Positions 1 to 64,000 of a stretch of DNA of 64,000 bases are shown in pieces. The DNA comes from Candidatus Bathyarchaeota archaeon (GTDB lineage: Archaea; Thermoproteota; Bathyarchaeia; TCS64): the NCBI GenBank assembly GCA_026014815.1, contig JAOZHP010000043.1, positions 11,931 to 75,930 on the forward strand, in the 5' to 3' direction. Positions within the stretch are counted from its first letter, which is position 1, and each line of letters starts with the position of its first letter. A program made the position numbers and the translations under genes. A model generated the notes under the pieces. That model saw only the letters and a list, made by a program, of their open reading frames with translations, ran no database searches and was not told the origin of the DNA.

Positions 1-205
1 CGCCGACGATGTACTCAGATACTACGCAGTCGAAGTCGTAATGCTTCAAGTACTCCATGACCTTTCTGGGATTTGTGAGAGTTTCAACGTGTAAACGTGA
101 ATCAAAGTTTTCAAGAAGAGGCTTTACAAGTACAAGCTGCATTGGGTCGTCATCGACGAACAACACATACAGTTCATCTCGTTCATCATCCTGAATAAAC
201 GCCAT
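1..205 (-). CDS. response regulator receiver domain protein, truncated by the window edge
   Basis: Hand translation of the minus strand from the ATG at 205..203 gives MAFIQDDERDELYVLFVDDDPMQLVLVKPLLENFDSRLHVETLTNPRKVMEYLKHYDFDCVVSEY. This shows the CheY-like acidic pocket and phospho-acceptor strand pattern. The ORF is incomplete, so it is not in the ORF track. Confidence 0.55.
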   Translation of the reverse strand, partial: MAFIQDDERDELYVLFVDDDPMQLVLVKPLLENFDSRLHVETLTNPRKVMEYLKHYDFDCVVSEYIVG

Positions 206-387
206 TTACGCCTCGACGTGACCTCCAGTTTTCACGATATAATGATTATTTAGCTATGTTCTATATTCATAGACACCCAGAAATATTGGGAAAAATCAAA
301 GTAACTCCAATAAAAAGTCCTTAACATAACTTCTGTGACAGTCTGCATCAACCTTCTAGTTTAACTCTCCATATAAGAAAAAAAGGG

Positions 388-2079
388 TTATAGTCCAACA
401 GCGATGGACTCGAACCCTGTGAGCAACGAGTAGACGCCCCCATGAAGTAGCTTCGTCTCAGGGTCCCTTAGGACGCCAACAGGTCTACCCCAGCCCCTGA
501 GCTCTGGGTCAACGTAGTTAACGTCATGACCCATCGCCACGAGGCGGTCCTTGACCTCCCGTGGGAACCTAGAGTCAAGAGAAACCGTGCCTGTCTCACG
601 TGAGATACGTGGAGCGTCCACCGCGTCCTGGATACCCATCCCATAGTCAATGACATAGTGGATGGCTTGAGCAACTGACATCTGTATGTTCCTGCCACCG
701 GGTGCCCCCAACACCATGTAGGACTCGTCTTCCCTGAGAACCACTGTGGGACACACGTTCTGGATGCGGCGCTTCCTGCCATCGATACTATTGGCATGAC
801 CCGGCTCAGGGTTGAGACCATACATAGCGTTGTTCATGACTATCCCTGTCCCGGGGATCACTACTCCGCAGCCAAAGGAGTTGACTAGAGTCTGGTTCAC
901 ACAGGCCATGTTTCCTGCTTTATCAGCGACAGCCAGCGCAGTTGTGCACTCAGGCTTGTGGGGCCAAGGATCACTGAATGTGACTGCCCCCGATTTCCCC
1001 ATGTCTATCCTCTCTCTGAGCTTCGCGGCGTACTCTTTGGACACCATTGCCTTCTGGGGGACATCCACGTATCCGGGATCGCCCATATACTCGAACCGGT
1101 CAGCGAATGCGAGACCGAGTGCCTCAGCGACAAGGTGGATAGCATCCGGGGACCCGAAACCCATGGATGCCATGTCGTAGCCCTCAATGATGTTGAGAGT
1201 CTGCATCATGGTGGTTCCCGAGTGCGTCGGGTCATAGAGGATGTCGTGGCCCCGGTAGCATCCTAGTTCAGGCATGTGGATTATGGGCTCGTACATTGCC
1301 ATGTCTTCTTTGGTGATTAGTCCACCATTCGCGCTCATCTCTCCCGCAATAGCGTCGGCTATCCAGCCCTTGTAGAAAGCGTCAGGACCTTCCATACGGA
1401 TTGACCGTAGACACTTCGCAAGCTCTTTGTTGACTAGCACATGGGGTTTCGCCATTCCTTGATTATAAGGTAGGTACGGGTACTGGCCATCTCTGAGATA
1501 GACTCGCTTCCACTCCTTGAACTTTGAGAAAGCTTCCATCCGCCTGAAGATGCTGGCTGCCGTCCACCATCCCATGGTGAATCCTTCCTCGGCTACCTTT
1601 ACCGCCGGAGAGATTACGTCTGCGAGACTCATCGTGCCATAATGCTCCAACGCGGATGTTAAACCAGCCACGATACCCGGCGTGGTACATGCCTTATGGC
1701 CTACGAGGTTTGCGTCATCCTTTACTTTTCTCCACCCCATCCAGCCTGACTCAGTTATCTCCTCAAGCTCATACATGTCAGGTGTACAGCTCTGCGCCGG
1801 CCTGCCTACATAGTCGATGATGATGTTCTCACCTGACTCAAGATGGATGGCCATGACACCTTCGCCTCCGATGCCGTTCATCGCTGGCTCAACAACACAG
1901 TCCATGAAAGCGGATGCAACCGCTGCGTCCACAGCGTTACCGCCCTTTTTCATCATCTTGACCCCTGCTTCACCTATGAGGGGATGCTTGGAGGACACCA
2001 TGCCTTTCTCGGCTACACAGTCGGAGCGGCCCGCCCCCATCCATCGCCGAGCCTGATAAATGTAATTCTTACAATCCAT
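388..2079 (-). CDS. ggt: gamma-glutamyltranspeptidase
   Basis: 563 aa. GGT motifs: GGNAVDAAVA, NGIGGEG, the Thr-nucleophile region PECTTALAVADKAGNMACVNQT, PGTGIVMNN and GAPGG. Confidence 0.85.
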   Translation of the reverse strand: MDCKNYIYQARRWMGAGRSDCVAEKGMVSSKHPLIGEAGVKMMKKGGNAVDAAVASAFMDCVVEPAMNGIGGEGVMAIHLESGENIIIDYVGRPAQSCTPDMYELEEITESGWMGWRKVKDDANLVGHKACTTPGIVAGLTSALEHYGTMSLADVISPAVKVAEEGFTMGWWTAASIFRRMEAFSKFKEWKRVYLRDGQYPYLPYNQGMAKPHVLVNKELAKCLRSIRMEGPDAFYKGWIADAIAGEMSANGGLITKEDMAMYEPIIHMPELGCYRGHDILYDPTHSGTTMMQTLNIIEGYDMASMGFGSPDAIHLVAEALGLAFADRFEYMGDPGYVDVPQKAMVSKEYAAKLRERIDMGKSGAVTFSDPWPHKPECTTALAVADKAGNMACVNQTLVNSFGCGVVIPGTGIVMNNAMYGLNPEPGHANSIDGRKRRIQNVCPTVVLREDESYMVLGAPGGRNIQMSVAQAIHYVIDYGMGIQDAVDAPRISRETGTVSLDSRFPREVKDRLVAMGHDVNYVDPELRGWGRPVGVLRDPETKLLHGGVYSLLTGFESIAVGL

Positions 2080-2162
2080 GAAGTATTCTCAGAATTTCAA
2101 CTATAATAAACCAGTGAAGCCTCTGGGTAACCCTTGTATACCTGAATCACATTGTTCAGGGT

Positions 2163-2486
2163 ATGTCTGAAGAGAAACTAGCTGAATTCCTTGAAAACGG
2201 GAAAGACTGGGGCAAGGTAAAAACCACAGTCCCAGGCGTGTTCGTCATGAAGATGCCTGGCAGCAAATCAAGGGAGCCGAGCCTGGCCGTTGAGATCAAC
2301 CCGGTGGACGCAGCCGGAAGCCCGACCAAACGCAGAGGCCTCATCATAAAAAGCGTGTATGAGTACGAAGAGTTCAAAGCCATCCTTATGAACGAGAAGA
2401 TGGAGAGCCTCCTAGAGATGCTGGAAGACGTGAATCCTGACTCAGCGAAGCCTGGTAAGGTCAGCAAAGACGTAATAGAGATCTAA
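2163..2486 (+). CDS. hypothetical protein
   Basis: 107-aa ORF filling the intergenic gap. The only competitor is an antisense shadow ORF. No motif recognised. Confidence 0.4.
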   Translation: MSEEKLAEFLENGKDWGKVKTTVPGVFVMKMPGSKSREPSLAVEINPVDAAGSPTKRRGLIIKSVYEYEEFKAILMNEKMESLLEMLEDVNPDSAKPGKVSKDVIEI

Positions 2487-2527
2487 CCCAAAACTTCTTC
2501 ACCTTCCTGATCAACCTTCAGGGGAAG

Positions 2528-3613
2528 GTGCATTATTTGCAGTCACTCAAACATCTTTTCTTTGAACTTCTCAAGGTAGAGAGCCCTAGCGGCTTTGAGG
2601 AGCCCATGATGAAAAAACTCGTAGAGGAGCTGACACCCCTCTGCGACGAGGTCTATCACACACCAAGAGGCAACGTTATTGGGATCCAGAAAGGCAGTGA
2701 CCCGGATTCCCCCAAGATCGCTCTCGCGGCCCACATGGATCAAGTGGGCTTCATTGTATTCAACATCGATCCACGGGGATTCATCAGGTTCAGGAAGCTC
2801 GGAGGATCAGTCAGTAGAAGCATTCAGGGCCACCAAGTCAAGTTACTCACAGAGAAAGGCCCTGTGATAGGTGTCGTAGGTATAAAGCCTGGGCACATCA
2901 CCAGCCCTGAGGAGGCCACCAAGGTTCCACCAATAAACGAGATGTACATCGATATAGGCGCCAAGAACAAGGAGGAGGTCTTAGGGAAGGGCATAGAGAT
3001 CGGAACTCCCATAGTGTGGAACAATGAACCCGTTGAACTTGACAACAACTTCATCGCAGCAGCGGCCGCTGACGATAGGGTGGGCCTAGCAACCATCATC
3101 ACCGTCGCAAAAAACCTGAAAGACAAGAAAATCCCTTCAACAGTCTACTATATCGGGACAGTCGAGGAAGAGATCGGGTTAAGAGGAGCCGAGGTAGCCG
3201 TGTATGACCTCGACGTAGACATGGCGGTAGCCATCGATACATGCCCCGCCGGTTGGCAGCCCGACGTCAACATCAGGGACATCTACTATGAGGTGGGAAA
3301 CGGGCCTGCGCTACACGTAGGAAAGACAGGGGGCACGACAAGGATCGGTAGCCAGGTGCTGAGAAAATGGCTTATCGGGGTAGCTAAGGCGTCTGGTCTT
3401 CCTTACCAGAGTGGGCTGGTGCATGGCGGGAACGATGCTCACGCGATCCAGCAGACCAAGGCGGGTATACCAGCGTGTACTGCAGCTATTCCTAGGAGGT
3501 ACAGTCACAGTCCTGTGGAAGTGCTGAGCATGGATGACCTGAGCAACCTAACAAAGCTCCTGACAAAGGCTATAGCGGGGTTAGACAGCGGGTTCAGCAC
3601 AAGTAGAATCTAA
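2528..3613 (+). CDS. M42 family metallopeptidase (FrvX/glutamyl aminopeptidase-like)
   Basis: 361 aa. Metal-ligand motifs AAHMDQVGF, ADDRVG and VEEEIGLRGA, plus a C-terminal HSP motif. Confidence 0.8.
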   Translation: MHYLQSLKHLFFELLKVESPSGFEEPMMKKLVEELTPLCDEVYHTPRGNVIGIQKGSDPDSPKIALAAHMDQVGFIVFNIDPRGFIRFRKLGGSVSRSIQGHQVKLLTEKGPVIGVVGIKPGHITSPEEATKVPPINEMYIDIGAKNKEEVLGKGIEIGTPIVWNNEPVELDNNFIAAAAADDRVGLATIITVAKNLKDKKIPSTVYYIGTVEEEIGLRGAEVAVYDLDVDMAVAIDTCPAGWQPDVNIRDIYYEVGNGPALHVGKTGGTTRIGSQVLRKWLIGVAKASGLPYQSGLVHGGNDAHAIQQTKAGIPACTAAIPRRYSHSPVEVLSMDDLSNLTKLLTKAIAGLDSGFSTSRI

Positions 3614-3614
3614 C

Positions 3615-3627
3615 TTTTTCTTTTTTT
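3615..3627 (+). terminator. oligo-T tract after the M42 peptidase gene
   Basis: tttttcttttttt lies directly after the TAA stop. Archaeal RNAP terminates at oligo-T runs. Confidence 0.4.
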
Positions 3628-3677
3628 AATCTATATTTTTGATACAGACGGTTGCGCCCTCAACATAAAATACTATA

Positions 3678-5288
3678 TTGCGGAGGGTGTTCACGGGTTT
3701 GATTGCAGAGGATAAACCAGAGGGCACTATACGTGTCATACACATAGATGATGAAGATGATCAGTTAGTCTTAGCTAAGCTTTTCTTAGAGCAATCTGAC
3801 CCAACAATAAAGGTTACCTCTACTCAGGACCCCCAGAAGGTCCTTGAGCTTGTAAGAGAGGGAAAACATGATTGTATAATATCGGACTACAGTATGCCCA
3901 AGATTAACGGAATACAGCTGGCCTCCAAGATAAGGGGGTTCAGCGATATCCTAATAATTATCTACACTGGGCAGGGAAGCGAGGAGGTCGCCGAGGCAGC
4001 GTTCTACGCCAGTGTAGATGACTATCTCAGGAAAGAGGTGGACCCAAGTCACTATCAGATGCTCGCGAAGCGTATCAGAAACAATGTCGATAAGAAACGC
4101 GTCAAGAAGAAGCTCAAGATACTCATAGACAACATCCCGGATGTTTTCTATATCGCTGACCAGAACGGTGCGACTGTTTTCGTTAGCCCCAACGTATCCA
4201 AGATGGCAGGGTATACCGCCGATGAGATAAGCAAGCCTGACCCTAACTTTTGGTTCACTATTGTGTACCACGAGGACATGGACACGGTGAAGGAAGGGAT
4301 AAGGGCATACATCGAGGAGGATGTTCCTTATGATGTTGAGTACCGTATACAGAGGAAGGACGGTACATGGGTCTGGGTTCATGACAGGGCCACCCAGAAA
4401 TACGAGATGGAGGGAGTCACCTACTTTGATGGCAAGCTCAGTGACATCAGTGAGCAGAAGCTCATGGAGAAGGGGCTCAAGGGATACACCGAGTACTTGG
4501 AGCAGATGGTACAGGACCTCAAGGTTTACAGCAAGCAGCTTGAGGATACGGTTAAGGAACGGAACAGGCTTCTGGTGGACGCTGAAAGGAACATCGCGGT
4601 TGGACAGGTTGCGTCAATGGTGGGTCACGACCTCAGGGGGCCCCTGCAGACAATCAATAACGCGATATACCTCATGCAGAGGGATCCGGAAAAGCAAGGA
4701 AACCTTGTGAAGACCATCAAGAGTTCAGTCCAGTACGCGGTACAGATTCTGGAGGATCTCAGGAACTCTACTAGAGATACGCCTCTCCAGATACAGGAGT
4801 TTAACCTGGGGGAGCTTATCGAACTTATCATGAGAGGCACTAATATTCCCAACGAGATAGAGGTCAAGCTCGGTCTAGGGTATGGCTTGGAGAGGGTGCA
4901 TCTAGACGTAATCAAGATCAGGAGGATAATGGATAACCTAGTGAGGAACGCGTATGAGGCAATCGAGGGCGAGGGCACGATCATCGTACGGGCTTTGAGG
5001 CAGGGCAACGATATAGTCATTGAGGTCACTGACACGGGTTCAGGTATCCCTGAGGAGTCTATGCCGAACTTGTTCCAGACCTTCAAGACAACCAAGAAGA
5101 AGGGGCTTGGACTTGGTCTAGCGTATACTAAGATGGCGGTGGAGTCTCACGGAGGCAGAATCGATGTTGTCTCAAAGGTAGGGGAAGGTACGACATTTAA
5201 GATAACGTTGCCGCAGCCTGAGGATGCAGGCGTTGAGCGTCAGGTAGAGGAAGTCGATGACTCGCATACATCGTCTCAGCCCCAGTAA
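3678..5288 (+). CDS. hybrid receiver-PAS-histidine kinase
   Basis: 536 aa. N-terminal receiver (VIHIDDEDDQ...DCIISDYSMPKING), PAS (DGTWVWVHDRA), H-box MVGHDLRGPL, N-box DNLVRNAYEA and G-boxes DTGSGIPEE / GLGLGLA. Confidence 0.85.
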   Translation: MRRVFTGLIAEDKPEGTIRVIHIDDEDDQLVLAKLFLEQSDPTIKVTSTQDPQKVLELVREGKHDCIISDYSMPKINGIQLASKIRGFSDILIIIYTGQGSEEVAEAAFYASVDDYLRKEVDPSHYQMLAKRIRNNVDKKRVKKKLKILIDNIPDVFYIADQNGATVFVSPNVSKMAGYTADEISKPDPNFWFTIVYHEDMDTVKEGIRAYIEEDVPYDVEYRIQRKDGTWVWVHDRATQKYEMEGVTYFDGKLSDISEQKLMEKGLKGYTEYLEQMVQDLKVYSKQLEDTVKERNRLLVDAERNIAVGQVASMVGHDLRGPLQTINNAIYLMQRDPEKQGNLVKTIKSSVQYAVQILEDLRNSTRDTPLQIQEFNLGELIELIMRGTNIPNEIEVKLGLGYGLERVHLDVIKIRRIMDNLVRNAYEAIEGEGTIIVRALRQGNDIVIEVTDTGSGIPEESMPNLFQTFKTTKKKGLGLGLAYTKMAVESHGGRIDVVSKVGEGTTFKITLPQPEDAGVERQVEEVDDSHTSSQPQ

Positions 5289-5305
5289 GGCATAGTTTCT
5301 ATACT

Positions 5306-6454
5306 TTGCTCTTCCATATGATGGTGAGAGAATTGGTGAAGGTTGACGAGTTTCTAGTGGAGCGGTGGATGAACGAGTACGAGCACAACGTAGAGATTAA
5401 CATGGCTGAGACCTGCGTCGAGCCTTTCACGTTACGCGAGTTCCTAGAGTTCACCGGTAGAACGGATTTCTTTGACGAGTTCCAGAATAGGCAGCTTACC
5501 TATGGGTTCATCGAGGGAAACCCAGAGCTCAGAGAGGGGATCGCAAACCAGTACGTGGACGTGGACCCGAATAACGTGCTGGTGACCGGTGGAGCCATCG
5601 AGGCAAACTTCAACGCCTTCTACAGTCTAGTTGAGCCGGGGGATACTGTGATTAGCGTGTTCCCAGCATACCAGCAGCTCTTCAGCGTCGCGAAGAGCTT
5701 CGGGGCAGACGTGAAACGGCTTCACCTGGTTCCTGAGAATCAGTGGTTACCAGAGATAGAGGAGCTGAAGGAGCTTGTTGACTCTAAGACCAAGATGATA
5801 GTGCTCAATAACCCTCACAACCCCACGGGGAGCCTGATAGATGAGGCGTTGCTCCGTGCAATCTGTGAGGTAGCTGAAGACTCAGGCGCCTATGTGCTTG
5901 GGGACGAGGCGTACAGGGGTCTCTACATACATGAAGGAGACCACACGCCATCAGTGATGGATATCTACGAGAAGGGGATAGCTACGGGGAGCTTCAGTAA
6001 GTCCATCAGTCTCACGGGGCTGCGTCTCGGATGGATAACATCTAACGGCAAGGTGATTCATCAATGCAAGCTTCACCGGGACTACACTACAATAAGCAAG
6101 AGCATGCTTGACGAGGCTTTGGCGACCATCGCTATTCAGCACATCGACAAGATTATGGAGCGGAACCTAAAGATCGTGCGTGAAAATCATAGATTCCTTG
6201 ATGACTGGATCAACGATGAATCCCTCATCGAATGGGTGAAGCCAAGGGCGGGCAGCGTCGCGTTCATGAGGCATCACCTTGACATGTCCAGCACCGAGAT
6301 CTGCAAGAGGCTCATAGAGGAAAAGAGCACGTTTATGGTGCCCAGCGACTGCTTCGAGGTGGAAGGACACCTGCGCATAGGTTACGGTAACCGCATCGAG
6401 GTGATCAGCGAGGGCTTGGGTAGGGTAAAGGAGTTCTTAGACGAGCACCGTTGA
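5306..6454 (+). CDS. class I/II PLP-dependent aminotransferase
   Basis: 382 aa. NNPHNPTG, and the PLP-lysine motif SFSKSISLTGLRLGW. Confidence 0.8.
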   Translation: MLFHMMVRELVKVDEFLVERWMNEYEHNVEINMAETCVEPFTLREFLEFTGRTDFFDEFQNRQLTYGFIEGNPELREGIANQYVDVDPNNVLVTGGAIEANFNAFYSLVEPGDTVISVFPAYQQLFSVAKSFGADVKRLHLVPENQWLPEIEELKELVDSKTKMIVLNNPHNPTGSLIDEALLRAICEVAEDSGAYVLGDEAYRGLYIHEGDHTPSVMDIYEKGIATGSFSKSISLTGLRLGWITSNGKVIHQCKLHRDYTTISKSMLDEALATIAIQHIDKIMERNLKIVRENHRFLDDWINDESLIEWVKPRAGSVAFMRHHLDMSSTEICKRLIEEKSTFMVPSDCFEVEGHLRIGYGNRIEVISEGLGRVKEFLDEHR

Positions 6455-6497
6455 GCTGGGTTATGTTCATAATCCGCCCTTTCGCAGGGTTCATGAA

Positions 6498-6917
6498 ATG
6501 AGTCTTAATGATAACCAGAGAAACCTCATTTATATCGTCGTAGCGATTGCCGCGATTGGGGTTGTTTATTATACTCAGTTTTATGGTCAAGACGACCAAG
6601 GCGTGTATGGTGACCTTACACCTCTTGAGGCTTGGACTCTTATCCAGGACAAGTCTGAGCTTGTCATTCTTGACGTGCGTACTGTTTCAGAGTACGAGGA
6701 CGGTCACATAGAGGGTGCCATACTGATTCCGGTGCAGGAGCTGCCTGACCGATTCGATGAGCTGGATAAGAACGACGAGCTACTGGTCTATTGCAGGTCG
6801 GGAAACCGTAGCAGCACGGCGGTAGAGATATTGGAGGCGGACGGTTTCACCAAGATCTATCATCTGGCTGATGGTGTCACTGGGTGGATCGACGCTGGTT
6901 ACCCGGTTGTCCAGTAA
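6498..6917 (+). CDS. membrane-anchored rhodanese-domain sulfurtransferase
   Basis: N-terminal TM helix (LIYIVVAIAAIGVVYY). Rhodanese core ILDVRTVSEYEDGHIEGA with the active-site loop YCRSGNRS. Confidence 0.8.
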   Translation: MSLNDNQRNLIYIVVAIAAIGVVYYTQFYGQDDQGVYGDLTPLEAWTLIQDKSELVILDVRTVSEYEDGHIEGAILIPVQELPDRFDELDKNDELLVYCRSGNRSSTAVEILEADGFTKIYHLADGVTGWIDAGYPVVQ

Positions 6918-7016
6918 ATCTATTCAATTTTTCTCTCTGAATGGCTCGGTTGCAGCGTAGCTTGGGCTCTCGCTGGTGATATATAATGGATACATACCCG
7001 TATGATGCGATGCTAG

Positions 7017-8036
7017 ATGAAACTAGTAACTTTTAAGGTTCATACTGAGAGCCGCGTCGGCGCCCTCATGGGCGATAAGGTCGTGGACCTCAACTCAGCT
7101 TACGCGTTGATACATAAGGAAAAGGGAAAAGGCGTCGCCAAAAGGCACGCGGACGCACTGATACCCGGCTGCATGATCGGTTTCCTCGAAGGAGGAGAAG
7201 AGTCCATGAAGGCAGCACGGGAGGCCCTCGCTTACGCCGAGAAGCACCCAGACGCCGTTGGGCTCGACGAAGAAAAGCTAGTAATGTGCAAGAGCACCGC
7301 GAAGCTGCAAGCACCCGTACCGAGGCCGGGTAAGCTCTACTGCGTAGCCGTTAACTTCTATGACCACGCCACGGAGCGGATAAAGGACCCTGAGGCGAGG
7401 CAGAAGGAGATTGACCGCCTCAAGAGCCTGAAGCTTGATGTACCGGACGTGTTCCAGAAGCCTCCGAGCCTCGTGGTCGGTCCCCGTGACCCACTCATTA
7501 AGGTAAAGGCGACTGAGAAGATGGATTACGAATGCGAGCTCGCGGTGGTCATAGGTAAGAAGGGAAACTATATCCCGGCGGAGAAGGCGTACGAGTACAT
7601 CGCTGGGTACACGGTGTTTATCGACGTGAGTGCCCGTGATCAGGGCTTCCCGCAGGACGTGGATTTCCGAATGTTCAAACATGACGTTAACTGGACCAAG
7701 GGCAAGGGAATGGACAACGCCGGCCCCATGGGGCCCTGCATAGTCACCTCGGATGAGATACCTGACCCCTATAACCCGCCTCTCAGGCTCAAGACACGTG
7801 TCAACGGGAAGGAGCGACAGAACAACACAGTGGAGCATATGATCATCAGGATTCCGAGGATCATCGAGTACATGAGCAACGGCACAACGTTGATGCCCGG
7901 TGATGTCATCGCCACGGGTACCGTGGCTGGTGTGGCTCACAGCTGGGGTCCTGAGGGTTTCCTCAAAGTGGGTGACATCGTGGAGTGCGAGATTGAGCCC
8001 ATGGGTACTCTGAAGCACAAGGTCATCGGGGAGTAA
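7017..8036 (+). CDS. fumarylacetoacetate hydrolase (FAH) family protein
   Basis: 339 aa. DYECELAVVIGKKG and PGDVIATGT motifs. Confidence 0.85.
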   Translation: MKLVTFKVHTESRVGALMGDKVVDLNSAYALIHKEKGKGVAKRHADALIPGCMIGFLEGGEESMKAAREALAYAEKHPDAVGLDEEKLVMCKSTAKLQAPVPRPGKLYCVAVNFYDHATERIKDPEARQKEIDRLKSLKLDVPDVFQKPPSLVVGPRDPLIKVKATEKMDYECELAVVIGKKGNYIPAEKAYEYIAGYTVFIDVSARDQGFPQDVDFRMFKHDVNWTKGKGMDNAGPMGPCIVTSDEIPDPYNPPLRLKTRVNGKERQNNTVEHMIIRIPRIIEYMSNGTTLMPGDVIATGTVAGVAHSWGPEGFLKVGDIVECEIEPMGTLKHKVIGE

Positions 8037-8073
8037 CCCCCAATTTTTTACGTTCGTTCTTTTTCTATTAGTC

Positions 8074-8487
8074 ATGGAACCTCTCAGCGTCAATATAGGG
8101 GATTATCAGTTCAAGGCTGAGCTACACATGGAGGAAGCACCGGAGACATGTATTAGGATACTTGAAGCACTGCCTATCACAGGGAGAGTGATACAGGCTC
8201 GCTGGAGTGGCGAAGCGGTGTGGCTACAGATGGACACATATGGCATTGAGGTTCCTCAGGAGAACGCCACAAGTTACCCCAGCATGGGTCAACTTCTCTA
8301 TTACCCCGGAGGTGTTAGCGAGAAGGAGATACTCATCCCTTATGGGTCGGCGTGCTTCGCCAGCAAGTTCGGGTTACTGCCAGGCAATCACTTCGCTACA
8401 ATCGTTTTGGGAGAGGGCCGGCTGCGGGAGATGGGTGAGAGGGTTCTCTGGGAAGGAGCTAAGGAGATAGCGATTACAGAGGCATAG
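8074..8487 (+). CDS. cyclophilin-like DUF3830-type protein
   Basis: 137 aa. The pattern ...AELHMEEAPETCIRILEALPITGRVIQARWSGEAVW matches my recollection of the DUF3830 consensus. The stop is TAG followed immediately by TGA. Confidence 0.5.
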   Translation: MEPLSVNIGDYQFKAELHMEEAPETCIRILEALPITGRVIQARWSGEAVWLQMDTYGIEVPQENATSYPSMGQLLYYPGGVSEKEILIPYGSACFASKFGLLPGNHFATIVLGEGRLREMGERVLWEGAKEIAITEA

Positions 8488-8496
8488 TGAGCAGTT

Positions 8497-9246
8497 CTAC
8501 TCTGGCTGGGCGACTAACACGATAATGTTGTCCCCTTTTTCATACTTTTTTCCGTGATGGTCGCCGTACTCATGGAGTATCCTGTAACCGGTTTCTCGAA
8601 GTAGTTTCCTTACTCCCTCGGCGTCGTGGATGTAGACCTGGCTGCCCTCGTGGTAGCGTTCAATCATTCTCCCATTCTCGTACACCTCGTACCACATGTT
8701 CAGCGTCATTAGCCGTGTCTCCGGGTCGATGGTGTGGTACCCGCTCCTGACTACGTAACTCGTTGCGTCCAGTTCTTTCCGTTGCACGAACCAGTCTTTA
8801 TCAGGTTTTATCTCGGGGACGAGGTAAAGATCGAAGACGTATACACCCGCCGGAGCGAGATGGTCCTTAATGTTCTGGAGAGCCTTTCGCTGATCCAAGG
8901 GGTCCAGTATGTGGTCGAAGCTGCAGGAGGGAAAATAGATCATGTTGAACCTCTCCAGTAGCTTGAAGTCAACGGCGTTCCCTTGCTCCAAGTGGAGACG
9001 ACTCCTTGTCTCTGAGTCAAGTTTTGAGATATTGGCCTTTGCAGCGTTAAGCATGTACCGTGACGTGTCTATCCCCCGTGTCTCAACGCCGGCTTTCGCT
9101 AGGTTTATGGCGAGTCTGGCGGTGCCGACTCCGAGCTCTAATGCTTTGCCGTTGTACAGTTTCGCTTGCTCGACGTAGAACTCTACGTCGTCTTTCTCGC
9201 CGAACAGGTCATAGTATTTCTCTGCTCCTTCCAGATAGTTCATCAC
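8497..9246 (-). CDS. class I SAM-dependent methyltransferase
   Basis: 249 aa. Motif I ALELGVGTARLA and post-I GIDTS. Confidence 0.8.
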   Translation of the reverse strand: MMNYLEGAEKYYDLFGEKDDVEFYVEQAKLYNGKALELGVGTARLAINLAKAGVETRGIDTSRYMLNAAKANISKLDSETRSRLHLEQGNAVDFKLLERFNMIYFPSCSFDHILDPLDQRKALQNIKDHLAPAGVYVFDLYLVPEIKPDKDWFVQRKELDATSYVVRSGYHTIDPETRLMTLNMWYEVYENGRMIERYHEGSQVYIHDAEGVRKLLRETGYRILHEYGDHHGKKYEKGDNIIVLVAQPE

Positions 9247-9300
9247 TATGCCTCTCGATGGATGGACGTAACGTTTTCTGGATTATATGTTTTTGATTCT

Positions 9301-10158
9301 TTACTCTGGGAAGAGGGGGCTAAAACCCTGTGTTTTTGCGTACTCCACTGCTTCTTTCTGCTCGTCCTCGTCCATGGGAGTGAAACCATCCCCTGCCTGT
9401 AGCACCATCTCCCAGAGCCCTGTGTCGCATGGGAGGGCGTAGGTGGTCACGGGTTCCTGTGAGAGGGTGAACCTGACTCCCAGCTCGACATCCTTGGGGG
9501 TGTCAGAAGGGTGATACCACGTGCCGTGACTGCGTTGATCTTTCCAGCGACCCCTGCACACGGCCTTGATGGCGGTTACTCCCATATCACGGTCAATGGC
9601 TGCTTCAAGGACGGGCCTATAATCATTCATGGGGTGGAACGCCACGGCACTGCACAAGCTCACAGGCAGAAGAATCAAGTCAAAGTCGTATCTCTTGATG
9701 GCTTCAAGGAGCACCCTCATATCCTGATGTCCCGTTATCCCCAGGTACTTGGTCAAGCCTGTCTCTTTTGCCTCCTTGAAGGCAGTGATGGCTCCCTCTG
9801 GGTGGAAAACTGTGTCGAGGTCGTTCATTGTGGAGAGTGCGTGCATCTGGTATAGGTCGAAGGATTTGACTCCCAGCCTGTTTAGGCTTTGGTGAAGCTC
9901 GTTTTTTGCGCCTATCATGGTGCGTTCTGTGGTTTTCTCAGCTAGGAATATCTTGTCTCTATGGGTCTTCATCAATGGGGCTAGTCTCAACTCGGCGTCA
10001 CCGTAGGTTGGCGCCACGTCCACCATGTTGACTCCATGGTTGAGGGCTTGCTTGATGGCCTTGTCGGCTTCCTCTTGGCTGATTCTTCCTACCCCGCATC
10101 CACCCAAGGTTATTATGGACACGTTTTCGCCTATCCTTCCCAGTCTTCGCTTGATCAT
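9301..10158 (-). CDS. aldo/keto reductase
   Basis: 285 aa. N-terminus RRLGRIGENVSIITLGG and GVNMVDVAPTYG. Confidence 0.85.
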   Translation of the reverse strand: MIKRRLGRIGENVSIITLGGCGVGRISQEEADKAIKQALNHGVNMVDVAPTYGDAELRLAPLMKTHRDKIFLAEKTTERTMIGAKNELHQSLNRLGVKSFDLYQMHALSTMNDLDTVFHPEGAITAFKEAKETGLTKYLGITGHQDMRVLLEAIKRYDFDLILLPVSLCSAVAFHPMNDYRPVLEAAIDRDMGVTAIKAVCRGRWKDQRSHGTWYHPSDTPKDVELGVRFTLSQEPVTTYALPCDTGLWEMVLQAGDGFTPMDEDEQKEAVEYAKTQGFSPLFPE

Positions 10159-10240
10159 GGAACCACTGTTTAGTGTTCTGCGGGAGATGATTTAAGAGTT
10201 AAACTGGGGCGACGACGATTCTGCGTATGGAATATATTCC

Positions 10241-10729
10241 ATGCTTTTTCATGTATACTTGATCGAGTTGAATGAAGTCAAGTTTCTGATGGATCAGTTC
10301 AGGACCACCTTCAACGGTGACAGCTGGCATGGTCCAAGTCTAATGAAGACGCTGAAAGGCATTGACGCTGTGCAGGCGAAGGAGAGGCCGCTTGATGAGA
10401 GGCATAGCATCTGGGAGCTGGTGGACAACATAACGTTCTGGATGAACGCGGCCACTGAGTCAGTGCAGAAAAAGGATTTCCCGGACCCCTACAAGGCTAA
10501 GGATTGGCCTCCTATGAGGGAGACCGAGGAGGAGTGGCGGGAGTCAATCCGAGGGATGGAGGTAGCGTTGAACACGATGGCGGGGGAGCTGGTAGACTGG
10601 AGCAACAAGGATTTGGAGGAGTAGGTGCCTAACGCGAACTATAACTTCAGGATGCTGCTTCACGGGACTATTCATCACACACTGTACCATACCGGACAGA
10701 TCGCGGTCATCAGGAAGAAAGTTGGATAA
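10241..10729 (+). pseudogene. DinB-superfamily protein interrupted by one in-frame TAG (10622-10624)
   Basis: The ORF 10241..10624 stops at TAG. The same frame then continues VPNANYNFRMLLHGTIHHTLYHTGQIAVIRKKVG to TAA at 10727-10729. That continuation is the DinB C-terminal His/GQI motif. Confidence 0.7.
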
Positions 10730-10836
10730 TACCCCGTTTCTGTCTGGTTTTATCTATTATTCCCCCCTAAACAGCTTCAAGGGTAGCCGAGGAGCCCTCG
10801 ACTCAGTGTTAAATACTGATTTTTAGCTAGTGGATA

Positions 10837-11652
10837 ATGGTTGAATTGTCTGAAGAGAAATCAAGGTTTCTGATAGCTGAGATGACCTCCCCTGAGGTCA
10901 AGGAGGCGATGAAGGAGACAGGTATCGTGATCGTTCATGTGGGCTCCATGGAGCAGCATGGTCCTCATCTTCCCATTAAGACGGATACCACGATCGGGTT
11001 TGAGGTGTCTAAGCGTGCTGCGGCGAAGTTCTTTGAGGAGACGGGGAGGAGGGTTCTGGTGGCTCCGTCGATTCCCTTCGGCATGTCGCTTCATCACATG
11101 AGTTACCCCGGCTCTATCTCGCCACAGCCTGAGACCCTTGTTAAGTTGATGACGGAGATCTGTCTGGGGTTCGCTGGTCAGGGATTCAGTAAGATTCTGA
11201 TCACCAGTAGTCACGGCGGGAACATGCTGTGGACGGATATGGCTGCCCGTAAGATCTTTGATCAAACGGATGCCCAGGTCCTGCTGTTGAAGACGGTGTG
11301 GACTACTAACAAGGATGACGACTGGTCGGAGTACTTGAAGTCTGGGAAGGCGGGCAGCGGCCACGCCGGTGAGACTGAAACGTCGATTATGATGGCCCTC
11401 GGGGAGAATGTTCGCCTAGATAAGATGCCAGAAGAGGCCACGAACTGGAGGATCGCGTTGCCTGATTTCAGGAGCGTCGGCGGCGAAGCTAAGATTAGCG
11501 GTCTGAGCACCATGGGTACCTATAACGTGGAGGAGATCTGTGACGGCTACATGGGTGACCCGAGGGAGGCTTCCGCTGAGACCGGTGAGAAGATTCTGGA
11601 GAACTGGTCTAACAACTTGTTGGAGCTTCTTCGTCAGTACGATAAGCTCTAA
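10837..11652 (+). CDS. creatininase-family amidohydrolase
   Basis: 271 aa. GSMEQHGPHLP, SSHGGN and HAGETETS metal-binding motifs. Confidence 0.8.
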   Translation: MVELSEEKSRFLIAEMTSPEVKEAMKETGIVIVHVGSMEQHGPHLPIKTDTTIGFEVSKRAAAKFFEETGRRVLVAPSIPFGMSLHHMSYPGSISPQPETLVKLMTEICLGFAGQGFSKILITSSHGGNMLWTDMAARKIFDQTDAQVLLLKTVWTTNKDDDWSEYLKSGKAGSGHAGETETSIMMALGENVRLDKMPEEATNWRIALPDFRSVGGEAKISGLSTMGTYNVEEICDGYMGDPREASAETGEKILENWSNNLLELLRQYDKL

Positions 11653-11733
11653 TCTCCTTTTTTATAATGGGTTCGGGGTTTCCGTAATCATTCTTGGAAA
11701 AAGTATTCTTCTAGGGGCTTCACTTGTCTTGGT

Positions 11734-12720
11734 GTGATGATTAAGGAAGAGGAGTTCAGGCAGTATCTCACCGAGAGGGGTAACGATTCTGGGCAGGTGG
11801 ACGCTGCGGTGAACTCTGTCAAGGAGTCGATGAGTTACTTCGCTGGAAGAGGGCTGAGCTATGAGTCAGCTGATGTTGATGACTTTAAGGAGTATATCAG
11901 GCACCTGATGAAAGAGGGAAAGAACACGGAGGAAACCATCATGGGTGTGGCTCGGTACGTGTACTTCATGGACATGAAAGAGGAGTGGATTTACTTCGCC
12001 TCGATTATTGGAGGACGCAACATTCTTCCCTCCATCAAGGAACGCCTCGCCTCCGTGGTAAGCGATGAGGCGAGTGAGAAAGTCTTCAGTTTGGTGGAGG
12101 CTCCCCCACTTGGATGTGGCCCTGAAGCTTACCCCGAGGTGACCAAGAAGCTGATGGACCAGTTGAGGAAGGAACTGAGCCCCGAGGTCTACAAGAAGAT
12201 ACTCGCCGGTAACCATCACAGGGTTTCCGTGGAGAGCTTTGCAAGGCATAAAGGGTGGCTTGAGGAGCTTGGAAGCGTGGATGCTTGGCTTGAGAAGATG
12301 CACAGCGAGATCGTAACCGAGCTTGAGCATTTCATGAACGAGGGGAAGGTCTGGTACGAGCAGGTGATCACCCTTGAGGTGGTGGAGTACGTGAAGGCTG
12401 ATCAGGAGCGTCTCTCCGGTAGGCGTGACGGTGAGTGGATCTATAACACAAAGTTCCCGTACAGCCCAAGGGAGTACCTGTTGGAGACTGATCCGTTGAT
12501 GAAACGTTACTATATGTGTCACTGTCCTTTGGCGAGGGAGTCTGTGTTGAGCGGTGAGCCTGATATTCCGATGGATTGGTGTTACTGCAGCGCCGGTTAC
12601 GGTAAGCTCAGGTATGATATTGCCTTCGGCACTGATACGGAGGCGGAGGTGCTGGAGAGCGTGTTCAGTGGCTCCGATAAATGCCGTTTCAGGTTCAAGA
12701 TTCCCGAGGAGTGGCGTTAG
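11734..12720 (+). CDS. hypothetical protein with a Cys-rich C-terminus
   Basis: 328-aa ORF. C-terminal CHCPLARE...WCYCSAGYG...CRF cluster. Family not recognised. Confidence 0.5.
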   Translation: MMIKEEEFRQYLTERGNDSGQVDAAVNSVKESMSYFAGRGLSYESADVDDFKEYIRHLMKEGKNTEETIMGVARYVYFMDMKEEWIYFASIIGGRNILPSIKERLASVVSDEASEKVFSLVEAPPLGCGPEAYPEVTKKLMDQLRKELSPEVYKKILAGNHHRVSVESFARHKGWLEELGSVDAWLEKMHSEIVTELEHFMNEGKVWYEQVITLEVVEYVKADQERLSGRRDGEWIYNTKFPYSPREYLLETDPLMKRYYMCHCPLARESVLSGEPDIPMDWCYCSAGYGKLRYDIAFGTDTEAEVLESVFSGSDKCRFRFKIPEEWR

Positions 12721-12911
12721 CCATCCCTTTTTTACTTCAGTCAGATCGATTTTTCATGGGAAAAATGTCTTTGTTAGACCGTGTTTTTGCTTAGATTCAC
12801 CGTTACTTTACCGCATTTTTACGTAGATCATGAACGAAAAGGGGTTGTTCTGGGGCTTCTTTCAATGTAAAAGGCTTGGTTTCCCGTTATTCGGGGGTAC
12901 CCCCCCCTCCC

Positions 12912-13109
12912 CTATTTTATTATTTCTTGTACTCTGCCTACTCGTCCGTCTTGGAGCCTGACTTTGATTCCGTGGGGGTGTTTAGCGGATATTGTTAGTA
13001 CGTCTTTGACGGTGCCTCGGGTTAGTTTACCTGTGCGTTGGTCTCGTTTGAGGACTATCATGACCTCCGTCCCTAGTTTTATCTTGCTTCGTTGCCTTCC
13101 ATCCGTCAA
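12912..13109 (-). CDS. YwbE/DUF2196-like small protein
   Basis: 65 aa. VLKRDQRTGKLTRGTVKDVLT...HPHGIKVRLQDGRVGRVQEI matches the YwbE family pattern. Confidence 0.6.
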   Translation of the reverse strand: MTDGRQRSKIKLGTEVMIVLKRDQRTGKLTRGTVKDVLTISAKHPHGIKVRLQDGRVGRVQEIIK

Positions 13110-13188
13110 CGTGTTTCATCCCTGAGCCGTGACGCCAGTATTTAGAGGCTTCGGAGACGAGTGGAGTGGCCCACACTACGATTGGTAG

Positions 13189-13641
13189 TTATTTCGTTGC
13201 CTCTGCCAGCTCTTTTCCGAGAGCTTTGCAATCCTCGAGTGTTTTCTGGTCGGGGGCCCCGTATGACTCCACTGGTTCGCCTATCTGGTTTCCGACGTAG
13301 CTGAACATGTTGATCATGGCTGGTTTGACTTTTCCGCCTCCTCCGTGACTGTAGAAGAGGGCGTAGGGTTTGCCTTGGAGGTTTTTGACTCCTTTTCTTA
13401 CCCGGGCGATGTAGTGGTCATCCATGAAAGTTTTGAGGGTGCCAGCTGGGTAGCTATAGTAGTCTGGTGTGCCGAAGGCTACGCAACTGTACTCCGCGAA
13501 CTCGTTGATGGGGTACCGGCTTTCATCTGTGTTAAAGAGGGTCACGTCTAATCCTTCGTCTCGTAGACCTTGGGCGACTGCTTCCGCCATCTTGCCGGTG
13601 TTTCCGAACTCTTGGCTGTGGTATAGAACTAGGGCTTTCAT
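13189..13641 (-). CDS. flavodoxin-like fold protein
   Basis: 150 aa. N-terminus MKALVLYHSQEFGNTGKMAEAVA (FMN phosphate loop pattern). Confidence 0.7.
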   Translation of the reverse strand: MKALVLYHSQEFGNTGKMAEAVAQGLRDEGLDVTLFNTDESRYPINEFAEYSCVAFGTPDYYSYPAGTLKTFMDDHYIARVRKGVKNLQGKPYALFYSHGGGGKVKPAMINMFSYVGNQIGEPVESYGAPDQKTLEDCKALGKELAEATK

Positions 13642-13990
13642 TTGAACCTACGTTCTAGTGCTCTCTGAGTAAATAAAACTTTGAACGTTAAATGGTGTTG
13701 ACATGTTTACCGGTTATCGCGTAAGAACTTCATTCTGGCTACGAAGAGGTGTTCCTCGGTTGGGTTTCTGACGCGCATCTCATCAAGGAAACTTATTAGG
13801 GGTAGCTGGTTGATGTCGTCTGTGTTTTTTGGTTTTTCTGCCCTAGTTAGCGCGTTGTCGTCGCTCGTCATGGTCAAGCGTAGGGGTGCAGAGGCATTAT
13901 TAATGAAATGTGGTGGTACCGTACGAATCCGGGGTATAGACTGGTAGTACTTTCTGGATTTATCAGGATTCGTGAATATATGCGTGTTTT

Positions 13991-14284
13991 TTGGGGTTGG
14001 TTGTGGCTTACAATCGTATTAATAACGATTATTTTTCTTTAGAAGCGTTGTTTGCCCAGGACACGCTTCCCAAGTGTTGCTTCAGAGACCCAATAATAAT
14101 GTGCGACCACTGTGGGCTCCAGCTGTGTCCTGGGCATTCATGTCAGGTCGTAGAGAAAGGCATGGAAAATAGGACCGGAGTGCAGCATAGGACCAACTTT
14201 GTTCTCTGTGAGGTTTGTGCCCGTAAGTTGATTAGTTTTGGTGTGGACTCGGTGGAGTTCATGTTGTTGGAGAAGGGGCGTTAG
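13991..14284 (+). CDS. hypothetical Cys-rich protein, ending at a TAG that is in frame with the next ORF
   Basis: 97 aa. CC...CDHCGLQLCPGHSC...CEVC pattern. ORF 14285..14497 follows in the same frame, separated only by the TAG at 14282-14284. Confidence 0.35.
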   Translation: MGLVVAYNRINNDYFSLEALFAQDTLPKCCFRDPIIMCDHCGLQLCPGHSCQVVEKGMENRTGVQHRTNFVLCEVCARKLISFGVDSVEFMLLEKGR

Positions 14285-14497
14285 GTGGGTAAGATCGTTC
14301 CTTATAGCAGGGTTAAGGTGAAGAAATCGTCAAAGAGGAAGAAAGATGGGAGTAACAGGTACATTGAAGGGGTTATCACGTCATTCCTTATCTTCCCTGT
14401 GCTGCTGATCTCGTATCTTCTAACGGGAAAGTTCTATTTCTATATGCTTTGGTTGATTCCATTTGTGTGGCTTAGCTACGTGAGCTTATCCAAGTAG
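14285..14497 (+). CDS. hypothetical small membrane protein (possibly the C-terminal part of the preceding ORF)
   Basis: 70 aa. A basic stretch followed by two hydrophobic helices. The GTG start directly abuts the upstream TAG in the same frame. Confidence 0.3.
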   Translation: MGKIVPYSRVKVKKSSKRKKDGSNRYIEGVITSFLIFPVLLISYLLTGKFYFYMLWLIPFVWLSYVSLSK

Positions 14498-14508
14498 AAG
14501 TGGATGGG

Positions 14509-16089
14509 TCATGGCCAGAAGAGGAAGCTAATCAGCGGTATTATGGTAGCTGCTGTGATTATGAGGCCAATGACGAAGGTTTTCCTGAGTGCCTTATACT
14601 CCTCGCCGTAGGCTCCTATCAACGACACGTTCTTCATGAGCTTCCTGATGTCTGTAATGCCTATGTTGGCGACGATGTGGCCTACCATGAAAGCGGTGGG
14701 TTTAGAGAATCCCAAGGCTTTGGCTGCGATGAAGTGGAACGGAGTGAAGAAGGTAGTGCTGGTTAACTCTGTGCCGAGGAGCGTGGTGGCGAACATGGAC
14801 ATGAAAGGTACCATGACGAAGTAGGGGTGAAGTCCTAAACTGACGGCTGTGTTAGCCAGCTGATTCATCAGGTTGAGGTGTTCGCTGCCCGCTGGGAGGA
14901 CGAGTTGACCGTCTATGATGACTTTTCCGCTCCAAAAGTAGGCGAAGACCATGCCTGCGAACATCCAGTTGGCTATCTGCTGGATGACCCACCGCTTCCG
15001 GATGAGGTCTACTGTGTAGTTGACGCTCTCCCGGGTGGGCTTGAGGAAAGTGAACATGATGAGTATGGTGGCGAAGGGCCAGATAGCTGGCTGCATTACC
15101 TTGAATGGTACACTCTGGTCCGCGATTACATGGATACTTACTGTCCCTAGGACTTGTTCTATGGGTTTCCCGAATGCCCCCCAGAGCCCCGCGAGGACGC
15201 TGACAATGACGAGGGGCGCTATTGCCTTATTGATTCTACTCTTTTCCTCGGGGTTGAGTGGCGGATGGTTGGTTTCAACCTCATCCGAGTTACCGAATAC
15301 CCCAATTTTTTGGGCTGCATAGAGAATGCCCATACCCGCTGCGCCTGCGATGATGCCTACGCTCATGATGTCAACGGTGAGGTTGAGTATGTTGACAATG
15401 CCCGCGAGTACGAGCCCGTAAACTGTGACTACCGCTGCGTCACGCTTGGTGACTCTGTGTCCATCTTCCTTGAGCACCCAAAGCATGGCGAGAGCGAACC
15501 CGGGGATGGTGACCCAGAAGAACCTGTTGAACATGGGCATCAACTCCGCTAGAGTGAACCCGAACTGGTCACCGTAGAGGAGGGTTGGGACTACTACCGG
15601 TGTGGCGTAGTAGGCGTACTGGGTGAGGGGGTCCGCTGATCCCTCTATTAGTATGCTTACCGCCCAAGGGCTGATGCCCATATCGTTGAGCACGACCGCT
15701 AACCACGTGAACCCAGCTCCACTGCTCAGCATCATAATACCGAGGCCGAAGCAGAGGAAGAATGTCTTGAACACGAGCCCTCCCTTCATCCTGATCACTG
15801 CTTTCTGTATATCCACGAAGCATCCGTGATACATCATGTGGTACGTCATGTACCATGCGGCTATTCCCGCGAAGGTGTAACTCATGGGTACCAGCATCCC
15901 ATAGATCCATGCATAGCCTAGGAGCCATACAGGTGTCTTGCTGTAGAAGATGGCTATTACCCACGTGCAGAGGGTGCCGAGGAGGCCCGCCCAGTGGGTC
16001 TTCATCTTGTACTTGAGGATGGCTGTGAGTGTGATCACGAAAGGGATGATCGCGAGGACGACGCCAATCATAGCTGAAACATCTGACAT
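14509..16089 (-). CDS. polytopic membrane permease (family not assigned)
   Basis: 526 aa, hydrophobic throughout with at least 10 predicted helices. No soluble domain. Confidence 0.6.
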   Translation of the reverse strand: MSDVSAMIGVVLAIIPFVITLTAILKYKMKTHWAGLLGTLCTWVIAIFYSKTPVWLLGYAWIYGMLVPMSYTFAGIAAWYMTYHMMYHGCFVDIQKAVIRMKGGLVFKTFFLCFGLGIMMLSSGAGFTWLAVVLNDMGISPWAVSILIEGSADPLTQYAYYATPVVVPTLLYGDQFGFTLAELMPMFNRFFWVTIPGFALAMLWVLKEDGHRVTKRDAAVVTVYGLVLAGIVNILNLTVDIMSVGIIAGAAGMGILYAAQKIGVFGNSDEVETNHPPLNPEEKSRINKAIAPLVIVSVLAGLWGAFGKPIEQVLGTVSIHVIADQSVPFKVMQPAIWPFATILIMFTFLKPTRESVNYTVDLIRKRWVIQQIANWMFAGMVFAYFWSGKVIIDGQLVLPAGSEHLNLMNQLANTAVSLGLHPYFVMVPFMSMFATTLLGTELTSTTFFTPFHFIAAKALGFSKPTAFMVGHIVANIGITDIRKLMKNVSLIGAYGEEYKALRKTFVIGLIITAATIIPLISFLFWP

Positions 16090-16172
16090 CTAGTTCATTT
16101 AAGGTTTACATTGCTATCGATGGAATTACGGTGTTGTTTTAATTAACTTGATATCACACGAAAAAATATGGG

Positions 16173-16625
16173 TCACTGTGGATTAGCAAGGGGGAGATTA
16201 ACATTTGTGATGTAATTGAGTACCGAGACTATGATCCATACCGTTACGAGGAGAAGTATCAGTCTCTTTCTCTCTCTGATCTCCCCGTCTACAATCCATC
16301 TTGGTATGAAGGTAACGCAACTGTAGATAGCCACGGCCACTGGGATCATCACCACCATTATCGGGAAGGTGTACAGCAACGCGTTGCCCGAGAGAACCAC
16401 CTCGATAACGAACCCTGAGACAAGCATCGCAGACACTAACCCTCTATCACCCAGCCTCCTCCTGTAGATCAAGTGCCCGAAGAGCAGCGGATACCCGATG
16501 TAGAACACCCAGATGAGAGGCATATGCCTGACCCATCGCTCCACGTCAGGGTTAAAGACCGTGGAGAAATCCACCACAACCCACGCAGCAACCCCGGCGA
16601 ACACATACTTCAAGAAATCATCCAT
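16173..16625 (-). CDS. small integral membrane protein
   Basis: 150 aa with four hydrophobic segments. Confidence 0.5.
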   Translation of the reverse strand: MDDFLKYVFAGVAAWVVVDFSTVFNPDVERWVRHMPLIWVFYIGYPLLFGHLIYRRRLGDRGLVSAMLVSGFVIEVVLSGNALLYTFPIMVVMIPVAVAIYSCVTFIPRWIVDGEIRERKRLILLLVTVWIIVSVLNYITNVNLPLANPQ

Positions 16626-16774
16626 AGAACCACCACGAACGTATATGATTACTCATCACTCCATCACCGAGGATAAAATTTTGGATTCACAGGGCGATTA
16701 ATCATGTATGTTATTAAAATCGTGTATGATAATAATTAATAGAAGAGCAGTGAGTGGGGATAGAGAAAAGAAGA

Positions 16775-17860
16775 TTATTTTTTAGCAGTTAGTTCCTTCG
16801 CGATGGTGTACCATGTTTCTGAGAATGTATCTGGGATTTTCTGCTCTGCGGCGCCCGGTTTTCGTGTTAATGTTAGTGCTCCGCTTGGGCATGTTGAGAC
16901 GCAGAGTCCACACCCGATGCATCTATCGGAGTTGAATTCCACTCTGTCAACCCCTGCCGTGATAGCCTGCATCTGGCACCGGTCAATGCATATTCCGCAG
17001 TTCAAGCAGGCATCCTCATCAAACTCAGCGATGAATGAACTCGCGACGGCTTCTGATGGCTTCGGGTGGTACTGAAGTCCCTTCAATATACCACAGCAGT
17101 CACCACAACAGCAACATATCGCGGATACAAACTTGGAGTTAGTCGGATTTAGCACCAGGTTGGCGTCGTTGGCTTTCGCAAGAAGGTCCCACACCTCAGA
17201 CTGTTTAATCGCGCGAGCTCGACCGGTTCGTAAATAAAAGTCAGCGAATTCACCGAAAACCAAGCAGCTTTCTTCAGGCGCGTCACAGCCTTCTCCCTTC
17301 ATCTTTGCGTGACGACGGCAAACACACGGCGCCACAGCAAACTTGTCGTGGGCCTTCACCAGTTCCTCGACGTGCTCATATGGGAGAACCTCTAACCGTG
17401 AGTCGATGCTCTGATGGATGGGTATAGTCCGCATCTGGGAAATGGTTTCTGGCCGTGACCGTCGTATCCTTGAACTATAATAATCGTCAAAATTTTTGAT
17501 GAAATTGTCATCCATACGATTGACTTGGAACTCGTAGATCCCGACGACCCATGGCGCAGCTTGATAATGAATCCTTCCATCATCAGATTGAACCGAGTAA
17601 ATGAGCCCCTTCTCAGCCATCTCGTGGAGCCGTTTCTCAGTCTCAACAAGTGATAGACTTGATTTTTTTGCTATGGCTTGTGCATCTTCCTTTTCCAGAA
17701 TTAAATTGATGGCTAACTCTGCTTCCTCTGGAGTGAATAATCCTTGAAGCAAACGAATGTCTGCACCGGTGTCGCTGGGAGCGAAACCTCCGGGCAGTCG
17801 ATCCAGATGTTCGGCAAGTTTCCTGTAAGTAGCCTCGATCTCTAAGTCATTATTTGTCAT
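16775..17860 (-). CDS. 4Fe-4S dicluster domain protein
   Basis: 361 aa. CLNCGICIDRC and CIGCGLCVSTCP ferredoxin motifs plus extra Cys clusters (CVCRRH, CCCCGDCC). Confidence 0.75.
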   Translation of the reverse strand: MTNNDLEIEATYRKLAEHLDRLPGGFAPSDTGADIRLLQGLFTPEEAELAINLILEKEDAQAIAKKSSLSLVETEKRLHEMAEKGLIYSVQSDDGRIHYQAAPWVVGIYEFQVNRMDDNFIKNFDDYYSSRIRRSRPETISQMRTIPIHQSIDSRLEVLPYEHVEELVKAHDKFAVAPCVCRRHAKMKGEGCDAPEESCLVFGEFADFYLRTGRARAIKQSEVWDLLAKANDANLVLNPTNSKFVSAICCCCGDCCGILKGLQYHPKPSEAVASSFIAEFDEDACLNCGICIDRCQMQAITAGVDRVEFNSDRCIGCGLCVSTCPSGALTLTRKPGAAEQKIPDTFSETWYTIAKELTAKK

Positions 17861-17921
17861 TAATAATCACGGTTAGGTGTTATCGTAGGCTGATGTTAAA
17901 ATTTTGGATTGATGTTGTTTT

Positions 17922-18472
17922 TTACGTTGAAATTGTGATATCCTTGCTATATATGACAAGTTTTAACCCGTAAGGGTTCTCGGCATATCCTCCCTTTACA
18001 AAACCCATATTTTCGTAGAGTTTAATCGCGGGAATCAGACCGGGATCAGTGTTCAGGCTTACCTTGCTTGATCCCTTGACTCCTCAATGAACCTAGTCAG
18101 TAAAGACTTTCCGACTCCTCTCCTCCTAAACGCGGGTAAGACTCCTAGAAAACTGAGCCAGCTTGACCCATCTTCCTTGATGTTTCCCCAAGCCATGCCA
18201 GTGATCTCATTTTCTTCTGTTGACACCATTAAAATGTTTTTTTCATCGGAGAGCTCCTTCAACATTTTATCATGGAACTCGGAGCTGGAGGCTTTCTTGA
18301 TCTGGTTATCAACATAGTCGTCTGGAAGGATGCTTTTCAGGCTCCTGAATACCTCTCGATAGCACTCTATGAATCCTTGAACCTCCTCTCGTGAGATCAT
18401 GTGAATACGCATAGGAACTCCTGTTGACAAGATTACTGAATAACTGAAACTGATAAACAAGATGAGCAACAA
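17922..18472 (-). pseudogene. GNAT acetyltransferase with a frameshift near 18060-18075
   Basis: ORF 18059..18472 carries LGVLPAFRRRGVGKSLL (motif A). The expected continuation, KVSLNTDPGLIPAIKLYENMGFVKGG..., is found in another frame down to TAA at 17922-17924. Confidence 0.6.
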
Positions 18473-18640
18473 TTATTGCGTCTCAATTTTGATTCTACTT
18501 TACGGGGAGAATAAATACGTGATTACACGTTGAATGTAATTGCCTGAATGGATGGAAGGTACCTCAAAGAACTCTAACGTAAATCGGCTAGAGTAAGATG
18601 ATTTATGGACATAACTATGGATTAGAGTCGCATGAACGAT

Positions 18641-18853
18641 CTAATTTGCTAATACTTCAGAGAGTTCATTGAATATATCCAGGACAAGCTCCATCTGCTT
18701 CAGATACTGGTTTGTAGTGAGAAGCTCGTATTTGTACACCTCAGATACACTTCGGGTTAATTCCTGTATCTTTCCCTGAATCTCTGTGCTTGAAGTTGAG
18801 TGTATATGTGGATGGTTATTGACCATTTCCTGGCTCACTTGGTTAGTCATCAT
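18641..18853 (-). CDS. hypothetical protein
   Basis: 70-aa ORF in a long intergenic region. No motif. Confidence 0.25.
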   Translation of the reverse strand: MMTNQVSQEMVNNHPHIHSTSSTEIQGKIQELTRSVSEVYKYELLTTNQYLKQMELVLDIFNELSEVLAN

Positions 18854-19127
18854 GTTTAATCATGATTTGTTCTGGTTTTTTGTTTATAAGGGCGACTCAA
18901 GTGCCATAATGACCTGAAATAATCTCATATGATACTCACAAGATGTTACTATTATGTTGAGATTCTAATTCAAGGGTTATACCTCAAATTGTGGATAAAA
19001 TCATGGAGAAAGACACCCGAGGACGTGATCAGGTAACTCGGTCTAACATATAGTGCATCTGCCCGGAAAAACCGGACATAGTATACTAAAAATAGGCAAC
19101 TATACTGTATAGGATGTTAATGGTGGT

Positions 19128-20291
19128 GTGATTAATTTGGAGGAAAAATCTGTCAACGCCTTCAGAGTGCTACTTCTTAGCGTGTTCATGGCCATGGTGG
19201 GCCTAGGGATAATATCACCCATCATACCAAACTACGCCTCCGACCTTGGCGCCTCAGGGATCTACATCGGTCTCATATACTCAAGCTTCTCCCTCTCCCG
19301 GGCCATACTCCAGACCCCAGTGGGAAGACTCGCCGACACCTACAGCAAGAAAAAGATAATCATCGCCGGCTTAATCATGTACACCATCACAAGCGTCCTC
19401 TACACTTACGTCTACTCCCCTGAGACCCTCATAGCGGTGAGAATATTCCATGGAGTAGGCTCAGCCATGATGATGCCCGTCGCCATGGCGTACGCCATGA
19501 GACTCACACCCAAAGGCGAGGAAGGTAAGTACATGGGATACATGAACACTGCCCTCTTCACAGGGTTCGGAGCAGGTCCCTTCATTGGCGGCTACATCTA
19601 CGAGAATTATAGTATCGCGACGGTGTTCAACACCATGTCGGTTCTGGTCTCCATAAGCTTACTGTTAACCATCTTCCTCGTGCCCGATGAGGAATCACTG
19701 GGAATAATGGACAAGACGCCCAGGGTGCCCATAAGAAAGATTCTCACCAACAAGATGCTGCTCAGCATCCTCGTCTACAGGGCGGTAAACGCCTTGGGCA
19801 GAGGCACCATAATGAGTTTTCTACCTCTTTTCGCCGTGCAGATACTTGGGCTGTCGGGCACATACATCGGTGTCATCCTCTCTACTGGCATCTTTGCTAC
19901 GGCTCTCCTCCAGACTCCCATGGGTATCCTCGCGGATAGATATAACCGGAAACATATGCTGATCATCGGCGGCGTCGTAGCCTCACTTGGCTACTTTTAC
20001 ATGGTGAACGCGGGAACCATCGTCGAGTTGTTCCTAGCCCGGCTCACTGTATCCGCCGGCGGCGCGTTATCACTACCAGCTGTAACCGCAATAGTAGCTG
20101 AGGAGGGTAGAGAACTCGGGGTGGGCTCCACGGTGGGCGTGTTCAACACCGCCATGAGCATCGGCCAGATAGTGGGGCCTGTCTTCTCAGGGTTCCTCTT
20201 GGATACTTATGGCATGGGGTCCGTGTTCTACTTCTCGGGGGTAATAGGCGTCATCAGTGTGCTTGCTTTCTGGCTCTTATCTCGAATATAG
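19128..20291 (+). CDS. MFS transporter
   Basis: 387 aa, about 12 TM helices. GRLADTYSKKKII and ILADRYNRKHM loop motifs. Confidence 0.85.
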   Translation: MINLEEKSVNAFRVLLLSVFMAMVGLGIISPIIPNYASDLGASGIYIGLIYSSFSLSRAILQTPVGRLADTYSKKKIIIAGLIMYTITSVLYTYVYSPETLIAVRIFHGVGSAMMMPVAMAYAMRLTPKGEEGKYMGYMNTALFTGFGAGPFIGGYIYENYSIATVFNTMSVLVSISLLLTIFLVPDEESLGIMDKTPRVPIRKILTNKMLLSILVYRAVNALGRGTIMSFLPLFAVQILGLSGTYIGVILSTGIFATALLQTPMGILADRYNRKHMLIIGGVVASLGYFYMVNAGTIVELFLARLTVSAGGALSLPAVTAIVAEEGRELGVGSTVGVFNTAMSIGQIVGPVFSGFLLDTYGMGSVFYFSGVIGVISVLAFWLLSRI

Positions 20292-20369
20292 CGCTTAGAG
20301 GGCATCGATCCCAATGAATCGATACAATGAATTTAGAATAATATCACTCATCAAAGATAGGTTTGCACA

Positions 20370-20657
20370 CTAGAACCCTAGTCCCATCTCGGAGCACTCA
20401 CTCAAAACCGGGTTGTACGGCACGTCATACTTGAACCAGATATTGTCAAGAGTCTTGGCGTCCTCACCAAGAGAATCCATCACGCAATGCAATACCTCAT
20501 GGTTGATAGCCATCTCGATCTCATGCTCATCTACTAACACGCCGTTGAACTCTTCGGCCATATTGTAGCCCCCAAAGAAAAGATAGTACTCACCCTTAGA
20601 CGTGACAGACGCACCGTTATGACCGATGATGAAAACGATGTCAGGATGGAAATCCAT
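20370..20657 (-). CDS. hypothetical small protein with an HExxH motif
   Basis: 95 aa. AINHEVLHCV contains HEVLH. Too short for a confident metalloprotease call. Confidence 0.35.
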   Translation of the reverse strand: MDFHPDIVFIIGHNGASVTSKGEYYLFFGGYNMAEEFNGVLVDEHEIEMAINHEVLHCVMDSLGEDAKTLDNIWFKYDVPYNPVLSECSEMGLGF

Positions 20658-20834
20658 TTCAAGTATCTCCTACTGCGTTGTTCAGATGCTTGTGGTTTCT
20701 GTGACTAGGAAAATGGATTTAATGATTATCGATAACCAGAATCTAACACTAATCCATTAACACAGACCCAGCCACTACTCAGGATTACTAACAGGAATCT
20801 CAGTGACGTAAGGACAAAATTATGGATGGGTTTC

Positions 20835-21344
20835 TCACCATTTTTCTTGGTGAACCCGTGACTCGTCGAACTGGGTTCTCGGCTCTTTCTCCTCAGCCGG
20901 GTAACCAACTGCGATGAGGTTAGCGGGAACAATATCATCAGGAATACTCAGCACCTCTCGGGCCATAGACGCCTGATCTGGGTGGGCCAACCCTATCCAG
21001 ACTGCCCCCAGTCCCAACGCGACAGCGCCATGCAATATGTTCATCGTCGCAGCTGAGCAGTCCTCCCGGATAAACGACCTAGGCAATGGCGAGATAGCTG
21101 GGTCCCCACACACCGCGATACAAAGAGGGGCTTCAAACAGCATCTTCCCATATGGATGTCGTTCAGCCAGTTCATCAAGGGTCTCTCTTTTCTTCACAAC
21201 GATAAAGTGCCATGGTTTCCGGTTCCCTCCGGTGGGAGCCGCCATCCCGACCATAAGCAGCTTCCTGATATCATCGTCCTTCACAGGCTCAGAACGGTAC
21301 TTCCTGATGCTACGCCTAGTAAAAAGCGCATCCAACCCAATCAT
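20835..21344 (-). CDS. nitroreductase family protein
   Basis: 169 aa. LFTRRSIRKY and APTGGNRKPWHFIVV. Confidence 0.8.
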   Translation of the reverse strand: MIGLDALFTRRSIRKYRSEPVKDDDIRKLLMVGMAAPTGGNRKPWHFIVVKKRETLDELAERHPYGKMLFEAPLCIAVCGDPAISPLPRSFIREDCSAATMNILHGAVALGLGAVWIGLAHPDQASMAREVLSIPDDIVPANLIAVGYPAEEKEPRTQFDESRVHQEKW

Positions 21345-21395
21345 CCAGAATCACAGATAGGATTACGGCAAAGTGAGGATAAAATTATGGATTGG

Positions 21396-21800
21396 TTATG
21401 CTGGGTTCTCTATCAGGGCAAATAGAACTCCATGCATTTCTTTTGGATGTATGAAGGCCCATCTGCTTCCATTAGGATACTCCACCGGTTTCTCGGATGT
21501 GAATCTAACTCCCTTCTCTCTAAGCTGCGTCATCATGTCATCTAGGTCTGTGACCTCAAGCCCAATGTATTGAACTCCTTCTCCCCGTTTCTCCATAAAT
21601 CTAGCGACTGGGCTTTCAGGTGAATACGGCTCCATCAACTCGAAAACGTCTTCCCCGACTGTGAGGTACGTGTTTTTGACGTGGTCGATCTCGCTGGCTC
21701 CAACCCTGATTATCTTTGATCCTAGTTTTTGTGTGAAGTTTTCTCTCGCTTGTTCTATGTTTTTGACTGCGATTCCCACGTAGGCGATCTTTTTTATCAT
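21396..21800 (-). CDS. VOC family protein (methylmalonyl-CoA epimerase-like)
   Basis: 134 aa. IAYVGIAVKNIEQA...GVQYIGLEVTDLD...FIHPKEMHGVLFALIE pattern. Confidence 0.65.
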   Translation of the reverse strand: MIKKIAYVGIAVKNIEQARENFTQKLGSKIIRVGASEIDHVKNTYLTVGEDVFELMEPYSPESPVARFMEKRGEGVQYIGLEVTDLDDMMTQLREKGVRFTSEKPVEYPNGSRWAFIHPKEMHGVLFALIENPA

Positions 21801-21961
21801 GAGGATTCATCAGAATTATTGTTTCACGTTTTATTTATGCATGGTAATCTAGGTGAGAACCCCACGGTGAATTTTGGACAAATGTCTTGAGGAACGGATG
21901 CATCAGCAGAGGATATTTGATAAACATATATATGTGGAACAATAAAAAACGGTGAATCAGT

Positions 21962-22183
21962 ATGAGCGAGAAGAAGATTATTGAGCTAAGCGACATGCTC
22001 GTAAGTAAACAGATAAGACAAGCAAACCTTAAACGGGAGAAAAAGGTATACGCCGAGATCACCAGCCTCGACTCAGAGATCATCGCCCTCAAACGAGAAA
22101 TTAACCAAGAACTACAGCAGCTATCCAGAGAAAAAATCGTGGACCTGGATGTCGAGACCGATGATACCCAACGCAACAGATAG
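21962..22183 (+). CDS. hypothetical coiled-coil protein
   Basis: 73-aa charged heptad-like sequence. Its antisense partner ORF is low-complexity. Confidence 0.3.
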   Translation: MSEKKIIELSDMLVSKQIRQANLKREKKVYAEITSLDSEIIALKREINQELQQLSREKIVDLDVETDDTQRNR

Positions 22184-22277
22184 AATCTACTGCACGTGTT
22201 TTCATTACAGGTGATACCGATGAGCCTGAGCTATGAAGATGTATGACTCAGATTTTGTTTTTCGTGTATGCACTCGA

Positions 22278-22499
22278 TTAATCTGTTTTGTAGACCACTT
22301 TTGTCTTGGTTCCAGAAAACTCCACGAAGTGAACGGCTCCGCAGACATGTTTTACCATGATGGTGGTTTTTATGAGACCGTCCTCGAAGCACACGTTATG
22401 AGGCTTCCATTTAGCGGAGGACTCGTCTAGGATACGGAAAACCTCGCCGCATCCACCGCAGGTAACATCCAGTTTCTCTAACGTAGTCTGAACGCGCAT
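22278..22499 (-). CDS. hypothetical zinc-ribbon-like protein
   Basis: 73 aa. A CGGCG motif plus distal Cys/His residues. Confidence 0.3.
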   Translation of the reverse strand: MRVQTTLEKLDVTCGGCGEVFRILDESSAKWKPHNVCFEDGLIKTTIMVKHVCGAVHFVEFSGTKTKVVYKTD

Positions 22500-22633
22500 C
22501 GATATACCACACCCAATAGATTGAAACCAGTCTACATCGGACTGAACTGGTTTAGATAATATAAATAAAAACGATTATGGAATAACTCCAGCAACGTTAC
22601 AGCGGTAAACAAGCAACTATCATATTCAGCCTA

Positions 22634-22720
22634 TGGTAGCCGGGGGGAAACCGGCTCCAAGGCACTATTCTAACTGGTTTCAGCACAAGTTCCATTATTT
22701 TTCAGTAAATCTTGGGAGGC
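22634..22720. repeat. outermost decayed copy of the tRNA-Gln 3' part plus the Rep-upstream block
   Basis: tggtagccgggggg...ggctccaagg matches the tRNA 3' end and anticodon region with an internal deletion. The following ctaactggtttcagc...cttgggagg is collinear with 26920-26985 and 34595-34650. Confidence 0.6.
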
Positions 22721-22789
22721 GTGAACCGGTTAAAACAAATATGGAAATAAATGGAATTAATAAAAGGTAAAAAATGTCGAAAGAATAGA

Positions 22790-23617
22790 TTAGGAGGTTT
22801 CGTGAGGTTCATCTGTATGGCATTGGGCGCAGTCGCTCTTAGCGTGAACGTTTGCGATGGGACCAGCGTCCCCGTGGCAGCCATTACAGGTTGTGACACT
22901 CACTGCGTCCTGGAAGACAGGCACGAAGTTGCCGTCCGTTACGGCGTTCAGCATCTCCGCTGCGCGGCCTGCAACCTCGGCGGTGAGTCTTCCACATCTT
23001 TCTTTCCTCTCGATTGATCCTGAGCCAAATCCTGATGCTTCACACCACTTGGTTACGGACACGTGGCATAGAGGTGAACCAGCTTCGGAGGTGGGTAGAT
23101 CCTCGTCAGTCTTTACTGCTACAGCAGGCTTCCATGTGGGGTATGCTGTTTCAGTGTATTCACCGACTAGCTCATTTACGGGCGAGAGGTCCGATGAAAC
23201 TAGGTTCATCGCCATTATTGCGCCGTTGATGGCTCCACATAGTGTTCCCCAGCCAACAGTTCCTCCTTTACCGTAGACCGCCATCTTTGTGGGGATACTG
23301 GTGTACGGGAATCCTACTTTTTCTTTGAGGCCTCCGATTATCGCCTCGAACGCCCCGTAGGAGCATCCTGACTCAAAGTAGGCGTTATAGGCTCTGTTCT
23401 TAACTTCCTCAACATCCAGTTTCTCGTATGTCCATGGATACTCAGGAACCTCCTGTGGGACCTCTACTTCAACTTCTACCTCGTTTGTGACTATGGTTTC
23501 CTTGGGAGGCATTATCGAGTAGCCTCCAACGGCACCAATCGCTAGTCCTCCAACGGCGGCTCCCGCCATCTTCATGAAGTCTCGTCTTGATACATTGTTC
23601 TCTGTCAATACTATCAC
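22790..23617 (-). CDS. Tat-signal C_GCAxxG_C_C-family protein with a C-terminal dihaem c motif
   Basis: 275 aa. SRRDFMKMAGAAVGGLA twin-arginine signal, GTLCGAINGA core, and two CxxCH motifs (CNGCH, CAQCH) in the last 35 aa. Confidence 0.65.
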   Translation of the reverse strand: MIVLTENNVSRRDFMKMAGAAVGGLAIGAVGGYSIMPPKETIVTNEVEVEVEVPQEVPEYPWTYEKLDVEEVKNRAYNAYFESGCSYGAFEAIIGGLKEKVGFPYTSIPTKMAVYGKGGTVGWGTLCGAINGAIMAMNLVSSDLSPVNELVGEYTETAYPTWKPAVAVKTDEDLPTSEAGSPLCHVSVTKWCEASGFGSGSIERKERCGRLTAEVAGRAAEMLNAVTDGNFVPVFQDAVSVTTCNGCHGDAGPIANVHAKSDCAQCHTDEPHETS

Positions 23618-23772
23618 CTAAGGGATAAAACGCAGTAATACGACCTTAGTATAAATTATTATTCATGTTTTTTTAGGCAAGACTAATGATTTTACTGCAT
23701 TGGAACTTAAAATCATATCCTCACACATCGAGGGGGAAAGAATATATCTGATGAAAAAAATCACATACTACT

Positions 23773-24240
23773 TTGACTCAAATCGATGAGCTAGACAAAA
23801 AGATTCTGGAGATACTCAAGCTGGATGGACGTGCACCGATCAGAGAGATCTCCAGACAGCTAGGTTCAAGTCCGGCAACGGTTTCACGAAAGATCAAACG
23901 AATGGAAGAAGCGAACATCATTAAGGGCTACGTCAGCATCGTGGAAGACGAAGAGGTGGGTAAAGGCTCACGCGCTGTGTTACTTGTGAAGACCACTGGT
24001 GATTATGATCAGAACCAGATTGTTGAAAAAGTCACACAGATGGATGATATCTGTAACGTGTTTCTTACCATGGGGAACTATGACATGATATTAACGGCGT
24101 GCACCAACAGCGAGGCCGAGTTATACAGGATGATAAAAAAGATACGAAGCACATCTGGCATTCTCTACGTGGACTCTACTACGATAGTCTCAAGGCGTAA
24201 AGTACTCAGCAAGATCGTCTCGGATAACAAAGAGCCATAA
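23773..24240 (+). CDS. Lrp/AsnC family transcriptional regulator
   Basis: 155 aa. LDELDKKILEILKLDGRAPIREISRQLGSSPATVSRKIKRMEEANIIKGY HTH plus a RAM domain. Confidence 0.85.
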   Translation: MTQIDELDKKILEILKLDGRAPIREISRQLGSSPATVSRKIKRMEEANIIKGYVSIVEDEEVGKGSRAVLLVKTTGDYDQNQIVEKVTQMDDICNVFLTMGNYDMILTACTNSEAELYRMIKKIRSTSGILYVDSTTIVSRRKVLSKIVSDNKEP

Positions 24241-24456
24241 ATAAACCGAAAAATCACAATTAACCTAAATCCACTTGTCCGGGTGTTTAGTAAATTCCTT
24301 CAACCAAAAATATATTTAATGAGTTGAGTTGGCAGGGAAAACGAAGCACTGACCCATAAAAACTTGAAAATAACATGACAAAGTCAAACCTTAAGCGATT
24401 TTATAACCAAAAAGCAATCATACAAGAAAAAAACAGCACTAATTCAAGCTTAAGTA

Positions 24457-24528
24457 TGGTTGCCCGGGGGAGATTCGAACTCACATCGGAGTGTCCAAAG
24501 CCCACCTTGTAGGCTGAAGGACCAGACT
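24457..24528 (-). pseudogene. decayed near-full-length tRNA-Gln copy
   Basis: The reverse complement AGTCTGGTCCTTCAGCCTACAAGGTGGGCTTTGGACACTCCGATGTGAGTTCGAATCTCCCCCGGGCAACCA aligns with the intact tRNA. It has a 4-nt deletion in the anticodon stem, a T-stem mismatch and a 1-72 mismatch. Confidence 0.6.
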
Positions 24529-24580
24529 TATCGGGGGACCTTTAAATCCGATAATAGTACGGGTGGAGCTTTAATTGGCT

Positions 24581-25072
24581 TCATCTCATATTCCTTTTCA
24601 GGAACTCGTGATACTGTTCAACATCCTTTCGTGGGAATGGGTTTACAACCGTGATCTCTCTGACTTTTTGGAGTTCTTTGTCGAGCGAGAACACGACTGT
24701 CGACCCGAGGCTCCTGGCGAGGGAGATGAGGTATCCATCCCATGACTCTATGCTGTAGGTCGAGGCGTAGTCAAGGGCATCCTGGGCCACCTGCGGCGAT
24801 ACGTGCGGGTAGAGGGCGGGTGATCCCGTTCTCAGGATGCCGCCGAGAATCTTTTTCACCGTCATCCTCGGGACCCGCAGGTATCGGGTGGCGACGTGGT
24901 ACGCTCCGATGATTGCTGTGATGGGTATCGCCGCTTGCTTCTTCTGAGTGAGCACGTCTGCGAGGAAGGCCGTGCTGTGCTCTTTTAGGGGGTTGTCGAA
25001 GCACGTGGGGACCAATATGCCCACGTCGACGACTCCGTCAGTGTAGGCCGAGTTTTCTCCGGGCGTACTCAC
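24581..25072 (-). CDS. vapC: PIN-domain toxin (VapC-like)
   Basis: 163 aa. Acidic PIN residues (VVDVG..., ESWDGY, SLDKEL). Overlaps the upstream antitoxin gene by 35 nt. Confidence 0.75.
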   Translation of the reverse strand: MSTPGENSAYTDGVVDVGILVPTCFDNPLKEHSTAFLADVLTQKKQAAIPITAIIGAYHVATRYLRVPRMTVKKILGGILRTGSPALYPHVSPQVAQDALDYASTYSIESWDGYLISLARSLGSTVVFSLDKELQKVREITVVNPFPRKDVEQYHEFLKRNMR

Positions 25073-25325
25073 TGCTCATCCACTTCCAGCTCTCGTCGGG
25101 CTCTTCGGTGAAGGCCTCGGCCCCGAGGCTCCTGGTGAGGTCCTCCCACTCCCGGACGTTTCTCTTGACGTCGTTGGAGACGGGCTCGATGATGACCCGG
25201 GAGCCGTCCAGCCTTATGGTCACCTCCCCCCCTCCCTTGAGGCCGAGGGCCTCCCGGAAGTGCGCGGGCAGGACCAGCCTTCCCTGTTTATCGATCGTCA
25301 CAGAATTTTCCATGTTTCCTACCAT
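25038..25325 (-). CDS. vapB: AbrB/SpoVT-type antitoxin (VapB-like)
   Basis: 95 aa. TIDKQGRLVLPAHFREALGLKGGGEVTI swapped-hairpin motif. Confidence 0.75.
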   Translation of the reverse strand: MVGNMENSVTIDKQGRLVLPAHFREALGLKGGGEVTIRLDGSRVIIEPVSNDVKRNVREWEDLTRSLGAEAFTEEPDESWKWMSSEYARRKLGLH

Positions 25326-25344
25326 ATGGCATAAGTCATGCCAT
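25326..25344. promoter_or_regulatory. perfect palindrome abutting the vapB start codon (candidate operator)
   Basis: atggcat-aagtc-atgccat. AbrB-type antitoxins autoregulate through such sites. Confidence 0.4.
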
Positions 25345-25392
25345 TGATAAAAGCGTTGAGAATATTAGGCTACCAATATGCAACCGAGATAA

Positions 25393-25446
25393 AAGTAGCT
25401 CCGGAGGAGACTCGGACTCCCGTTGGAGGGCCCAAAGCCCTCCATC
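25393..25446 (-). repeat. decayed copy of the tRNA-Gln 3' half (acceptor 3' strand, T arm, anticodon arm)
   Basis: aagtagctccggaggagactcggactcccgttggagggcccaaagccctccatc is collinear with 38367-38420. The anticodon loop CTTTGGG is retained and there is no 5' half. Confidence 0.6.
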
Positions 25447-25562
25447 TCGAACCCTTAAAGAAACTGATTTGATCAGGTTTTGTTAAGATGAATGAATTAA
25501 GAGATGAGAGAATGTTGAACTCATGGTTTAAGCCAATAGTCTTGATATTTTATATCTGACTC

Positions 25563-26093
25563 TCATTTCACGTTTCCGATTTTTAAGTTTTTTAGGATAT
25601 TCTGTAGCTCCGTTATTCTATCCGAGTTTAAACCATCCAATATTTTTTCTATATCCAGTACAAAGATTTTAGTCCTTTTCATTAATTTCTCTAAATCTAT
25701 ACTTATTTTTCGTGTATAATATTGCATCTCGATTCTGTCTTCTTTCGACTTCTTGAATTCCTGAATAATCTGAGGAGGAACGTCACGACCGAATAAATAT
25801 TCAAAGACCGCTATTGTGCAGTCATGAATCTCACACTTTACCCCGATCTTCAACAGCAATGCATAAACGGCAAAATATTTTGCATAATATCCAGCAGAGA
25901 CTGCCCATTCAATAATGCCTTCTTTTGCGTTGACCTCCATAGACTTCAAGGCGTTTCTTGACTTCTCTAGGTAAGCTCTCACCAAGTTTTCAGAGGGTTT
26001 GACTTGCCTTATGCCCCTATTTTGGTCTAGACACCATTTCAGGTATCTTTTATTGTCTTGCATTGTATCGCCACATGATTTCACAGTAATCAT
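25563..26093 (-). CDS. HEPN-domain protein (toxin of a HEPN-MNT pair)
   Basis: 176 aa. AVSAGYYAKYFAVYALLLKIGVKCEIHDCT matches the PF05168-type HEPN pattern. Overlaps the upstream MNT gene by 44 nt. Confidence 0.65.
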   Translation of the reverse strand: MITVKSCGDTMQDNKRYLKWCLDQNRGIRQVKPSENLVRAYLEKSRNALKSMEVNAKEGIIEWAVSAGYYAKYFAVYALLLKIGVKCEIHDCTIAVFEYLFGRDVPPQIIQEFKKSKEDRIEMQYYTRKISIDLEKLMKRTKIFVLDIEKILDGLNSDRITELQNILKNLKIGNVK

Positions 26094-26685
26094 CGATTCC
26101 CTTGAGGACTATGTGGTTTGAGACAACCTCCATTATTAATGGATCATTATCCATCAATCCGTTCAGAAACTGTTTCATGTTGGTGGACTTGATGTTTACT
26201 TCTCTATCGATCAGACTGCCGGTTTCTCTGATGCCGTCTGCATCGGGTTTTCTGTTGGATATAATGAAAAGGTCGATATCGCTTTCCTCGGTCATCTCTC
26301 CTTTGGCGAAGCTGCCGAATAGTACGGTCGTGCCCTCTAATTTATCTCCTGTTTCACTCATGAGCTTCTTTATCAGAAAATTCTTTTCAAGAAAACGTAT
26401 AGAGGCGAAGGTCTCTGCAAGAATCATATAATACTTTGCAACTAGATTGTCGAGTTTCAGGCGATATTCTTTATTCCTTCCCTTGACGATGCTGGAAAGA
26501 ACGTTGATATCTTCAAGCCTCCTCAACTGTAGCCCAACGGCTTTCACATCGACACCGACGTCCCTCGCAATCTCCCTCACGTGCAGAGACCTGCGGTAGT
26601 CGCCCAAGAAAAGTCCCAGAATCTTGAGCGTGGTCTTGTTAATGCTGTATTTTTCCATCATATGTAGTAACAATACAACAAGCAT
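26050..26685 (-). CDS. wHTH-minimal nucleotidyltransferase (MNT) protein
   Basis: 211 aa. N-terminal wHTH (SLHVREIARDVGVDVKAVGLQLRRLE) and the NTase motif LFGSFAKGEMTEESDIDLFI. Confidence 0.7.
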   Translation of the reverse strand: MLVVLLLHMMEKYSINKTTLKILGLFLGDYRRSLHVREIARDVGVDVKAVGLQLRRLEDINVLSSIVKGRNKEYRLKLDNLVAKYYMILAETFASIRFLEKNFLIKKLMSETGDKLEGTTVLFGSFAKGEMTEESDIDLFIISNRKPDADGIRETGSLIDREVNIKSTNMKQFLNGLMDNDPLIMEVVSNHIVLKGIDDYCEIMWRYNARQ

Positions 26686-26802
26686 TTAAAGGCACCTTAA
26701 AACACCGAGGAAAATAGAATAAGACCTCTTCATTCTCTCATATCAAAAAAAATCTTAGCTTTGAGTTAACATAAAAAGGAAGAGGGACGGAACCCATAAT
26801 CC

Positions 26803-26861
26803 GATGCATGCATTAGTCCGTTCATCACTTATTTGATGCATTTAAAAGAAAGAAGATGCAT
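26803..26861. repeat. three GATGCAT repeats (iteron-like)
   Basis: gatgcat at 26803, 26835 and 26855, just left of the att-like core and the Rep gene. Confidence 0.35.
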
Positions 26862-26894
26862 TGAAATTTTTCCCAAGCGTTTTCTATTACGTTT

Positions 26895-26993
26895 TGGTAG
26901 ACCGGGAGATACTGGGGCCCAGGTACTAACATAGTCTGGTTTCAGCTCTCAATTTCCTTCTTATTCAGCAATTCTAGGGGGTACTGTTCGCCC
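26895..26993. repeat. att-like core (tggtagaccgg) plus the conserved Rep-upstream block, copy 1
   Basis: Collinear with 34570-34657 and 22634-22720. Shared ggtactaa..ctggtttcagctctcaatttcc. Confidence 0.65.
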
Positions 26994-27943
26994 ATGTTAT
27001 GTCAAATCAAATTCAAAAGCCTTAGATTGGGTCATTATCGGGCTTTGCTTAGCTACGAAAACCCAGACCGAGAGAAGATAATTGATGCTTTCACATATTG
27101 GCCTAATTTCGTTGAGTACTTGGTATTCAGGAAAGAGAACATCTACACTTATGAGAAAGAATACAAGATGGCTAAGACCGCGAAACGTGGGAATGATGTT
27201 TATTCTGCTAAAGTGAGAAAACGGTTAAACTATCTCTATAATCTTCCTCAGATTGAATTCTTCAATTATAAAGATAGAAACAGGGTTCAGAAAACGAGGG
27301 CTGTATTTGTTACTCTGACTTATCGACGTGATGATCCTCTAGATATTCTCTGGAAAGAGGTTGGTAGGGATTTTAATCGGTGGATTAGCGGGTTACGGTG
27401 TAGATACAAGAAGATAGATGTTCTACGTTGTTGGGAAGCCCAGAGTGATGGTTACCCACATATTCACTGTGTCTTGCTTTTCCATGAAGTTAAGTTTGAT
27501 ACATTTTTTCATAATAATAATGGAGGGTTAAGGAAAAGGAGGCTTTAACAAAGAATTGGTGTTAGGGTTTCAGTGATGTATTTGCTTTGTACAGCCTTGG
27601 TGCTGGTGTAGGTTATGTAATGAAGTATGTTACGAAGGTTAATACTGCTTTACTTCAAGAAAACAAGAATCGTAAACTAGTTCTTTCTTTGGCTTTGAGG
27701 TGGATTTTCAAGAAACGTGCATTCTCAGTATCTAAGGCGTTTGGGTTATTTCTCGTTGAAGAGATAGATGATGGCCCACGTGGTCAGGTGGATCTCGAAG
27801 GAAAAACGATTTATCGTTGGGTTCTTGTCGGATTCTAGTCAGGAAATCTCGGAACATGGAATAGGGATTTGTCATTCAGAGAATATTGGATTATCTATTC
27901 ATCTGAATATTTTACCTTCAACAAAGTTTTGTTTTCTGATTAA
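26994..27943 (+). pseudogene. rep: HUH-superfamily rolling-circle Rep without a helicase domain, disrupted (one frameshift, two in-frame TAGs)
   Basis: Motif I VFVTLTY, motif II PHIHCVLLF (27459-27467 encodes HIH) and motif III GYVMKYVTK. Frame change in the aat-repeat near 27519. TAG at 27563 and 27836. The frame continues to TAA at 27941-27943. Confidence 0.75.
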
Positions 27944-28015
27944 ATTGTGTGTAGTCCAAGAATCATTTCATCAATTATCTATTTTGTTCGATAGTTTTTT
28001 TTAATAGTTAATAGA

Positions 28016-30010
28016 ATGAAAGATGGTGATATAATGCTCCTAGAGTCAGTTTGTGTTGATGGGTTTAGAACAATTTCTGAAAAATGTTCATTAAATGTCG
28101 ATCCAAAAATTACTGTTCTAATGGGTGCAAATGAGAGTGGAAAAACGAACTTATTACATGCAATAAAATATTTCAATTTTAATGAAAATATTCAGTTAAG
28201 TGATATTACAAAAACGGATACGACAAGATGGAGAAAAAAGATTTATCCAATAATTGAACTGATGTTTAGTTTAGATAAAAATGATATTGAAAAAGTGAAT
28301 GACATCATACCAAAACATATCGAAAGTAACAAAATTATTATTCAAAAAAAATTTAATGGAACAATAAATAAATATACAATAAAAATATCCGCTAAATTAA
28401 AAAGAGTAATATATAATAGTAAAATTGAGGAACTTAAAAGTGAAATAAAAAGTGAACAGATAAAATTAAAAAAGATGAATCGTTCAGTTAATACGTTGAA
28501 TGTAAACTTAATAAAACATAATTCAGAACTAGAAACAAAACCTAATCCTAGTGATTTACAAAAAATTCGTAGAAGAATTAGAAGAACTGAAAGAAACATA
28601 AAACAAAGAAATAATGAAAAAACAGAATTAATAATTGAACTAACAAGTAAGATGGACGTGATTAAAGATATAGAAAATGACATAGCAAATTTAAAAGATG
28701 AAATAATAAATATTGGGGATGAACAAATAAAACAATTATTTAATTTATTGCCAGAAATAATTTATATTGATAGAATTGAATATATTACTGATCAAATTCC
28801 AATACCTGAAATAATAAATCGAAATTCATATCGTGCGATAGCAATTGGAAATCTATTAAAAATTGGTGGAGTAAATGATTATGATACGTTAAATGAAAAT
28901 ATGAATAGGGTGAGAATTAATTTAGAACGAGCATCAGAATTAATAACAGAGAAATTTCTGAAAGTATGGAAGCAAGAACCAATAGAAATTTCATTATATA
29001 AAGAAGGAAACAACATAAACATAGAATTCAAAGAAAATATATCTATCGCGTCTCCTCCTGAAGAAAGAAGCCAAGGTTTTCAATGGTTTATATCGTTTTT
29101 TACAAACTACATAATTAATAATGAAGATATGAAGAAAAAAATAATTTTATTAGATGAACCAGCGCTTCAATTGCATCCTAGAGGTCAAAAAGATTTTGTA
29201 CAAATTCTTGAGGATATAGCAAACAATAATCAAATAATATATACAAGTCATTCTCCATTTTTGATTAATAGAAATTATCCTGATAGGATAAGATTAATAC
29301 ATAAAAAAGAAAATATCGGAACAACAATTATGAATAAACCCTATACGGATGGTAAGAGAAGATGTTGGGAACCATTAAAGTCTGCTATTGGGATTTGTTT
29401 AGGGGATTTATTTTCATTTGGAGAAACAAACATAATTGTAGAAGGATATTCTGATAAAATATTGATGTCTTTTGTATCAAATCAATTCGCAAAATTAGGC
29501 TTAGAACATATCGATTTAAACACTCACACAATATATCCAGCTGATGGTGCAGGTAATACACCATATATGGTCAAATTTGCGTTCGATTCAGGATTGAATC
29601 CATTAGCAGTAATTGATGCTGATGAAAATGGGATAAAGGCCAAGACGGTTATTGAAGAAAATCTTCCAGATTTTAATAAAATTATAATGTTATCCGAAAT
29701 TCTAAGTACAGCAAAAACTATTGAGGATTTATTACCTGTGGAAAAATATGTTGAATCTGTGAATAGTTATTATAGCAATGTTAGTATGGGAAAATATGAA
29801 AAAATTGATTATAAATTATTAGAAAAAATACCATGGAAAGAAATAGGTATAGTAAAACCAATAAAAGATCATTTGAAAAAATATGAGCATAAATTAAATA
29901 AAAATATGGTTATAAAAGAATATTTTAAATTATTCACAATAACAAATGAAAGCATTGAAGAATATGAGCCATTTAAACATCTTATTAGAAAAATAATTAC
30001 ACTTCTATAA
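28016..30010 (+). CDS. OLD-family ATPase-TOPRIM nuclease with a coiled-coil insertion
   Basis: 664 aa. Walker A GANESGKT, ERSQGFQW, Walker B KKIILLDEPALQLHP, IIYTSHSPF. TOPRIM motifs NIIVEGYSDK and AVIDADENG. A Lys/Glu/Asn-rich coiled coil of about 130 aa lies between Walker A and the signature motif. Confidence 0.75.
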   Translation: MKDGDIMLLESVCVDGFRTISEKCSLNVDPKITVLMGANESGKTNLLHAIKYFNFNENIQLSDITKTDTTRWRKKIYPIIELMFSLDKNDIEKVNDIIPKHIESNKIIIQKKFNGTINKYTIKISAKLKRVIYNSKIEELKSEIKSEQIKLKKMNRSVNTLNVNLIKHNSELETKPNPSDLQKIRRRIRRTERNIKQRNNEKTELIIELTSKMDVIKDIENDIANLKDEIINIGDEQIKQLFNLLPEIIYIDRIEYITDQIPIPEIINRNSYRAIAIGNLLKIGGVNDYDTLNENMNRVRINLERASELITEKFLKVWKQEPIEISLYKEGNNINIEFKENISIASPPEERSQGFQWFISFFTNYIINNEDMKKKIILLDEPALQLHPRGQKDFVQILEDIANNNQIIYTSHSPFLINRNYPDRIRLIHKKENIGTTIMNKPYTDGKRRCWEPLKSAIGICLGDLFSFGETNIIVEGYSDKILMSFVSNQFAKLGLEHIDLNTHTIYPADGAGNTPYMVKFAFDSGLNPLAVIDADENGIKAKTVIEENLPDFNKIIMLSEILSTAKTIEDLLPVEKYVESVNSYYSNVSMGKYEKIDYKLLEKIPWKEIGIVKPIKDHLKKYEHKLNKNMVIKEYFKLFTITNESIEEYEPFKHLIRKIITLL

Positions 30011-30046
30011 TATGGTATAAATGAACAATAATGCAATTTATGCAAA

Positions 30047-30082
30047 TGGCGGGGAAGGCGCGTAGCGGTGACCCGCCGCGAC
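30047..30082. other. isolated GC-rich hairpin-forming patch in AT-rich DNA
   Basis: tggcggggaaggcgcgtagcggtgacccgccgcgac. GGCGGG (30048-53) pairs with CCCGCC (30072-77). Confidence 0.4.
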
Positions 30083-30167
30083 TTGATATAGATGACTAAC
30101 TCAAACCAAGTTGAAGACGTGAATGGGGTTTTAACAAAATTATAATACTTAACGAGAAATAGGATTC

Positions 30168-30974
30168 TTGAAACCGATGGACAAAAGAAAATCCTTGATT
30201 GATAAAATAAAATCTGATTTAGAAGAATCTGGATATCCATTAGAAATCGAAGTTATGAAGGAATTATTGAAAAATAAATGGCTGGTGACTCCTCAGTACC
30301 ATTATAAAGATCCTATTGAGGGAAAGGAAAGAAGTGTAGATTTTCTATGTTTAAAAGGTGGTAATATTCAAGCAAAGGAATATGAGCGTTTTTACGTTAA
30401 TTTAATTATCGAATGTAAAAAACTCGAAGATAAGCAATGGGTTTTGTTTACTATGAATGACGCAATTGGACGAGAAAACCCTGAAGCCTATATCCAATTT
30501 GTGGCGAACTCAAGAGATTGGATGATGAATTTTGAAACCAGTCTCCAAATTGATAATCTTCATTACAATAAAGAAATCCCTGTTGCTCTGAATCACTATA
30601 TTCCCTTTAATAAGAAAGACTCTCTCTATGAGGCACTGAATCAATCGATAAATGGACTCTATAGTAAGAAAAAACAAGTGAATAAGGAGCTTCAAGAGCA
30701 CGATTTTCCTGTATGGAATGGTTACAATATGTTTGTTCCAATAATAGTCGCTGATTCCAATCTGTATCAATATAACATCGCATCAGATGAGATTTCAGAA
30801 GTCGATTTTTTATATTATCGAACTACTGGAATGGGTGAAATTGAAGACAGTTCTATTGTAGAGATAATGCGGAAAGACAAGTTGAACGATTATTTATCCA
30901 AACTAAATGAAACCATTGATCAAATATTGAAATTTATTGAGACCTATGAACCAAAAGATCCTAATACGGTTTAG
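30168..30974 (+). CDS. PD-(D/E)xK-like nuclease-fold protein with an uncharacterised C-terminal domain
   Basis: 268 aa. E26/E28 helix, D58 in RSVDFLC, and E82-x-K84 in NLIIECKK. The remaining roughly 170 aa carry no recognised motif. Confidence 0.5.
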   Translation: MKPMDKRKSLIDKIKSDLEESGYPLEIEVMKELLKNKWLVTPQYHYKDPIEGKERSVDFLCLKGGNIQAKEYERFYVNLIIECKKLEDKQWVLFTMNDAIGRENPEAYIQFVANSRDWMMNFETSLQIDNLHYNKEIPVALNHYIPFNKKDSLYEALNQSINGLYSKKKQVNKELQEHDFPVWNGYNMFVPIIVADSNLYQYNIASDEISEVDFLYYRTTGMGEIEDSSIVEIMRKDKLNDYLSKLNETIDQILKFIETYEPKDPNTV

Positions 30975-31049
30975 GTTTTTCATTCAAAGGTGTCATTCTT
31001 GCACTAGAATAAGACCAGAAAGATATTCTAAACCGTGAGGCAGTGGTAA

Positions 31050-31199
31050 AACCATCCCGTCCAATTATTGACCTTTCAAAGAGATGAATCTGACTTCAGA
31101 ATTTTATCAAAAACTATCCGAAAAACGTCGATAGATGAACTGAAAAGTAGCAGATATTTACGTCTGGAGAATGGTAGCCCGGAACCTATTCGAGTCTAG
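31050..31199 (+). pseudogene. remnant homologous to the C-terminus of ORF 38051..38401, ending in an att-like core
   Basis: Translation NHPVQLLTFQRDESDFRILSKTIRKTSIDELKSSRYLRLENGSPEPIRV aligns with PHRTIIGPSARQEQDYVILQKTIKKTLLEELRNSTYLSCDSGSPGEIRTPV (about 21/48 identical). Confidence 0.55.
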
Positions 31200-31214
31200 A
31201 TGCGTCAGAATACT
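31172..31214. repeat. att-like core tggtagcccgg plus 24-bp direct repeat copy A
   Basis: Core at 31172-31182. cgagtctagatgcgtcagaatact at 31191-31214 recurs at 32647-32670. Confidence 0.6.
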
Positions 31215-31260
31215 TCTTATTACATTAATTTTATTATAATCTATAAATAGGGATTGTGGA

Positions 31261-32655
31261 TTGATTCTTATGAAAAATCGTAGTTTGCTTTTTTTTCTTA
31301 TCTTTATTTCGCTTTTACCCAATGTTCCTGTATCTTCAACATCAATCACATTTAATCAAGTTGATAGTCCTTGGGATGTTAGTTTTCCTTGGGAGCCACT
31401 ATCTTTTAGTGTTGAAATTGTAGATGGTGAAAAAGAAGTATCTAATATAACATTATTATATACAACTGAACCTAAGGAGAATCTCAATTTTATTCACGTC
31501 CCAATGAACCTTGTAAAAGGAAATTCCTACTCAGGGCTTTGGAATTATTCATTAGACGGATTTGGGGCAAACACCAGTCTATATTATGCTTATCAAATAA
31601 ATTATACAAAGGGTTATTCTCAAAGTCCTGTCCCAGACCTTGAAAATGCATATCTAAGGAAAATATATTACCCTAAGAATACAATAATAAATGTAAATTC
31701 TTTTAGAATCATAGAGATTAATCCTATAAAATTAACTGCTGATATTGAAATAAATGTCCATATAATCACTGGATCAATTTTAGAAGAAATCAGCATACAA
31801 ATAGGAAATCGAGTAAGAGACGGATACTTATCATCACTTGAATACGTGAATATACCAGTCATTCAAGGATGGCGATATAATTATATTGATACAATCAAAG
31901 TAAATGATTTAAAATTAACTGGAAATGCTTTTGAATATCCCTTTGATGATTATTACTTAGATATTTTTCTAAGATCATATTATTATGATGCCTCTAAATT
32001 CATGATACCTGAATCTTCTGTGAATATTTATGAACCCAGTAATCATGTATGGTCTATGGAACCAACCAAATTAACTATCAAGGATAATGAGGTTAATGGT
32101 TATTTTCAAATAAGTAGGCTAGGTCAAAATTCTCGTTTTGTTTTATTCCCTCTTTTAATTTGTAGCTTCTTATTGGGGTCAAGTCTATTAATCGATAATA
32201 AATATGACCTGAGAATACGCATGAGTCTGTATATCTCATCGATTTTCTTTATGTTAAAAACTTCTAATGATATTAGAAATTATGTGCCAACAAGAACTTT
32301 AGGAATAAGTTTCGCTGAAAATGCATATTTATTTGTCTCAATTTTTTTCGGCATTTATATAATTTCTACTATACTCGGATATTATCTTTATAATATAAAA
32401 CAAAACGAAGCTTTTCCACGACAATTTGACTTAATATCAGTAATTTTGTCAACATTAATATTCATTTTTTATCCAATCCTAAATCTATATTCAACAAACT
32501 ACACTCTTTATAACATGATTCCCACTTTCTGGATGAGGATCTTATTCATTTTTTCAATATCTTGGGGATTAATGATCCAAAGATTAAAGGAAAATGTATC
32601 AAGTTTTCAAACAAAAATAACCGATTATATTATTCATGAATCCAATCGAGACTAG
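31261..32655 (+). CDS. secreted/membrane protein: N-terminal signal, extracytoplasmic domain of about 290 aa, C-terminal multi-TM region
   Basis: 464 aa. LLFFLIFISLLPNVPVSS signal-like N-terminus and at least 5 hydrophobic helices after aa 300. Confidence 0.55.
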   Translation: MILMKNRSLLFFLIFISLLPNVPVSSTSITFNQVDSPWDVSFPWEPLSFSVEIVDGEKEVSNITLLYTTEPKENLNFIHVPMNLVKGNSYSGLWNYSLDGFGANTSLYYAYQINYTKGYSQSPVPDLENAYLRKIYYPKNTIINVNSFRIIEINPIKLTADIEINVHIITGSILEEISIQIGNRVRDGYLSSLEYVNIPVIQGWRYNYIDTIKVNDLKLTGNAFEYPFDDYYLDIFLRSYYYDASKFMIPESSVNIYEPSNHVWSMEPTKLTIKDNEVNGYFQISRLGQNSRFVLFPLLICSFLLGSSLLIDNKYDLRIRMSLYISSIFFMLKTSNDIRNYVPTRTLGISFAENAYLFVSIFFGIYIISTILGYYLYNIKQNEAFPRQFDLISVILSTLIFIFYPILNLYSTNYTLYNMIPTFWMRILFIFSISWGLMIQRLKENVSSFQTKITDYIIHESNRD

Positions 32656-32670
32656 ATGCGTTAGAATACT
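32647..32670. repeat. 24-bp direct repeat copy B
   Basis: cgagactagatgcgttagaatact (22/24 match to 31191-31214). Overlaps the stop codon of ORF 31261..32655. Confidence 0.55.
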
Positions 32671-32712
32671 ATGAATAAAAATGTTTAATATATTGATTTA
32701 TTGATTTTTTTC

Positions 32713-33318
32713 TCATGGTTTTTGGTTGTCTTTATAATTTTCCTTGAATAGCTTATTAAATTCGTCAAGTTGATTATTTGATTGTTGGTTACTCCATAAG
32801 ATCATTGGAAGTATGAGTATGGTTAATTGAATTGCTAGAGTAACCCCAAGCATGTTATCTGGTAATTTATTTAATTCAAAAAGGGCTGTAGCCATAGAGC
32901 CGATGACTAGATAACCGAGTCCTAATATGGCTACCGTCACATCATTTTTTTCTATTCCCCTTTGAAATGTTTTTGATAGATCAGATGCCCAGCTTTCCGA
33001 TACAGGTTCTTTATTTTCTAATAATCGATTGATCTCGAATCGAATTATTTGGCTTTCATAGTAATAGCTCATTCTCCAAAAATGACCTGCAACAACTGAC
33101 ATTGCTAGATAGGAACCAATGCCTAGGAGAGCTGGGAAATAATTGTAAGAAAGCTCTTTTTCTAAGATCAATCCTGCAGCAGTAAATAAGAAAGCAAAAG
33201 CTGCTTTGCCATAAGTCATGTCTCTATTGATTCCACGGTTTTGATTTAATGTGATTTCGTAAAGAGAGATTAGAGTGTCTTTAACGTCCTTAGTATCCAT
33301 AATGATATTGAGATACAA
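32713..33318 (-). CDS. 4-TM membrane protein (two helical hairpins separated by an amphipathic segment)
   Basis: 201 aa. TM hairpin AAFAFLFTAAGLIL / FPALLGIGSYLAMSVVAGHFW, then VTVAILGLGYLVIGSMATALF / LGVTLAIQLTILILPMILW. Confidence 0.55.
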   Translation of the reverse strand: MYLNIIMDTKDVKDTLISLYEITLNQNRGINRDMTYGKAAFAFLFTAAGLILEKELSYNYFPALLGIGSYLAMSVVAGHFWRMSYYYESQIIRFEINRLLENKEPVSESWASDLSKTFQRGIEKNDVTVAILGLGYLVIGSMATALFELNKLPDNMLGVTLAIQLTILILPMILWSNQQSNNQLDEFNKLFKENYKDNQKP

Positions 33319-33368
33319 AATTATAAATAAATTTAGTTAATTATTCAGTATATAATTGCATATAGTAA

Positions 33369-33379
33369 ATGGTAGCCCG
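33369..33379. repeat. att-like core tggtagcccgg
   Basis: aatggtagcccggaa is identical over 15 nt to the copy at 31170. Lies between the TIR and 4-TM genes. Confidence 0.55.
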
Positions 33380-33414
33380 GAAGAGATCGAATACTTCGTT
33401 TAATTTTACCGGTT

Positions 33415-34242
33415 TTATGAGAATGTTTTATTGATCTCTTCAGCGATGAGATCGAAATCAAGTGGTGTAGATACGGGTAGTCCTTGAATGTACTCAAGTA
33501 TTCCTGGGATTTTTTTCATCATCAATATGGGATAGATTGGCACATTTTTCGCTATGGCGTATCCACATTCTTGGTGAGGCCAAGCTCGCATTCTGAAATT
33601 CTTTGTTACCCATGCTACTAAACCAATGCATTCATCAAGTCTCTGGATGATCTCGTCCTTCCATTCCTCGCCTATATCGATTGTATCGTGGGCTCTAAAT
33701 ACTCTGTAATTATATTTTTCCTCTAGAATGTCACATAATTTGCCTACATCTTTTTTATCTTTATTAGCATAACTCATGAATATTAAATTACTATTTTGTG
33801 GTGATTTCTTTAGTGATAAATAATCAGTATAAACATCTAAATTTTGTTCATTGAAACTATAATCTTTACCGCTCAATAGGTTTTCTATATCTTTAATATA
33901 ATTCTCTACGTCACTTAGGGGACCATGTTGTTTTAATTCTTCTTCTAGAAGTAACTTATGGACTTTTAAGCTGCCCCCTATTATCTCTAACACTGTATCT
34001 AATTCTCTTTTTCTTATTCTATGAAAACTCCATTTTTCTGTTTGAAAATATGTTGACTCAACATAATTTAATCCGTTTATTAATTCACGCCTCTTTTTTT
34101 CGAGTGCCTGTTGCACTATGCCTGTTGTGATGCTCTGTTTTAACTCGAAATATTCGTTAATTTTATTCTTGGTTTCTTTGATGGCGTTATGCATGATTGT
34201 GCGATTGGGTTCCCTGAAATTCAGATTCCAATAGTTAGACAT
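33415..34242 (-). CDS. TIR-domain protein with an N-terminal helical domain
   Basis: 275 aa. C-terminal LIFMSYANKDKKDVGKLCDILEE...FRAHDTIDIGEEWKDEI...VAWVTKNFRMRAWPHQECGYA matches the bacterial TIR pattern (F-x-S-Y start, W-x-x-x-E catalytic Glu region). Confidence 0.65.
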   Translation of the reverse strand: MSNYWNLNFREPNRTIMHNAIKETKNKINEYFELKQSITTGIVQQALEKKRRELINGLNYVESTYFQTEKWSFHRIRKRELDTVLEIIGGSLKVHKLLLEEELKQHGPLSDVENYIKDIENLLSGKDYSFNEQNLDVYTDYLSLKKSPQNSNLIFMSYANKDKKDVGKLCDILEEKYNYRVFRAHDTIDIGEEWKDEIIQRLDECIGLVAWVTKNFRMRAWPHQECGYAIAKNVPIYPILMMKKIPGILEYIQGLPVSTPLDFDLIAEEINKTFS

Positions 34243-34569
34243 CTCAATTTCCTTGATGTTTTATGTTCTATTTAAAATTAATATTTATGATAAAGGGAAA
34301 CTTACATCTGCATTTTCGGCAAAGGCTACTATACTTTAGAGATCACAACACTGGAAGCTGAATGGGTGATAGTTGGAATAAGCCAACTAGTGCCTAAATA
34401 AAACCCACAAACAGAATGGAATCAGACATAAAATTCGTCTTTGTGTCGAGTTGCAAATGCTCCGAGGATCATCGCCGCGAATATTAAGAGCCAACCCAAA
34501 AAACTATCGTACAGGAAGCCGCCGGCTAGAGCCATAATTACGGAGAGTACTCCTAGGGGCCGTTGAGAA

Positions 34570-34657
34570 TGGTAGCCCGGGTGATATTGGGGTCTAGGTA
34601 CTAATCTAGCTGGTTTCAGCTCTCAATTTCCTTTCTTCTACAGCAATTCTAGGAGGT
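34570..34657. repeat. att-like core plus the conserved Rep-upstream block, copy 2
   Basis: tggtagcccgggtgatattggggtctaggtactaatctagctggtttcagctctcaatttcc is collinear with 26895-26993. Confidence 0.65.
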
Positions 34658-35003
34658 ATGTTTGCCCATGTTATGTCAAATCATGTTCCCAAGCCTAGAT
34701 TTGGATACTATGGAGCATTTCTAAGCTATGAAATGCCAGACCTAGATGCAATAATAGAGGCTTTCATTTACTGGTCTAACTTCATAGAATACTTGGTATT
34801 CAGAAAAGAAAATATCCACACCTATGAAAAAACATACAAAGTGGAAGGCCGCCAAACGTGGGAATGATGTTAATATTTGGAAACTGAAAAATCGATTACG
34901 TCACCTGAATAAACCGCCCCAGATCGAGTTCTTCAATTTTAAAGATCGCAGTAAAATTCAAAGGACTAGGGCGGTGTTTATGACATTGACTTTTTTTCAA
35001 TAA
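34658..35003 (+). pseudogene. rep: 5' remnant of a second HUH Rep copy (frameshifted, truncated just after motif I)
   Basis: YWSNFIEYLVFRKENIHTYEKTYK, then after a 2-nt deletion KAAKRGNDV...PQIEFFNFKDRSKIQRTRAVFMTLTFFQ and a stop. Homologous to 26994-27325. Confidence 0.65.
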
Positions 35004-35032
35004 AGCATTATTTTCTGACTAAGTTTGTGGAT

Positions 35033-35839
35033 TTAGGGTACTAGTGTTAAGGTTATTACGGTTTTATCCCAATAAGGTTCTCCGATTTCAACATTCATTA
35101 TTTTATCGGATTGTGGTTCAACGAAGATCAGACCTGAATCTGTTGTTTCGAAGGCAATAATTGCGTGACCTGGACCGCCTGGGAATTCCATGGTTACAAA
35201 GAAACATCGGTACCCGTTTTCGAAAGCGTTTTGTTTCACAATTGCTGCAAAATCATCACAATCAAAATACATTTCTTCGTATTGTAGTTGGTCGGTTTTG
35301 TCTTTTCTAAGGAATTCTTTCATTTCGGCGTAAGTGGGGTCTCGTATTTGCCACCCAGTTGTTGAGAATCCTTCGGTAAAGCCAGTGTCATATCCAGAAT
35401 CGTAACCAGAATCATAGCCAGTTTCTTCTCCTATATGGTATCCTTCAATGTAACCTGATTCGGTTCCGACATCATATCCAATAACGTATCCTGTTTGGTT
35501 TCCAAAAGTCCAGCCAACGTCCCAGCCGTAGTTTTTTCCATCAGAGTATCCTGCTTCATAACCTTCTATTTTTCCTGTGTCTGTTCCTTCTAACAGCCCT
35601 TTCTCATATCCAAGAGAGTATCCCAGATCGATACCTACTTGTTTACCAGTATATTGACCTGCTAAAAAACCAATAATTGAAAAAACGATTATAGCAATGA
35701 TTGTAACTTTGTATGATTTGGTTGGTTTATCGTCGTTGTTTTTAATTTCACGATATGATTTTTTATATTTATTATTTTTAAAGAAATTTGTAATTGAATT
35801 GATATTATTTGCTTCTTTTTGAGGGAGATTGATCTCCAT
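35033..35839 (-). CDS. membrane-anchored transglutaminase-like cysteine protease with a GY-repeat linker
   Basis: 268 aa. TM VTIIAIIVFSIIGFLAG, roughly 95 aa of (G/E/D)xGY repeats, and C-terminal FDCDDFAA...GPGHAIIAF...VEPQSD (Cys-His-Asp pattern). Confidence 0.55.
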   Translation of the reverse strand: MEINLPQKEANNINSITNFFKNNKYKKSYREIKNNDDKPTKSYKVTIIAIIVFSIIGFLAGQYTGKQVGIDLGYSLGYEKGLLEGTDTGKIEGYEAGYSDGKNYGWDVGWTFGNQTGYVIGYDVGTESGYIEGYHIGEETGYDSGYDSGYDTGFTEGFSTTGWQIRDPTYAEMKEFLRKDKTDQLQYEEMYFDCDDFAAIVKQNAFENGYRCFFVTMEFPGGPGHAIIAFETTDSGLIFVEPQSDKIMNVEIGEPYWDKTVITLTLVP

Positions 35840-35958
35840 TTTCGTTCATTCTCATCAAGAGTGTTTAATGTTATAGCTTTTTGAGAGCGGGGGTATGTAT
35901 CTGAACTCCATAATGTGTATAATTAATTGAAACTTTATTGACTTGTCAGTGAATCAAT

Positions 35959-36807
35959 TTGATGATGAGAGATGCGAAAGTTGGTAGTATTATCGCAACG
36001 TTGTTTGGTGGCTGTTTTTTAATAGCTATTTGTTTTGTCGTTATTTTTTATCCTCCTCAATTTTTCGGTATGGATCTTTTCACGCCTTCAAGTGGAAACA
36101 ATATTGCATCCGATCAAACGATTGAACCTGAACCTGTGGTAGAATCTTCTATTGAAGAAAGTGTTGAAGAAGAAAACGCAATCGATATTGAAGAAATTGA
36201 TTTTGTAAGTATAGAAGAGGCAATTACTGATTTAGAAAAATCAGGGTGTGTTATTACAGAAGTTGATGATTTATCGGGTTATCCTGATAGTAGGATTTTT
36301 TTAGAGTATGATGAGTTCAAAAAAATTGCTGTTAAGGAGGAAATTGTATTTTTATTAACAGTTGAAGAGCATAGTGTTTTGTTTATCCCATATGAAAATT
36401 CGCATATTACTTGGTTCCCAGATGAACCAGCTGACGAGGAATCCGATAAAACTCCAGCTGAAAGATTGGTGATTCAGACTGGATATGGTACTTATGATAG
36501 TGAATCCACATCATGGCTTATCACATTAAAAGTAAAAAACGAGGGAAATTCGGATGTAGTAATCAAATCAGCATTTCTAAATGACATCCCCTGTGAAATT
36601 TTAAAATATGGTATAGATTCTGTTCCTATTGATAATTGGGGTACAAGTTTTCCCAGTACGGGAATTCCACTGGAAAGTGGGAAAACAGTTAATGTTTATT
36701 ATTATATCGATGTTGGGTATGCATCATTTACATCAGGCACAACAATAAATACAAAATTGACAAGTGAAAGGGGAACAGTAATTATCAAGTTAATACGTTT
36801 ACCCTAA
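35959..36807 (+). CDS. membrane-anchored protein with an acidic linker and a beta-rich C-terminal domain
   Basis: 282 aa. TM IIATLFGGCFLIAICFVVIFY, a Glu-rich linker, and a C-terminal ...WLITLKVKNEGNSDVVIKSAFLND... Ig-like strand pattern. Confidence 0.5.
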   Translation: MMMRDAKVGSIIATLFGGCFLIAICFVVIFYPPQFFGMDLFTPSSGNNIASDQTIEPEPVVESSIEESVEEENAIDIEEIDFVSIEEAITDLEKSGCVITEVDDLSGYPDSRIFLEYDEFKKIAVKEEIVFLLTVEEHSVLFIPYENSHITWFPDEPADEESDKTPAERLVIQTGYGTYDSESTSWLITLKVKNEGNSDVVIKSAFLNDIPCEILKYGIDSVPIDNWGTSFPSTGIPLESGKTVNVYYYIDVGYASFTSGTTINTKLTSERGTVIIKLIRLP

Positions 36808-36878
36808 ATCTATTTTTGTGTTTTTATGAGGTTGGTAGGGTAGATACTTAGTACGAGAAGATTCTAATGCATAATTAT

Positions 36879-37046
36879 CAAGTGGATCTTGAAGGTGAAT
36901 CGATATACAAGTGGTATCTTATCGGGTTCAGGTCTGACCTGAACGGAACATATGAATCATGGAGTGTGGATTTGTCTTATAAGGAATTTTGGTGTATTCG
37001 TTCATCCGAATATTTTACATTCAACAAATCAATTTTTTCGGATTAG
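36879..37046 (+). pseudogene. rep: 3' remnant of the second Rep copy
   Basis: QVDLEGESIYKWYLIGFRSDLNGTYESWSVDLSYKEFWCIRSSEYFTFNKSIFSD aligns with 27785-27943 of copy 1. Confidence 0.6.
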
Positions 37047-37128
37047 TATAACATATGAAATTCAACTAATGTGAGATGTACAAAAAAGTACCAATAAATT
37101 CTTTTACTAACTCACTGATTTTAACATT

Positions 37129-37707
37129 ATGAGCGTTGAGATTCCACCACAACTATTCGATAATTTAGCGAAAGGTGAAGAAGTAAAAAGGACCTTGAAA
37201 ACTAGAAGCCTCTTGAACATACCAGAATTCACTTTTTTAACAGATAGGAGAGTGATATATTACAATCAAAAAATATTGGGACGTTTCGATTTAATTGACA
37301 TCCCTTATTCCCGACTGTCTGGTATGAAAGCAGAACGAGGAATGATAGCTTATGGTACGATGTCATTTACAAGTGAGGATGGTGACGAGATATCATTAAA
37401 ACGAATACCAAAGGACGAGATTGAGAATTTTGTTATGGCGTTAGAAGTTGCTATCAATAATGTTGCAGTGGAAGCTATCAGAATTAAACGTAAAAAAGGA
37501 CTTGCAGGAAAAATGATCTGGGAATTTAATAAAAGTGCTGAAATGATATTCAAGTCAAGACCTCCAGAAAGTAATGCTTTATCGTATCAATCACAAGGAC
37601 AACAAAATCAGAATGCTGATCCTCTTAACGAGTTAAAACTGAGGTTAGCGCGGGGAGAAATCACAGTGGAAGAATATCTTGAAATGGAAAAAATATTCAA
37701 AGCTTAA
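37129..37707 (+). CDS. bacterial-type PH (DUF304-like) domain protein with a C-terminal SHOCT motif
   Basis: 192 aa. FTFLTDRRVIYYNQKILGRFDLIDIPYSRLSGM (bPH pattern). C-terminal LNELKLRLARGEITVEEYLEMEKIF (SHOCT pattern). Confidence 0.6.
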   Translation: MSVEIPPQLFDNLAKGEEVKRTLKTRSLLNIPEFTFLTDRRVIYYNQKILGRFDLIDIPYSRLSGMKAERGMIAYGTMSFTSEDGDEISLKRIPKDEIENFVMALEVAINNVAVEAIRIKRKKGLAGKMIWEFNKSAEMIFKSRPPESNALSYQSQGQQNQNADPLNELKLRLARGEITVEEYLEMEKIFKA

Positions 37708-37717
37708 TGATTTCATT

Positions 37718-38032
37718 ATGAATTTCAATTTTCTGAATGCGATATTGCTAGGAATTCCGGTAACAGCGATAGTACTTTGGATTGTAGTCCAATATTTTCC
37801 AGGATATAGTAAAATTAGTATAACTAATTCATTTTATGTTGCTTCAGTATCCTTTTTATCAAACCTTTTTTTAGATCTTTTCAATATCGCGTTATCCCAA
37901 ATTTTCACCATTTTTATTATGGGTTATATGTTGAAACAAAATTCGAGATTGGATTGGGTTAGAGCATTGTTTATTTCCGTTATTGTGTTTTTTATTTCGT
38001 CTTTTTTCATTGTGATATCAGCGTTTATTTGA
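37718..38032 (+). CDS. small 3-TM membrane protein
   Basis: The ATG at 37718 lies in frame within track ORF 37679..38032. Hydrophobic throughout. Confidence 0.45.
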   Translation: MNFNFLNAILLGIPVTAIVLWIVVQYFPGYSKISITNSFYVASVSFLSNLFLDLFNIALSQIFTIFIMGYMLKQNSRLDWVRALFISVIVFFISSFFIVISAFI

Positions 38033-38050
38033 TGGTCATACATTGCGTGC

Positions 38051-38401
38051 ATGGTGAGACACGTTACAGACACATTCAACGATATGCAAAGCGTAGGAAT
38101 AGAATACATACGGGAAATCTATCGAAACTCAGGTCTAAGCATACGACCACAAACCAAGATAAACAAAATAGAACCCCTGAAAGGCGTGATAATGGCACTA
38201 GGATTAGACCCAAACGAGGTACTAAGCCGTGAAGCAATGGTCAAACCACACCGGACAATCATTGGCCCAAGCGCAAGACAAGAACAAGATTACGTGATAT
38301 TACAAAAAACCATCAAAAAAACCCTATTAGAAGAGCTCAGAAATAGCACATATCTGAGCTGTGACAGTGGTAGCCCGGGGGAGATTCGAACTCCCGTCTG
38401 A
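38051..38401 (+). CDS. hypothetical element-end protein whose 3' end overlaps tRNA-Gln antisense
   Basis: 116 aa. The last 35 nt overlap the tRNA 3' end. A diverged copy of its C-terminal 49 aa recurs at 31050-31199, in front of another att-like core. Confidence 0.45.
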   Translation: MVRHVTDTFNDMQSVGIEYIREIYRNSGLSIRPQTKINKIEPLKGVIMALGLDPNEVLSREAMVKPHRTIIGPSARQEQDYVILQKTIKKTLLEELRNSTYLSCDSGSPGEIRTPV

Positions 38402-38442
38402 GGCTCCAAAGGCCCCCATCCTTGTCCGCTAGACGACCGGGC
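38367..38442 (-). tRNA. tRNA-Gln (anticodon UUG), CCA encoded
   Basis: Reverse complement AGCCCGGTCGTCTAGCGGACAAGGATGGGGGCCTTTGGAGCCTCAGACGGGAGTTCGAATCTCCCCCGGGCTACCA. 76 nt, folded by hand: 7-bp acceptor with archaeal-Gln A1-U72, anticodon loop CTTTGGA, T loop TTCGAAT. Confidence 0.9.
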
Positions 38443-38501
38443 TATGCGCACCCAAAAAACGCGTCACGAAGTTATAAATCTATCAAACCTAACCAACAAA
38501 C

Positions 38502-39005
38502 ATGGCAGTGATACGCGCCGCCACCCTCGATGACCTAAAGGAACTCATAAAATTCAAGCACCGCCTTCAACGCCACCTCGAAGCATCTAACCCACGCATC
38601 TGGCCCAAAGACACACAGAGCGACGAATACATCCACGAAACCATCCTTGAGATAGACGACAAAGAAATCAATATATTCATAGCCGAAGAAGAAGGAGAAC
38701 CAGTCGGCTTCATCTCAGGCAGAGTACTCGAAAAAGAAGACGAACAAACAGCAGGCCTCATCCTACAAGCATACGTCAACCCTGAGCGCAGAAACCAAGG
38801 AACAGGACACAAGCTGGTCAATGAACTCCTAGCTATGTTCCAAAGAAAAAACGTCGGGGAGGTCACGTTACGCTATGTGGTGGGCAACAGGGAGGCTGAG
38901 CAGTTCTGGCGGGGTCTCGGATTCACGTCTACCCTCACCATAGTAAACGCCGACATGCACACCATCAAGAAACGGCTCCAAGGCAAGCCTTTTAATCAAG
39001 CGTGA
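38502..39005 (+). CDS. GNAT family N-acetyltransferase
   Basis: 167 aa. VNPERRNQGTGHKLVNELL (motif A Q/RxxGxG/A). Confidence 0.8.
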   Translation: MAVIRAATLDDLKELIKFKHRLQRHLEASNPRIWPKDTQSDEYIHETILEIDDKEINIFIAEEEGEPVGFISGRVLEKEDEQTAGLILQAYVNPERRNQGTGHKLVNELLAMFQRKNVGEVTLRYVVGNREAEQFWRGLGFTSTLTIVNADMHTIKKRLQGKPFNQA

Positions 39006-39316
39006 AACAATGGCGGATACAGATGACCCTCACCAACACCCAGCGCCAAAAACTCAAGGCACACGCTCACAGCCTCAAACCCCATATACAGATAGGAAAA
39101 AACGGGGTAACAGAAGGCCAAGTAAACACCATAGCCAAAAGCCTCGACATGCATGAACTCATCAAAGTAAAGTTCAACGACTATAAATCCCAGAAACAGC
39201 AGCTCTCAGACGAGATCGCGGAGAAGACAGAGAGCCACATCATCGATATAATTGGCAACACACTTATCCTCTACAAGAGGAACCCCGATGCATCAAAGAG
39301 GCAGATAAGGGTCTAA
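39002..39316 (+). CDS. YhbY/CRM-domain RNA-binding protein
   Basis: 104 aa. LTNTQRQKLKAHAHSLKPHIQIGKNGVTEGQVNTI...ELIKVKF. Confidence 0.75.
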   Translation: MKQWRIQMTLTNTQRQKLKAHAHSLKPHIQIGKNGVTEGQVNTIAKSLDMHELIKVKFNDYKSQKQQLSDEIAEKTESHIIDIIGNTLILYKRNPDASKRQIRV

Positions 39317-39382
39317 CCCTACATTTTAAGGCATCAAACTGCTTTTATAGGATATTATCGATGGAACCCATGGTAACATGGA

Positions 39383-39850
39383 ATGAGGTTTGACAAAGTA
39401 GATGTAGCAATACTCAGAGCCCTCCAACTAGACGCAAGAACCCGGTACAGCAAGATAGCCAACACGTGCAACGTCTCAGTAGACACAATAATCAAACGCT
39501 ACAAGAAACTACAACAGAAAGGCATAGTCAAACAAACCACCCTTCTCCTTGACCCACGCATGCTTGGATACGAGGTGATAGCCAACATGGCGATAGACGT
39601 GGAGCCAACCAGCGTAGCAGAGGTCCTCGGCTTCCTCAAAGAACAGGAAGGCGTCACCTTCGCCACCCACAGCATGGGCCAATACGACATCTTCGCCATA
39701 GTCATGAGCCACACCATGAACGAGATGAACAGCCTCAAGGAACACATACAAAGCCACACCATGGTAAGAGAAGTAAACACAAGCATATGGGTAGACCAGT
39801 TCCTTCTTTGCCCCCAAAACTTCGAGCTAAACAACGAGGCCTCACAATGA
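39383..39850 (+). CDS. Lrp/AsnC family transcriptional regulator
   Basis: 155 aa. HTH DVAILRALQLDARTRYSKIANTCNVSVDTIIKRYKKLQQKGIV plus a RAM-like domain. Confidence 0.8.
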   Translation: MRFDKVDVAILRALQLDARTRYSKIANTCNVSVDTIIKRYKKLQQKGIVKQTTLLLDPRMLGYEVIANMAIDVEPTSVAEVLGFLKEQEGVTFATHSMGQYDIFAIVMSHTMNEMNSLKEHIQSHTMVREVNTSIWVDQFLLCPQNFELNNEASQ

Positions 39851-40299
39851 AACAGCTAGACCGAAAGATCATCTAGACACTCACCAAGAACGCCAGAGTA
39901 AGCTTCAGAAAGATAGCAAACGAAAACCAGAGATCCACAGACACCATCATCAACCATTACAGGCAGATGACCAAGAAAGGAATCATCAGAGGAAGCACAG
40001 TCATACTGAACAAAAACAGCATCGGGTACAACGGAGTCGCCGCGTTCCACATAGACGTCACCACAAGCTACGGAGACGACCCCAACACCATCCTTGACAC
40101 ACTCATCAAGATGCCCAACATCATCGTAGCAACCAAAACAGTGGGCGAACACGACCTACTCGTCCTCGCCGTCATCCACAACATACAGCACTACACCAAA
40201 CTCGGCCTAGAGATAGCCCAGATACCCGGAATCAAAGAGATAAACAGCAACATCTGGACAGGAAAAGAAGAGATCTGTCCCAAATACTTCATAATCTAA
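39847..40299 (+). pseudogene. second Lrp/AsnC paralog with an in-frame TAG at codon 10 (39874-39876)
   Basis: The ATG overlaps the upstream stop (ATGA). MKQLDRKII-TAG-TLTKNARVSFRKIANENQRSTDTIINHYRQMTKKGIIRG is an intact HTH in the same frame as track ORF 39967..40299. Confidence 0.7.
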
Positions 40300-40315
40300 C
40301 TCAACACTGAAAGAA

Positions 40316-40927
40316 CTAGGATTTACGGGCAGCCAACACTCTGTACCCGCCCTGCCTCTTCAGCACATGGGCATCACTGAGATACTCCTCAAGGTACCTC
40401 ATCAATGTCCGACCGCCCTTGTTGGATTGAACAACCATCTGCAAGCTACCTCCAGCCTCAAGGTGCTCCGCCGCTCCCCTCACGATTGGCTCAACCACCT
40501 TCCTCATACCTGCGCTTATAGGAGGATTCGAGACAATGACGTTGAACTTCCTCTCACCCACCGGCTCATAGATGTCCCCCGTTAGCACCTCTACATTGGT
40601 CAGCTTCATCCTCTCAACGTTCTCTCCTGCAAGCTGAGTTGCACGAGAGTTAACATCAGTCATCGTGACGAATAGACTAGGATTTTCTACGGCAGCCACG
40701 ATGCCAATCACCCCTATTCCGCAACCCATATCAAGCATCGCACCCTCCTCGGGTAGCTCCATAGCTTCCACGAGAATCCTGGTGCCGGTATCGATTCGCT
40801 TGGCACTGAAAACACCTGAAGCAGTGACGAACCTGTACTTTCTTCCTCTGAGAACACTCTCGATGAGCCCCTTCTCTAGTTTACTCGAAGGATCAGGCGA
40901 GAAGTAGTGGTTACTCACCTCTACCAC
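40316..40927 (-). CDS. class I SAM-dependent methyltransferase (RsmC/MTS-like small domain)
   Basis: 203 aa. LDMGCGIGVIG motif I and VSNPPISAG motif IV. Confidence 0.75.
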   Translation of the reverse strand: MVEVSNHYFSPDPSSKLEKGLIESVLRGRKYRFVTASGVFSAKRIDTGTRILVEAMELPEEGAMLDMGCGIGVIGIVAAVENPSLFVTMTDVNSRATQLAGENVERMKLTNVEVLTGDIYEPVGERKFNVIVSNPPISAGMRKVVEPIVRGAAEHLEAGGSLQMVVQSNKGGRTLMRYLEEYLSDAHVLKRQGGYRVLAARKS

Positions 40928-41901
40928 GACTTAGGGTAGACTTTTGTGGGCATAATAACCCTGACGATCGTAGCCGCTATGCCGTGGCTTTCCTGCTGTA
41001 TCTTACCGCTGCTCATCTCTGCCTTCATCATAGCGACAGCCTCACCCTTCTGAGTCATCACCGCGATGAGATCATTCACACCGATACCCGTCTCGTATCT
41101 AAGAATCCCAGGCACAGCCAGCTGCGCACCGTTACAGATCGCCTCCACCGCCGAGTCCCTCACCCAAATCTTGGGCAGCAACGCCAACGCAGACTCCACA
41201 GGATGAATCAGGTTCTTAAGGGGCTGCTCATCGCCTTCCTTCCTGAGATCGATAGCGTCAGCGAGATCATACATGGTGAATGCCTGAGCCTCAATGAACG
41301 GCCCGCTACGGGTTCTGCGTAGCTCCTGCATGTGAGCCCCTGAGCCGAGAATCTCACCCACATCGAAGCAAAGCTTCCTGATGTAGGTGCCGCTCTGGCA
41401 ACGCACCTTGAAGAGCCAGTTCTTGCCATCCCCTTCAAGAAAATCGATGCCATAGATGTATCGTGTCCTGAGGCGACGACTGACCGCTGAACGAAGCGGA
41501 GGCCTCTGAAAGATCTCACCAGTAAACATGTCCAATGTCTCCCTCACTCGATCCTCCGTTTCCTCGCCATGCGTCCTCATAACACAGACATACTCCTTAC
41601 CAGCGTCCAGAAGAGCTTGAACCACCTTGGTAGCGGACTGAAGAGTAACAGGTAACACACCAGTAACCTTAGGGTCAAGGGTACCACCGTGACCTACCTT
41701 GTCCAAATCTAGAAGCTTCTTGACCCACGCAGCTACCTCGTGGCTCGTAGGACCCGGCACCTTATCGATGATAATGACACCTAGCCTGATGTTCTGTGAG
41801 AGAGTTCTCTGGTCTGGGGGGCAACCATACTCAGGGTTGAGCTCCTCCTCCGCCTTGATTCTCGTCTCTCGCATTATCTCCCAAGCAGGCATCCTTGACA
41901 T
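40921..41901 (-). CDS. cbf5: H/ACA RNP pseudouridine synthase Cbf5
   Basis: 326 aa. TruB catalytic motif GHGGTLDPKVTGVLPV and a C-terminal PUA domain. Confidence 0.85.
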   Translation of the reverse strand: MSRMPAWEIMRETRIKAEEELNPEYGCPPDQRTLSQNIRLGVIIIDKVPGPTSHEVAAWVKKLLDLDKVGHGGTLDPKVTGVLPVTLQSATKVVQALLDAGKEYVCVMRTHGEETEDRVRETLDMFTGEIFQRPPLRSAVSRRLRTRYIYGIDFLEGDGKNWLFKVRCQSGTYIRKLCFDVGEILGSGAHMQELRRTRSGPFIEAQAFTMYDLADAIDLRKEGDEQPLKNLIHPVESALALLPKIWVRDSAVEAICNGAQLAVPGILRYETGIGVNDLIAVMTQKGEAVAMMKAEMSSGKIQQESHGIAATIVRVIMPTKVYPKSW

Positions 41902-41987
41902 AGTTACCCATCAATAGTGAACATGTTTTTAAAGGATAGCTATCACTCGGGGCGGCCTCGCCGCTCCCGCTCCTCCTCCATCTCTTC

Positions 41988-42200
41988 CTAGATATGCTCG
42001 GCATCCATCTTGTTGAACTCCTCGTCACCACCCGACGCCCGCAAAGCATCCTCGTTCAACTCCCAGTCCTCCCAGAGAGTCTTTCCTTCCTCGATGGTGG
42101 TCTCTAGGTCCAGTCTTATCTGCTCCAGTTGCACCGATAATTCATCGATCTGTGTGCTGATCTCTTGCTCCCAGTCGCCGCTAAGCTCCGCGGCCTTCAA
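41988..42200 (-). CDS. hypothetical acidic coiled-coil protein
   Basis: 70 aa, TTG start, Glu/Asp-rich. Weak call. Confidence 0.25.
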   Translation of the reverse strand: MKAAELSGDWEQEISTQIDELSVQLEQIRLDLETTIEEGKTLWEDWELNEDALRASGGDEEFNKMDAEHI

Positions 42201-42561
42201 GCCTGCCTCATTCGACTTGTTTCAAGCAGCCTCAACGGCGGCCTTAAGCTCCTCAAGAGCGATGAACAGCAAGTTGATTTCACGTGACACGTTTAGGGCT
42301 CTGACTCAGCGGTCAATAAACCATCCGAATCACGGAGAAATGAGTTAAACTAAACCGTATTTCTGCTCCAAGTTATGAATGGCAGCTTCCTTCTGGAAGA
42401 ACACCTCGTTGATGAACTCAGGCGTCAAGATATCAATGATGGCTTGCAGGTCGTCCCTCATAACCGGTCAGATTATGGATCACCGTTCTATATCATAAAT
42501 ACTTTCGTGAAACCCTCTCTGGGAATCATTAAAAACAGCTACAGACATTGATCAGCGTCAG

Positions 42562-43761
42562 GTGCATTTCTTGGAGGTATCAAAGGAGACAGCCAGAAGA
42601 CTAATGATAGAGAAACAAGGCATAGACCGTTTCCCCGACACCGTCTCCAAGGACAACATCTACGAGACAATAGACAGCCTCGGCTGCCTTCAGATAGACA
42701 CCATCAACGTCATCGAGCGAGCCCACTACCTCACCCTCTGGAGCAGGCTAGGCAGCTACGACAAGCTAGACCTCCACACCCTCACATATCGTGACAAGAA
42801 ACTCTTCGAGTACTGGGCACACGCCGCATGCTACGTCCCAATCAAAGACTACAGACACTACATCCACAGCATGAACATGCGACGTGACGAGACCCACGCC
42901 AGACTCACCAGACGCGGCGTAGAAGACCACAGCATAATCGACAAAGTACTCAACAGGATCAAGGACGAGGGCCCTCTAAGCAGCAAAGACTTCGATGGAC
43001 CAAAACGATCAGGAAGCTGGTGGAACTGGAAACCAGCCAAACTTGTTCTCGAGACTCTTTTCGGCGCAGGCACCCTCATGGTCAGCCACCGTGAGAACTT
43101 TCAACGATACTACGACCTCACCGAGAACGTGCTTCCCTCACAGGTGGACACATCAGAGCCCACTGATAATGAGCGTGTCAGATTCTTCACCTTGAAAACC
43201 CTAGAGTGCCTAGGCTTAACCAAGCCATCGGAGATTCGCAAATATTATCACCACAGATCCGTGAGACTGGACAGGACCACCAAAGAGCTGGAGAAACTCT
43301 TGACCCACCTCGTCTCCGAGGGAATCGTCGAGAAGATGAAGATAGAAGGAGACAAAACCAATCATTACATCCTCACGAAGGACCGTGCCAGACTCGACGC
43401 CCTTACGTCAGGAGACTTTGCTTACAATGACGCGAGACCTTTCATCTACTTCGATAACCTCATGTGGAACAGAGAACGCATTCAGCAACTCTTCGGGTTC
43501 AAGTCCAAGCTAGAGATCTACCTGCCCAAAGACCAACGCGTCTACGGGTACTACCATCTCCCAATCCTCTACGGCGATGAACTAGTCGCAAGAATAGAGC
43601 CCAAGATGGACAGACAGACCAAAACCTTCATCATCAGAGGCTACTGGACCGAACCCGGTTTCAAGGCAACAGACGACTACGAAGACAAGCTCCACAAGAA
43701 TATAGAGAAACTCGCCGAGTTCCACGGCGCAGAACAGATAGAATGGCAAGTAGAAAGATAG
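42562..43761 (+). CDS. YcaQ/AlkZ-like winged-helix (DUF1006) protein
   Basis: 399 aa. LQIDTINVIERAHYLTLWSRLGSY and LFEYWAHAAC motifs, as I recall them for the family. Confidence 0.65.
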   Translation: MHFLEVSKETARRLMIEKQGIDRFPDTVSKDNIYETIDSLGCLQIDTINVIERAHYLTLWSRLGSYDKLDLHTLTYRDKKLFEYWAHAACYVPIKDYRHYIHSMNMRRDETHARLTRRGVEDHSIIDKVLNRIKDEGPLSSKDFDGPKRSGSWWNWKPAKLVLETLFGAGTLMVSHRENFQRYYDLTENVLPSQVDTSEPTDNERVRFFTLKTLECLGLTKPSEIRKYYHHRSVRLDRTTKELEKLLTHLVSEGIVEKMKIEGDKTNHYILTKDRARLDALTSGDFAYNDARPFIYFDNLMWNRERIQQLFGFKSKLEIYLPKDQRVYGYYHLPILYGDELVARIEPKMDRQTKTFIIRGYWTEPGFKATDDYEDKLHKNIEKLAEFHGAEQIEWQVER

Positions 43762-43766
43762 TGTAG

Positions 43767-44549
43767 CTATCTCTTGGGTTTAGGCATTACTTTGGTTGTA
43801 AGCTTGGGCTCGCCCTTGATCTGACCAAGGACCTTCATGGCCATCTCAATGTTATCTTTGGCTCCTTCAAGGAAGAAGACCTTGCAGCCCTCGGCTCCGT
43901 CTATGCCGCCGCCTGCGATGGGAATTACATCCACGCCGAACAACAGTCTCATGGCTTCCTGCTCGGTGATGACTTGCCCATGAACTACCATCATGCCGCA
44001 CTTCCAGCCCATAGCAACATCGATAGACTCTGCTCCTAGCCTCGGCACAACCTCTGCGAGGTTGACAGGTACAAACTTCTCAAGTCCCGCAGCGATAATC
44101 AGTTGAGCACCGTTCCGGATGAGATGTCCCCACGCGGTTCCTATAGTGCCTCCACCTGAACCGTGGAGCAGGATGCCCGCAGCCCCGAGAAGATCAATCG
44201 CGTTGGCACCTTTAATGAACACGTCGTCGGGCCCCATCCTCGCCAAGTATGGCACGAGATCAGGCGTGCCCATCTCCTTGAGCTGCCCCTTCTCAAACAC
44301 GTAGTGATTATACCTACCATCAGCAATAGTAATGCTACATCCTTCGGCAGTCACAACGCCCGCTGTGAACATTCCCTTGTTGGGTATCTCCTTCCCCATC
44401 AGCTCCTCGGCTACATAACCAGTTGTTGTGCTCGTGGATATGATGAGTATACCATTACGGTATGCATTCTGAACAGACTCCATACATGAGATGGCCTTGG
44501 CTATGAGGCGCTTTCCCTCAGCCGGAGTCAGGGTTACCTGTGCCTTCAT
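43767..44549 (-). CDS. conserved hypothetical protein
   Basis: 260-aa ORF with Gly-rich loops (HGSGGGTIG, IAGGGIDGAEG). Family not recognised. Confidence 0.5.
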   Translation of the reverse strand: MKAQVTLTPAEGKRLIAKAISCMESVQNAYRNGILIISTSTTTGYVAEELMGKEIPNKGMFTAGVVTAEGCSITIADGRYNHYVFEKGQLKEMGTPDLVPYLARMGPDDVFIKGANAIDLLGAAGILLHGSGGGTIGTAWGHLIRNGAQLIIAAGLEKFVPVNLAEVVPRLGAESIDVAMGWKCGMMVVHGQVITEQEAMRLLFGVDVIPIAGGGIDGAEGCKVFFLEGAKDNIEMAMKVLGQIKGEPKLTTKVMPKPKR

Positions 44550-44779
44550 CTAATTCCCTCAGCTTATTATGCCCTGTTTCCGGGGCTATAGATAAAAAGG
44601 TAGCTCAAACAGGCCAAACAAACTCCCTGCACCATAATACCCTAAGACCCTCCATAATTCATGATATTACTGAGATGAAGGATCATTGATCCATATTCGA
44701 TAGACCTGCAAACCAACCCCTACCAACTCGCTCAAGTTTGCCATAAAGAATTCACGGAAAGCAGGGCTGGGCTTATGCG

Positions 44780-45583
44780 TTATATCTCGCCCTCAGCCAA
44801 CGCCTCTGCGAAGATCTCACCAAACTCGGTGAGCCTGATGACTTTCATCTTGCTGCCTTTCTCTGCGTATACCAAGCCCTTCATCTCAAGCCGGGAAACG
44901 ATGCGACTGAACCTGTTACGGAGAGTGCTGTTGGCCGCCTTATAACCGAACCACCTAATTATGTCGCTGATGCTATCGGCCTCGCTCCCGTGCTCACGGA
45001 GGAGCACCATGAGTTTCTTCTCCCGCTCCCACTCCTTCTCCTCGTGCTTGCTACTGGGCTCAAGCCTGTACCCAGGTAGCTGTAACTCAGTGGGGTCCCT
45101 GCTAGGCTGCTCACGTGCCTGCTTGAACCACTCCTGAAACTTGGAGTCCCCAGGACTGCCTTGAACATACCACGCGGGGTCCTTGCTGGGCACAGAGTAG
45201 ACCCTAGCGTTCCTGAACATAAGCGCAGTTGTGAGAGCAATCCCCATCGTTATGTTGGTTGTGCTTGTGATGTCAATGAGCGCTTCCTCACCGTCATCCC
45301 TTGCTTGGTTCAGAATCCTCCAAATGGTTCTGAAGGCGCTCCTCTGGTCCATTGGGTTGTAGGGTACCGTGATGGGGTCGAGTATCTCAAGTTTCTTCTT
45401 GAGCTCCTCGGCGTTGGTGCGGCTCATATAGGCGAAGACGTTGCTATCGTTCTCTGCGTCTGTGTCACTGTGCAGTAGGTAGAGCTTGGTGATGCCATGT
45501 ATCTTGCTCCAGTACCTGATACCGTCGAAGGCTCGGCGGTGATGTTGTCCCACGAGGCAGATGATTATTGTCATTTTCTTCAC
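44780..45583 (-). CDS. Rossmann-like (CARF-like?) domain plus wHTH putative regulator
   Basis: 267 aa. N-terminal strand TIIICLVG, IDITSTTN (resembles the CARF DxTxG strand). C-terminal wHTH RNRFSRIVSRLEMKGLVYAE. Confidence 0.4.
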   Translation of the reverse strand: MKKMTIIICLVGQHHRRAFDGIRYWSKIHGITKLYLLHSDTDAENDSNVFAYMSRTNAEELKKKLEILDPITVPYNPMDQRSAFRTIWRILNQARDDGEEALIDITSTTNITMGIALTTALMFRNARVYSVPSKDPAWYVQGSPGDSKFQEWFKQAREQPSRDPTELQLPGYRLEPSSKHEEKEWEREKKLMVLLREHGSEADSISDIIRWFGYKAANSTLRNRFSRIVSRLEMKGLVYAEKGSKMKVIRLTEFGEIFAEALAEGEI

Positions 45584-45862
45584 CGAATAATTCGATTATA
45601 GTTGTTTAATCTTACAGCAGTAGAATATATAAAATCTAATGGATCGATCACGTCTTCTCCTTATTATTGCGTATTATTGTGACAATCGCAACAATGACAG
45701 GGATATCGTAATTATTCTCCCCAACCTTCTTAGAAGTATTATGCAATGGACGAACACTAATAAATAGAACAATTCGTATACATGGTACATCTACTGGTAG
45801 TGTCTTCTATCGAGGATATACGCTAGGGGGAGTGTAAAATAACTGAGATTGCTGTATACTCT

Positions 45863-46093
45863 TTGCCCGACTGTCCAAAATGCGACATACTCAAAGAGTA
45901 CCTAAAAAAGAACAATATCGAATTCGAGGCTAAATGGTTTGATTCAGAGGCCCAGACCGAGTTTATCATGATGAATATGTTTGGTAACCCACCTATTCTT
46001 ACATCAGGCGATAAGGTGGAGCCCTCAGAAAACACATTCGAGGGAGAACAATTGAAAGAGGATTTCGTGAAGGAGGTACTAAATATTGGCTAA
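45863..46093 (+). CDS. glutaredoxin/NrdH-like redoxin (start codon uncertain)
   Basis: CPKC active site, overlaps nrdD by 8 nt. The beta-1 strand EIAVYS lies upstream of the track's TTG start. No ATG/GTG/TTG lies between that strand and an in-frame TAG at 45824. Confidence 0.6.
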   Translation: MPDCPKCDILKEYLKKNNIEFEAKWFDSEAQTEFIMMNMFGNPPILTSGDKVEPSENTFEGEQLKEDFVKEVLNIG

Positions 46094-48329
46094 ATACAAG
46101 ATGGGCCCTCACCAGAGGATAATAGATGATTTCTTCAAAGAGAATGTTTACATGGGTATGCCCATGGTCCATACCACGGACGGCTACCTGGTGCCATGGG
46201 ACAAGTCACGTATTATCAGCATGCTCAACAAGGAGACGACGCTGGCCGAGACGATGTTCGACGTCCCATCCATCAGCAGTCTAGCAGCTGAGAAGATCTC
46301 GGACGAGGTCGAGCGACGCATCAGACTCACCAAACCCAAGTTCGTCTCCGGTCCTATGGTGAGGGAGATCACCAACAACATCCTCCTTGAGTGGAGCCAC
46401 GAGATACCTGAGTTCGGTATCTACAGGAACCTGCTGACAAGGGTAGGTGCACCACTCTATGACGCCTACCAGATAGACATAGGCGGCGGCTTTGAGGCGA
46501 AGGAGAACGCAAACCTGCAGCCCAACCCCGAGACGGTTCACAAGAAGAAGGCAGACATGCTCAGCAAGGAGCAGTACCTCCTCCTCATGGACTCCAAGCT
46601 AGCGACGGCACACACTAAAGGTGACATCCACATCCACACACTGGAATACTTCGGCACCAGACCCTTCTGTCAAGACTGGGACCTCAGATATTTCCTCTAC
46701 TACGGATTGGTACCTGACGGCAGCGGGTTCAGAAGCAGCGTCGCCGGCCCAGCCAAGCAGCCAGAGGTAGCCATACTTCACAGCGTCAAGGTACTCGCCG
46801 CAGGGCAGACCAACTTCAGTGGCGGCCAGGGCTTCATGTACTACACGATGTTCCTCGCGCCTTTCATGCGTGGCTTATCATATACCAAGGTGAAGCAGCT
46901 AGCCCAGATGATGTTCTACGAGCTCACCCAGACCTATGTTACACGTGGAGGTCAGCTGGTTTTCAGTAACATCCAGCTACCCATGGGCATACCGGACATA
47001 TGGAAGAACGTGCCAGTGGTCAAGCACGGAAAGGTGGGACCCGAGACCTACGGTGACTATGAGGACGAGGTGCAGAGTTTCTTCCGAGCAATCACCGAGG
47101 TGGCGCTTGAGGGAGACTACTGGGGTAAGCCATTCAACTTCCCCAAGAACGAGAACTATGTCTCACCGGAGTTCTTCAAGCCAGAGTACGACGACCTATG
47201 GCTCCTTGTCCATGAGACCGTGAGCAAGTTCGGTGCACCCTATTTCGACAACATGCTTCCAGCGTACCGTGGCTACGGTAACGGCATCAGCTGCTACCAG
47301 TGTTGTGCGTATCAGTTCTCTAACACCCCCGAGACGGACCCTATGTTCAACGAGAAACTGTGGTTCCAGGACGGACAGCATTTCAGCATGGGTGGCTGGC
47401 AGGTGGTCAGCCTCAACATGCCTAGGCTAGCCTACAGGGCCAACGGTGACTATGACAAGCTCCTAGGATACGCCAAGGACAATATGAGGCTCGCGATGGG
47501 CGTCTTCGACACCAAACGGAAGTGGATGGATAAGGTCATCGGAGCCAACATGGTGCCGTTCGCCACTCAGACGCCCCGAGACCCACGGACAGGCAAGAGA
47601 GGGCCACCCGCAGTGGACTTCAGTGAACTAGTGAACGTCATCGGCGTCGTGGGTATCAACGAGATGGTGCAGTACTTTACGGGAAGCCAGCTCCACGAGA
47701 CAGACGACGCGCTGCGCCTAGCCATCAGGCTCCTGTTGGACCTAGAAAAGTTCAGGAAGGGCCTGGAAATGAGAAGCGGCAACAAGGTAATGCTTGCGAG
47801 GACACCCGCGGAGAGCACCGCGCAGACCTTCGCGGTAGCAGACCTAGTGAGCCCCCAGTACAAGACATTCGCGAACCAGATGGTGAAGGGAGACCTGGAG
47901 GCAGCCAGGGGAATCACAAGCAAGCGTGACATGCCTGTCTATTACAGCAACGGCACCCACACCTACGTAGGCGCCAAGATTCCACTGGGCAGGAAGATTG
48001 ACATCGAGCACAAGTTCTTCCCCATACTCAGCGGAGGTAACATATTCCACGCGTGGATAGGGGAAAGCGCATCTGACCCAGAGGCACTATACAAGCTGAC
48101 GCAGCGTATCTGCCGTAACAGCCAGATAGGTTACTTCAGCTACACGAAGGACCTGACTGTGTGCAGCAGCTGCGCCAGCACCAACGTGGGTATGCTGAGT
48201 AACTGCCCCGCATGTGGCTCAACCAACGTCCGCCACTGGAGCAGGATCACCGGGTACTACACTGACGTGACTGGCTGGAACGAGGGAAAACGCCAAGAAC
48301 TCATGGACAGGTACCGGGTAACCATCTAA
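46086..48329 (+). CDS. nrdD: anaerobic ribonucleoside-triphosphate reductase (class III)
   Basis: 747 aa. CYQCCAY active-site region, C-terminal Zn ribbon CSSCAS...CPACGS and glycyl-radical motif SRITGYY. Confidence 0.9.
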   Translation: MAKYKMGPHQRIIDDFFKENVYMGMPMVHTTDGYLVPWDKSRIISMLNKETTLAETMFDVPSISSLAAEKISDEVERRIRLTKPKFVSGPMVREITNNILLEWSHEIPEFGIYRNLLTRVGAPLYDAYQIDIGGGFEAKENANLQPNPETVHKKKADMLSKEQYLLLMDSKLATAHTKGDIHIHTLEYFGTRPFCQDWDLRYFLYYGLVPDGSGFRSSVAGPAKQPEVAILHSVKVLAAGQTNFSGGQGFMYYTMFLAPFMRGLSYTKVKQLAQMMFYELTQTYVTRGGQLVFSNIQLPMGIPDIWKNVPVVKHGKVGPETYGDYEDEVQSFFRAITEVALEGDYWGKPFNFPKNENYVSPEFFKPEYDDLWLLVHETVSKFGAPYFDNMLPAYRGYGNGISCYQCCAYQFSNTPETDPMFNEKLWFQDGQHFSMGGWQVVSLNMPRLAYRANGDYDKLLGYAKDNMRLAMGVFDTKRKWMDKVIGANMVPFATQTPRDPRTGKRGPPAVDFSELVNVIGVVGINEMVQYFTGSQLHETDDALRLAIRLLLDLEKFRKGLEMRSGNKVMLARTPAESTAQTFAVADLVSPQYKTFANQMVKGDLEAARGITSKRDMPVYYSNGTHTYVGAKIPLGRKIDIEHKFFPILSGGNIFHAWIGESASDPEALYKLTQRICRNSQIGYFSYTKDLTVCSSCASTNVGMLSNCPACGSTNVRHWSRITGYYTDVTGWNEGKRQELMDRYRVTI

Positions 48330-48330
48330 C

Positions 48331-48342
48331 TTCTTTTTTTCT
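48331..48342 (+). terminator. oligo-T tract after nrdD
   Basis: ttctttttttct lies immediately after the TAA. Confidence 0.4.
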
Positions 48343-48389
48343 TCATACATATTATATTTGTCAACTGTTTTCTGTTTACTTGAGCTGGT

Positions 48390-48851
48390 TTGACCTTCCG
48401 AGTAGGATACCTGACGCCCAGGGAGACAGATATCTGGGCTCTTCGCAGACAAAGAAACTCTCAGTCGCAGATAAGCCGCATGATGGGGGTCAGCAGACAG
48501 GCCATCCACAAGGCTTACCAGATAATCGACCAGAAGGTGGAGCAGGCGTTCCTGGAGGCGGCCGAGGCAAACAACTTGGACGCAAGGACCATCAATCTCG
48601 TCGAGGGCGTCATGGAGGCTTACAGTCCAGCGCACAAGCTACCAGTAATAGTTAGTTTCAGCAAGATCAACGGCGTCAAAATCTGGTATCTATACGAGGG
48701 AAGATGCGGTGAGTGCCACTTGGAGAGTAGCTGCAGGAAAATCCTAGAGAACGAAGCAGATGAGCGAGGTGTACGGCTCACCACGGCTGATAAGCTGATT
48801 CCGCCAACCCAGCTCGCGTTGAAGATATTCGGACTGGAGGGAAACAATTGA
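48390..48851 (+). CDS. Tfx-like HTH DNA-binding protein
   Basis: 153 aa. LTPRETDIWALRRQRNSQSQISRMMGVSRQAIHKAY (sigma-70 region-4/LuxR-like HTH typical of archaeal Tfx). Confidence 0.65.
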   Translation: MTFRVGYLTPRETDIWALRRQRNSQSQISRMMGVSRQAIHKAYQIIDQKVEQAFLEAAEANNLDARTINLVEGVMEAYSPAHKLPVIVSFSKINGVKIWYLYEGRCGECHLESSCRKILENEADERGVRLTTADKLIPPTQLALKIFGLEGNN

Positions 48852-49162
48852 GTAAGTTAGACTTAACGAGGGCTTGTCCATTCGCCTCAGGAGTAGCGAA
48901 GCCCGATAAGATGTATGTTGCACCTCGGCCGGCTGTTCCTTTCATAAAGAGGCTCACGAAGAATCGGGCGTTGGTGTTTACCATGGCTATATTGGGTTTG
49001 ACGTTCGTATACACGTCATCTTATGGCTTCGTGAACACGACGGGTAAGCCTATCTTGTTTCAGGATAACTACGTGATAGTTGTGAGCTTGTATTCGTATG
49101 TTATAGGAATGATCACATACTTTGTGAAAGAGTACAGGCAGAAGAAACGAAAGGAAATTTGA
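48848..49162 (+). CDS. small 2-TM membrane protein
   Basis: 104 aa. 4-nt overlap with the upstream gene and two hydrophobic helices. Confidence 0.45.
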   Translation: MSKLDLTRACPFASGVAKPDKMYVAPRPAVPFIKRLTKNRALVFTMAILGLTFVYTSSYGFVNTTGKPILFQDNYVIVVSLYSYVIGMITYFVKEYRQKKRKEI

Positions 49163-49264
49163 ATAAATTTTGCAGCGAATTAAGCCTCGCCTTCAAAACT
49201 TTATTCCTAATTAACTGATACGCAAGTAGCAACCATTTTCAGGGACTATATCGGTTCAGACAAT

Positions 49265-49849
49265 ATGACAGGTATCGTCCTCGACACTGCTACGAAGCGT
49301 AGGACTGCACGCAATTTCAGGTCAGACCCCATCTCAGAGGATACAATAACTTACATTCTAGAGACGGCGAGACAAGCCCCCAGTGGCAGCAACACTCAAC
49401 CGTGGAGATTCATCGTTGTAACTGACCCTGAGGTCAAGATGAAGGTACGGACAACAGCCGAGGAGGGAGAACAGGCGTTCTATGAGACGCTTCCACCTGA
49501 ACGCGCCAAATGGTACAGGAAGAAAGGGCTGAGCCCTAACAAGCCTCACCTCACGGATGCCCCTGTGCTTTTAGTGGTTCTTGGTGACACTGCTGCGCCT
49601 AACTGGAAGCCCAGTGTCTGGGTTGCAATTGGCTATATGTTGCTGGCGGTCGAGGAACAAGGTCTCGCCACTGTCACGTACACTCCATCAGACCCCGAGA
49701 AGGTACGTGTGGCGTTGGGTGTACCAGAGAACTTTGAGGTGCAGACCGTGTTACCCATCGGGTACTCTGCTGACGATAAAGCCAAGGAAGAAAGGCTGCC
49801 TTTAGAGGAACTCGTATTCATGAACTCTTGGGGTAATGGAACAGGGTAA
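49265..49849 (+). CDS. nitroreductase family protein
   Basis: 194 aa. KRRTARNF and APSGSNTQPWRFIVV. Confidence 0.8.
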   Translation: MTGIVLDTATKRRTARNFRSDPISEDTITYILETARQAPSGSNTQPWRFIVVTDPEVKMKVRTTAEEGEQAFYETLPPERAKWYRKKGLSPNKPHLTDAPVLLVVLGDTAAPNWKPSVWVAIGYMLLAVEEQGLATVTYTPSDPEKVRVALGVPENFEVQTVLPIGYSADDKAKEERLPLEELVFMNSWGNGTG

Positions 49850-49885
49850 CCCTGTTGTTGTGTTGCTGTTTCGAGGAACATTTTT

Positions 49886-49936
49886 ATATCAGTATCGGAT
49901 TTGATATCGAATATGATATCTAATTCGATATCGGAT
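49886..49936. promoter_or_regulatory. cluster of GATATC-centred palindromes upstream of padR (candidate operator)
   Basis: tatcagtatcggatttgatatcgaatatgatatctaattcgatatcggatg. Three gatatc cores, and cgatatcg/tcgatatcg half-sites within 45 bp, ending 10 bp before the PadR start. Confidence 0.5.
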
Positions 49937-49945
49937 GTGATGTGA

Positions 49946-50443
49946 ATGGACTTTCATAGAAAACGTAGAAGAATCGGCGTACCCAAGGGAATGCTACGTT
50001 ACATGAGCCTCCAGATGCTAAAGGAGAGACCCATGTCAGGTAGCGAGCTCATGGACCAGATCTATGAGTACACAGACTGGCGACCCAGCCCAGGAAGCAT
50101 ATACCCCATGCTAGGCCACATACAAGAAGAAGGCTACATTGAGCCCTACGAGGACCAAGACCCTAGCCTAAAACGATTCAAGCTAACCGATAAAGGGTTA
50201 AAAGAGATCAACGAGCAGCTAGAACACGGTCAACACATCAGAAACAGAAATAAATGCTTCCGCAAAATGTACTGGAGACTTCACAGGGAGATGCCCGAGC
50301 CTCTCTACGAGAGCTTCAGCGGGCTCTTGGACGCATTCGATGAAGCCTACAGCAAAACAAAGGTAAACGAGATTGGCACTGAGAAACTTCAAAAGATCTT
50401 AGATGACACTACAGGCGAAATAAAAAAAATAGGAATTAATTAA
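49946..50443 (+). CDS. PadR family transcriptional regulator
   Basis: 165 aa. MLKERPMSGSELMDQIYEYTDWRPSPGSIYPMLGHIQEEGYIE. Confidence 0.8.
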   Translation: MDFHRKRRRIGVPKGMLRYMSLQMLKERPMSGSELMDQIYEYTDWRPSPGSIYPMLGHIQEEGYIEPYEDQDPSLKRFKLTDKGLKEINEQLEHGQHIRNRNKCFRKMYWRLHREMPEPLYESFSGLLDAFDEAYSKTKVNEIGTEKLQKILDDTTGEIKKIGIN

Positions 50444-50444
50444 C

Positions 50445-52187
50445 ATGAGTGATTTTAGACGAATTCTCAACTACGTTAAACCATACAAAAAAGAGGCCAT
50501 CGCTGCAATGATTCTTCTTGGACTTGTGGTCGCAGCTGACCTTAGCATACCTAGGCTAGTCCAGGTGATCATCGACGATGGCATCGCCAACAAAGACATG
50601 GCCAAAATAATCAACACAAGCCTACTCATGATTGGAGCCAGTATCGCCAGCGCTCTCTTCATGGTTGGTAACACTATTGCCGCGGTGAAGGTTGCTAGGA
50701 GCTTTGAGGCTGATCTTCGTGAGTCGGTCTTTAAGAAGATACAAACATTCAGCTTCGGCAACTTGGATGATTTCACGACGGGGCAGCTATTGACGCGTAT
50801 GACCAGCGACATCAACCAGATTCAGATGTTCATTGTCTTGGGTCTCAGGATGTTCACAAGGGCTCCCTTGATGTTCATTGGTAGTCTAAGCATCATGTAT
50901 GCGACTAACCCAAAGCTAGCCAACATCATGTTAATACTTCTACCCATAACTCTGGTTCTCGTAACAGCATTCATCAGAGTTGTTACCCCATACTTCTCGA
51001 AGGTACAGGAACGTTTAGAGGCTCTAAACCAAGTGATGCAGGAAAACCTGTCAGGTATCAGGGTCGTAAAGGCGTTCGTGCGGCGAGAATATGAGAACGA
51101 GAGGTTTGAGGGTGCTAACACACAGCTATTTGAGACTCAGCTTAGATTCACACAATTACTGAGCATTTTCTTCCCAATCATAATGGCGTTGATGAACTTT
51201 GGAACAGTCGCAATAATTTATTATGGTGGCTTACAGGTATACGCAGGCGTAACTAGTGTCGGCCAGATAATGGCTTTCATCAACTACCTCTTCAGTACTA
51301 TGTTCCCTGTCATGATGCTCGCAATGATGGCTGGACAGATCTCAGCAGCTAACGCGTCAGCTGGACGAATCATGCAGGTACTGGATACCGAAGCAGAGGT
51401 TCAAAATAAAGAGACCCCAGTCAGGCTAGAAAACGTTGAGGGAAGAGTCGTATTCGAGGACGTAACCTTCAGCTACCGCGACGACGGTGGAGACCCGGTG
51501 CTAACCGACGTATCCTTTACGGCGGAACCGGGGCAGAATGTCGCTATTCTGGGTTCAACCGGTTCGGGTAAGTCTAGTCTAATCAATCTAATTCCAAGGT
51601 TTTATGATACCAACAAGGGACGTGTGACGATCGACGGCGTCGATGTCAAGGACATGGACATGAATAATCTACGAGCAAACATCGGCATCAGCCTACAAGA
51701 TGCAGTACTCTTTAGCGGAACAATCAGAGACAACATCAGGTATGGAAAACCAGACGCAACCGACGACGAAGTATTCACCGCCGCAAAAGCTGCACAAGCT
51801 CACGAATTCATAACTGGGTTCCCTCAGGGTTACGATACCATGGTCGGTCAGAGAGGCGTGAACCTTAGCGGAGGCCAGAAACAGAGAGTGGCAATCGCAA
51901 GGGCGCTACTAGTAAAGCCCAAGATACTCCTTCTGGATGACAGCACCAGCGCCGTTGACGTCGAGACCGAGACGAAGATCGAGGAGGCACTGGAGAAAAT
52001 GATGGCAGACACCACCAGTTTCATCATAGCCCAGAGGATCAGCACGGTTCTCAATGCAGACAAGATCCTCGTATTGGATGAGGGACGGATAGTAGCAGAG
52101 GGAAACCACGTTCAATTAATGGATACAAGCCCCATCTACAAGGAAATATATGACAGTCAACTAGGTGACGGAGGTGCTCATCAATGA
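50445..52187 (+). CDS. ABC exporter, fused permease/ATPase (heterodimer subunit A)
   Basis: 580 aa. 6-TM domain, Walker A GSTGSGKSS, LSGGQKQR, Walker B ILLLDDSTSAVD. Confidence 0.9.
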   Translation: MSDFRRILNYVKPYKKEAIAAMILLGLVVAADLSIPRLVQVIIDDGIANKDMAKIINTSLLMIGASIASALFMVGNTIAAVKVARSFEADLRESVFKKIQTFSFGNLDDFTTGQLLTRMTSDINQIQMFIVLGLRMFTRAPLMFIGSLSIMYATNPKLANIMLILLPITLVLVTAFIRVVTPYFSKVQERLEALNQVMQENLSGIRVVKAFVRREYENERFEGANTQLFETQLRFTQLLSIFFPIIMALMNFGTVAIIYYGGLQVYAGVTSVGQIMAFINYLFSTMFPVMMLAMMAGQISAANASAGRIMQVLDTEAEVQNKETPVRLENVEGRVVFEDVTFSYRDDGGDPVLTDVSFTAEPGQNVAILGSTGSGKSSLINLIPRFYDTNKGRVTIDGVDVKDMDMNNLRANIGISLQDAVLFSGTIRDNIRYGKPDATDDEVFTAAKAAQAHEFITGFPQGYDTMVGQRGVNLSGGQKQRVAIARALLVKPKILLLDDSTSAVDVETETKIEEALEKMMADTTSFIIAQRISTVLNADKILVLDEGRIVAEGNHVQLMDTSPIYKEIYDSQLGDGGAHQ

Positions 52188-54370
52188 GTGGCCACTTCGG
52201 GGGATCCTCAAGAGGACAACCATCCGACAAAGATGACCCCCAGCAGAGAAGCAGTATGGCTCGCCGCGGACCCAGAATGATGAGAAACGTAGAGAAAGCA
52301 AAAGACGCGAAAGGAATACTCCGTAGACTTCTTAGTTACCTTGGAGAGTATAGGATTCTCTTGATTATGGTCACGGTGTTGACAGTAGCGAGCGCCTTGC
52401 TAAACTTAGCTGGTCCATACCTGCAGGGAGTCGCCATCGATCAGTTCATCTTGACGGGTGACCGGGAGGGATTAGTGAGGATTATTACTATTCTCGCGGG
52501 AACCTATGTCGCTGGAACCATCGCGTCGATGGGCGCGGGATGGGTTATGGCAGATATCAGCCAGCGAAGCCTCATGAAGCTAAGGAAAGAGCTTTTCGAG
52601 CACATGGAGACGTTGAGCCTAAGCTTCTTCGACAAGCGCCCCACTGGGGACCTCATGAGCAGGCTCACGAACGACATAGACGCGATAGGGACAGCGCTAT
52701 CCCAGAATGTTACCCAGCTCATCCAGAACTCCATCACGCTGGTAGGAATCCTAGTGATGATGTTCAGCTTGAACGTACGATTGGCGTTAGCGAGCCTCAT
52801 CGTCTTCCCCATTATGGTCGTGTTGACGGCTCTTGTGGGTGGGAAGACAAGGGAAAGCTTCAGGGGACTTCAGATGAACCTGGGTATGCTCAACGGCACC
52901 ATGCAGGAGACCATCTCAGGTCAACGTGTAGTGATTGCTTTTGATCAGCAGGAATCAGTGAACAGAAAATTCACCAAGCTCAACACCGAGGTTAGGGACC
53001 TAGGTATAAAAGCAATGACATACGCCATGTTGATCCCACCATTGATGGGCATACTGAGCAACGCAAACATCGCGATAGTTGCAGGAATCGGCGCCTACAT
53101 GGTCATCAAAGGGATGGCAACGGTTGGAATCATCGCAACCTTCATAACCTATAGTAGAAGGTTCGCTGATCCGCTCAGACACTTTGCTAACCTCTACAAT
53201 AGCATCCAGAGTGCACTGGCAGGAGCCGAGAGAATATTTGAGGTAATCGACACCGAACCTGAGCTAACTGACGCTGAGGACGCAATTAGCGTATACGAAT
53301 TGGAAGGCGAAGTGGTTTTCGACGAGGTTGACTTCGGGTACGTTCCGGAAGTACAGGTACTCAAACACATCACGTTGAAGGCGAAGAAGGGACAAACCAT
53401 AGCCCTTGTAGGGCCGACAGGCGCAGGAAAGACGACAATGGTCAATGTGCTCACGCGGTTCTACGATATCCAAGACGGAAGTATCACCATCGATGGCATG
53501 AACATCAAGCAGATCAAGAAAGATGACCTCAGAAGACAGCTTGGAATCGTCCTTCAGGACGTGTTCCTATTCAGCGGCACAGTGATGGACAATATCAAGT
53601 ACGGGAACCTTGAGGCAACCGAGGAGGACTGTATCGCCGCCGCCAAGCTTGCAAACGCAGACGGCTTCATCAGGAGGCTACCGCAGGGATACGAGACCAA
53701 CCTCAGCGAGAGAGCCACCAACCTGAGTCAAGGGCAACGGCAGCTACTCAGCATCGCGAGGGCAATTGTGGCAGATCCGTCTATACTTATACTGGACGAG
53801 GCCACTAGCAGCGTTGACACGAGGACCGAGATCCAGATACAGCAGGCGTTGCTGAATCTCATGGAAGGAAGAACCGCTTTCGTAATCGCACACAGGCTCA
53901 GCACCATCAGGAACGCTGACATGGTGCTTGTCATCAACGACGGCAAGATAATCGAGAGGGGAACACACACGCAGCTACTAGAGAAGAAAGGCTTCTACTA
54001 CAACCTCTACATGAGCCAATTCAAGGGAACCAAGGACGACGTAGACTTTGAGTACATCAAACCAGTTGAACGACCTGAACCCATGATGCAGCCACAGGGT
54101 ATGATGGGAAGAAGGGGTATGCGTGGCATGGGGGGAGGCATGCATGGAGGCATGAGACCCTCACCAGCTATGATGCAGGAGAGGATGATGCAGATAGCCG
54201 AGACCTTCAAGGAGAAAGGCGCCGTCTCACCCGAGACAGCTTTGTCTATTGAGGAGTTGGGGCTTCCGCCGATGTTCGAGATGATGCAAATGAATATGGG
54301 TCAATCCAGTGCATTCCTTGAGCACAACGGTAAATTCTACCTCTCCGAGGAAAAACTAGGAAAAATGTAA
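52184..54370 (+). CDS. ABC exporter, fused permease/ATPase (subunit B) with a Met/Gly-rich C-terminal extension
   Basis: 728 aa. GPTGAGKTT, LSQGQRQL, ILILDEATSSVD, plus an extra tail of about 120 aa (MMQPQGMMGRRGMRGMGGGMHGGMRPSPAMMQERMMQ...). Confidence 0.9.
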   Translation: MSGHFGGSSRGQPSDKDDPQQRSSMARRGPRMMRNVEKAKDAKGILRRLLSYLGEYRILLIMVTVLTVASALLNLAGPYLQGVAIDQFILTGDREGLVRIITILAGTYVAGTIASMGAGWVMADISQRSLMKLRKELFEHMETLSLSFFDKRPTGDLMSRLTNDIDAIGTALSQNVTQLIQNSITLVGILVMMFSLNVRLALASLIVFPIMVVLTALVGGKTRESFRGLQMNLGMLNGTMQETISGQRVVIAFDQQESVNRKFTKLNTEVRDLGIKAMTYAMLIPPLMGILSNANIAIVAGIGAYMVIKGMATVGIIATFITYSRRFADPLRHFANLYNSIQSALAGAERIFEVIDTEPELTDAEDAISVYELEGEVVFDEVDFGYVPEVQVLKHITLKAKKGQTIALVGPTGAGKTTMVNVLTRFYDIQDGSITIDGMNIKQIKKDDLRRQLGIVLQDVFLFSGTVMDNIKYGNLEATEEDCIAAAKLANADGFIRRLPQGYETNLSERATNLSQGQRQLLSIARAIVADPSILILDEATSSVDTRTEIQIQQALLNLMEGRTAFVIAHRLSTIRNADMVLVINDGKIIERGTHTQLLEKKGFYYNLYMSQFKGTKDDVDFEYIKPVERPEPMMQPQGMMGRRGMRGMGGGMHGGMRPSPAMMQERMMQIAETFKEKGAVSPETALSIEELGLPPMFEMMQMNMGQSSAFLEHNGKFYLSEEKLGKM

Positions 54371-54374
54371 AAAA

Positions 54375-54409
54375 GGGGAGTAACGCCTCCCCACAGTTTT
54401 TATTTTTTT
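54375..54409 (+). terminator. hairpin plus oligo-T after the ABC operon
   Basis: ggggag-taacgc-ctcccc followed by tttttattttttt. Confidence 0.5.
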
Positions 54410-54549
54410 AACGCAGCTAGAGTAGTCTTTACGCCTTGAACCATGAGCCCCACGCGGTCTCACCCTTCGCGAGCTTATCTTTGAGTTTGTTTAATATGTC
54501 TAATTGGTTGTGCACTGGATATTTAACACCGGAATATGGAGTCATATCC

Positions 54550-54936
54550 ATGAAGATAGACGGCACCATCACATTCTTTTACTATAACGACCTCGCCGCC
54601 GCGGCAAAGTTTTATGGTGATGTCATGGGCTTTGAGCCAGTAATCGACGTGGAGTTCGCCAAGGTCTACAAAGTATACAATGACGTACACGTTGGGCTCG
54701 TTGACGGAAAGGAGGGCTACATCAAGGCAATGGAAGACAAGCCAGTGATGCTCAGCTACTTCAGCGACGATATCGATGAGTGGCACAGATTACTCGTGGA
54801 GAAAGAAGTCGAGATAGAGCAGCCTCCCACAGAGCAACCATACCTAAAGATGAGAACTATGCTATTCAGGGACCCGGAGGGGTACCTCATCGAGATTCTT
54901 CAATGGCTCGTCAAGCCATACGGTAAAACTCAGTAA
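54550..54936 (+). CDS. VOC/glyoxalase family protein
   Basis: The start is moved to the internal ATG (MKIDGTITFFYYNDL...), by analogy with the downstream paralog. FRDPEGYLIEILQ C-terminal motif. Confidence 0.7.
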   Translation: MKIDGTITFFYYNDLAAAAKFYGDVMGFEPVIDVEFAKVYKVYNDVHVGLVDGKEGYIKAMEDKPVMLSYFSDDIDEWHRLLVEKEVEIEQPPTEQPYLKMRTMLFRDPEGYLIEILQWLVKPYGKTQ

Positions 54937-54964
54937 AGATATAGACTACGTGGCATCGTAAGGA

Positions 54965-55357
54965 GTGATAGTCATGAAAGGCATTGAAGGAATGATCACG
55001 TTCACGTACCACGACGACATCGAGAAGGCTAACAAGTTCTACAGGGACACAATGGGCTTCAAGCAGGTCATGGACAGGGACTGGGTCAAGATATTCAAAG
55101 TGGGCGCTGATAGCCATGTTGGCCTAGTAGACTCGGAGAAAGGTTTTCTCAAGCCACAAAAAGAGAAGCCTGTGATGCTCAGCTTCATGGTGGACGACAT
55201 AGACGCATGGTACAGCAAGCTCACGGAGCAGGGTGTCAAGACTAACCACCCGCCGCAGGTAGGAGACGACATCCACATGTCGGGCTTCCTCCTCTGGGAC
55301 CCATCAGGGTACGTCATCGAGATACTGCAGTTCCTGACAAAGCCCTACGGCGAGTAA
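54965..55357 (+). CDS. VOC/glyoxalase family protein (tandem paralog)
   Basis: 130 aa. Collinear with the previous gene (ITFTYHDDIEKANKFYRDTMGF..., WDPSGYVIEILQ). Confidence 0.75.
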   Translation: MIVMKGIEGMITFTYHDDIEKANKFYRDTMGFKQVMDRDWVKIFKVGADSHVGLVDSEKGFLKPQKEKPVMLSFMVDDIDAWYSKLTEQGVKTNHPPQVGDDIHMSGFLLWDPSGYVIEILQFLTKPYGE

Positions 55358-55495
55358 CGATTTCATGGATCTCTATTCCATAACTTTGTAATATCTTAAA
55401 GAACTGGGAGTTATGAGGAATAGCTGACACCCCATGCCGAAACTAGGTATGGTGAAACCACTTGTGGTTCACCCCTAGGTGCATGGGGCCCCTCC

Positions 55496-56917
55496 TCATC
55501 TAATTCTAGCCATGCCGTCCAGTTCAGGCATCCATTCACCCATTCTTGAGCCCACACCCCAGTAATACGTTGGCCTGTAAAGGAACACCCACGGCGCATC
55601 ACGATGCACTGTCCTGTAGATCTCACGGTAGATCTCCTCCCGGGCGTCGTAGTCAAAAGTTCTCTGGGCTGTCCAGATGAGACAGTCAACCTCTTGGTTG
55701 TTATATCCCTGCCACCACGGTCCCCTTTGCCCTGAGTGAAGCTTCTCCCTTAGCACCCTGAAGGTGCTGCGGGGGCTGGAGTCGAAGCAGCAGAGATCAT
55801 GTATCTGTTTGTCTCTCACCATCTCAGCGTATGCAGGTCTGTCATGGTAACTCTTCACCTCCACCTCGACGCCGATCATGGAGTACTGTGTCTTCATATG
55901 TTCCGCTAACTCAGGAGCCTCATCAGGCATCGTCGTTGGGATATCCATCACGAGCTTCAAGCCGTCACGGTACCCCGCCTCAGCTAGAAAACGTCTAGCC
56001 TTATCCTGATCGAATACGTATGGCTTGGTTTCTGGATCGTAACCGTAATGATGGGGCGTCAGGTATCCGCTAAGCCTTGAAGCGGCTCCTTTCTTCACAT
56101 CCTTAATGACTGAATCAACGTCGAGACCGTGGTTAAGTGCCTGTCTAACACGCGTATCAGTACATGGCCCCTGCAGGGCGTTAAACATGTATATGATGCA
56201 TAGACCGCTTTCCCATGGCACCGCTTTGGCTCGGCCATCCTCCTCGATGACACTCTTACCTTCTAACCCTATTGTACAGCTGATATCAGCGTCTCTGTCC
56301 ACGACCATCTGAGCTCGCTCCAAGGCGTCAGGCACAGCCAGCCATGTGACCTCCTCCACCTCTGTTTTTTCGCCCCAGTGATCTCTGAATCTGGTCAAAA
56401 GCTGCTCGTCTCGTGTCTTCTTGGCTACCTGCCATGGACCTGTGCCGATGTACTCGTTGGGTAGCCGGTCTAGCTCGTCTTCGGGGCCGATGGGCATCTC
56501 CACAAGCAGGTCTAGCAGGTCCGCCATGGGTTCCTTGGTTACTATCTTGACTACGTTGCTTCTGGTTGCCTTGAACTCCGCGTCCCCGATGTAACTAGCA
56601 TAAACGCCTTGGGTACCGTACGCTCCACCGATAGCTGGATCAATCACTCTATTCAGGGATGCAACAACGTCTTGTGCCCCCATAGAATCCCCGTTGTGGA
56701 ACTTGACGTCATCCCTCAACTCGAATGCCCATGTCAATCCATCCGACTCAACGTTCCATTGCCGTGCAAGAGAAGGAATGAATCTGCCTTCATCGTTCCT
56801 CTTTACGAGTGTCTCGTATACAGAGTAAACGATGTTGTTCCTGTTACTGGAGTCACTACAAATATGGGGATCACCCGTAGCGACAGATGACTGCGCCACA
56901 GATACCTCGGATGCCAT
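55496..56917 (-). CDS. family-5 (peptide/nickel type) solute-binding-protein homolog lacking a signal sequence
   Basis: 473 aa. SBP_bac_5-like N-terminus ...DPHICSDSSNRNNIVYSVYETLV. No hydrophobic leader and no adjacent permease genes. Confidence 0.65.
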   Translation of the reverse strand: MASEVSVAQSSVATGDPHICSDSSNRNNIVYSVYETLVKRNDEGRFIPSLARQWNVESDGLTWAFELRDDVKFHNGDSMGAQDVVASLNRVIDPAIGGAYGTQGVYASYIGDAEFKATRSNVVKIVTKEPMADLLDLLVEMPIGPEDELDRLPNEYIGTGPWQVAKKTRDEQLLTRFRDHWGEKTEVEEVTWLAVPDALERAQMVVDRDADISCTIGLEGKSVIEEDGRAKAVPWESGLCIIYMFNALQGPCTDTRVRQALNHGLDVDSVIKDVKKGAASRLSGYLTPHHYGYDPETKPYVFDQDKARRFLAEAGYRDGLKLVMDIPTTMPDEAPELAEHMKTQYSMIGVEVEVKSYHDRPAYAEMVRDKQIHDLCCFDSSPRSTFRVLREKLHSGQRGPWWQGYNNQEVDCLIWTAQRTFDYDAREEIYREIYRTVHRDAPWVFLYRPTYYWGVGSRMGEWMPELDGMARIR

Positions 56918-56948
56918 GAAACATGATCAGTCTAGTTCATTAAGAAAC

Positions 56949-57548
56949 TTAGGAAAAATCCTTCATGTCAGTCGGCTTCTCCTGCTCGGCTACCTCCTCA
57001 AGGCTCCTACCAGTCTTCACCGATTCAGGTCTCTCCACGAGGATATCAGTACCCGGCATAGCCTCCTCGTCCTTCATCTTAAAGAACAGCCACCTTGGCT
57101 TCTTACCGCCACCCGTCCTGAGAATAGCGAAGCCTCCTCTCAGTTTCTCGCCTTCAAGCCACACCGTGGCGTGGCCCTCCTCCAAGTTCTCTCCGAGTGA
57201 GACCTCGTCGCCTTTCAGGTTCCTGTAGGTGCCTGAGTCCCATACGATGACCGTGCCTGCCCCGTAATGTCCCTGAGGTATGACGCCCTCAAAGTCATGG
57301 TACGCCATGGGGTGATCCTCGGTTGGCACGGCGAGGCGCTTCACCTTGGGGTCCATACTGGGTCCCTTCGGTACAGCCCAAGACTTCAGGACACCACCAG
57401 ACTCCAGCCTAAGATCATAGTGGAGATTCCGAGCGGCATGTTTCTGAACCACAAAGATGAATGACCTCCTCCCAGTTATCTCGCCTTCCGGTTCCGGCGT
57501 CTCCCCGAAGTCCCGTTTCTCCTTGTACTCCTTGAGAGAATCAGACAT
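56949..57548 (-). CDS. stand-alone LigD-type 3'-phosphoesterase domain protein
   Basis: 199 aa. FVVQKHAARNLHYDLRLE...LKSWAVPKGPS. Confidence 0.8.
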   Translation of the reverse strand: MSDSLKEYKEKRDFGETPEPEGEITGRRSFIFVVQKHAARNLHYDLRLESGGVLKSWAVPKGPSMDPKVKRLAVPTEDHPMAYHDFEGVIPQGHYGAGTVIVWDSGTYRNLKGDEVSLGENLEEGHATVWLEGEKLRGGFAILRTGGGKKPRWLFFKMKDEEAMPGTDILVERPESVKTGRSLEEVAEQEKPTDMKDFS

Positions 57549-57598
57549 AGTATAGTCTAGGGAGAGAAGCTGGTTAAAAGTTTAGAAAAAAGATGAGG

Positions 57599-58468
57599 TT
57601 ATGCGTTAGCCATCTTCTTGCCAACCATGCTGGCAAGACCTCTGGCCTGTGCGTTCGCCTTCGCGATAAGCAGCTCGACGGTGTCCTTGGTAGCCCACTC
57701 CGCTTCCATGGCTACGGCCCTCGCCTGCGCGATTGCCTTCGCTAGGATGATCGGCGCTGTCTGAGGCGTAGCGTACGCTGCCTCTACTGCTACCTGGAAC
57801 GCTTTTCCGATGGCCTGCTCCAGCTTGACCCGGTACTCGTCTAGGTCTAGTAGCAGTGCTTCTCCGGGAATCACGTCTCCCTTCTCGTACACTGCCTTCA
57901 CTCTGAGGCTCATCTCTGCGGCCTTGACGCCTAATCGTTGAAGGAGGTCGGCTAAGTCCTCGTTAATTGCCTCACCCGCCTTACAGGCTGTTGAATCCAG
58001 TGTGACCCAGATGTTCCCTGCCTCGATCCTTGTCCGGATGCCTAGGACACCGAACTTTCCGATGAGGGGACCTGGACTCAGGCCGGTGTTACCGGCGGAG
58101 ATGACAATGTCGGTTAGTGCGATGTCTCCCGGCTTGGCGAACACCTTTACCTTGTTCTGGTCTAGCTCCATGGCTACCTTGAAGGGGTTGCCGTTGGTGA
58201 ACATGAAGACGTTGGGGCCCGCGACCTCATTCATGAATTCGTCGCTGCCCACTTTACCTGCCTCCTCCATGCTTTTACGCATCAAGGTGTTCTTGAGCAC
58301 CTTGAACTGGAGTCGGCCTCTTAGCTGTTTCCTCATGTCCTGAAGCATGGCGCTGTTAACCTTGTTCAGGTCAGCGGCTGCTATGATATCGTACTGTTTG
58401 AGAAGCTCGACGGTCTCCTGAACTTTCTGATATTTCTCTTGTGGAATATGACTGGACATAGCATTCAC
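57599..58468 (-). CDS. rplP0: ribosomal stalk protein uL10 (P0), short form
   Basis: 289 aa. Sits in the L11-L1-L10 cluster with an L10 N-domain. Ends ...AQARGLASMVGKKMANA without an acidic tail. Confidence 0.85.
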   Translation of the reverse strand: MNAMSSHIPQEKYQKVQETVELLKQYDIIAAADLNKVNSAMLQDMRKQLRGRLQFKVLKNTLMRKSMEEAGKVGSDEFMNEVAGPNVFMFTNGNPFKVAMELDQNKVKVFAKPGDIALTDIVISAGNTGLSPGPLIGKFGVLGIRTRIEAGNIWVTLDSTACKAGEAINEDLADLLQRLGVKAAEMSLRVKAVYEKGDVIPGEALLLDLDEYRVKLEQAIGKAFQVAVEAAYATPQTAPIILAKAIAQARAVAMEAEWATKDTVELLIAKANAQARGLASMVGKKMANA

Positions 58469-59113
58469 CTAGTATACCTTGACGGAGTCGCCCATGGTCA
58501 GCTTCAGGAACACTGTTTTAATGTTCGCAAAGCCTCTCTTCGTCGCTTCAGTCACGTTGGTGATGACTGCCTCGATGTTCTGGGCGACATCTTCGTCGCT
58601 CATATTCTCCTTTCCTATAATGCAGTGAACAAACGGCTTGTCACTGCTTCTCAGAACAACCATTCGGCGCTCGCGTTCAATTATGTTATCTATGGGTGCC
58701 TGTGGGGGAACAGGGGTAGGCATCTTTCCCCTTGGACCCAAGATAGGACCTGCGACACGACCTACTGTTGGCATCATTGGTGCCTCAGCGACGAACACAT
58801 CATAATCTGCAAGCCGCTTCTTGGCGGCTTTCTTGTCCGTCGCAAGCTGGTCAAGTTCAGCGGGCTCAATGACTGCATCCGCTCCTGCCCTCCTTGATCT
58901 CAGCGCTAGGTCGCCCGAGGCGAACACGAGTACCTTCCGGCCCCCGATGCTGTTAGGCAGCTGGACCCGGACGTTGACTCTGTTATCAGGCTTGTTCATG
59001 TCGAGCTCCCTCAGGTTTATGACTAGGTCGAAGCTCTGCTCGAATTTACGGGCAGGAGACGCCTCCCTGGCCTTCGCGACTGCGTTCTCTAATTGTTCCC
59101 TTGGGATTGACAT
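58469..59113 (-). CDS. rpl1: ribosomal protein uL1
   Basis: 214 aa. FDLVINLRELD...VRVQLP pattern and cluster position. Confidence 0.9.
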   Translation of the reverse strand: MSIPREQLENAVAKAREASPARKFEQSFDLVINLRELDMNKPDNRVNVRVQLPNSIGGRKVLVFASGDLALRSRRAGADAVIEPAELDQLATDKKAAKKRLADYDVFVAEAPMMPTVGRVAGPILGPRGKMPTPVPPQAPIDNIIERERRMVVLRSSDKPFVHCIIGKENMSDEDVAQNIEAVITNVTEATKRGFANIKTVFLKLTMGDSVKVY

Positions 59114-59155
59114 TTTGAGTTCTCCTCAATCTCACATGAGATATGATTTAAAGGT

Positions 59156-59644
59156 TTATTCTGCCTCCGCTAGCTGGTCGTCGTACTCGCCGGCTAGGAT
59201 GGCTTCTTGCACTTCTTTGCCGGGTCGTCCCTCGATGGTGACTCCGGCGCTCTGGCATGTGCCTAATACTTCTCGTACAGCGGTCTTGAGACTCGTAGCG
59301 AAAATTCCTGGACGTTTCTTCTTGGCGACTCCGATGAGTTGCTCAAAGGTCATGTCCGCCACGTAGTTGCTGTTGGGCTCACCGCTGCCCTTGGTTATTC
59401 CAGTCGCCTGACTGATGAGGGCGAAAGTGGTTAACATTCCAACCTTGATCTCGAATTGTCGTGTGTCTGTGTCGATGATTACGTCTACTGGGATTGGCAG
59501 TCCGTCGTATTCAGCTGTCTCTTCGTTGATCTTGTTGACGATGGCCATGATGTTTACGCCGAGTGGGCCAAGGGCCGGTCCAATGGGTGGGCCACCTGTG
59601 GCCTTGCCCGCGTTGACGATGAAGTTTAAGGTCATTTCTACCAT
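59156..59644 (-). CDS. rpl11: ribosomal protein uL11
   Basis: 162 aa. AGKATGGPPIGPALGPLGVN motif. Confidence 0.9.
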   Translation of the reverse strand: MVEMTLNFIVNAGKATGGPPIGPALGPLGVNIMAIVNKINEETAEYDGLPIPVDVIIDTDTRQFEIKVGMLTTFALISQATGITKGSGEPNSNYVADMTFEQLIGVAKKKRPGIFATSLKTAVREVLGTCQSAGVTIEGRPGKEVQEAILAGEYDDQLAEAE

Positions 59645-60099
59645 TATTTTATTACTCCTTTCAGTTCTCGGACATAGTCAGCGTGTACAGTGATAGGCAA
59701 AGTAAACGCCGCCTCTAGTATCTCGATGGTTACCTCCTCCTTGGAGACATCCACACGGACGATACGTGCCTGCATTCCCTTGAAGGGCCCCGCGATCACT
59801 TCGACCAGGGTTCCTTCTTCTAGGCCTTCTACTACTGGCTTGGTCTCTATGTAGTGGTCAACCTCATCCGGGCTGATGGTGCCCTGCACACGTTCACGGC
59901 TGTGACGCATGCCACGGATTAACTCATCAACGATGTGTGGCGTACGCGCCTCGATGATGACGTATCCCTTTAACTCAGCTGGCGCCAGAATAGCGGCTAT
60001 CTGCAGTCCCTCAACCTTGGCCTTGTCAGCCAGCATGAGAGCTACGGTACGCTCCTGACCATTCGTAACCTTTACCGCGTAAAGGGAAGTTCTTATCAT
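59644..60099 (-). CDS. spt5: transcription elongation factor Spt5 (NusG)
   Basis: 151 aa. NGN domain plus KOW (VEVIAGPFKGMQARIVRVD). Confidence 0.85.
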   Translation of the reverse strand: MIRTSLYAVKVTNGQERTVALMLADKAKVEGLQIAAILAPAELKGYVIIEARTPHIVDELIRGMRHSRERVQGTISPDEVDHYIETKPVVEGLEEGTLVEVIAGPFKGMQARIVRVDVSKEEVTIEILEAAFTLPITVHADYVRELKGVIK

Positions 60100-60466
60100 T
60101 CTTTCGGATAATTAGACCACGCCCGATGCACCATGCTTTGTGACCAGCAAAGATATTAATATTCCTAAAACTGGAGTAAGGGAAGAAATATAAAACCCGG
60201 TAGTGCATAACTGATGCCGGTGAAAATACATGGGAGTAATGTCAACTTTAATGTCATTGGTGGGCTACGAAACACACGACACAGCCCTTCTATTATTCGA
60301 GTTTGAGGAAGTCCTGGTCGTAGCCCTGGGCTTCATGTTCGTCCTCATGTACCTATTCTACGTTAAGTACCCCTACAACAAGAACATCGAGTAAACTCGC
60401 TTCCTTGACAATATACCTGATTACTGGCTTTATCACTGCTAACAGGTTTCTGAGTCAATCAGATGA

Positions 60467-60658
60467 TTAAGCTATGGCTCCGCCGCCCTGCAGCGTTACC
60501 GAGATCAACCGGATAAGGAATCCAACAGCGCCGAGTGCACCGATGCCGGCGAACACTATTTTGATGCTCATCCAGTAGGTCTTCCAGTCGGGACGAGTAA
60601 GTGTCCTTAAGAGCCTGTCCGCGGACTGGATGAATTCGTTGAATCCCATGTTGTTCAA
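60467..60658 (-). CDS. secE: protein translocase subunit SecE/Sec61-gamma
   Basis: 63 aa with a single C-terminal TM. Position upstream of spt5. Confidence 0.75.
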   Translation of the reverse strand: MNNMGFNEFIQSADRLLRTLTRPDWKTYWMSIKIVFAGIGALGAVGFLIRLISVTLQGGGAIA

Positions 60659-60687
60659 CCCATCTACCTGTGAATCCTAGTTAAAGT

Positions 60688-61599
60688 TTACGAATCTCCC
60701 AGTATCTTCTCGGCGAACCACTCAGCGTCGAAAGGCTGCAGGTCCTTGTATTCCTGTCCCACTCCGATGTATATCACAGGCTTCCCTGTGAGATACGAGA
60801 CGCTCAGGCTGCTTCCACCCTTGGCGTCCGCGTCCACCTTGGTAAGGACAGCCGCGTCGAAGCCTACTTGGTTGTTGAAGGTCATCGCCTGCTCTGTTGC
60901 GTCGTTGCCTACGAGGCTGTCAAGTATCATGATGGTGAGTTTTGGTTGAACCACACGTTTAACCTTGATCAACTCGTCCATGAGGTTCCTGTTTGTCTGC
61001 ATCCTGCCAGCGGTGTCGATAAGTACAACGTCTATGCCCTGTGCTCTGGCGTGCTCAACGGCGTCAAAACCGACAGCAGCCGCGTCTGAGCCATACTTGT
61101 GGCGAATTACACGAACGCCGAGGCGTCTGCCATGCTCTTCAAGCTGCTCAATTGCCCCGGCTCTGTAGGTGTCCCCTGACGCGAGGACGACGCTGTACCC
61201 TTTCTCCAGCAACAAGTGGGTCAACTTGGCTATGGTGGTGGTCTTGCCGGTGCCGTTGATGCCCACGAACATGACGCTGAAAAGTTCTCCGCGTTTCTTG
61301 TGCTCCGCCGCCATCTTCAAGAGGTCTAGGTCGTGGCTGCCGTTCATCACAGCCTCCAAGCTCTCTTTGAGTGTCTCCCTCACCTGTTCAGACTTGTCTC
61401 CGAAACGGGGAGCGCCCTCACCTAGCAGCCTGTCTTTTAGCTCGCTGCAGACCTTTTCGGCTATCTCGACGCTAACGTCGTTGCCGATGAGCTGTAGCTG
61501 TAGATCCCATAGAATGGGCTCAAGATCTTTCTCTGTGAGACCTGTGTTGCTTATTTTGTTGACGATGTCTTTGAGGCCTTGGCGGAGCTTCTCGAACAT
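60688..61599 (-). CDS. ftsY: signal recognition particle receptor FtsY
   Basis: 303 aa. GINGTGKTTT, DTAGR, TKVDADAKGG. Confidence 0.9.
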   Translation of the reverse strand: MFEKLRQGLKDIVNKISNTGLTEKDLEPILWDLQLQLIGNDVSVEIAEKVCSELKDRLLGEGAPRFGDKSEQVRETLKESLEAVMNGSHDLDLLKMAAEHKKRGELFSVMFVGINGTGKTTTIAKLTHLLLEKGYSVVLASGDTYRAGAIEQLEEHGRRLGVRVIRHKYGSDAAAVGFDAVEHARAQGIDVVLIDTAGRMQTNRNLMDELIKVKRVVQPKLTIMILDSLVGNDATEQAMTFNNQVGFDAAVLTKVDADAKGGSSLSVSYLTGKPVIYIGVGQEYKDLQPFDAEWFAEKILGDS

Positions 61600-62043
61600 T
61601 TAGACTGCACCTTGAATGGCGTTCTGGATTTCCATTGATAACCTTTCCGCCATTCCTTGATGAGACTCAAGCTGGGCGAGAATCTGGCCTAGCTGCTCCT
61701 GTACGCTGGTCTGTGCTTTATCCATCTCTTGGAGGCGTTCAGTGATCTCGGTTATCGCCTGATCGTAGCTCATCTCCACCGAGGTATTCGCTCCGATGTT
61801 GATGATCACGTTGCCTATGTCACCGAGCTGCGCGTTCATGAACACGCCGCCGCCTATGGGCACCAGCATAGGGTTACCGGAATCAACGTTCCTTAGGTCC
61901 CTGAGACTGTTTTGGGCAAGTCTTGTCTCAGCGATGGTGGCGGCGAGCATCTGCCTCCTCTGCTCCAACGTCTGGACCGATGTCTCCATCATCCTTATCT
62001 CGGAGACGAGTCTGCGAAGCTGCCTTTCCTTATCCTGAGACAA
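61600..62043 (-). CDS. pfdA: prefoldin alpha subunit
   Basis: 147 aa. Coiled coil, beta-hairpin, coiled coil (VPIGGGVFMNAQL). Conserved position next to ftsY. Confidence 0.8.
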   Translation of the reverse strand: MSQDKERQLRRLVSEIRMMETSVQTLEQRRQMLAATIAETRLAQNSLRDLRNVDSGNPMLVPIGGGVFMNAQLGDIGNVIINIGANTSVEMSYDQAITEITERLQEMDKAQTSVQEQLGQILAQLESHQGMAERLSMEIQNAIQGAV

Positions 62044-62048
62044 TGAGG

Positions 62049-62249
62049 TTACTCCTCAGGAGTGTGTTCCTCTACGCTTTTGATGGTTATCTCGTAACGC
62101 TTTGCGCGGTGACGGCTCCCCATCTCCGCGAAAATACGCTCAACGGCGTGCTCCTGCTTGGCCGCTGAGATGATCTTATCGAAGGTGAGAGGCTCGAAGA
62201 ACTTTTTCTTGTTTATCTCTCCTTTGATCCTGTACTGCTTGACGCTCAC
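62049..62249 (-). CDS. rplX: ribosomal protein LX (L18Ae/eL20 family)
   Basis: 66 aa. YRIKGEI...FEPLTFDKIISA...EHAVERIFAEMGSRHRAKR. Confidence 0.75.
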   Translation of the reverse strand: MSVKQYRIKGEINKKKFFEPLTFDKIISAAKQEHAVERIFAEMGSRHRAKRYEITIKSVEEHTPEE

Positions 62250-62509
62250 TGCTCTGCCTCCGCAAGGTTTACAGTTACTACGCCTTCGCTGTCCCTTGTC
62301 ATCCTGACACGGATCTTCCGTGGGGGGTTCCTGATGCCTCTAGCCCAGATAGCCTTGTTCACGGATTGGTCGATTATGATCTCGGTTGGCTTCATGTGGC
62401 GCTCAGTGAATTTTTTGAGGACCATCATTGCCTTCTCTGCTCGGCGATATTTCTGGGCGACCCAGGCACGGCCGAGAGGGACTGTGTAAATTCGCTCTAA
62501 TTCAGACAT
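62246..62509 (-). CDS. rpl31e: ribosomal protein eL31
   Basis: 87 aa. RIYTVPLGRAW...KAIWARGIRNPPRKIRV. Confidence 0.85.
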   Translation of the reverse strand: MSELERIYTVPLGRAWVAQKYRRAEKAMMVLKKFTERHMKPTEIIIDQSVNKAIWARGIRNPPRKIRVRMTRDSEGVVTVNLAEAEQ

Positions 62510-62522
62510 TCACGGGTTCCTC

Positions 62523-62681
62523 CTATGCTCTTAGCTTCCTGTTTCGCCAGTTTCTTCTGCTCTTTGGGCTCCACCTGACGTCACCCTGTGTCTTGGCGAT
62601 TATCCAGGCGGGCACCGATTTCTTAGACTTACCTGCCTTCGCGAGGCGAAGCTTGTAAGCAAGGTGCTTGTTTCTAGCCAT
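62523..62681 (-). CDS. rpl39e: ribosomal protein eL39
   Basis: Hand translation (below the ORF-track size cut-off): MARNKHLAYKLRLAKAGKSKKSVPAWIIAKTQGDVRWSPKSRRNWRNRKLRA. Confidence 0.85.
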   Translation of the reverse strand: MARNKHLAYKLRLAKAGKSKKSVPAWIIAKTQGDVRWSPKSRRNWRNRKLRA

Positions 62682-62683
62682 TT

Positions 62684-63025
62684 TCATATTCTCCTAATTG
62701 TTATGTCCCTTTTCGCCTGCTGGCTCTGTATCTGAGCGAGCAGCTTCTTGAGTAGCTCGTCGTCGATAGGTAGCTGCACTCGTCCGCTCTGAGCGATCTG
62801 TATGAGCTGCATCTCTAGCTGAGTCGCGAACTCTGGCCTTACCATCTTGACGTTGTGGAGTCTCTGTCTTGCCTCAGGGGTGAGGATTTTTCGTATGAGT
62901 GCCTCTTTCTGGGCATCCACTGCTTCAGCTTGGGCTCTGGCGGCCTGCTCCTGCTGGCCTTGCTGTGACTGCATCTCAGCCATACGCCTTTCCCTTAACC
63001 TCTGAAGCTCCTCGTCTGATGACAT
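62684..63025 (-). CDS. PDCD5/TFAR19-like DNA-binding protein
   Basis: 113 aa. LQRLRERRMAEMQ...ILTPEARQRLHNVKMVRPEFA... Confidence 0.75.
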   Translation of the reverse strand: MSSDEELQRLRERRMAEMQSQQGQQEQAARAQAEAVDAQKEALIRKILTPEARQRLHNVKMVRPEFATQLEMQLIQIAQSGRVQLPIDDELLKKLLAQIQSQQAKRDITIRRI

Positions 63026-63035
63026 TGACTTTCAC

Positions 63036-63491
63036 TTAGTAATCTTTCAGCTCTGGACGATCTCTGTCCAAGTCGCGTTTTATCTGGGTGGACATCGCGT
63101 CTAGCAGGCTTCTGCCCTTACCTGAGACGTTCCTACCTTTGGCGTCGTCTTTCTGGGCGAGCCCTGCCTGTTCAAGCTGCTGTAGGATTGACCTTATGAT
63201 GTTTCCACCAGCCTTCGCGAAGTGGGCGGGTCTTACGCCTCTCCTCTTCCTGCCCCCGTACTCTTTCCTGAGTCTACTTACTCCTATGGGGCCGTTCATG
63301 TAGATCTTTCTGAGGATGCTGGCACTTCTCACGTACCACCAGTCAGGGTTCTGAGGCACCTTTTCCACGTGGCTACCAGTTTTCACGTATCCGGACCACT
63401 CGGGCGGAGTGAGCTCCCTTATGTTCTCCTTGAAGTAGCCTGAGAGCTTCTCGATTAGTACGTCGGCTGGTACGTCGTATGCGGTTGTCAT
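63036..63491 (-). CDS. rps19e: ribosomal protein eS19
   Basis: TAYDVPADVLIEKLSGYFKE...PEWSGYVKTGSHVEKVPQNPDWWYVRSASILRKIY. The start is placed at the internal Met (MTTAYDV) of track ORF 63036..63536. Confidence 0.85.
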   Translation of the reverse strand: MTTAYDVPADVLIEKLSGYFKENIRELTPPEWSGYVKTGSHVEKVPQNPDWWYVRSASILRKIYMNGPIGVSRLRKEYGGRKRRGVRPAHFAKAGGNIIRSILQQLEQAGLAQKDDAKGRNVSGKGRSLLDAMSTQIKRDLDRDRPELKDY

Positions 63492-63893
63492 TTTTCTTCT
63501 TTTCCCAGATTGTTTGAACTTCTGCAGTACCGACATATATACCTAGTCTTTCCTGCAGGTTCAGCAACTCTTAACCACATGATTGAAATAAAAAAGTTTG
63601 GCTAACCCATTTTATGTATGGATTCTTTGGGTGAATTAACGGCTGCCCTATTTTTTGTTGTTTGATTCCTTTTTTCAGGTGTTTTAACGTGTATTTTACC
63701 GACACAGATGGATGCATAAATAATTAAAAAAACCATAGACCAGCGTCACGGTATTGACTGTTTTATGTAAATTTATATTGGTGGTTACCAATAGTTAACA
63801 GATATTGACATAGCGTATACACTGCGTTTACATACATTATCACATTAAGGTGATATTGAACTAACGCGAATAGCATCCTAAGAGGGCTTAAAG

Positions 63894-64000
63894 ATGAAAA
63901 GAAGAAACGTTGTCGTACTCATCGTTCTAGTAGCTATGGCGTTGATCACCACAACCCAAGCGTGGACTATCACAACCACCACACAAGAGATGTCACTCTA
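63894..64000 (+). CDS. secreted or membrane protein, 5' end only
   Basis: The ATG at 63894 gives MKRRNVVVLIVLVAMALITTTQAWTITTTTQ..., a signal-peptide-like N-terminus. Truncated by the window end. Confidence 0.4.
   Translation, partial: MKRRNVVVLIVLVAMALITTTQAWTITTTTQEMSL

Follow-up and report, generated by a model that had tools for sequence, protein, structure and literature searches.

The pC194/pUB110- and phiX174-type rolling-circle replicons belong to the HUH superfamily and carry two-tyrosine Reps, with CTTGATA as their nick motif. To our knowledge, classical Gram-positive rolling-circle plasmids possess neither a tyrosine integrase nor a tRNA-derived attP. HUH-Rep replicons also make up the CTXphi/RS1 arrays at dif, where they are integrated by the host XerCD, and SSV-type (partitioning) integration splits the enzyme into N and C parts. 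Elements mobilized by tyrosine recombinases are known to form arrays through the re-use of one site, and a rolling-circle Rep has been reported in one thaumarchaeal cryptic integrated element (PMC6563490).

The window examined here is the whole stretch of analysed DNA, 64 kb in length. It appears very probable that its 22.6-38.4 kb region is a mobile-element graveyard, produced by serial tyrosine-recombinase insertion into the 3' end of tRNA-Gln(UUG). The process is already known, and the tRNA-Gln locus is a clear example of it in an uncultivated bathyarchaeal host. Judged by their sequences, at least three of the insertions (left ends at 22634, 26895 and 34570) represent one family of small integrative rolling-circle plasmids. 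The island spans 16 kb, is AT-rich and carries defence and toxin-antitoxin (TA) genes. Its features are as follows.

22634-24456, plus: outermost confirmed segment; one-mismatch core and ~80 nt of rep-upstream arm; GC 45%
22790-23617, minus: Tat-signal split-Soret-cytochrome-like protein (Pfam, NCBIfam)
23773-24240, plus: Lrp (Pfam, NCBIfam)
24457-25392, plus: TA segment with a near-full-length pseudo-tRNA-Gln (24457-24528) at its left edge; GC 56%
24581-25072, minus: PIN, paired with MazE/AbrB
25038-25325, minus: MazE/AbrB, paired with PIN
25393-26894, plus: TA segment with a 52-nt pseudo-tRNA-Gln (25395-25446) at its left edge
25563-26093, minus: HEPN, paired with nucleotidyltransferase
26050-26685, minus: nucleotidyltransferase, paired with HEPN
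26895 to 31171-31182, plus: element A, putative relic integrative rolling-circle plasmid; left att with one mismatch; GC 31%
26994-27940, plus: HUH rep of A, full-length, frameshifted (Pfam PF23343, 8e-9; tblastn)
28016-30010, plus: OLD-family ATPase with TOPRIM nuclease, defence cargo of A (Pfam AAA_15, 2.8e-22, and OLD-like_TOPRIM; PADLOC AriA, Old, GajA-like)
30051-30109, plus: candidate double-strand origin of A; nested GC hairpin, then GACTTGATA
30168-30974, plus: 268-aa ORF beside OLD (translation)
30983-31184, plus: 3' stump of the integrase gene of A, ~65 codons, abutting the 31172 core (stump profile, E 4e-14)
31172-33369, plus: segment C; exact 11-nt core and degenerate arm
31261-32655, plus: 464-aa multi-pass membrane protein of C (translation)
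32638-32670: second, coreless copy of the C arm (repeat family D12, 85%)
32713-33318, minus: 201-aa membrane protein of C (translation)
33370-34569, plus: segment D; att copy, then only a TIR-domain protein
33415-34242, minus: TIR-domain protein of D (Pfam TIR_2, 6.8e-12; weak ThsB-like matches in PADLOC and NCBIfam)
34570 to 38367-38378, plus: element B, putative relic integrative rolling-circle plasmid; copy nearest to the tRNA; GC 35%
34673-34994, plus: rep pseudogene of B, codons 1-108, internal frameshift (tblastn with L001 Rep)
34995-36878, no strand: 1.9-kb segment within B, in place of rep codons ~109-262
35033-35839, minus: Gly/Tyr-rich membrane protein of B (translation)
35959-36807, plus: 282-aa N-terminally anchored protein of B (translation)
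36879-37043, plus: rep pseudogene of B, codons 263-317 (tblastn, 65% identity)
37129-37707, plus: bPH_3 and SHOCT protein, cargo of B (Pfam)
37679-38032, plus: 117-aa membrane protein, cargo of B (translation)
38039-38380, plus: 3' stump of a tyrosine-integrase gene, last ~102 codons, reading through the att core
38368-38443, minus: intact tRNA-Gln(UUG) with encoded CCA (ARAGORN; Rfam RF00005, 55.5 bits, E 8e-10)

The tRNA-Gln(UUG) gene is the only tRNA found by ARAGORN in the window, and a stem-by-stem check showed all four of its stems to be paired. This gene carries attB and marks where the island ends on the right. The preliminary description had rightly reported it as intact and on the minus strand, with coordinates (38367-38442) that are off by one. 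Copies of its 3' end, all on the same strand, were found at 22634, 24457, 25393, 26895, 31172, 33370 and 34570, in line with the at least seven stacked att remnants claimed earlier; the positions given for 34570, 31172 and 26895 (one mismatch) hold, while 33369 should read 33370. With at most one mismatch, TGGTAGCCCGG occurs seven times in the window, always on the plus strand: exactly at 31172, 33370, 34570 and 38368 (the last being the tRNA-Gln itself) and with one mismatch at 22634, 24457 and 26895. Shuffled sequences yielded a mean of 0.67 such occurrences, and none of 100 shuffles reached seven.

Copy lengths were obtained by gapped alignment of each copy to the tRNA-Gln. The aligned stretch is 15 nt at both 22634 and 26895, 11 nt (exact) at 31172, 23 tRNA-like nt with one gap at 33370, and 19 nt with a 12-nt exact core at 34570. 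Taken singly, these short copies are weak, scoring 20-29 where the 99th percentile is 21. They were accepted because all are anchored exactly at the 3' end and lie on one strand, and because those at 22634, 26895 and 34570 run on into a plasmid-derived arm. The copy at 24457 aligns over 71 of 76 nt (25 of the first 26 match), its anticodon stem being deleted and one T-stem pair broken. That at 25393/25395 comprises 52 nt, namely the acceptor 3' strand, T arm and anticodon arm, with T and anticodon stems 10/10 paired and one compensatory change. The stem-by-stem check thus agrees with the earlier account of two decayed copies, one with a broken anticodon stem and one retaining the T and anticodon arms. 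Neither pseudo-tRNA scored as a tRNA in Rfam at E<=10. The presence of at least three length classes (11-23, 52 and 71 nt) indicates more than one element type, and the 52-nt and 71-nt pseudo-tRNA copies point to different kinds of element, whose att sites are longer and whose integrases would use longer identity blocks.

Concerning composition, GC is 24-38% over 27-38 kb vs ~50% in the flanks, which bears out the conspicuous AT-richness previously noted for 27.9-38.0 kb. Similarly, Pfam, PADLOC and NCBIfam support the accessory cargo (Rep, OLD, TIR and TA pairs) described between the copies, the searches returning PIN with MazE/AbrB, HEPN with nucleotidyltransferase, a Tat-signal C_GCAxxG_C_C/split-Soret cytochrome-like protein and Lrp. 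In element A, tblastn aligned Rep residues 9-181 to 27024-27542 and, after a change of frame, residues 175-317 to 27521-27940; a single frameshift between 27521 and 27545 inactivates the gene. The origin block of A is ~85% identical to those of loci L012 and L001, the inner stem of the candidate origin is mutated, and the integrase stump is interrupted by one stop and one frameshift. The 268-aa ORF had no match in Pfam, PADLOC, NCBIfam or a PDB sequence search; inspection of its translation by eye (VDFL...IIECK) suggests that it may be a PD-(D/E)xK-type nuclease.

Element B is homologous to L005, L011, L012 and L018. With the L001 Rep as query, residues 1-57 align to 34673-34843 and residues 43-108 to 34797-34994, the frame changing between the two matches. 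Homologues of its Gly/Tyr-rich protein (35-40% identical) adjoin rep in L050-L053, and weak Yae1_N and phrog_4785 matches were also obtained. The stump at 38039-38353 corresponds to residues 472-573 of the 573-aa L029 integrase (tblastn, 43% identity, E 1.7e-21); its stump-profile E-value is 4.9e-60, the C-terminus of the L057 integrase is a close match, and Phe occupies the catalytic Tyr position. Hence, rep is broken in both A and B, and the integrase survives solely as 3' stumps.

In the remaining segments, the C arm type was found ahead of the core in L005. Neither rep nor int debris is present in segments C and D or in the two TA segments, whose assignment to any element family depends solely on the att copies and arms. 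The arm at 22634-22715 shares 73% identity with element B and 78% with L011, and the outermost segment (22634-24456) is without rep. Its cytochrome-like and Lrp genes (22.8-24.2 kb) are carried by no relative. Acquisition of these genes is plausible, as they sit between a plasmid left end (22634-22715) and the 24457 copy; given their near-host GC of 45%, they could also be chromosomal genes trapped by rearrangement.

The Rep family (PF23343) comprises 93 homologues of ~317 aa, with His154/His156 and Tyr206/Lys209/Tyr210 invariant and weak Pfam Rep_1 co-hits, and the 31 rep loci lie mostly in Bathyarchaeia MAGs. No relative of the plasmid family was found in PLSDB or IMG/VR, and no catalogued plasmid Rep is more than 26% identical. 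The att is always located ~80-100 nt upstream of rep. In intact relatives, found on other Bathyarchaeia contigs, the HUH Rep lies just inside one att, the origin is internal and the tyrosine integrase occupies the opposite end. Thus, the integrated L020 has a 28-nt att (100% identical), rep, a dso and a PF00589 integrase (E 5.6e-22) that stops 18 nt short of tRNA-Arg, while the integrated L057 has a 15-nt att, rep, a dso and an L029-type integrase, with one apparent frameshift, that reads into tRNA-Gln(CUG) on the opposite strand. L054, in the order int, 107 nt, rep, is probably a free 5.17-kb circle, judging solely by an exact 30-nt terminal overlap. Integrase homologues occur 3-5 kb from rep in at least eight further loci. 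The L029-type enzyme weakly matches Pfam Phage_integr_3 ('Archaeal phage integrase'), and the int frames of L029 and L020 stop before reaching the core. L020, L054 and L057 share the origin motif; it sits in a conserved non-coding block, where CTTGATA is left unpaired after a predicted hairpin. The family is low in GC in four hosts, and comparable att stacks occur independently in L001, L019, L050 and L057. There is no intact integrase or recombinase anywhere in the 64-kb window, a point that the preliminary description had missed, so that integration at this locus is deduced from the relatives and the stumps. The repeated site-specific integration into the tRNA 3' end proposed in the preliminary description is supported by the homology of A and B in three blocks (left end, rep 3' end and right end) with a core bounding each element, by the intact relatives, by the integrase stumps and by the independent stacks.

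The proposed plasmid would be an AT-rich, integrative rolling-circle circle of ~4.6-7 kb, ordered as int (last codons at or across attP), attP core, arm, rep, cargo, internal origin and more cargo. The core would equal the tRNA discriminator and acceptor 3' strand, and would be followed by a conserved non-coding arm of ~90 nt, the HUH rep and variable cargo; the internal double-strand origin would consist of the hairpin and CTTGATA, with a predicted nick at CTTG/ATA. Insertion would proceed by tyrosine-recombinase attP x attB recombination, leaving rep beside the distal att and int beside the regenerated tRNA while the former tRNA 3' end is pushed outward. We infer both the position of the crossover, within a core of ~8-12 nt, and the order of arrival, each newcomer entering between the tRNA body and the preceding element, so that a stack would build. 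Later decay has frameshifted rep in A and gutted it in B, reduced int to 65-110 3' codons and mutated the origin hairpin. The cargo left behind consists of the OLD-family nuclease, the TIR protein, both toxin-antitoxin pairs and the membrane proteins, possibly kept by selection or addiction.

Could the HUH Rep itself insert these plasmids, by a rolling-circle or IS91/Helitron-like route or because the tRNA 3' end mimics the nick site, so that no integrase would be needed? Such a role would fit the lack of an integrase in the window elements and in L001, L005 and L050, the constant att-to-rep distance of ~80-100 nt, and the replacement of the core TGGTAG in L012-L017 by ACTTGATAAT, a 10-nt copy of their own origin nick region. 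However, the CTTGATA origin block is internal, 1-3 kb from either junction (30051-30109; L001 11845; L020 10603; L057 6013), which places the nick site away from the element ends. Moreover, PF00589 integrases lie beside the att in intact relatives, integrase stumps persist in the window elements, and the junctions are 11-28-nt direct repeats identical to the tRNA, a signature of conservative site-specific recombination. We thus consider insertion by Rep very improbable. Slightly less credible still is the idea that the tRNA-proximal region was duplicated locally and the copies then diverged, without independent insertions. A and B do share their end architecture and orientation and lie 7.7 kb apart. 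Yet A is 79-80% identical to elements of other metagenomes (L012, L015 and L019) vs 74% to B, which argues that the two were acquired independently; B is closest to L005 (76%), the cargo is unrelated across the seven segments, and the att arms differ in type and length.

A third reading, unlikely although better placed than the preceding two, is that the short single-module segments are mini-cassettes lacking both rep and int, which the plasmid integrases mobilize in trans; if true, the locus would be integron-like. Four units of ~1-1.5 kb without rep/int debris (24457-25393, 25393-26895, 33370-34570 and L001 8789-9898) are consistent with it, the L001 unit having three 26-nt cores of 100% identity, and an origin by decay would require two deletions per unit ending at or near att sites. 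Against this, neither a cassette at a second location nor a circular form was found in what is a small sample, the arms match neither the plasmid arm nor each other, and decay with selection for addictive or defensive cargo also accounts for the units.

Serial integrase-mediated insertion, the preferred reading, places the locus beside the archaeal tRNA arrays of Sulfolobales, Thermococcales, Methanococcales and Thaumarchaeota, including the pT26-2 family and the elements of PMC6563490. Insertion into the tRNA 3' part with regeneration of the gene, tRNA 3'-end direct repeats, site re-use, deviant composition and decay into islands are common to all; the present locus differs in its Bathyarchaeia host, its very small HUH-Rep rolling-circle replicon, its at least seven remnants with at least three att length classes at one gene, and the lack of an intact integrase. 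With the pC194/pUB110 and phiX174 types the family shares HUH and YxxKY motifs, weak Rep_1 co-hits and a hairpin with unpaired CTTGATA, whereas the present plasmids bring their own tyrosine integrase and an attP derived from a tRNA, and their Rep is at most 26% identical to any catalogued one. As in SSV-type systems, an archaeal tyrosine recombinase targets a tRNA and the int frame crosses the att core (in the window and L057), but the plasmid-family enzyme stays whole, with no N/C split; because only its last few codons lie past the core, what integration exchanges is a short C-terminal tail. Finally, integrative mobile elements exploiting Xer (IMEX; CTXphi/RS1) are likewise small HUH-Rep replicons in tandem at one site, many copies being without their own recombinase. 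Here, in contrast, the target is a tRNA 3' end rather than dif, intact members encode their own integrase, and the integrase-less copies retain integrase stumps.

ARAGORN recovered a tRNA-Gln(UUG) gene at 38368-38443 on the minus strand (Rfam 55.5 bits) as the sole tRNA of the 64-kb window, and this gene, which is intact, bounds the island on one side. Its 3' end reads TGGTAGCCCGG on the plus strand, and a sequence search allowing at most one mismatch returned seven occurrences in the window:

22634, plus strand, tRNA-Gln 3'-end sequence
24457, plus strand, tRNA-Gln 3'-end sequence
26895, plus strand, tRNA-Gln 3'-end sequence
31172, plus strand, tRNA-Gln 3'-end sequence
33370, plus strand, tRNA-Gln 3'-end sequence
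34570, plus strand, tRNA-Gln 3'-end sequence
38368, plus strand, tRNA-Gln 3'-end sequence

Dinucleotide-preserving shuffles gave a mean of 0.67 occurrences, and seven were attained in 0 of 100. The preliminary description of the tRNA gene and its repeats was accurate except for two coordinates that were off by one. The copies bounding the inserted segments are direct repeats of one orientation, anchored at the tRNA 3' end (n = 7, all plus), and are split by gapped alignment into two long and five short 3'-anchored copies (11-23 nt). The copy at 24457 aligned over 71 of 76 nt, with 25/26 identity in the first 26 nt; a stem-by-stem count showed that it lacks the anticodon stem and that one T-stem pair is broken. 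The copy at 25393, aligned over 52 nt, keeps all T-stem and anticodon-stem pairs (10/10), one compensatory change among them. With these intact stems and the compensatory change, the 25393 pseudo-tRNA looks like a copy of the functional tRNA-Gln of another lineage that was imported by an element, rather than a decayed copy of the resident gene. Three length classes are seen among the att copies, an indication that the tRNA-Gln gene was used by elements of more than one type.

Outside the island, the sequence GTGGATTAGCAAGGGGGAGATTAAC at 16181-16206 (plus strand) resembles the tRNA-Gln 3' end and T arm, matching TAGCCCGGGGGAGATT at 14/16 positions, and has the strand of the other copies. The 3' end of a membrane-protein ORF (16173-16625, minus strand) contains it. 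It may represent an eighth att remnant of great age, or a chance match (about 0.03 expected by our own estimate); if it is a true remnant, the left edge of the island shifts 6.4 kb further out.

The GC content is 24-38% at 27-38 kb (30-36% over 26.9-38.4 kb) compared with about 50% in the flanks, the exceptions within the island being 22.6-24.5 kb (45%) and 24.5-25.4 kb (56%). A low-GC element in a host of different composition was also found among relatives from three other hosts. Gene calls from Pfam, PADLOC and NCBIfam give the following content, from left to right:

Leftmost cargo, Tat-signal C_GCAxxG_C_C/split-Soret-cytochrome-like protein, then Lrp regulator
Next, PIN and MazE/AbrB
Next, HEPN and nucleotidyltransferase
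Next, truncated rolling-circle Rep (PF23343, from Pfam)
Next, OLD-family ATPase-TOPRIM nuclease, then a 268-aa ORF with a D...ECK motif
Next, two membrane proteins, then a TIR protein
Next, further Rep fragments, a Gly/Tyr-rich membrane protein and a bPH/SHOCT protein

For the unannotated cargo ORFs, sequence searches of PADLOC, PHROGs, NCBIfam and PDB returned nothing informative, and for three window proteins no exact-sequence record was found. The OLD-family gene and the 268-aa ORF (28016-30974), the latter bearing VDFL...IIECK as judged by eye and having no database match, may form a two-gene defence system with a PD-(D/E)xK-type partner. The protein at 22790-23617 (minus strand) matched the NCBIfam 'split-Soret cytochrome c' model (E 3e-60) at 204 bits, under the 400-bit cutoff, as well as Pfam C_GCAxxG_C_C; going by the model name, this may be a protein of Desulfovibrio type, an unusual find for a bathyarchaeal island. 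Judged by their position, acquisition of the cytochrome-like and Lrp genes (GC 45%) is plausible but unproven. A parallel exists at L057, a relative locus on another contig, where an amidohydrolase gene of host-like GC lies between att remnants.

Two segments of the island, element A (26895-31182) and element B (34570-38378), are both bounded by the core, i.e., the att sequence of the tRNA 3' end, and self-comparison of the window revealed that they are homologous in three blocks:

26895-27321 against 34570-34992, left-end block, 76% identity
27784-27942 against 36878-37045, block at the 3' end of rep
30986-31182 against 38180-38378, right-end block, last ~200 nt

The gene rep encodes an HUH rolling-circle protein with homologues of about 317 aa. 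According to tblastn, it is full length in A, with a single frameshift near 27530, while B retains just codons 1-108 and 263-317, the middle being replaced by a 1.9-kb segment. At 22634, about 80 nt of plasmid rep-upstream sequence, and no further plasmid sequence, were found behind the core. In a comparison of att, arm (the non-coding stretch between core and rep) and rep codons 1-108, A shares 79-80% identity with the relatives L012, L015 and L019 and 74% with B, whose own best match is L005 (76%). A is thus nearer to foreign elements than to B, which makes a local duplication unlikely, and the two are probably independent acquisitions.

The arm itself, about 88 nt from core to rep start codon (26906-26993 and 34581-34672 in the window; also L005, L011, L012, L018, L019, L055 and L057), has a mean identity of 84.7% against 73.5% for rep, and is the more conserved of the two in 36/36 pairs. 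This suggests a functional non-coding element, which might comprise integrase arm sites, a rep promoter/leader or an antisense RNA. A coreless 85% copy of the arm behind the 31172 core is present at 32638-32670, at the 3' end of a 464-aa ORF, and in L005-L010 this arm type sits immediately left of the core. It may mark another, eroded att junction within segment C, which starts at 31172.

No intact integrase or other recombinase was found among the ORFs of at least 180 aa in the 64-kb window, all of which were scanned. The right-end block that A and B have in common encodes a peptide. The corresponding ORF of B (38051-38401) runs through the core, and in A the same peptide is broken by a stop and a frameshift. 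The peptide is 43% identical (E 1.7e-21) to residues 472-573 of the tyrosine integrase of L029 and closely matches the C-terminus of the L057 integrase. These 3' stumps adjoin the cores of A and B in the position held by intact integrases in L057 and L020, so that both elements would formerly have had their own integrase on the tRNA-proximal side and have lost all but its 3' end. A profile search of the window with the stump returned the A and B copies only, with none at the five other att copies, and neither tblastn nor profile searches detected remnants of an L020-type integrase in the window.

The layout of an intact element can be seen in relatives. The Rep family (PF23343) is nearly confined to Bathyarchaeia MAGs, and His154, His156, Tyr206, Lys209 and Tyr210 are invariant across 12 homologues, the window copies being pseudogenes. 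The host of the window also belongs to the Bathyarchaeia. Its Cbf5 has best matches at 80-81%, the closest (80%) being encoded on contigs of 42-63 kb (P0101, P0103 and P0105), and further ones at 73-76%, the latter mostly from Candidatus Bathyarchaeota, with one labelled 'archaeon' and one binned as Armatimonadetes. L057 serves as the template for the subtype of the window. Its att cores lie upstream of rep, and it also has cargo, the conserved block and a large integrase, which reads directly into the tRNA-Gln(CUG) 3' end on the opposite strand and shares 47% identity with the 573-aa PF00589 protein of L029; the identity block measures 15 nt, and the element has a GC of 33.5% against 55-56% in its flanks. 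L020 carries a 28-nt att repeat (100% identity), with rep about 80 nt inside the distal copy, the conserved block internal, and a 382-aa PF00589 integrase that stops 18 nt short of a tRNA-Arg(CCU) gene. An integrase-less copy with an intact Rep is located at tRNA-Leu(UAG) in L001/L002, with three identical 26-nt cores, one interval between them containing PIN/VapB only. At least eight further loci have an integrase homologue a few kb away from rep. Overall, the plasmid family comprises two integrase types that differ in their tRNA targets (Gln, Leu, Arg). A likely free form is L054, a contig of 5203 bp whose ends overlap exactly over 30 nt, from which circularity is judged; its order of int, 107 nt and rep, with attP between, would be expected solely in a free circle. 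L011, L012 and L018 were rejected as circles since they show no terminal overlap. Further candidates for free attP forms were likewise rejected: L003 matches the integrated L001 at 100% identity, L050-L053 have two tRNA-Leu cores and no int, and L019 is another array.

Some relatives depart from this organization. In P0065, a 1339-bp ENA contig, a chimeric ORF joins Rep residues ~27-139 in frame with the catalytic C-terminal portion of an L020-type integrase (HTLRHWKATMLYH...GHKTINHTLKYIQL); it may be a deletion derivative in which rep and int were brought together across the plasmid, or may have arisen in assembly. Distant relatives of the Rep (34% identity) were found by tRNA-Gln at L038 (9808-10660, on the closed Bathyarchaeota chromosome OY970340.1) and L045 (7069-10707), with the tRNA on the rep strand and upstream of rep, an att-rep orientation unlike that of the window subtype; in L045 a second copy of the tRNA 3' half lies 160 nt ahead of rep.

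Right of the distal core, all tRNA-Gln-type members part from the tRNA directly after CCCGG, and the divergence is alike across hosts (L005, L018, L057, A and B); left of the core, TGG is absent in some hosts (L011, L015, L019, L055 and L057). These divergence points place the exchange most likely within TAGCCCGG, i.e., the discriminator and the acceptor 3' strand. In tRNA-Leu and tRNA-Arg members the identity blocks are longer (26-28 nt) and extend to the T arm, which suggests a different sublocation for each of the two integrase types.

Insertion by Rep itself, with att as the origin, was also considered. A non-coding block of about 60 nt is approximately 85% conserved across elements with otherwise unrelated cargo:

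30051-30109, candidate double-strand origin block by sequence conservation (also in L001, L012, L020, L054 and L057)

In the predicted fold, a nested GC hairpin precedes GACTTGATA, which is unpaired and contains CTTGATA, the nick motif of pC194/phiX174-type Reps. The motif fits the invariant HUH and YxxKY motifs of the family Rep, and the nick site would lie within this block; the inner stem of the window copy carries two substitutions, consistent with general decay. The block is found 1-3 kb within the integrated elements, so the predicted replication nick does not coincide with the junctions of insertion. Together with the integrases of the relatives, this rules out IS91/Helitron-like Rep insertion as the main mechanism and led us to reject Rep-mediated integration with att as the origin. 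L012 (~175-190 and 2878-2887; also L013-L017) is otherwise a typical member of the family, but in place of the tRNA-derived TGGTAG its core has a copy, 10 nt long, of the nick region of its own origin, reading ...CCTAACTTGATAAT|CCCGG.... This may be an illegitimate junction made by Rep, or an att-less non-integrative derivative.

A different reading concerns att-bounded units of 1-1.5 kb (L001 8789-9898, in which three cores are 100% identical; window 24457-25393, 25393-26895 and 33370-34570), which contain a single toxin-antitoxin pair or TIR gene and no rep or int debris. The tRNA-Gln locus might then be an integron-like platform, on which single toxin-antitoxin or defence mini-cassettes, as opposed to relics left by deletion, are captured and moved in trans by the integrases of resident or visiting plasmids; we regard this as very improbable, though if true, small integrative plasmids would shuttle defence cassettes among Bathyarchaeia. 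With regard to the integration model in general, a search for an empty site by scanning genome and metagenome contigs for the GNAT flank gave no match, the best GNAT homologue being just 46% identical, and the exact tRNA-Gln sequence was not found in metagenome contigs. Judging from its sequence, the island is a fossil array in which no element would be able to replicate or integrate by itself. Most of the ORFs that survive are genes for defence or addiction, which would persist through selection or through being hard to lose.

Bathyarchaeia are among the most abundant archaea of sediments and are uncultivated; to our knowledge, they also lack genetic tools. The window locus and its relatives define a compact plasmid family whose functional parts, namely Rep, candidate origin, attP core and integrases, have all been mapped by comparison, and it is thus an obvious basis for building shuttle or integration vectors and for following gene flow through the class. 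The island also shows that defence and toxin-antitoxin genes can outlast the plasmids that delivered them, a tRNA gene having been turned into a defence island.

Compared with known systems, the family differs from the SSV-type partitioning integrase, in which attP lies inside int and integration splits the gene into N- and C-terminal parts; here the core is at or past the extreme 3' end of int, and no int fragment was found behind the distal att copies in the window. IMEX use chromosomal dif and host Xer recombinases and have no integrase of their own, whereas the window target is the tRNA-Gln 3' end and the intact members of the family have PF00589 integrases of their own. Arrays that tyrosine-recombinase elements form at a single site have been described, and a thaumarchaeal cryptic integrated element with a rolling-circle Rep has been reported (PMC6563490). 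A survey of the Bathyarchaeia mobilome and virome covers viruses, the term 'rolling' being absent from it (PMC10848311). The Rep-Arvir family (PMC13107129) corresponds to DUF7845 and was rejected as the family of the window Rep. IMG/VR contained no relatives and PLSDB a single 26% match. Tandem integration at a tRNA gene is therefore already known, and the value of the locus lies in an example and a family rather than in a new principle: it adds a well-resolved array in an uncultivated class and an apparently uncatalogued family of small integrative rolling-circle plasmids.

Follow-up and report, generated by a model that had tools for sequence, protein, structure and literature searches.

The window, a 64,000-nucleotide stretch of a Candidatus Bathyarchaeota archaeon contig, contains a low-GC island (26897-38367; GC 0.33 vs ~0.50 in the flanks) anchored at a tRNA-Gln(TTG) gene on the minus strand (38368..38443; ARAGORN; Rfam tRNA, 55.5 bits). 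The Rep gene, the OLD gene and ORF2 described below, with their parts and the att-like repeats, lie on the plus strand. One module of this island is a small element bounded by a degenerate left att-like repeat, TGGTAGACCGG (26896..26907), which was recognised by alignment with the other copies, and by a right att-like repeat, ATGGTAGCCCGG (31171..31182), which was likewise placed by repeat alignment. The core of the ATGGTAGCCCGG repeat recurs at 33369, at 34569 and at the tRNA 3' end at 38367, and the repeats derive from that tRNA 3' end (six matches with at most one mismatch, vs 0.21 expected by chance). Together with a second related element at 34570-38367, these repeats bear out the limits of 26895-31171 that had been proposed for the element.

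The element carries an HUH-type Rep gene (26994..27838; Pfam, with motifs read from the translation) that is apparently split over two frames. The first part (26994-27548) contains the FVTLTY and HIHCVL motifs and matches Pfam REP_ORF2-G2P at 8.3e-9, and the second part (27587-27838) contains the tyrosine motif YVMKYVTK; no relative of this Rep was found in plasmid, phage and viral collections. Downstream of it, an OLD-family gene and a smaller gene, here called ORF2, occupy the cargo slot of the decayed element, whose GC content is 0.26 vs 0.50 for the host. Both genes had been described as the only cargo of a Rep-bearing element; their place in its cargo part stands, but the element is not isolated, being one module of the larger tRNA-Gln island. 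Other cargo of the island includes a MazE/AbrB-type antitoxin with a weak PIN match, a HEPN-MNT pair and a TIR protein.

The OLD-family gene (28016..30010) encodes a 664-aa ATPase-TOPRIM protein, as identified by Pfam, PADLOC and motif conservation, although its true start is likely M7 at 28034, judging from where homologues and the Pfam match start. The protein is full-length: its ABC ATPase is interrupted by a coiled coil and leads into a TOPRIM domain, and every catalytic motif is retained. These comprise Walker A (GANESGKT, residues 37-44; 28124-28147), the signature (ERSQGFQW, residues 350-357; ERS at 29063-29071), Walker B (D380/E381; 29153-29158) and the H-loop (H412; 29249-29251), and the ORF also contains KKIILLDEPALQLHP, IIYTSHSPF, NIIVEGYSDK and AVIDADENG, so that every motif quoted in the original prediction is present. 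The TOPRIM nuclease domain, together with the conserved residues of the C-terminal part, spans 29417..29902 as delimited by Pfam and alignment and includes E476 (29441), D534/D536 (29615-29623), E570-D571 (29723-29728) and K629 (29900). In an alignment of 22 relatives, the window protein included, all of these TOPRIM residues are invariant, as are G37-T44, E350-S352, D380 and H412.

Pfam matches to the protein are AAA_15 (2.8e-22), AAA_21 (2.5e-14) and, over residues 468-536, OLD-like_TOPRIM (2.5e-5; 25.2 bits vs a curated cut-off of 23.2). Among the PADLOC models, AriA (7e-25), Old (2.4e-23) and GajA (4.7e-18) match the protein, and its ATPase part also matches the PtuA and AbiLi models. In a PDB sequence search, the best solved relative was TsOLD (6p74), a Class 1 OLD from Thermus scotoductus, in agreement with the OLD architecture first proposed; the TOPRIM domain alone was uninformative against the PDB. 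The Lys/Glu/Asn-rich coiled coil of ~130 aa that had been noted within the ATPase domain is real (28358..28750; ~residues 115-245): SMC coiled-coil models match it over residues 134-233, and the family alignment shows it to be variable. TsOLD and GajA possess a dimerisation insert (PMC10568477), of which this coiled coil is probably the counterpart.

In its overall plan, the window protein resembles the Class 1 OLDs (P2 Old, TsOLD and the Vibrio cholerae protein Vc OLD): within one chain, an ABC ATPase interrupted by a helical/dimerisation region precedes a C-terminal TOPRIM, and all catalytic residues are conserved; the protein is encoded by a stand-alone, mobile-element-borne gene with variable neighbours. 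OLD proteins of Classes 2-5 have a helical insertion in the TOPRIM domain, which Class 1 proteins lack. In the window protein, the spacing from E476 to D534, that is, from E to DxD, is 58 aa vs 54 in TsOLD and the Pfam TOPRIM match is contiguous, both of which describe the region up to the DxD only. Unlike the characterised Class 1 members, the window protein is distant in sequence, its match to TsOLD lying mainly in the Walker B/H-loop region; it has a coiled-coil-like insert of ~130 aa; and its host is an archaeon. Judged by architecture and neighbourhoods, the gene looks like a stand-alone, Class 1-type OLD. The published OLD classification also includes the unclassified clades U1-U10, with Class 5 corresponding to clade U11 (PMC12796447).

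The relatives of the OLD gene are patchily distributed and occur in variable contexts, and none were found on viral contigs. The two nearest, at 48% and 44% identity, have unrelated neighbours (a convergent BamHI-like gene; a TPP enzyme), and the neighbours at eight loci of the close OLD clade are heterogeneous, with no conserved partner. An archaeal host, and the description of a non-defence archaeal OLD (PMC12796447), might suggest a cellular role like that of the Class 5 protein Cran1 in the cell cycle and chromatin. Cran1-class genes, however, are inherited vertically, are confined to the Sulfolobales and form an operon with a membrane-protein gene (PMC12796447), whereas the window gene is carried by an integrated element of low GC content, has no membrane-protein operon partner, is followed by a gene for a soluble PD-(D/E)xK protein and has relatives in variable contexts. 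We consider a cellular role of this kind very improbable, and Class 5 was rejected as an assignment.

Several multi-gene systems with OLD or OLD-like components were also considered, and assignment to Gabija, to the retron-associated OLDs or to PARIS was rejected. In Gabija (Class 2), GajA shares the ATPase-TOPRIM architecture, but no UvrD/PcrA/Rep-like helicase lies downstream, elsewhere in the element or beside the close OLD relatives, and ORF2 encodes a 265-aa PD-(D/E)xK protein instead. No reverse transcriptase domain is encoded in the neighbouring ORFs, as would be expected beside a retron-associated (Class 3) OLD; in addition, an Rfam scan of 22400-38600 gave no match besides the tRNA. 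PARIS (Class 4; AriA/AriB), Septu (PtuA/PtuB) and AbiL resemble the window protein in their ATPase part, and all three are two-gene systems in which an ATPase is paired with a nuclease. In PARIS and Septu, that nuclease is a separate partner (the TOPRIM protein AriB and the HNH protein PtuB, respectively), whereas here the TOPRIM is fused to the ATPase within one ORF. ORF2, for its part, matches no PADLOC model.

ORF2 (30168..30974) is real and intact; counted from the TTG at 30168 it has 268 aa, and public gene calls use the ATG at 30177, which gives 265 aa. We count residues from this ATG, so that the positions formerly given as E26/E28, D58 and E82-C-K84 become E23/E25, D55 and E79-C80-K81. 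No significant match to ORF2 was obtained in Pfam, PADLOC, NCBIfam or PHROG, nor with PDB sequence profiles, and 45 members of its family likewise had no significant match in Pfam or PADLOC. The protein has 13 close homologues and belongs to a family of at least 4,296 representative clusters (50% identity) at E<=1e-3, or 2,128 at E<=1e-10, which occurs in bacteria and archaea. Plasmid relatives share the N-terminal part only (residues 8-92), and the phage and plasmid collections contained no relative of P0300, a family member from Desulfosporosinus.

The restriction-endonuclease-like core that had been suspected in ORF2 (residues 19-93; 30231..30455) is conserved in 114 diverse sequences, in which D55, E79, C80 and K81 show no variation and conservation of E23 reaches at least 90%. 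An AlphaFold model built from these 114 sequences is confident (pLDDT 88, pTM 0.88), compared with a mediocre earlier model from 11 sequences (pLDDT 77). In the model, E23, which belongs to a PLE motif, lies on helix 1 (residues 22-32), D55 on strand 2 (51-63) and E79-C80-K81 on strand 3 (71-81). Foldseek superposed ~60-70 residues of the model, with an rmsd of 1.4-3, on the R2 restriction-like endonuclease domain and AF1548, and the weak top matches include Cas4, Exo5, MGME1, NotI, lambda exonuclease, Vsr, UL24 and DUF2726. The top matches in the PDB and BFVD are predominantly PD-(D/E)xK nucleases, at weak E-values (>=0.003). The model and these matches point to a restriction-endonuclease-like alpha-beta-beta-beta-alpha-beta fold, and membership of ORF2 in the PD-(D/E)xK superfamily is supported by its sequence pattern and predicted structure.

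Like stand-alone PD-(D/E)xK nucleases such as the Mrr-like/type IV enzymes, AF1548 and the R2 domain, ORF2 presents E...D...ExK on an alpha-beta-beta-beta core and occurs alone, without an adjacent methyltransferase. It differs from the known families in lacking a significant sequence match to any of them in Pfam, NCBIfam, PADLOC, PHROG or the PDB, in having the Cys of its ECK motif invariant and in placing the core at the N terminus, ahead of a 165-aa domain without a recognisable relative. This C-terminal region (residues 100-265; 30474..30971) is confidently modelled as a helix/sheet domain, and H129, A153 and D193-G194 within it are nearly invariant. The region had earlier been called unplaceable, and indeed it has no structural match in the PDB or BFVD.

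With both genes described, the question is whether they form a pair. The original prediction holds for the OLD protein, the PD-(D/E)xK core and the Rep-element cargo, and it had read the two genes as one defence module, with ORF2 as the partner or effector nuclease in the manner of GajB for GajA or PtuB for PtuA. A defence-type role is plausible from the context; the claim of a single module was not borne out. Multi-gene OLD systems are known (PMC10568477), the two genes are same-strand neighbours separated by 158 nt, no terminator-like site was found between them, and jointly they take up the cargo slot of a single element. At the family level, however, pairing is contradicted, by an outcome that the original prediction had itself named as refuting: no OLD gene is found in the 13 independent contexts of ORF2 relatives (20-80% identical), and an ORF2-family HMM detected no ORF2 relative at any of 46 OLD loci, 26 of which are followed by 900 nt or more of sequence. 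An OLD HMM run over 17 ORF2 loci gave no match, and the contigs of the closest ORF2 relatives (P0002 and P0003; 87-89% identity) are too short to include neighbours. With, in addition, no conserved neighbour in the OLD clade, we regard a two-gene system as quite unlikely.

The nucleotide sequences also speak against a shared history. ORF2 together with ~105-130 nt of upstream DNA (window positions 30064-30986) is 75.5% identical by blastn to a related sequence elsewhere (L009-L011), where OLD is absent and a divergent HNH gene is present instead, whereas blastn homology of the OLD gene is confined within that gene. The ORF2 unit begins at about 30040-30064, inside the spacer between the two genes (30011..30167; ~157-158 nt). 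In the alignment with L009-L011, a GC-rich hairpin at about 30048-30077 and a TATA-like box, AAAATTATAATAC (30136-30148), located ~28 nt before the ATG at 30177, are both conserved, and we infer that ORF2 moves with its own promoter, from which it would be transcribed. No structured RNA is claimed for the spacer, because its folding is no better than that of shuffled sequence (z-score of the 157-nt spacer, -1.0). The two genes also differ in GC3 (0.16 for OLD vs 0.31 for ORF2).

Because relatives of either gene are never seen beside the other, we favour the view, at a probability of about 70%, that OLD and ORF2 are independent, separately acquired single-gene nuclease cargoes that ended up as neighbours in the variable slot of a small Rep-type element, now decayed, which is integrated at tRNA-Gln. 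The domain identities, the conserved motifs, the lack of co-occurrence and the separate homology blocks on which this view is built are direct observations. A precedent is provided by Vc OLD, a Class 1 protein that is sufficient for defence alone and whose defence element has an independent DarTG next to it (PMC12392090). The close, same-strand arrangement is the counterpoint to independence: read-through co-transcription could occur, because the genes are adjacent on one strand without a terminator-like site, and a pairing restricted to this lineage is conceivable, because identity to the closest OLD relative is no higher than 48%.

ORF2 relatives often reside in defence or mobile contexts. 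These include a locus with Hachiman HamA, a helicase and GmrSD; one with an integrase, ParE and an Eco57I-type restriction-modification gene; one with an N4/N6 methyltransferase, HEPN and TIR; one with HEPN_Swt1; and a viral contig with a GHKL ATPase and an Eco57I-type methylase. Around half of the contexts contain no recognisable defence genes, and an all-against-all blastp of the neighbours in 13 contexts revealed no recurrent partner. A locus search with an ORF2 alignment yielded no more than a single genome locus and a single viral one. A bolder possibility, which we rate somewhat below even odds, is that the ORF2 family constitutes a previously undescribed one-gene defence against viruses or plasmids, in which a PD-(D/E)xK core is joined to a novel C-terminal domain and which may be modification-dependent or act as a sensor-nuclease. 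Such a role would account for its repeated occurrence, in defence islands and mobile elements, near Hachiman, GmrSD, HEPN-TIR, restriction-modification genes and OLD. In a weaker form of the idea, ORF2 would cooperate with OLD in this one element.

Alternatively, ORF2 might not serve defence at all but be a one-gene cassette encoding a selfish, homing-endonuclease-like protein or a nuclease of DNA repair or recombination, which would leave OLD as the sole defence cargo. Relatives inserted singly among housekeeping genes (EMG1, S10/EF-Tu, HypD), a unit of homology made up of the gene plus its promoter, the R2 retrotransposon endonuclease domain among the best local structural matches and an HNH gene that adjoins twice are all compatible with such a cassette. 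Flanking repeats and an intein or intron context are absent, however, several contexts are classical defence islands, and the family is large, has kept its full length and has an intact active site. We judge a non-defence cassette unlikely.

The enzymatic activities, the defence role and its trigger are inferred from these comparisons. On the model of P2 Old, TsOLD and Vc OLD, the OLD protein would be an ATPase-controlled homo-oligomer joined through its coiled-coil insert, whose two-metal TOPRIM site might nick or degrade DNA once an invading virus or plasmid is sensed, probably with an abortive-infection outcome. ORF2 would be a Mg-dependent PD-(D/E)xK DNA endonuclease using E23, D55, E79 and K81, and its family-specific C-terminal domain probably sets target or ligand specificity. 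Since no methyltransferase is adjacent to an ORF2 relative in any context, the most likely role is that of a stand-alone restriction-like nuclease, possibly dependent on DNA modification in a type IV-like manner.

In summary, the idea of an OLD gene and a small PD-(D/E)xK gene as a new paired system is removed as a false lead. What deserves attention is a stand-alone OLD nuclease gene carried as cargo of an integrated element in an archaeal genome. To our knowledge, there is hardly any work on archaeal OLD proteins, and Cran1, the sole one characterised, does not function in defence. With its intact restriction-endonuclease-like active site and its repeated defence-island neighbours, the ORF2 family, a sizeable one that Pfam, NCBIfam, PADLOC and PHROGs do not cover, makes a reasonable candidate in the search for single-gene defence. 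More broadly, the tRNA-Gln island illustrates how toxin-antitoxin and defence cargo can accumulate by serial integrations.

The OLD gene (28016-30010) and the ORF downstream of it on the same strand (ORF2, 30168-30974) are best described as two independently acquired nuclease cargo genes, each ordinary in kind, on a tRNA-Gln island. Both ORFs exist as originally predicted, and the 664-aa OLD ORF contains all the motifs that had been read from it; the further proposal that the two constitute a single defence module fell on its decisive test, conserved co-localisation, which was absent (0/13 ORF2 contexts, 0/46 OLD loci). The ORF2 contexts were 13 independent neighbourhoods of relatives with 80% to about 20% identity (L001-L015, L018 and L063-L070), in none of which an OLD-clade HMM gave a match, and an ORF2-family HMM likewise matched nothing in the 46 OLD loci (L016, L017 and L019-L062), 26 of which continue for 900 nt or more beyond the 3' end of the gene. 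For the nearest ORF2 relatives (87-89% identity), the contigs end too soon to reveal any neighbours, and identity to the nearest OLD relative reaches only 48%. In the two closest OLD relatives, the next gene is a convergent BamHI/BglII-like gene in one and encodes a thiamine-pyrophosphate enzyme in the other; the neighbours in eight close-clade OLD loci are mutually unrelated, and an all-against-all comparison of the ORF2-relative neighbours revealed no recurrent partner.

The nucleotide sequence also delimits ORF2 as a unit of its own. Positions 30064-30986, which span ORF2, about 105 nt before it and 12 nt after it, are 75.5% identical at the DNA level to loci L009-L011. There, a divergent HNH endonuclease gene takes the place of OLD upstream; nucleotide homology of OLD with other loci is confined to the OLD gene. 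Within the upstream part of the shared block, a TATA-like box (AAAATTATAATAC) sits about 28 nt ahead of the ORF2 ATG and is conserved in L009. A GC-rich inverted repeat or hairpin at 30048-30077 (GGCGGG ... CCCGCC), set in an AT-rich spacer, is conserved upstream of the L009 homologue as well and is therefore part of the ORF2 unit; the OLD-ORF2 spacer as a whole folds no better than shuffled sequence. Because the hairpin and the TATA-like box are conserved in L009, ORF2 appears to carry its own promoter. No terminator-like site was found between the two genes. Third-position GC (0.16 in OLD, 0.31 in ORF2, 0.36-0.38 in Rep and 0.58-0.70 in host genes) points to separate origins of OLD and ORF2.

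The island (24457-38443) is a tandem array of integrated modules separated by copies of a tRNA 3' end, as seen from the repetition of these copies and the low GC between the flanks (33% over 26897-38367 versus about 50%). The array is anchored at tRNA-Gln(TTG) (38368-38443, reverse strand), whose 3' end is the 12-mer ATGGTAGCCCGG; this recurs at 31171, 33369, 34569 and, with a single mismatch, 38367, and the window contains six matches of this type in all, where chance would give 0.21. At 26896 the copy is degenerate, and longer tRNA-Gln-like 3' fragments of about 50 nt, including the anticodon arm, occur at 24457-24506 and 25394-25443. No integrase was recognised in the island. Its cargo is mostly toxin-antitoxin or defence-like. 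Bounded by the two long fragments, a MazE/AbrB-type antitoxin (95 aa) overlaps a 163-aa ORF (24581-25325, reverse strand); the pair is possibly VapBC-like, and only possibly so because the PIN match of the 163-aa ORF (4.1e-4, 21.4 bits) is below the Pfam cut-off of 23.6. Its GC of 0.56 is host-like, unlike the remainder of the island. At 25563-26685 (reverse strand), to the immediate left of the Rep element, a 176-aa HEPN protein and a 211-aa nucleotidyltransferase that carries a winged-helix domain are encoded by overlapping genes, a toxin-antitoxin-like pair of the HEPN-MNT type. To the right of the Rep-OLD-ORF2 module, a low-GC module of its own between att-like repeats (31261-33318) encodes two predicted multi-pass membrane proteins (464 aa, forward, and 201 aa, reverse), neither with a family match. 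A 275-aa TIR-domain protein (33415-34242, reverse strand; C-terminal TIR_2 6.8e-12), with weak matches to Thoeris ThsB and TIR-type anti-phage models, fills another small module flanked by such repeats.

Given the tRNA 3'-end repeats at both ends, the limits originally set for the Rep-bearing element, 26895-31171, are reasonable. Its HUH-type Rep gene (26994-27838, forward strand; Pfam REP_ORF2-G2P 8.3e-9) is split over two frames, the HUH motif residing in 26994-27548 and the tyrosine motif YVMKYVTK (YxxKY) in 27587-27838; because of this separation, the gene is probably a pseudogene and the element decayed. Searches of plasmid, phage and IMG/VR collections found no relatives of Rep. At 34570-38367 lies a second Rep-type element related to the first. 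The two share left-end sequence, an N-terminal Rep fragment (34658-34867, with 75% nucleotide identity to 27023-27171) and, just upstream of the cargo in each, an 88-nt block (36958-37045 and 27855-27942) that could be an origin or promoter, but not the cargo, which in the second element is a bPH-SHOCT protein (37129-37707) and a small membrane protein. OLD and ORF2 therefore fill what is, in elements of this type, a variable cargo slot.

The predicted OLD architecture was confirmed by Pfam (AAA_15 2.8e-22; AAA_21 2.5e-14; OLD-like_TOPRIM 2.5e-5, 25.2 bits against a curated cut-off of 23.2), by the PADLOC models AriA, Old, AbiLi, GajA and PtuA, and by motif conservation. In an alignment with 21 relatives (34-48% identity), the invariant residues include Walker A G37-T44, signature E350-R351-S352, Walker B D380 and H-loop H412 of the ATPase, and Glu E476-G477, DxD D534/D536, E570-D571 and K629 of the TOPRIM and C-terminal part; with these motifs intact, the gene looks functional. 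The true start is probably ATG 28034, since neither the homologues nor the Pfam match extends upstream of residue 7. The Lys/Glu/Asn-rich stretch at about residues 115-245, matched by SMC coiled-coil models, is the variable part of the family and probably corresponds to the dimerisation insert of GajA and of TsOLD, the Thermus scotoductus enzyme (PMC10568477). Class 1 OLD enzymes are defined as single genes with variable neighbourhoods (PMC10568477; PMC12796447). The OLD gene fits this definition, its neighbourhoods being variable, and the best relative of known structure is T. scotoductus OLD, a Class 1 enzyme. Classes 2 to 5 were rejected, since the gene lacks the partner arrangement characteristic of each. 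Class 1 enzymes are ATPase-regulated and nick or degrade DNA without sequence specificity, and by analogy the OLD protein would be a nuclease of the same kind. P2 Old and Vibrio cholerae OLD, both Class 1, protect through abortive infection; the latter suffices for defence alone, and within its defence element the neighbour is DarTG, a system independent of it (PMC12392090), a close analogue of the OLD-ORF2 arrangement.

ORF2 is real, and public gene calls start it at ATG 30177, giving 265 aa and renumbering E26/E28, D58 and E82-C-K84 to E23/E25, D55 and E79-C80-K81. The restriction-endonuclease-like core predicted for it was borne out in both motif and fold. Across 114 family members, D55, E79, C80 and K81 are invariant, and conservation is 90% or higher at G19, P21, L22, E23, W88, H129, A153 and D193-G194. 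In a confident AlphaFold model from this alignment (pLDDT 88, pTM 0.88), helix 22-32 carries E23, strand 51-63 carries D55 and strand 71-81 carries E79-x-K81, the classical PD-(D/E)xK arrangement. Statistically, all Foldseek matches are weak (best E about 3e-3), but the top-ranking ones are predominantly PD-(D/E)xK nucleases, and a nuclease-like core is therefore supported by the model. They include the R2 retrotransposon restriction-like endonuclease domain (62 residues, rmsd 1.4) and, also weakly, AF1548, Exo5, Cas4, MGME1, NotI, lambda exonuclease, UL24, DUF2726, Vsr and viral restriction endonucleases. The C-terminal 165 residues have no recognisable relative, and plasmid-borne relatives have residues 8-92 alone in common with ORF2.

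ORF2 has no place in any described family: it matched nothing in Pfam, PADLOC, NCBIfam or PHROGs, and no sequence relatives were found in the PDB. A word-indexed search gave only 13 close relatives; an exhaustive profile search extended the family to 4,296 representative clusters at E<=1e-3, of which 2,128 reach E<=1e-10, the best-scoring 150 nearly all full-length (234-328 aa). Wherever a member has a name, it is "hypothetical protein"; Desulfosporosinus orientis Desor_0954 and a protein from a Nanoarchaeia genome belong to the family. Among 45 diverse members, Pfam matched none and PADLOC gave four scattered weak matches, none better than 3e-4.

Family members occur near Hachiman and GmrSD; an integrase, ParE and a type IIG restriction-modification gene; methyltransferases, HEPN and TIR; HEPN_Swt1; and, on a viral contig, a GHKL ATPase and a methylase. 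Desor_0954 lies between a Hachiman pair (HamA and helicase) and a GmrSD-type gene (L064 4079-10984, D. orientis CP003108.1), which is a clean defence-island setting for this unannotated family. Twice, in unrelated settings, an HNH endonuclease gene adjoins a gene for a protein with an ORF2-type nuclease domain: on an archaeal-type metagenome contig (L009 2865-3326) and on Leptospira weilii plasmids (L072 6162-6869); the association may be loose or coincidental. No defence genes were seen in about half of the contexts, and a selfish or repair role is possible. Because no methyltransferase is directly adjacent in the contexts examined and the genes are often among defence genes, ORF2 most likely has a stand-alone restriction-like role, possibly DNA-modification-dependent. 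In the simplest view, it would be a Mg-dependent DNA endonuclease with specificity set by its C-terminal domain. What remains of most interest in the finding is the ORF2 family itself, large and unannotated, as a candidate for a defence nuclease that works as a single gene.
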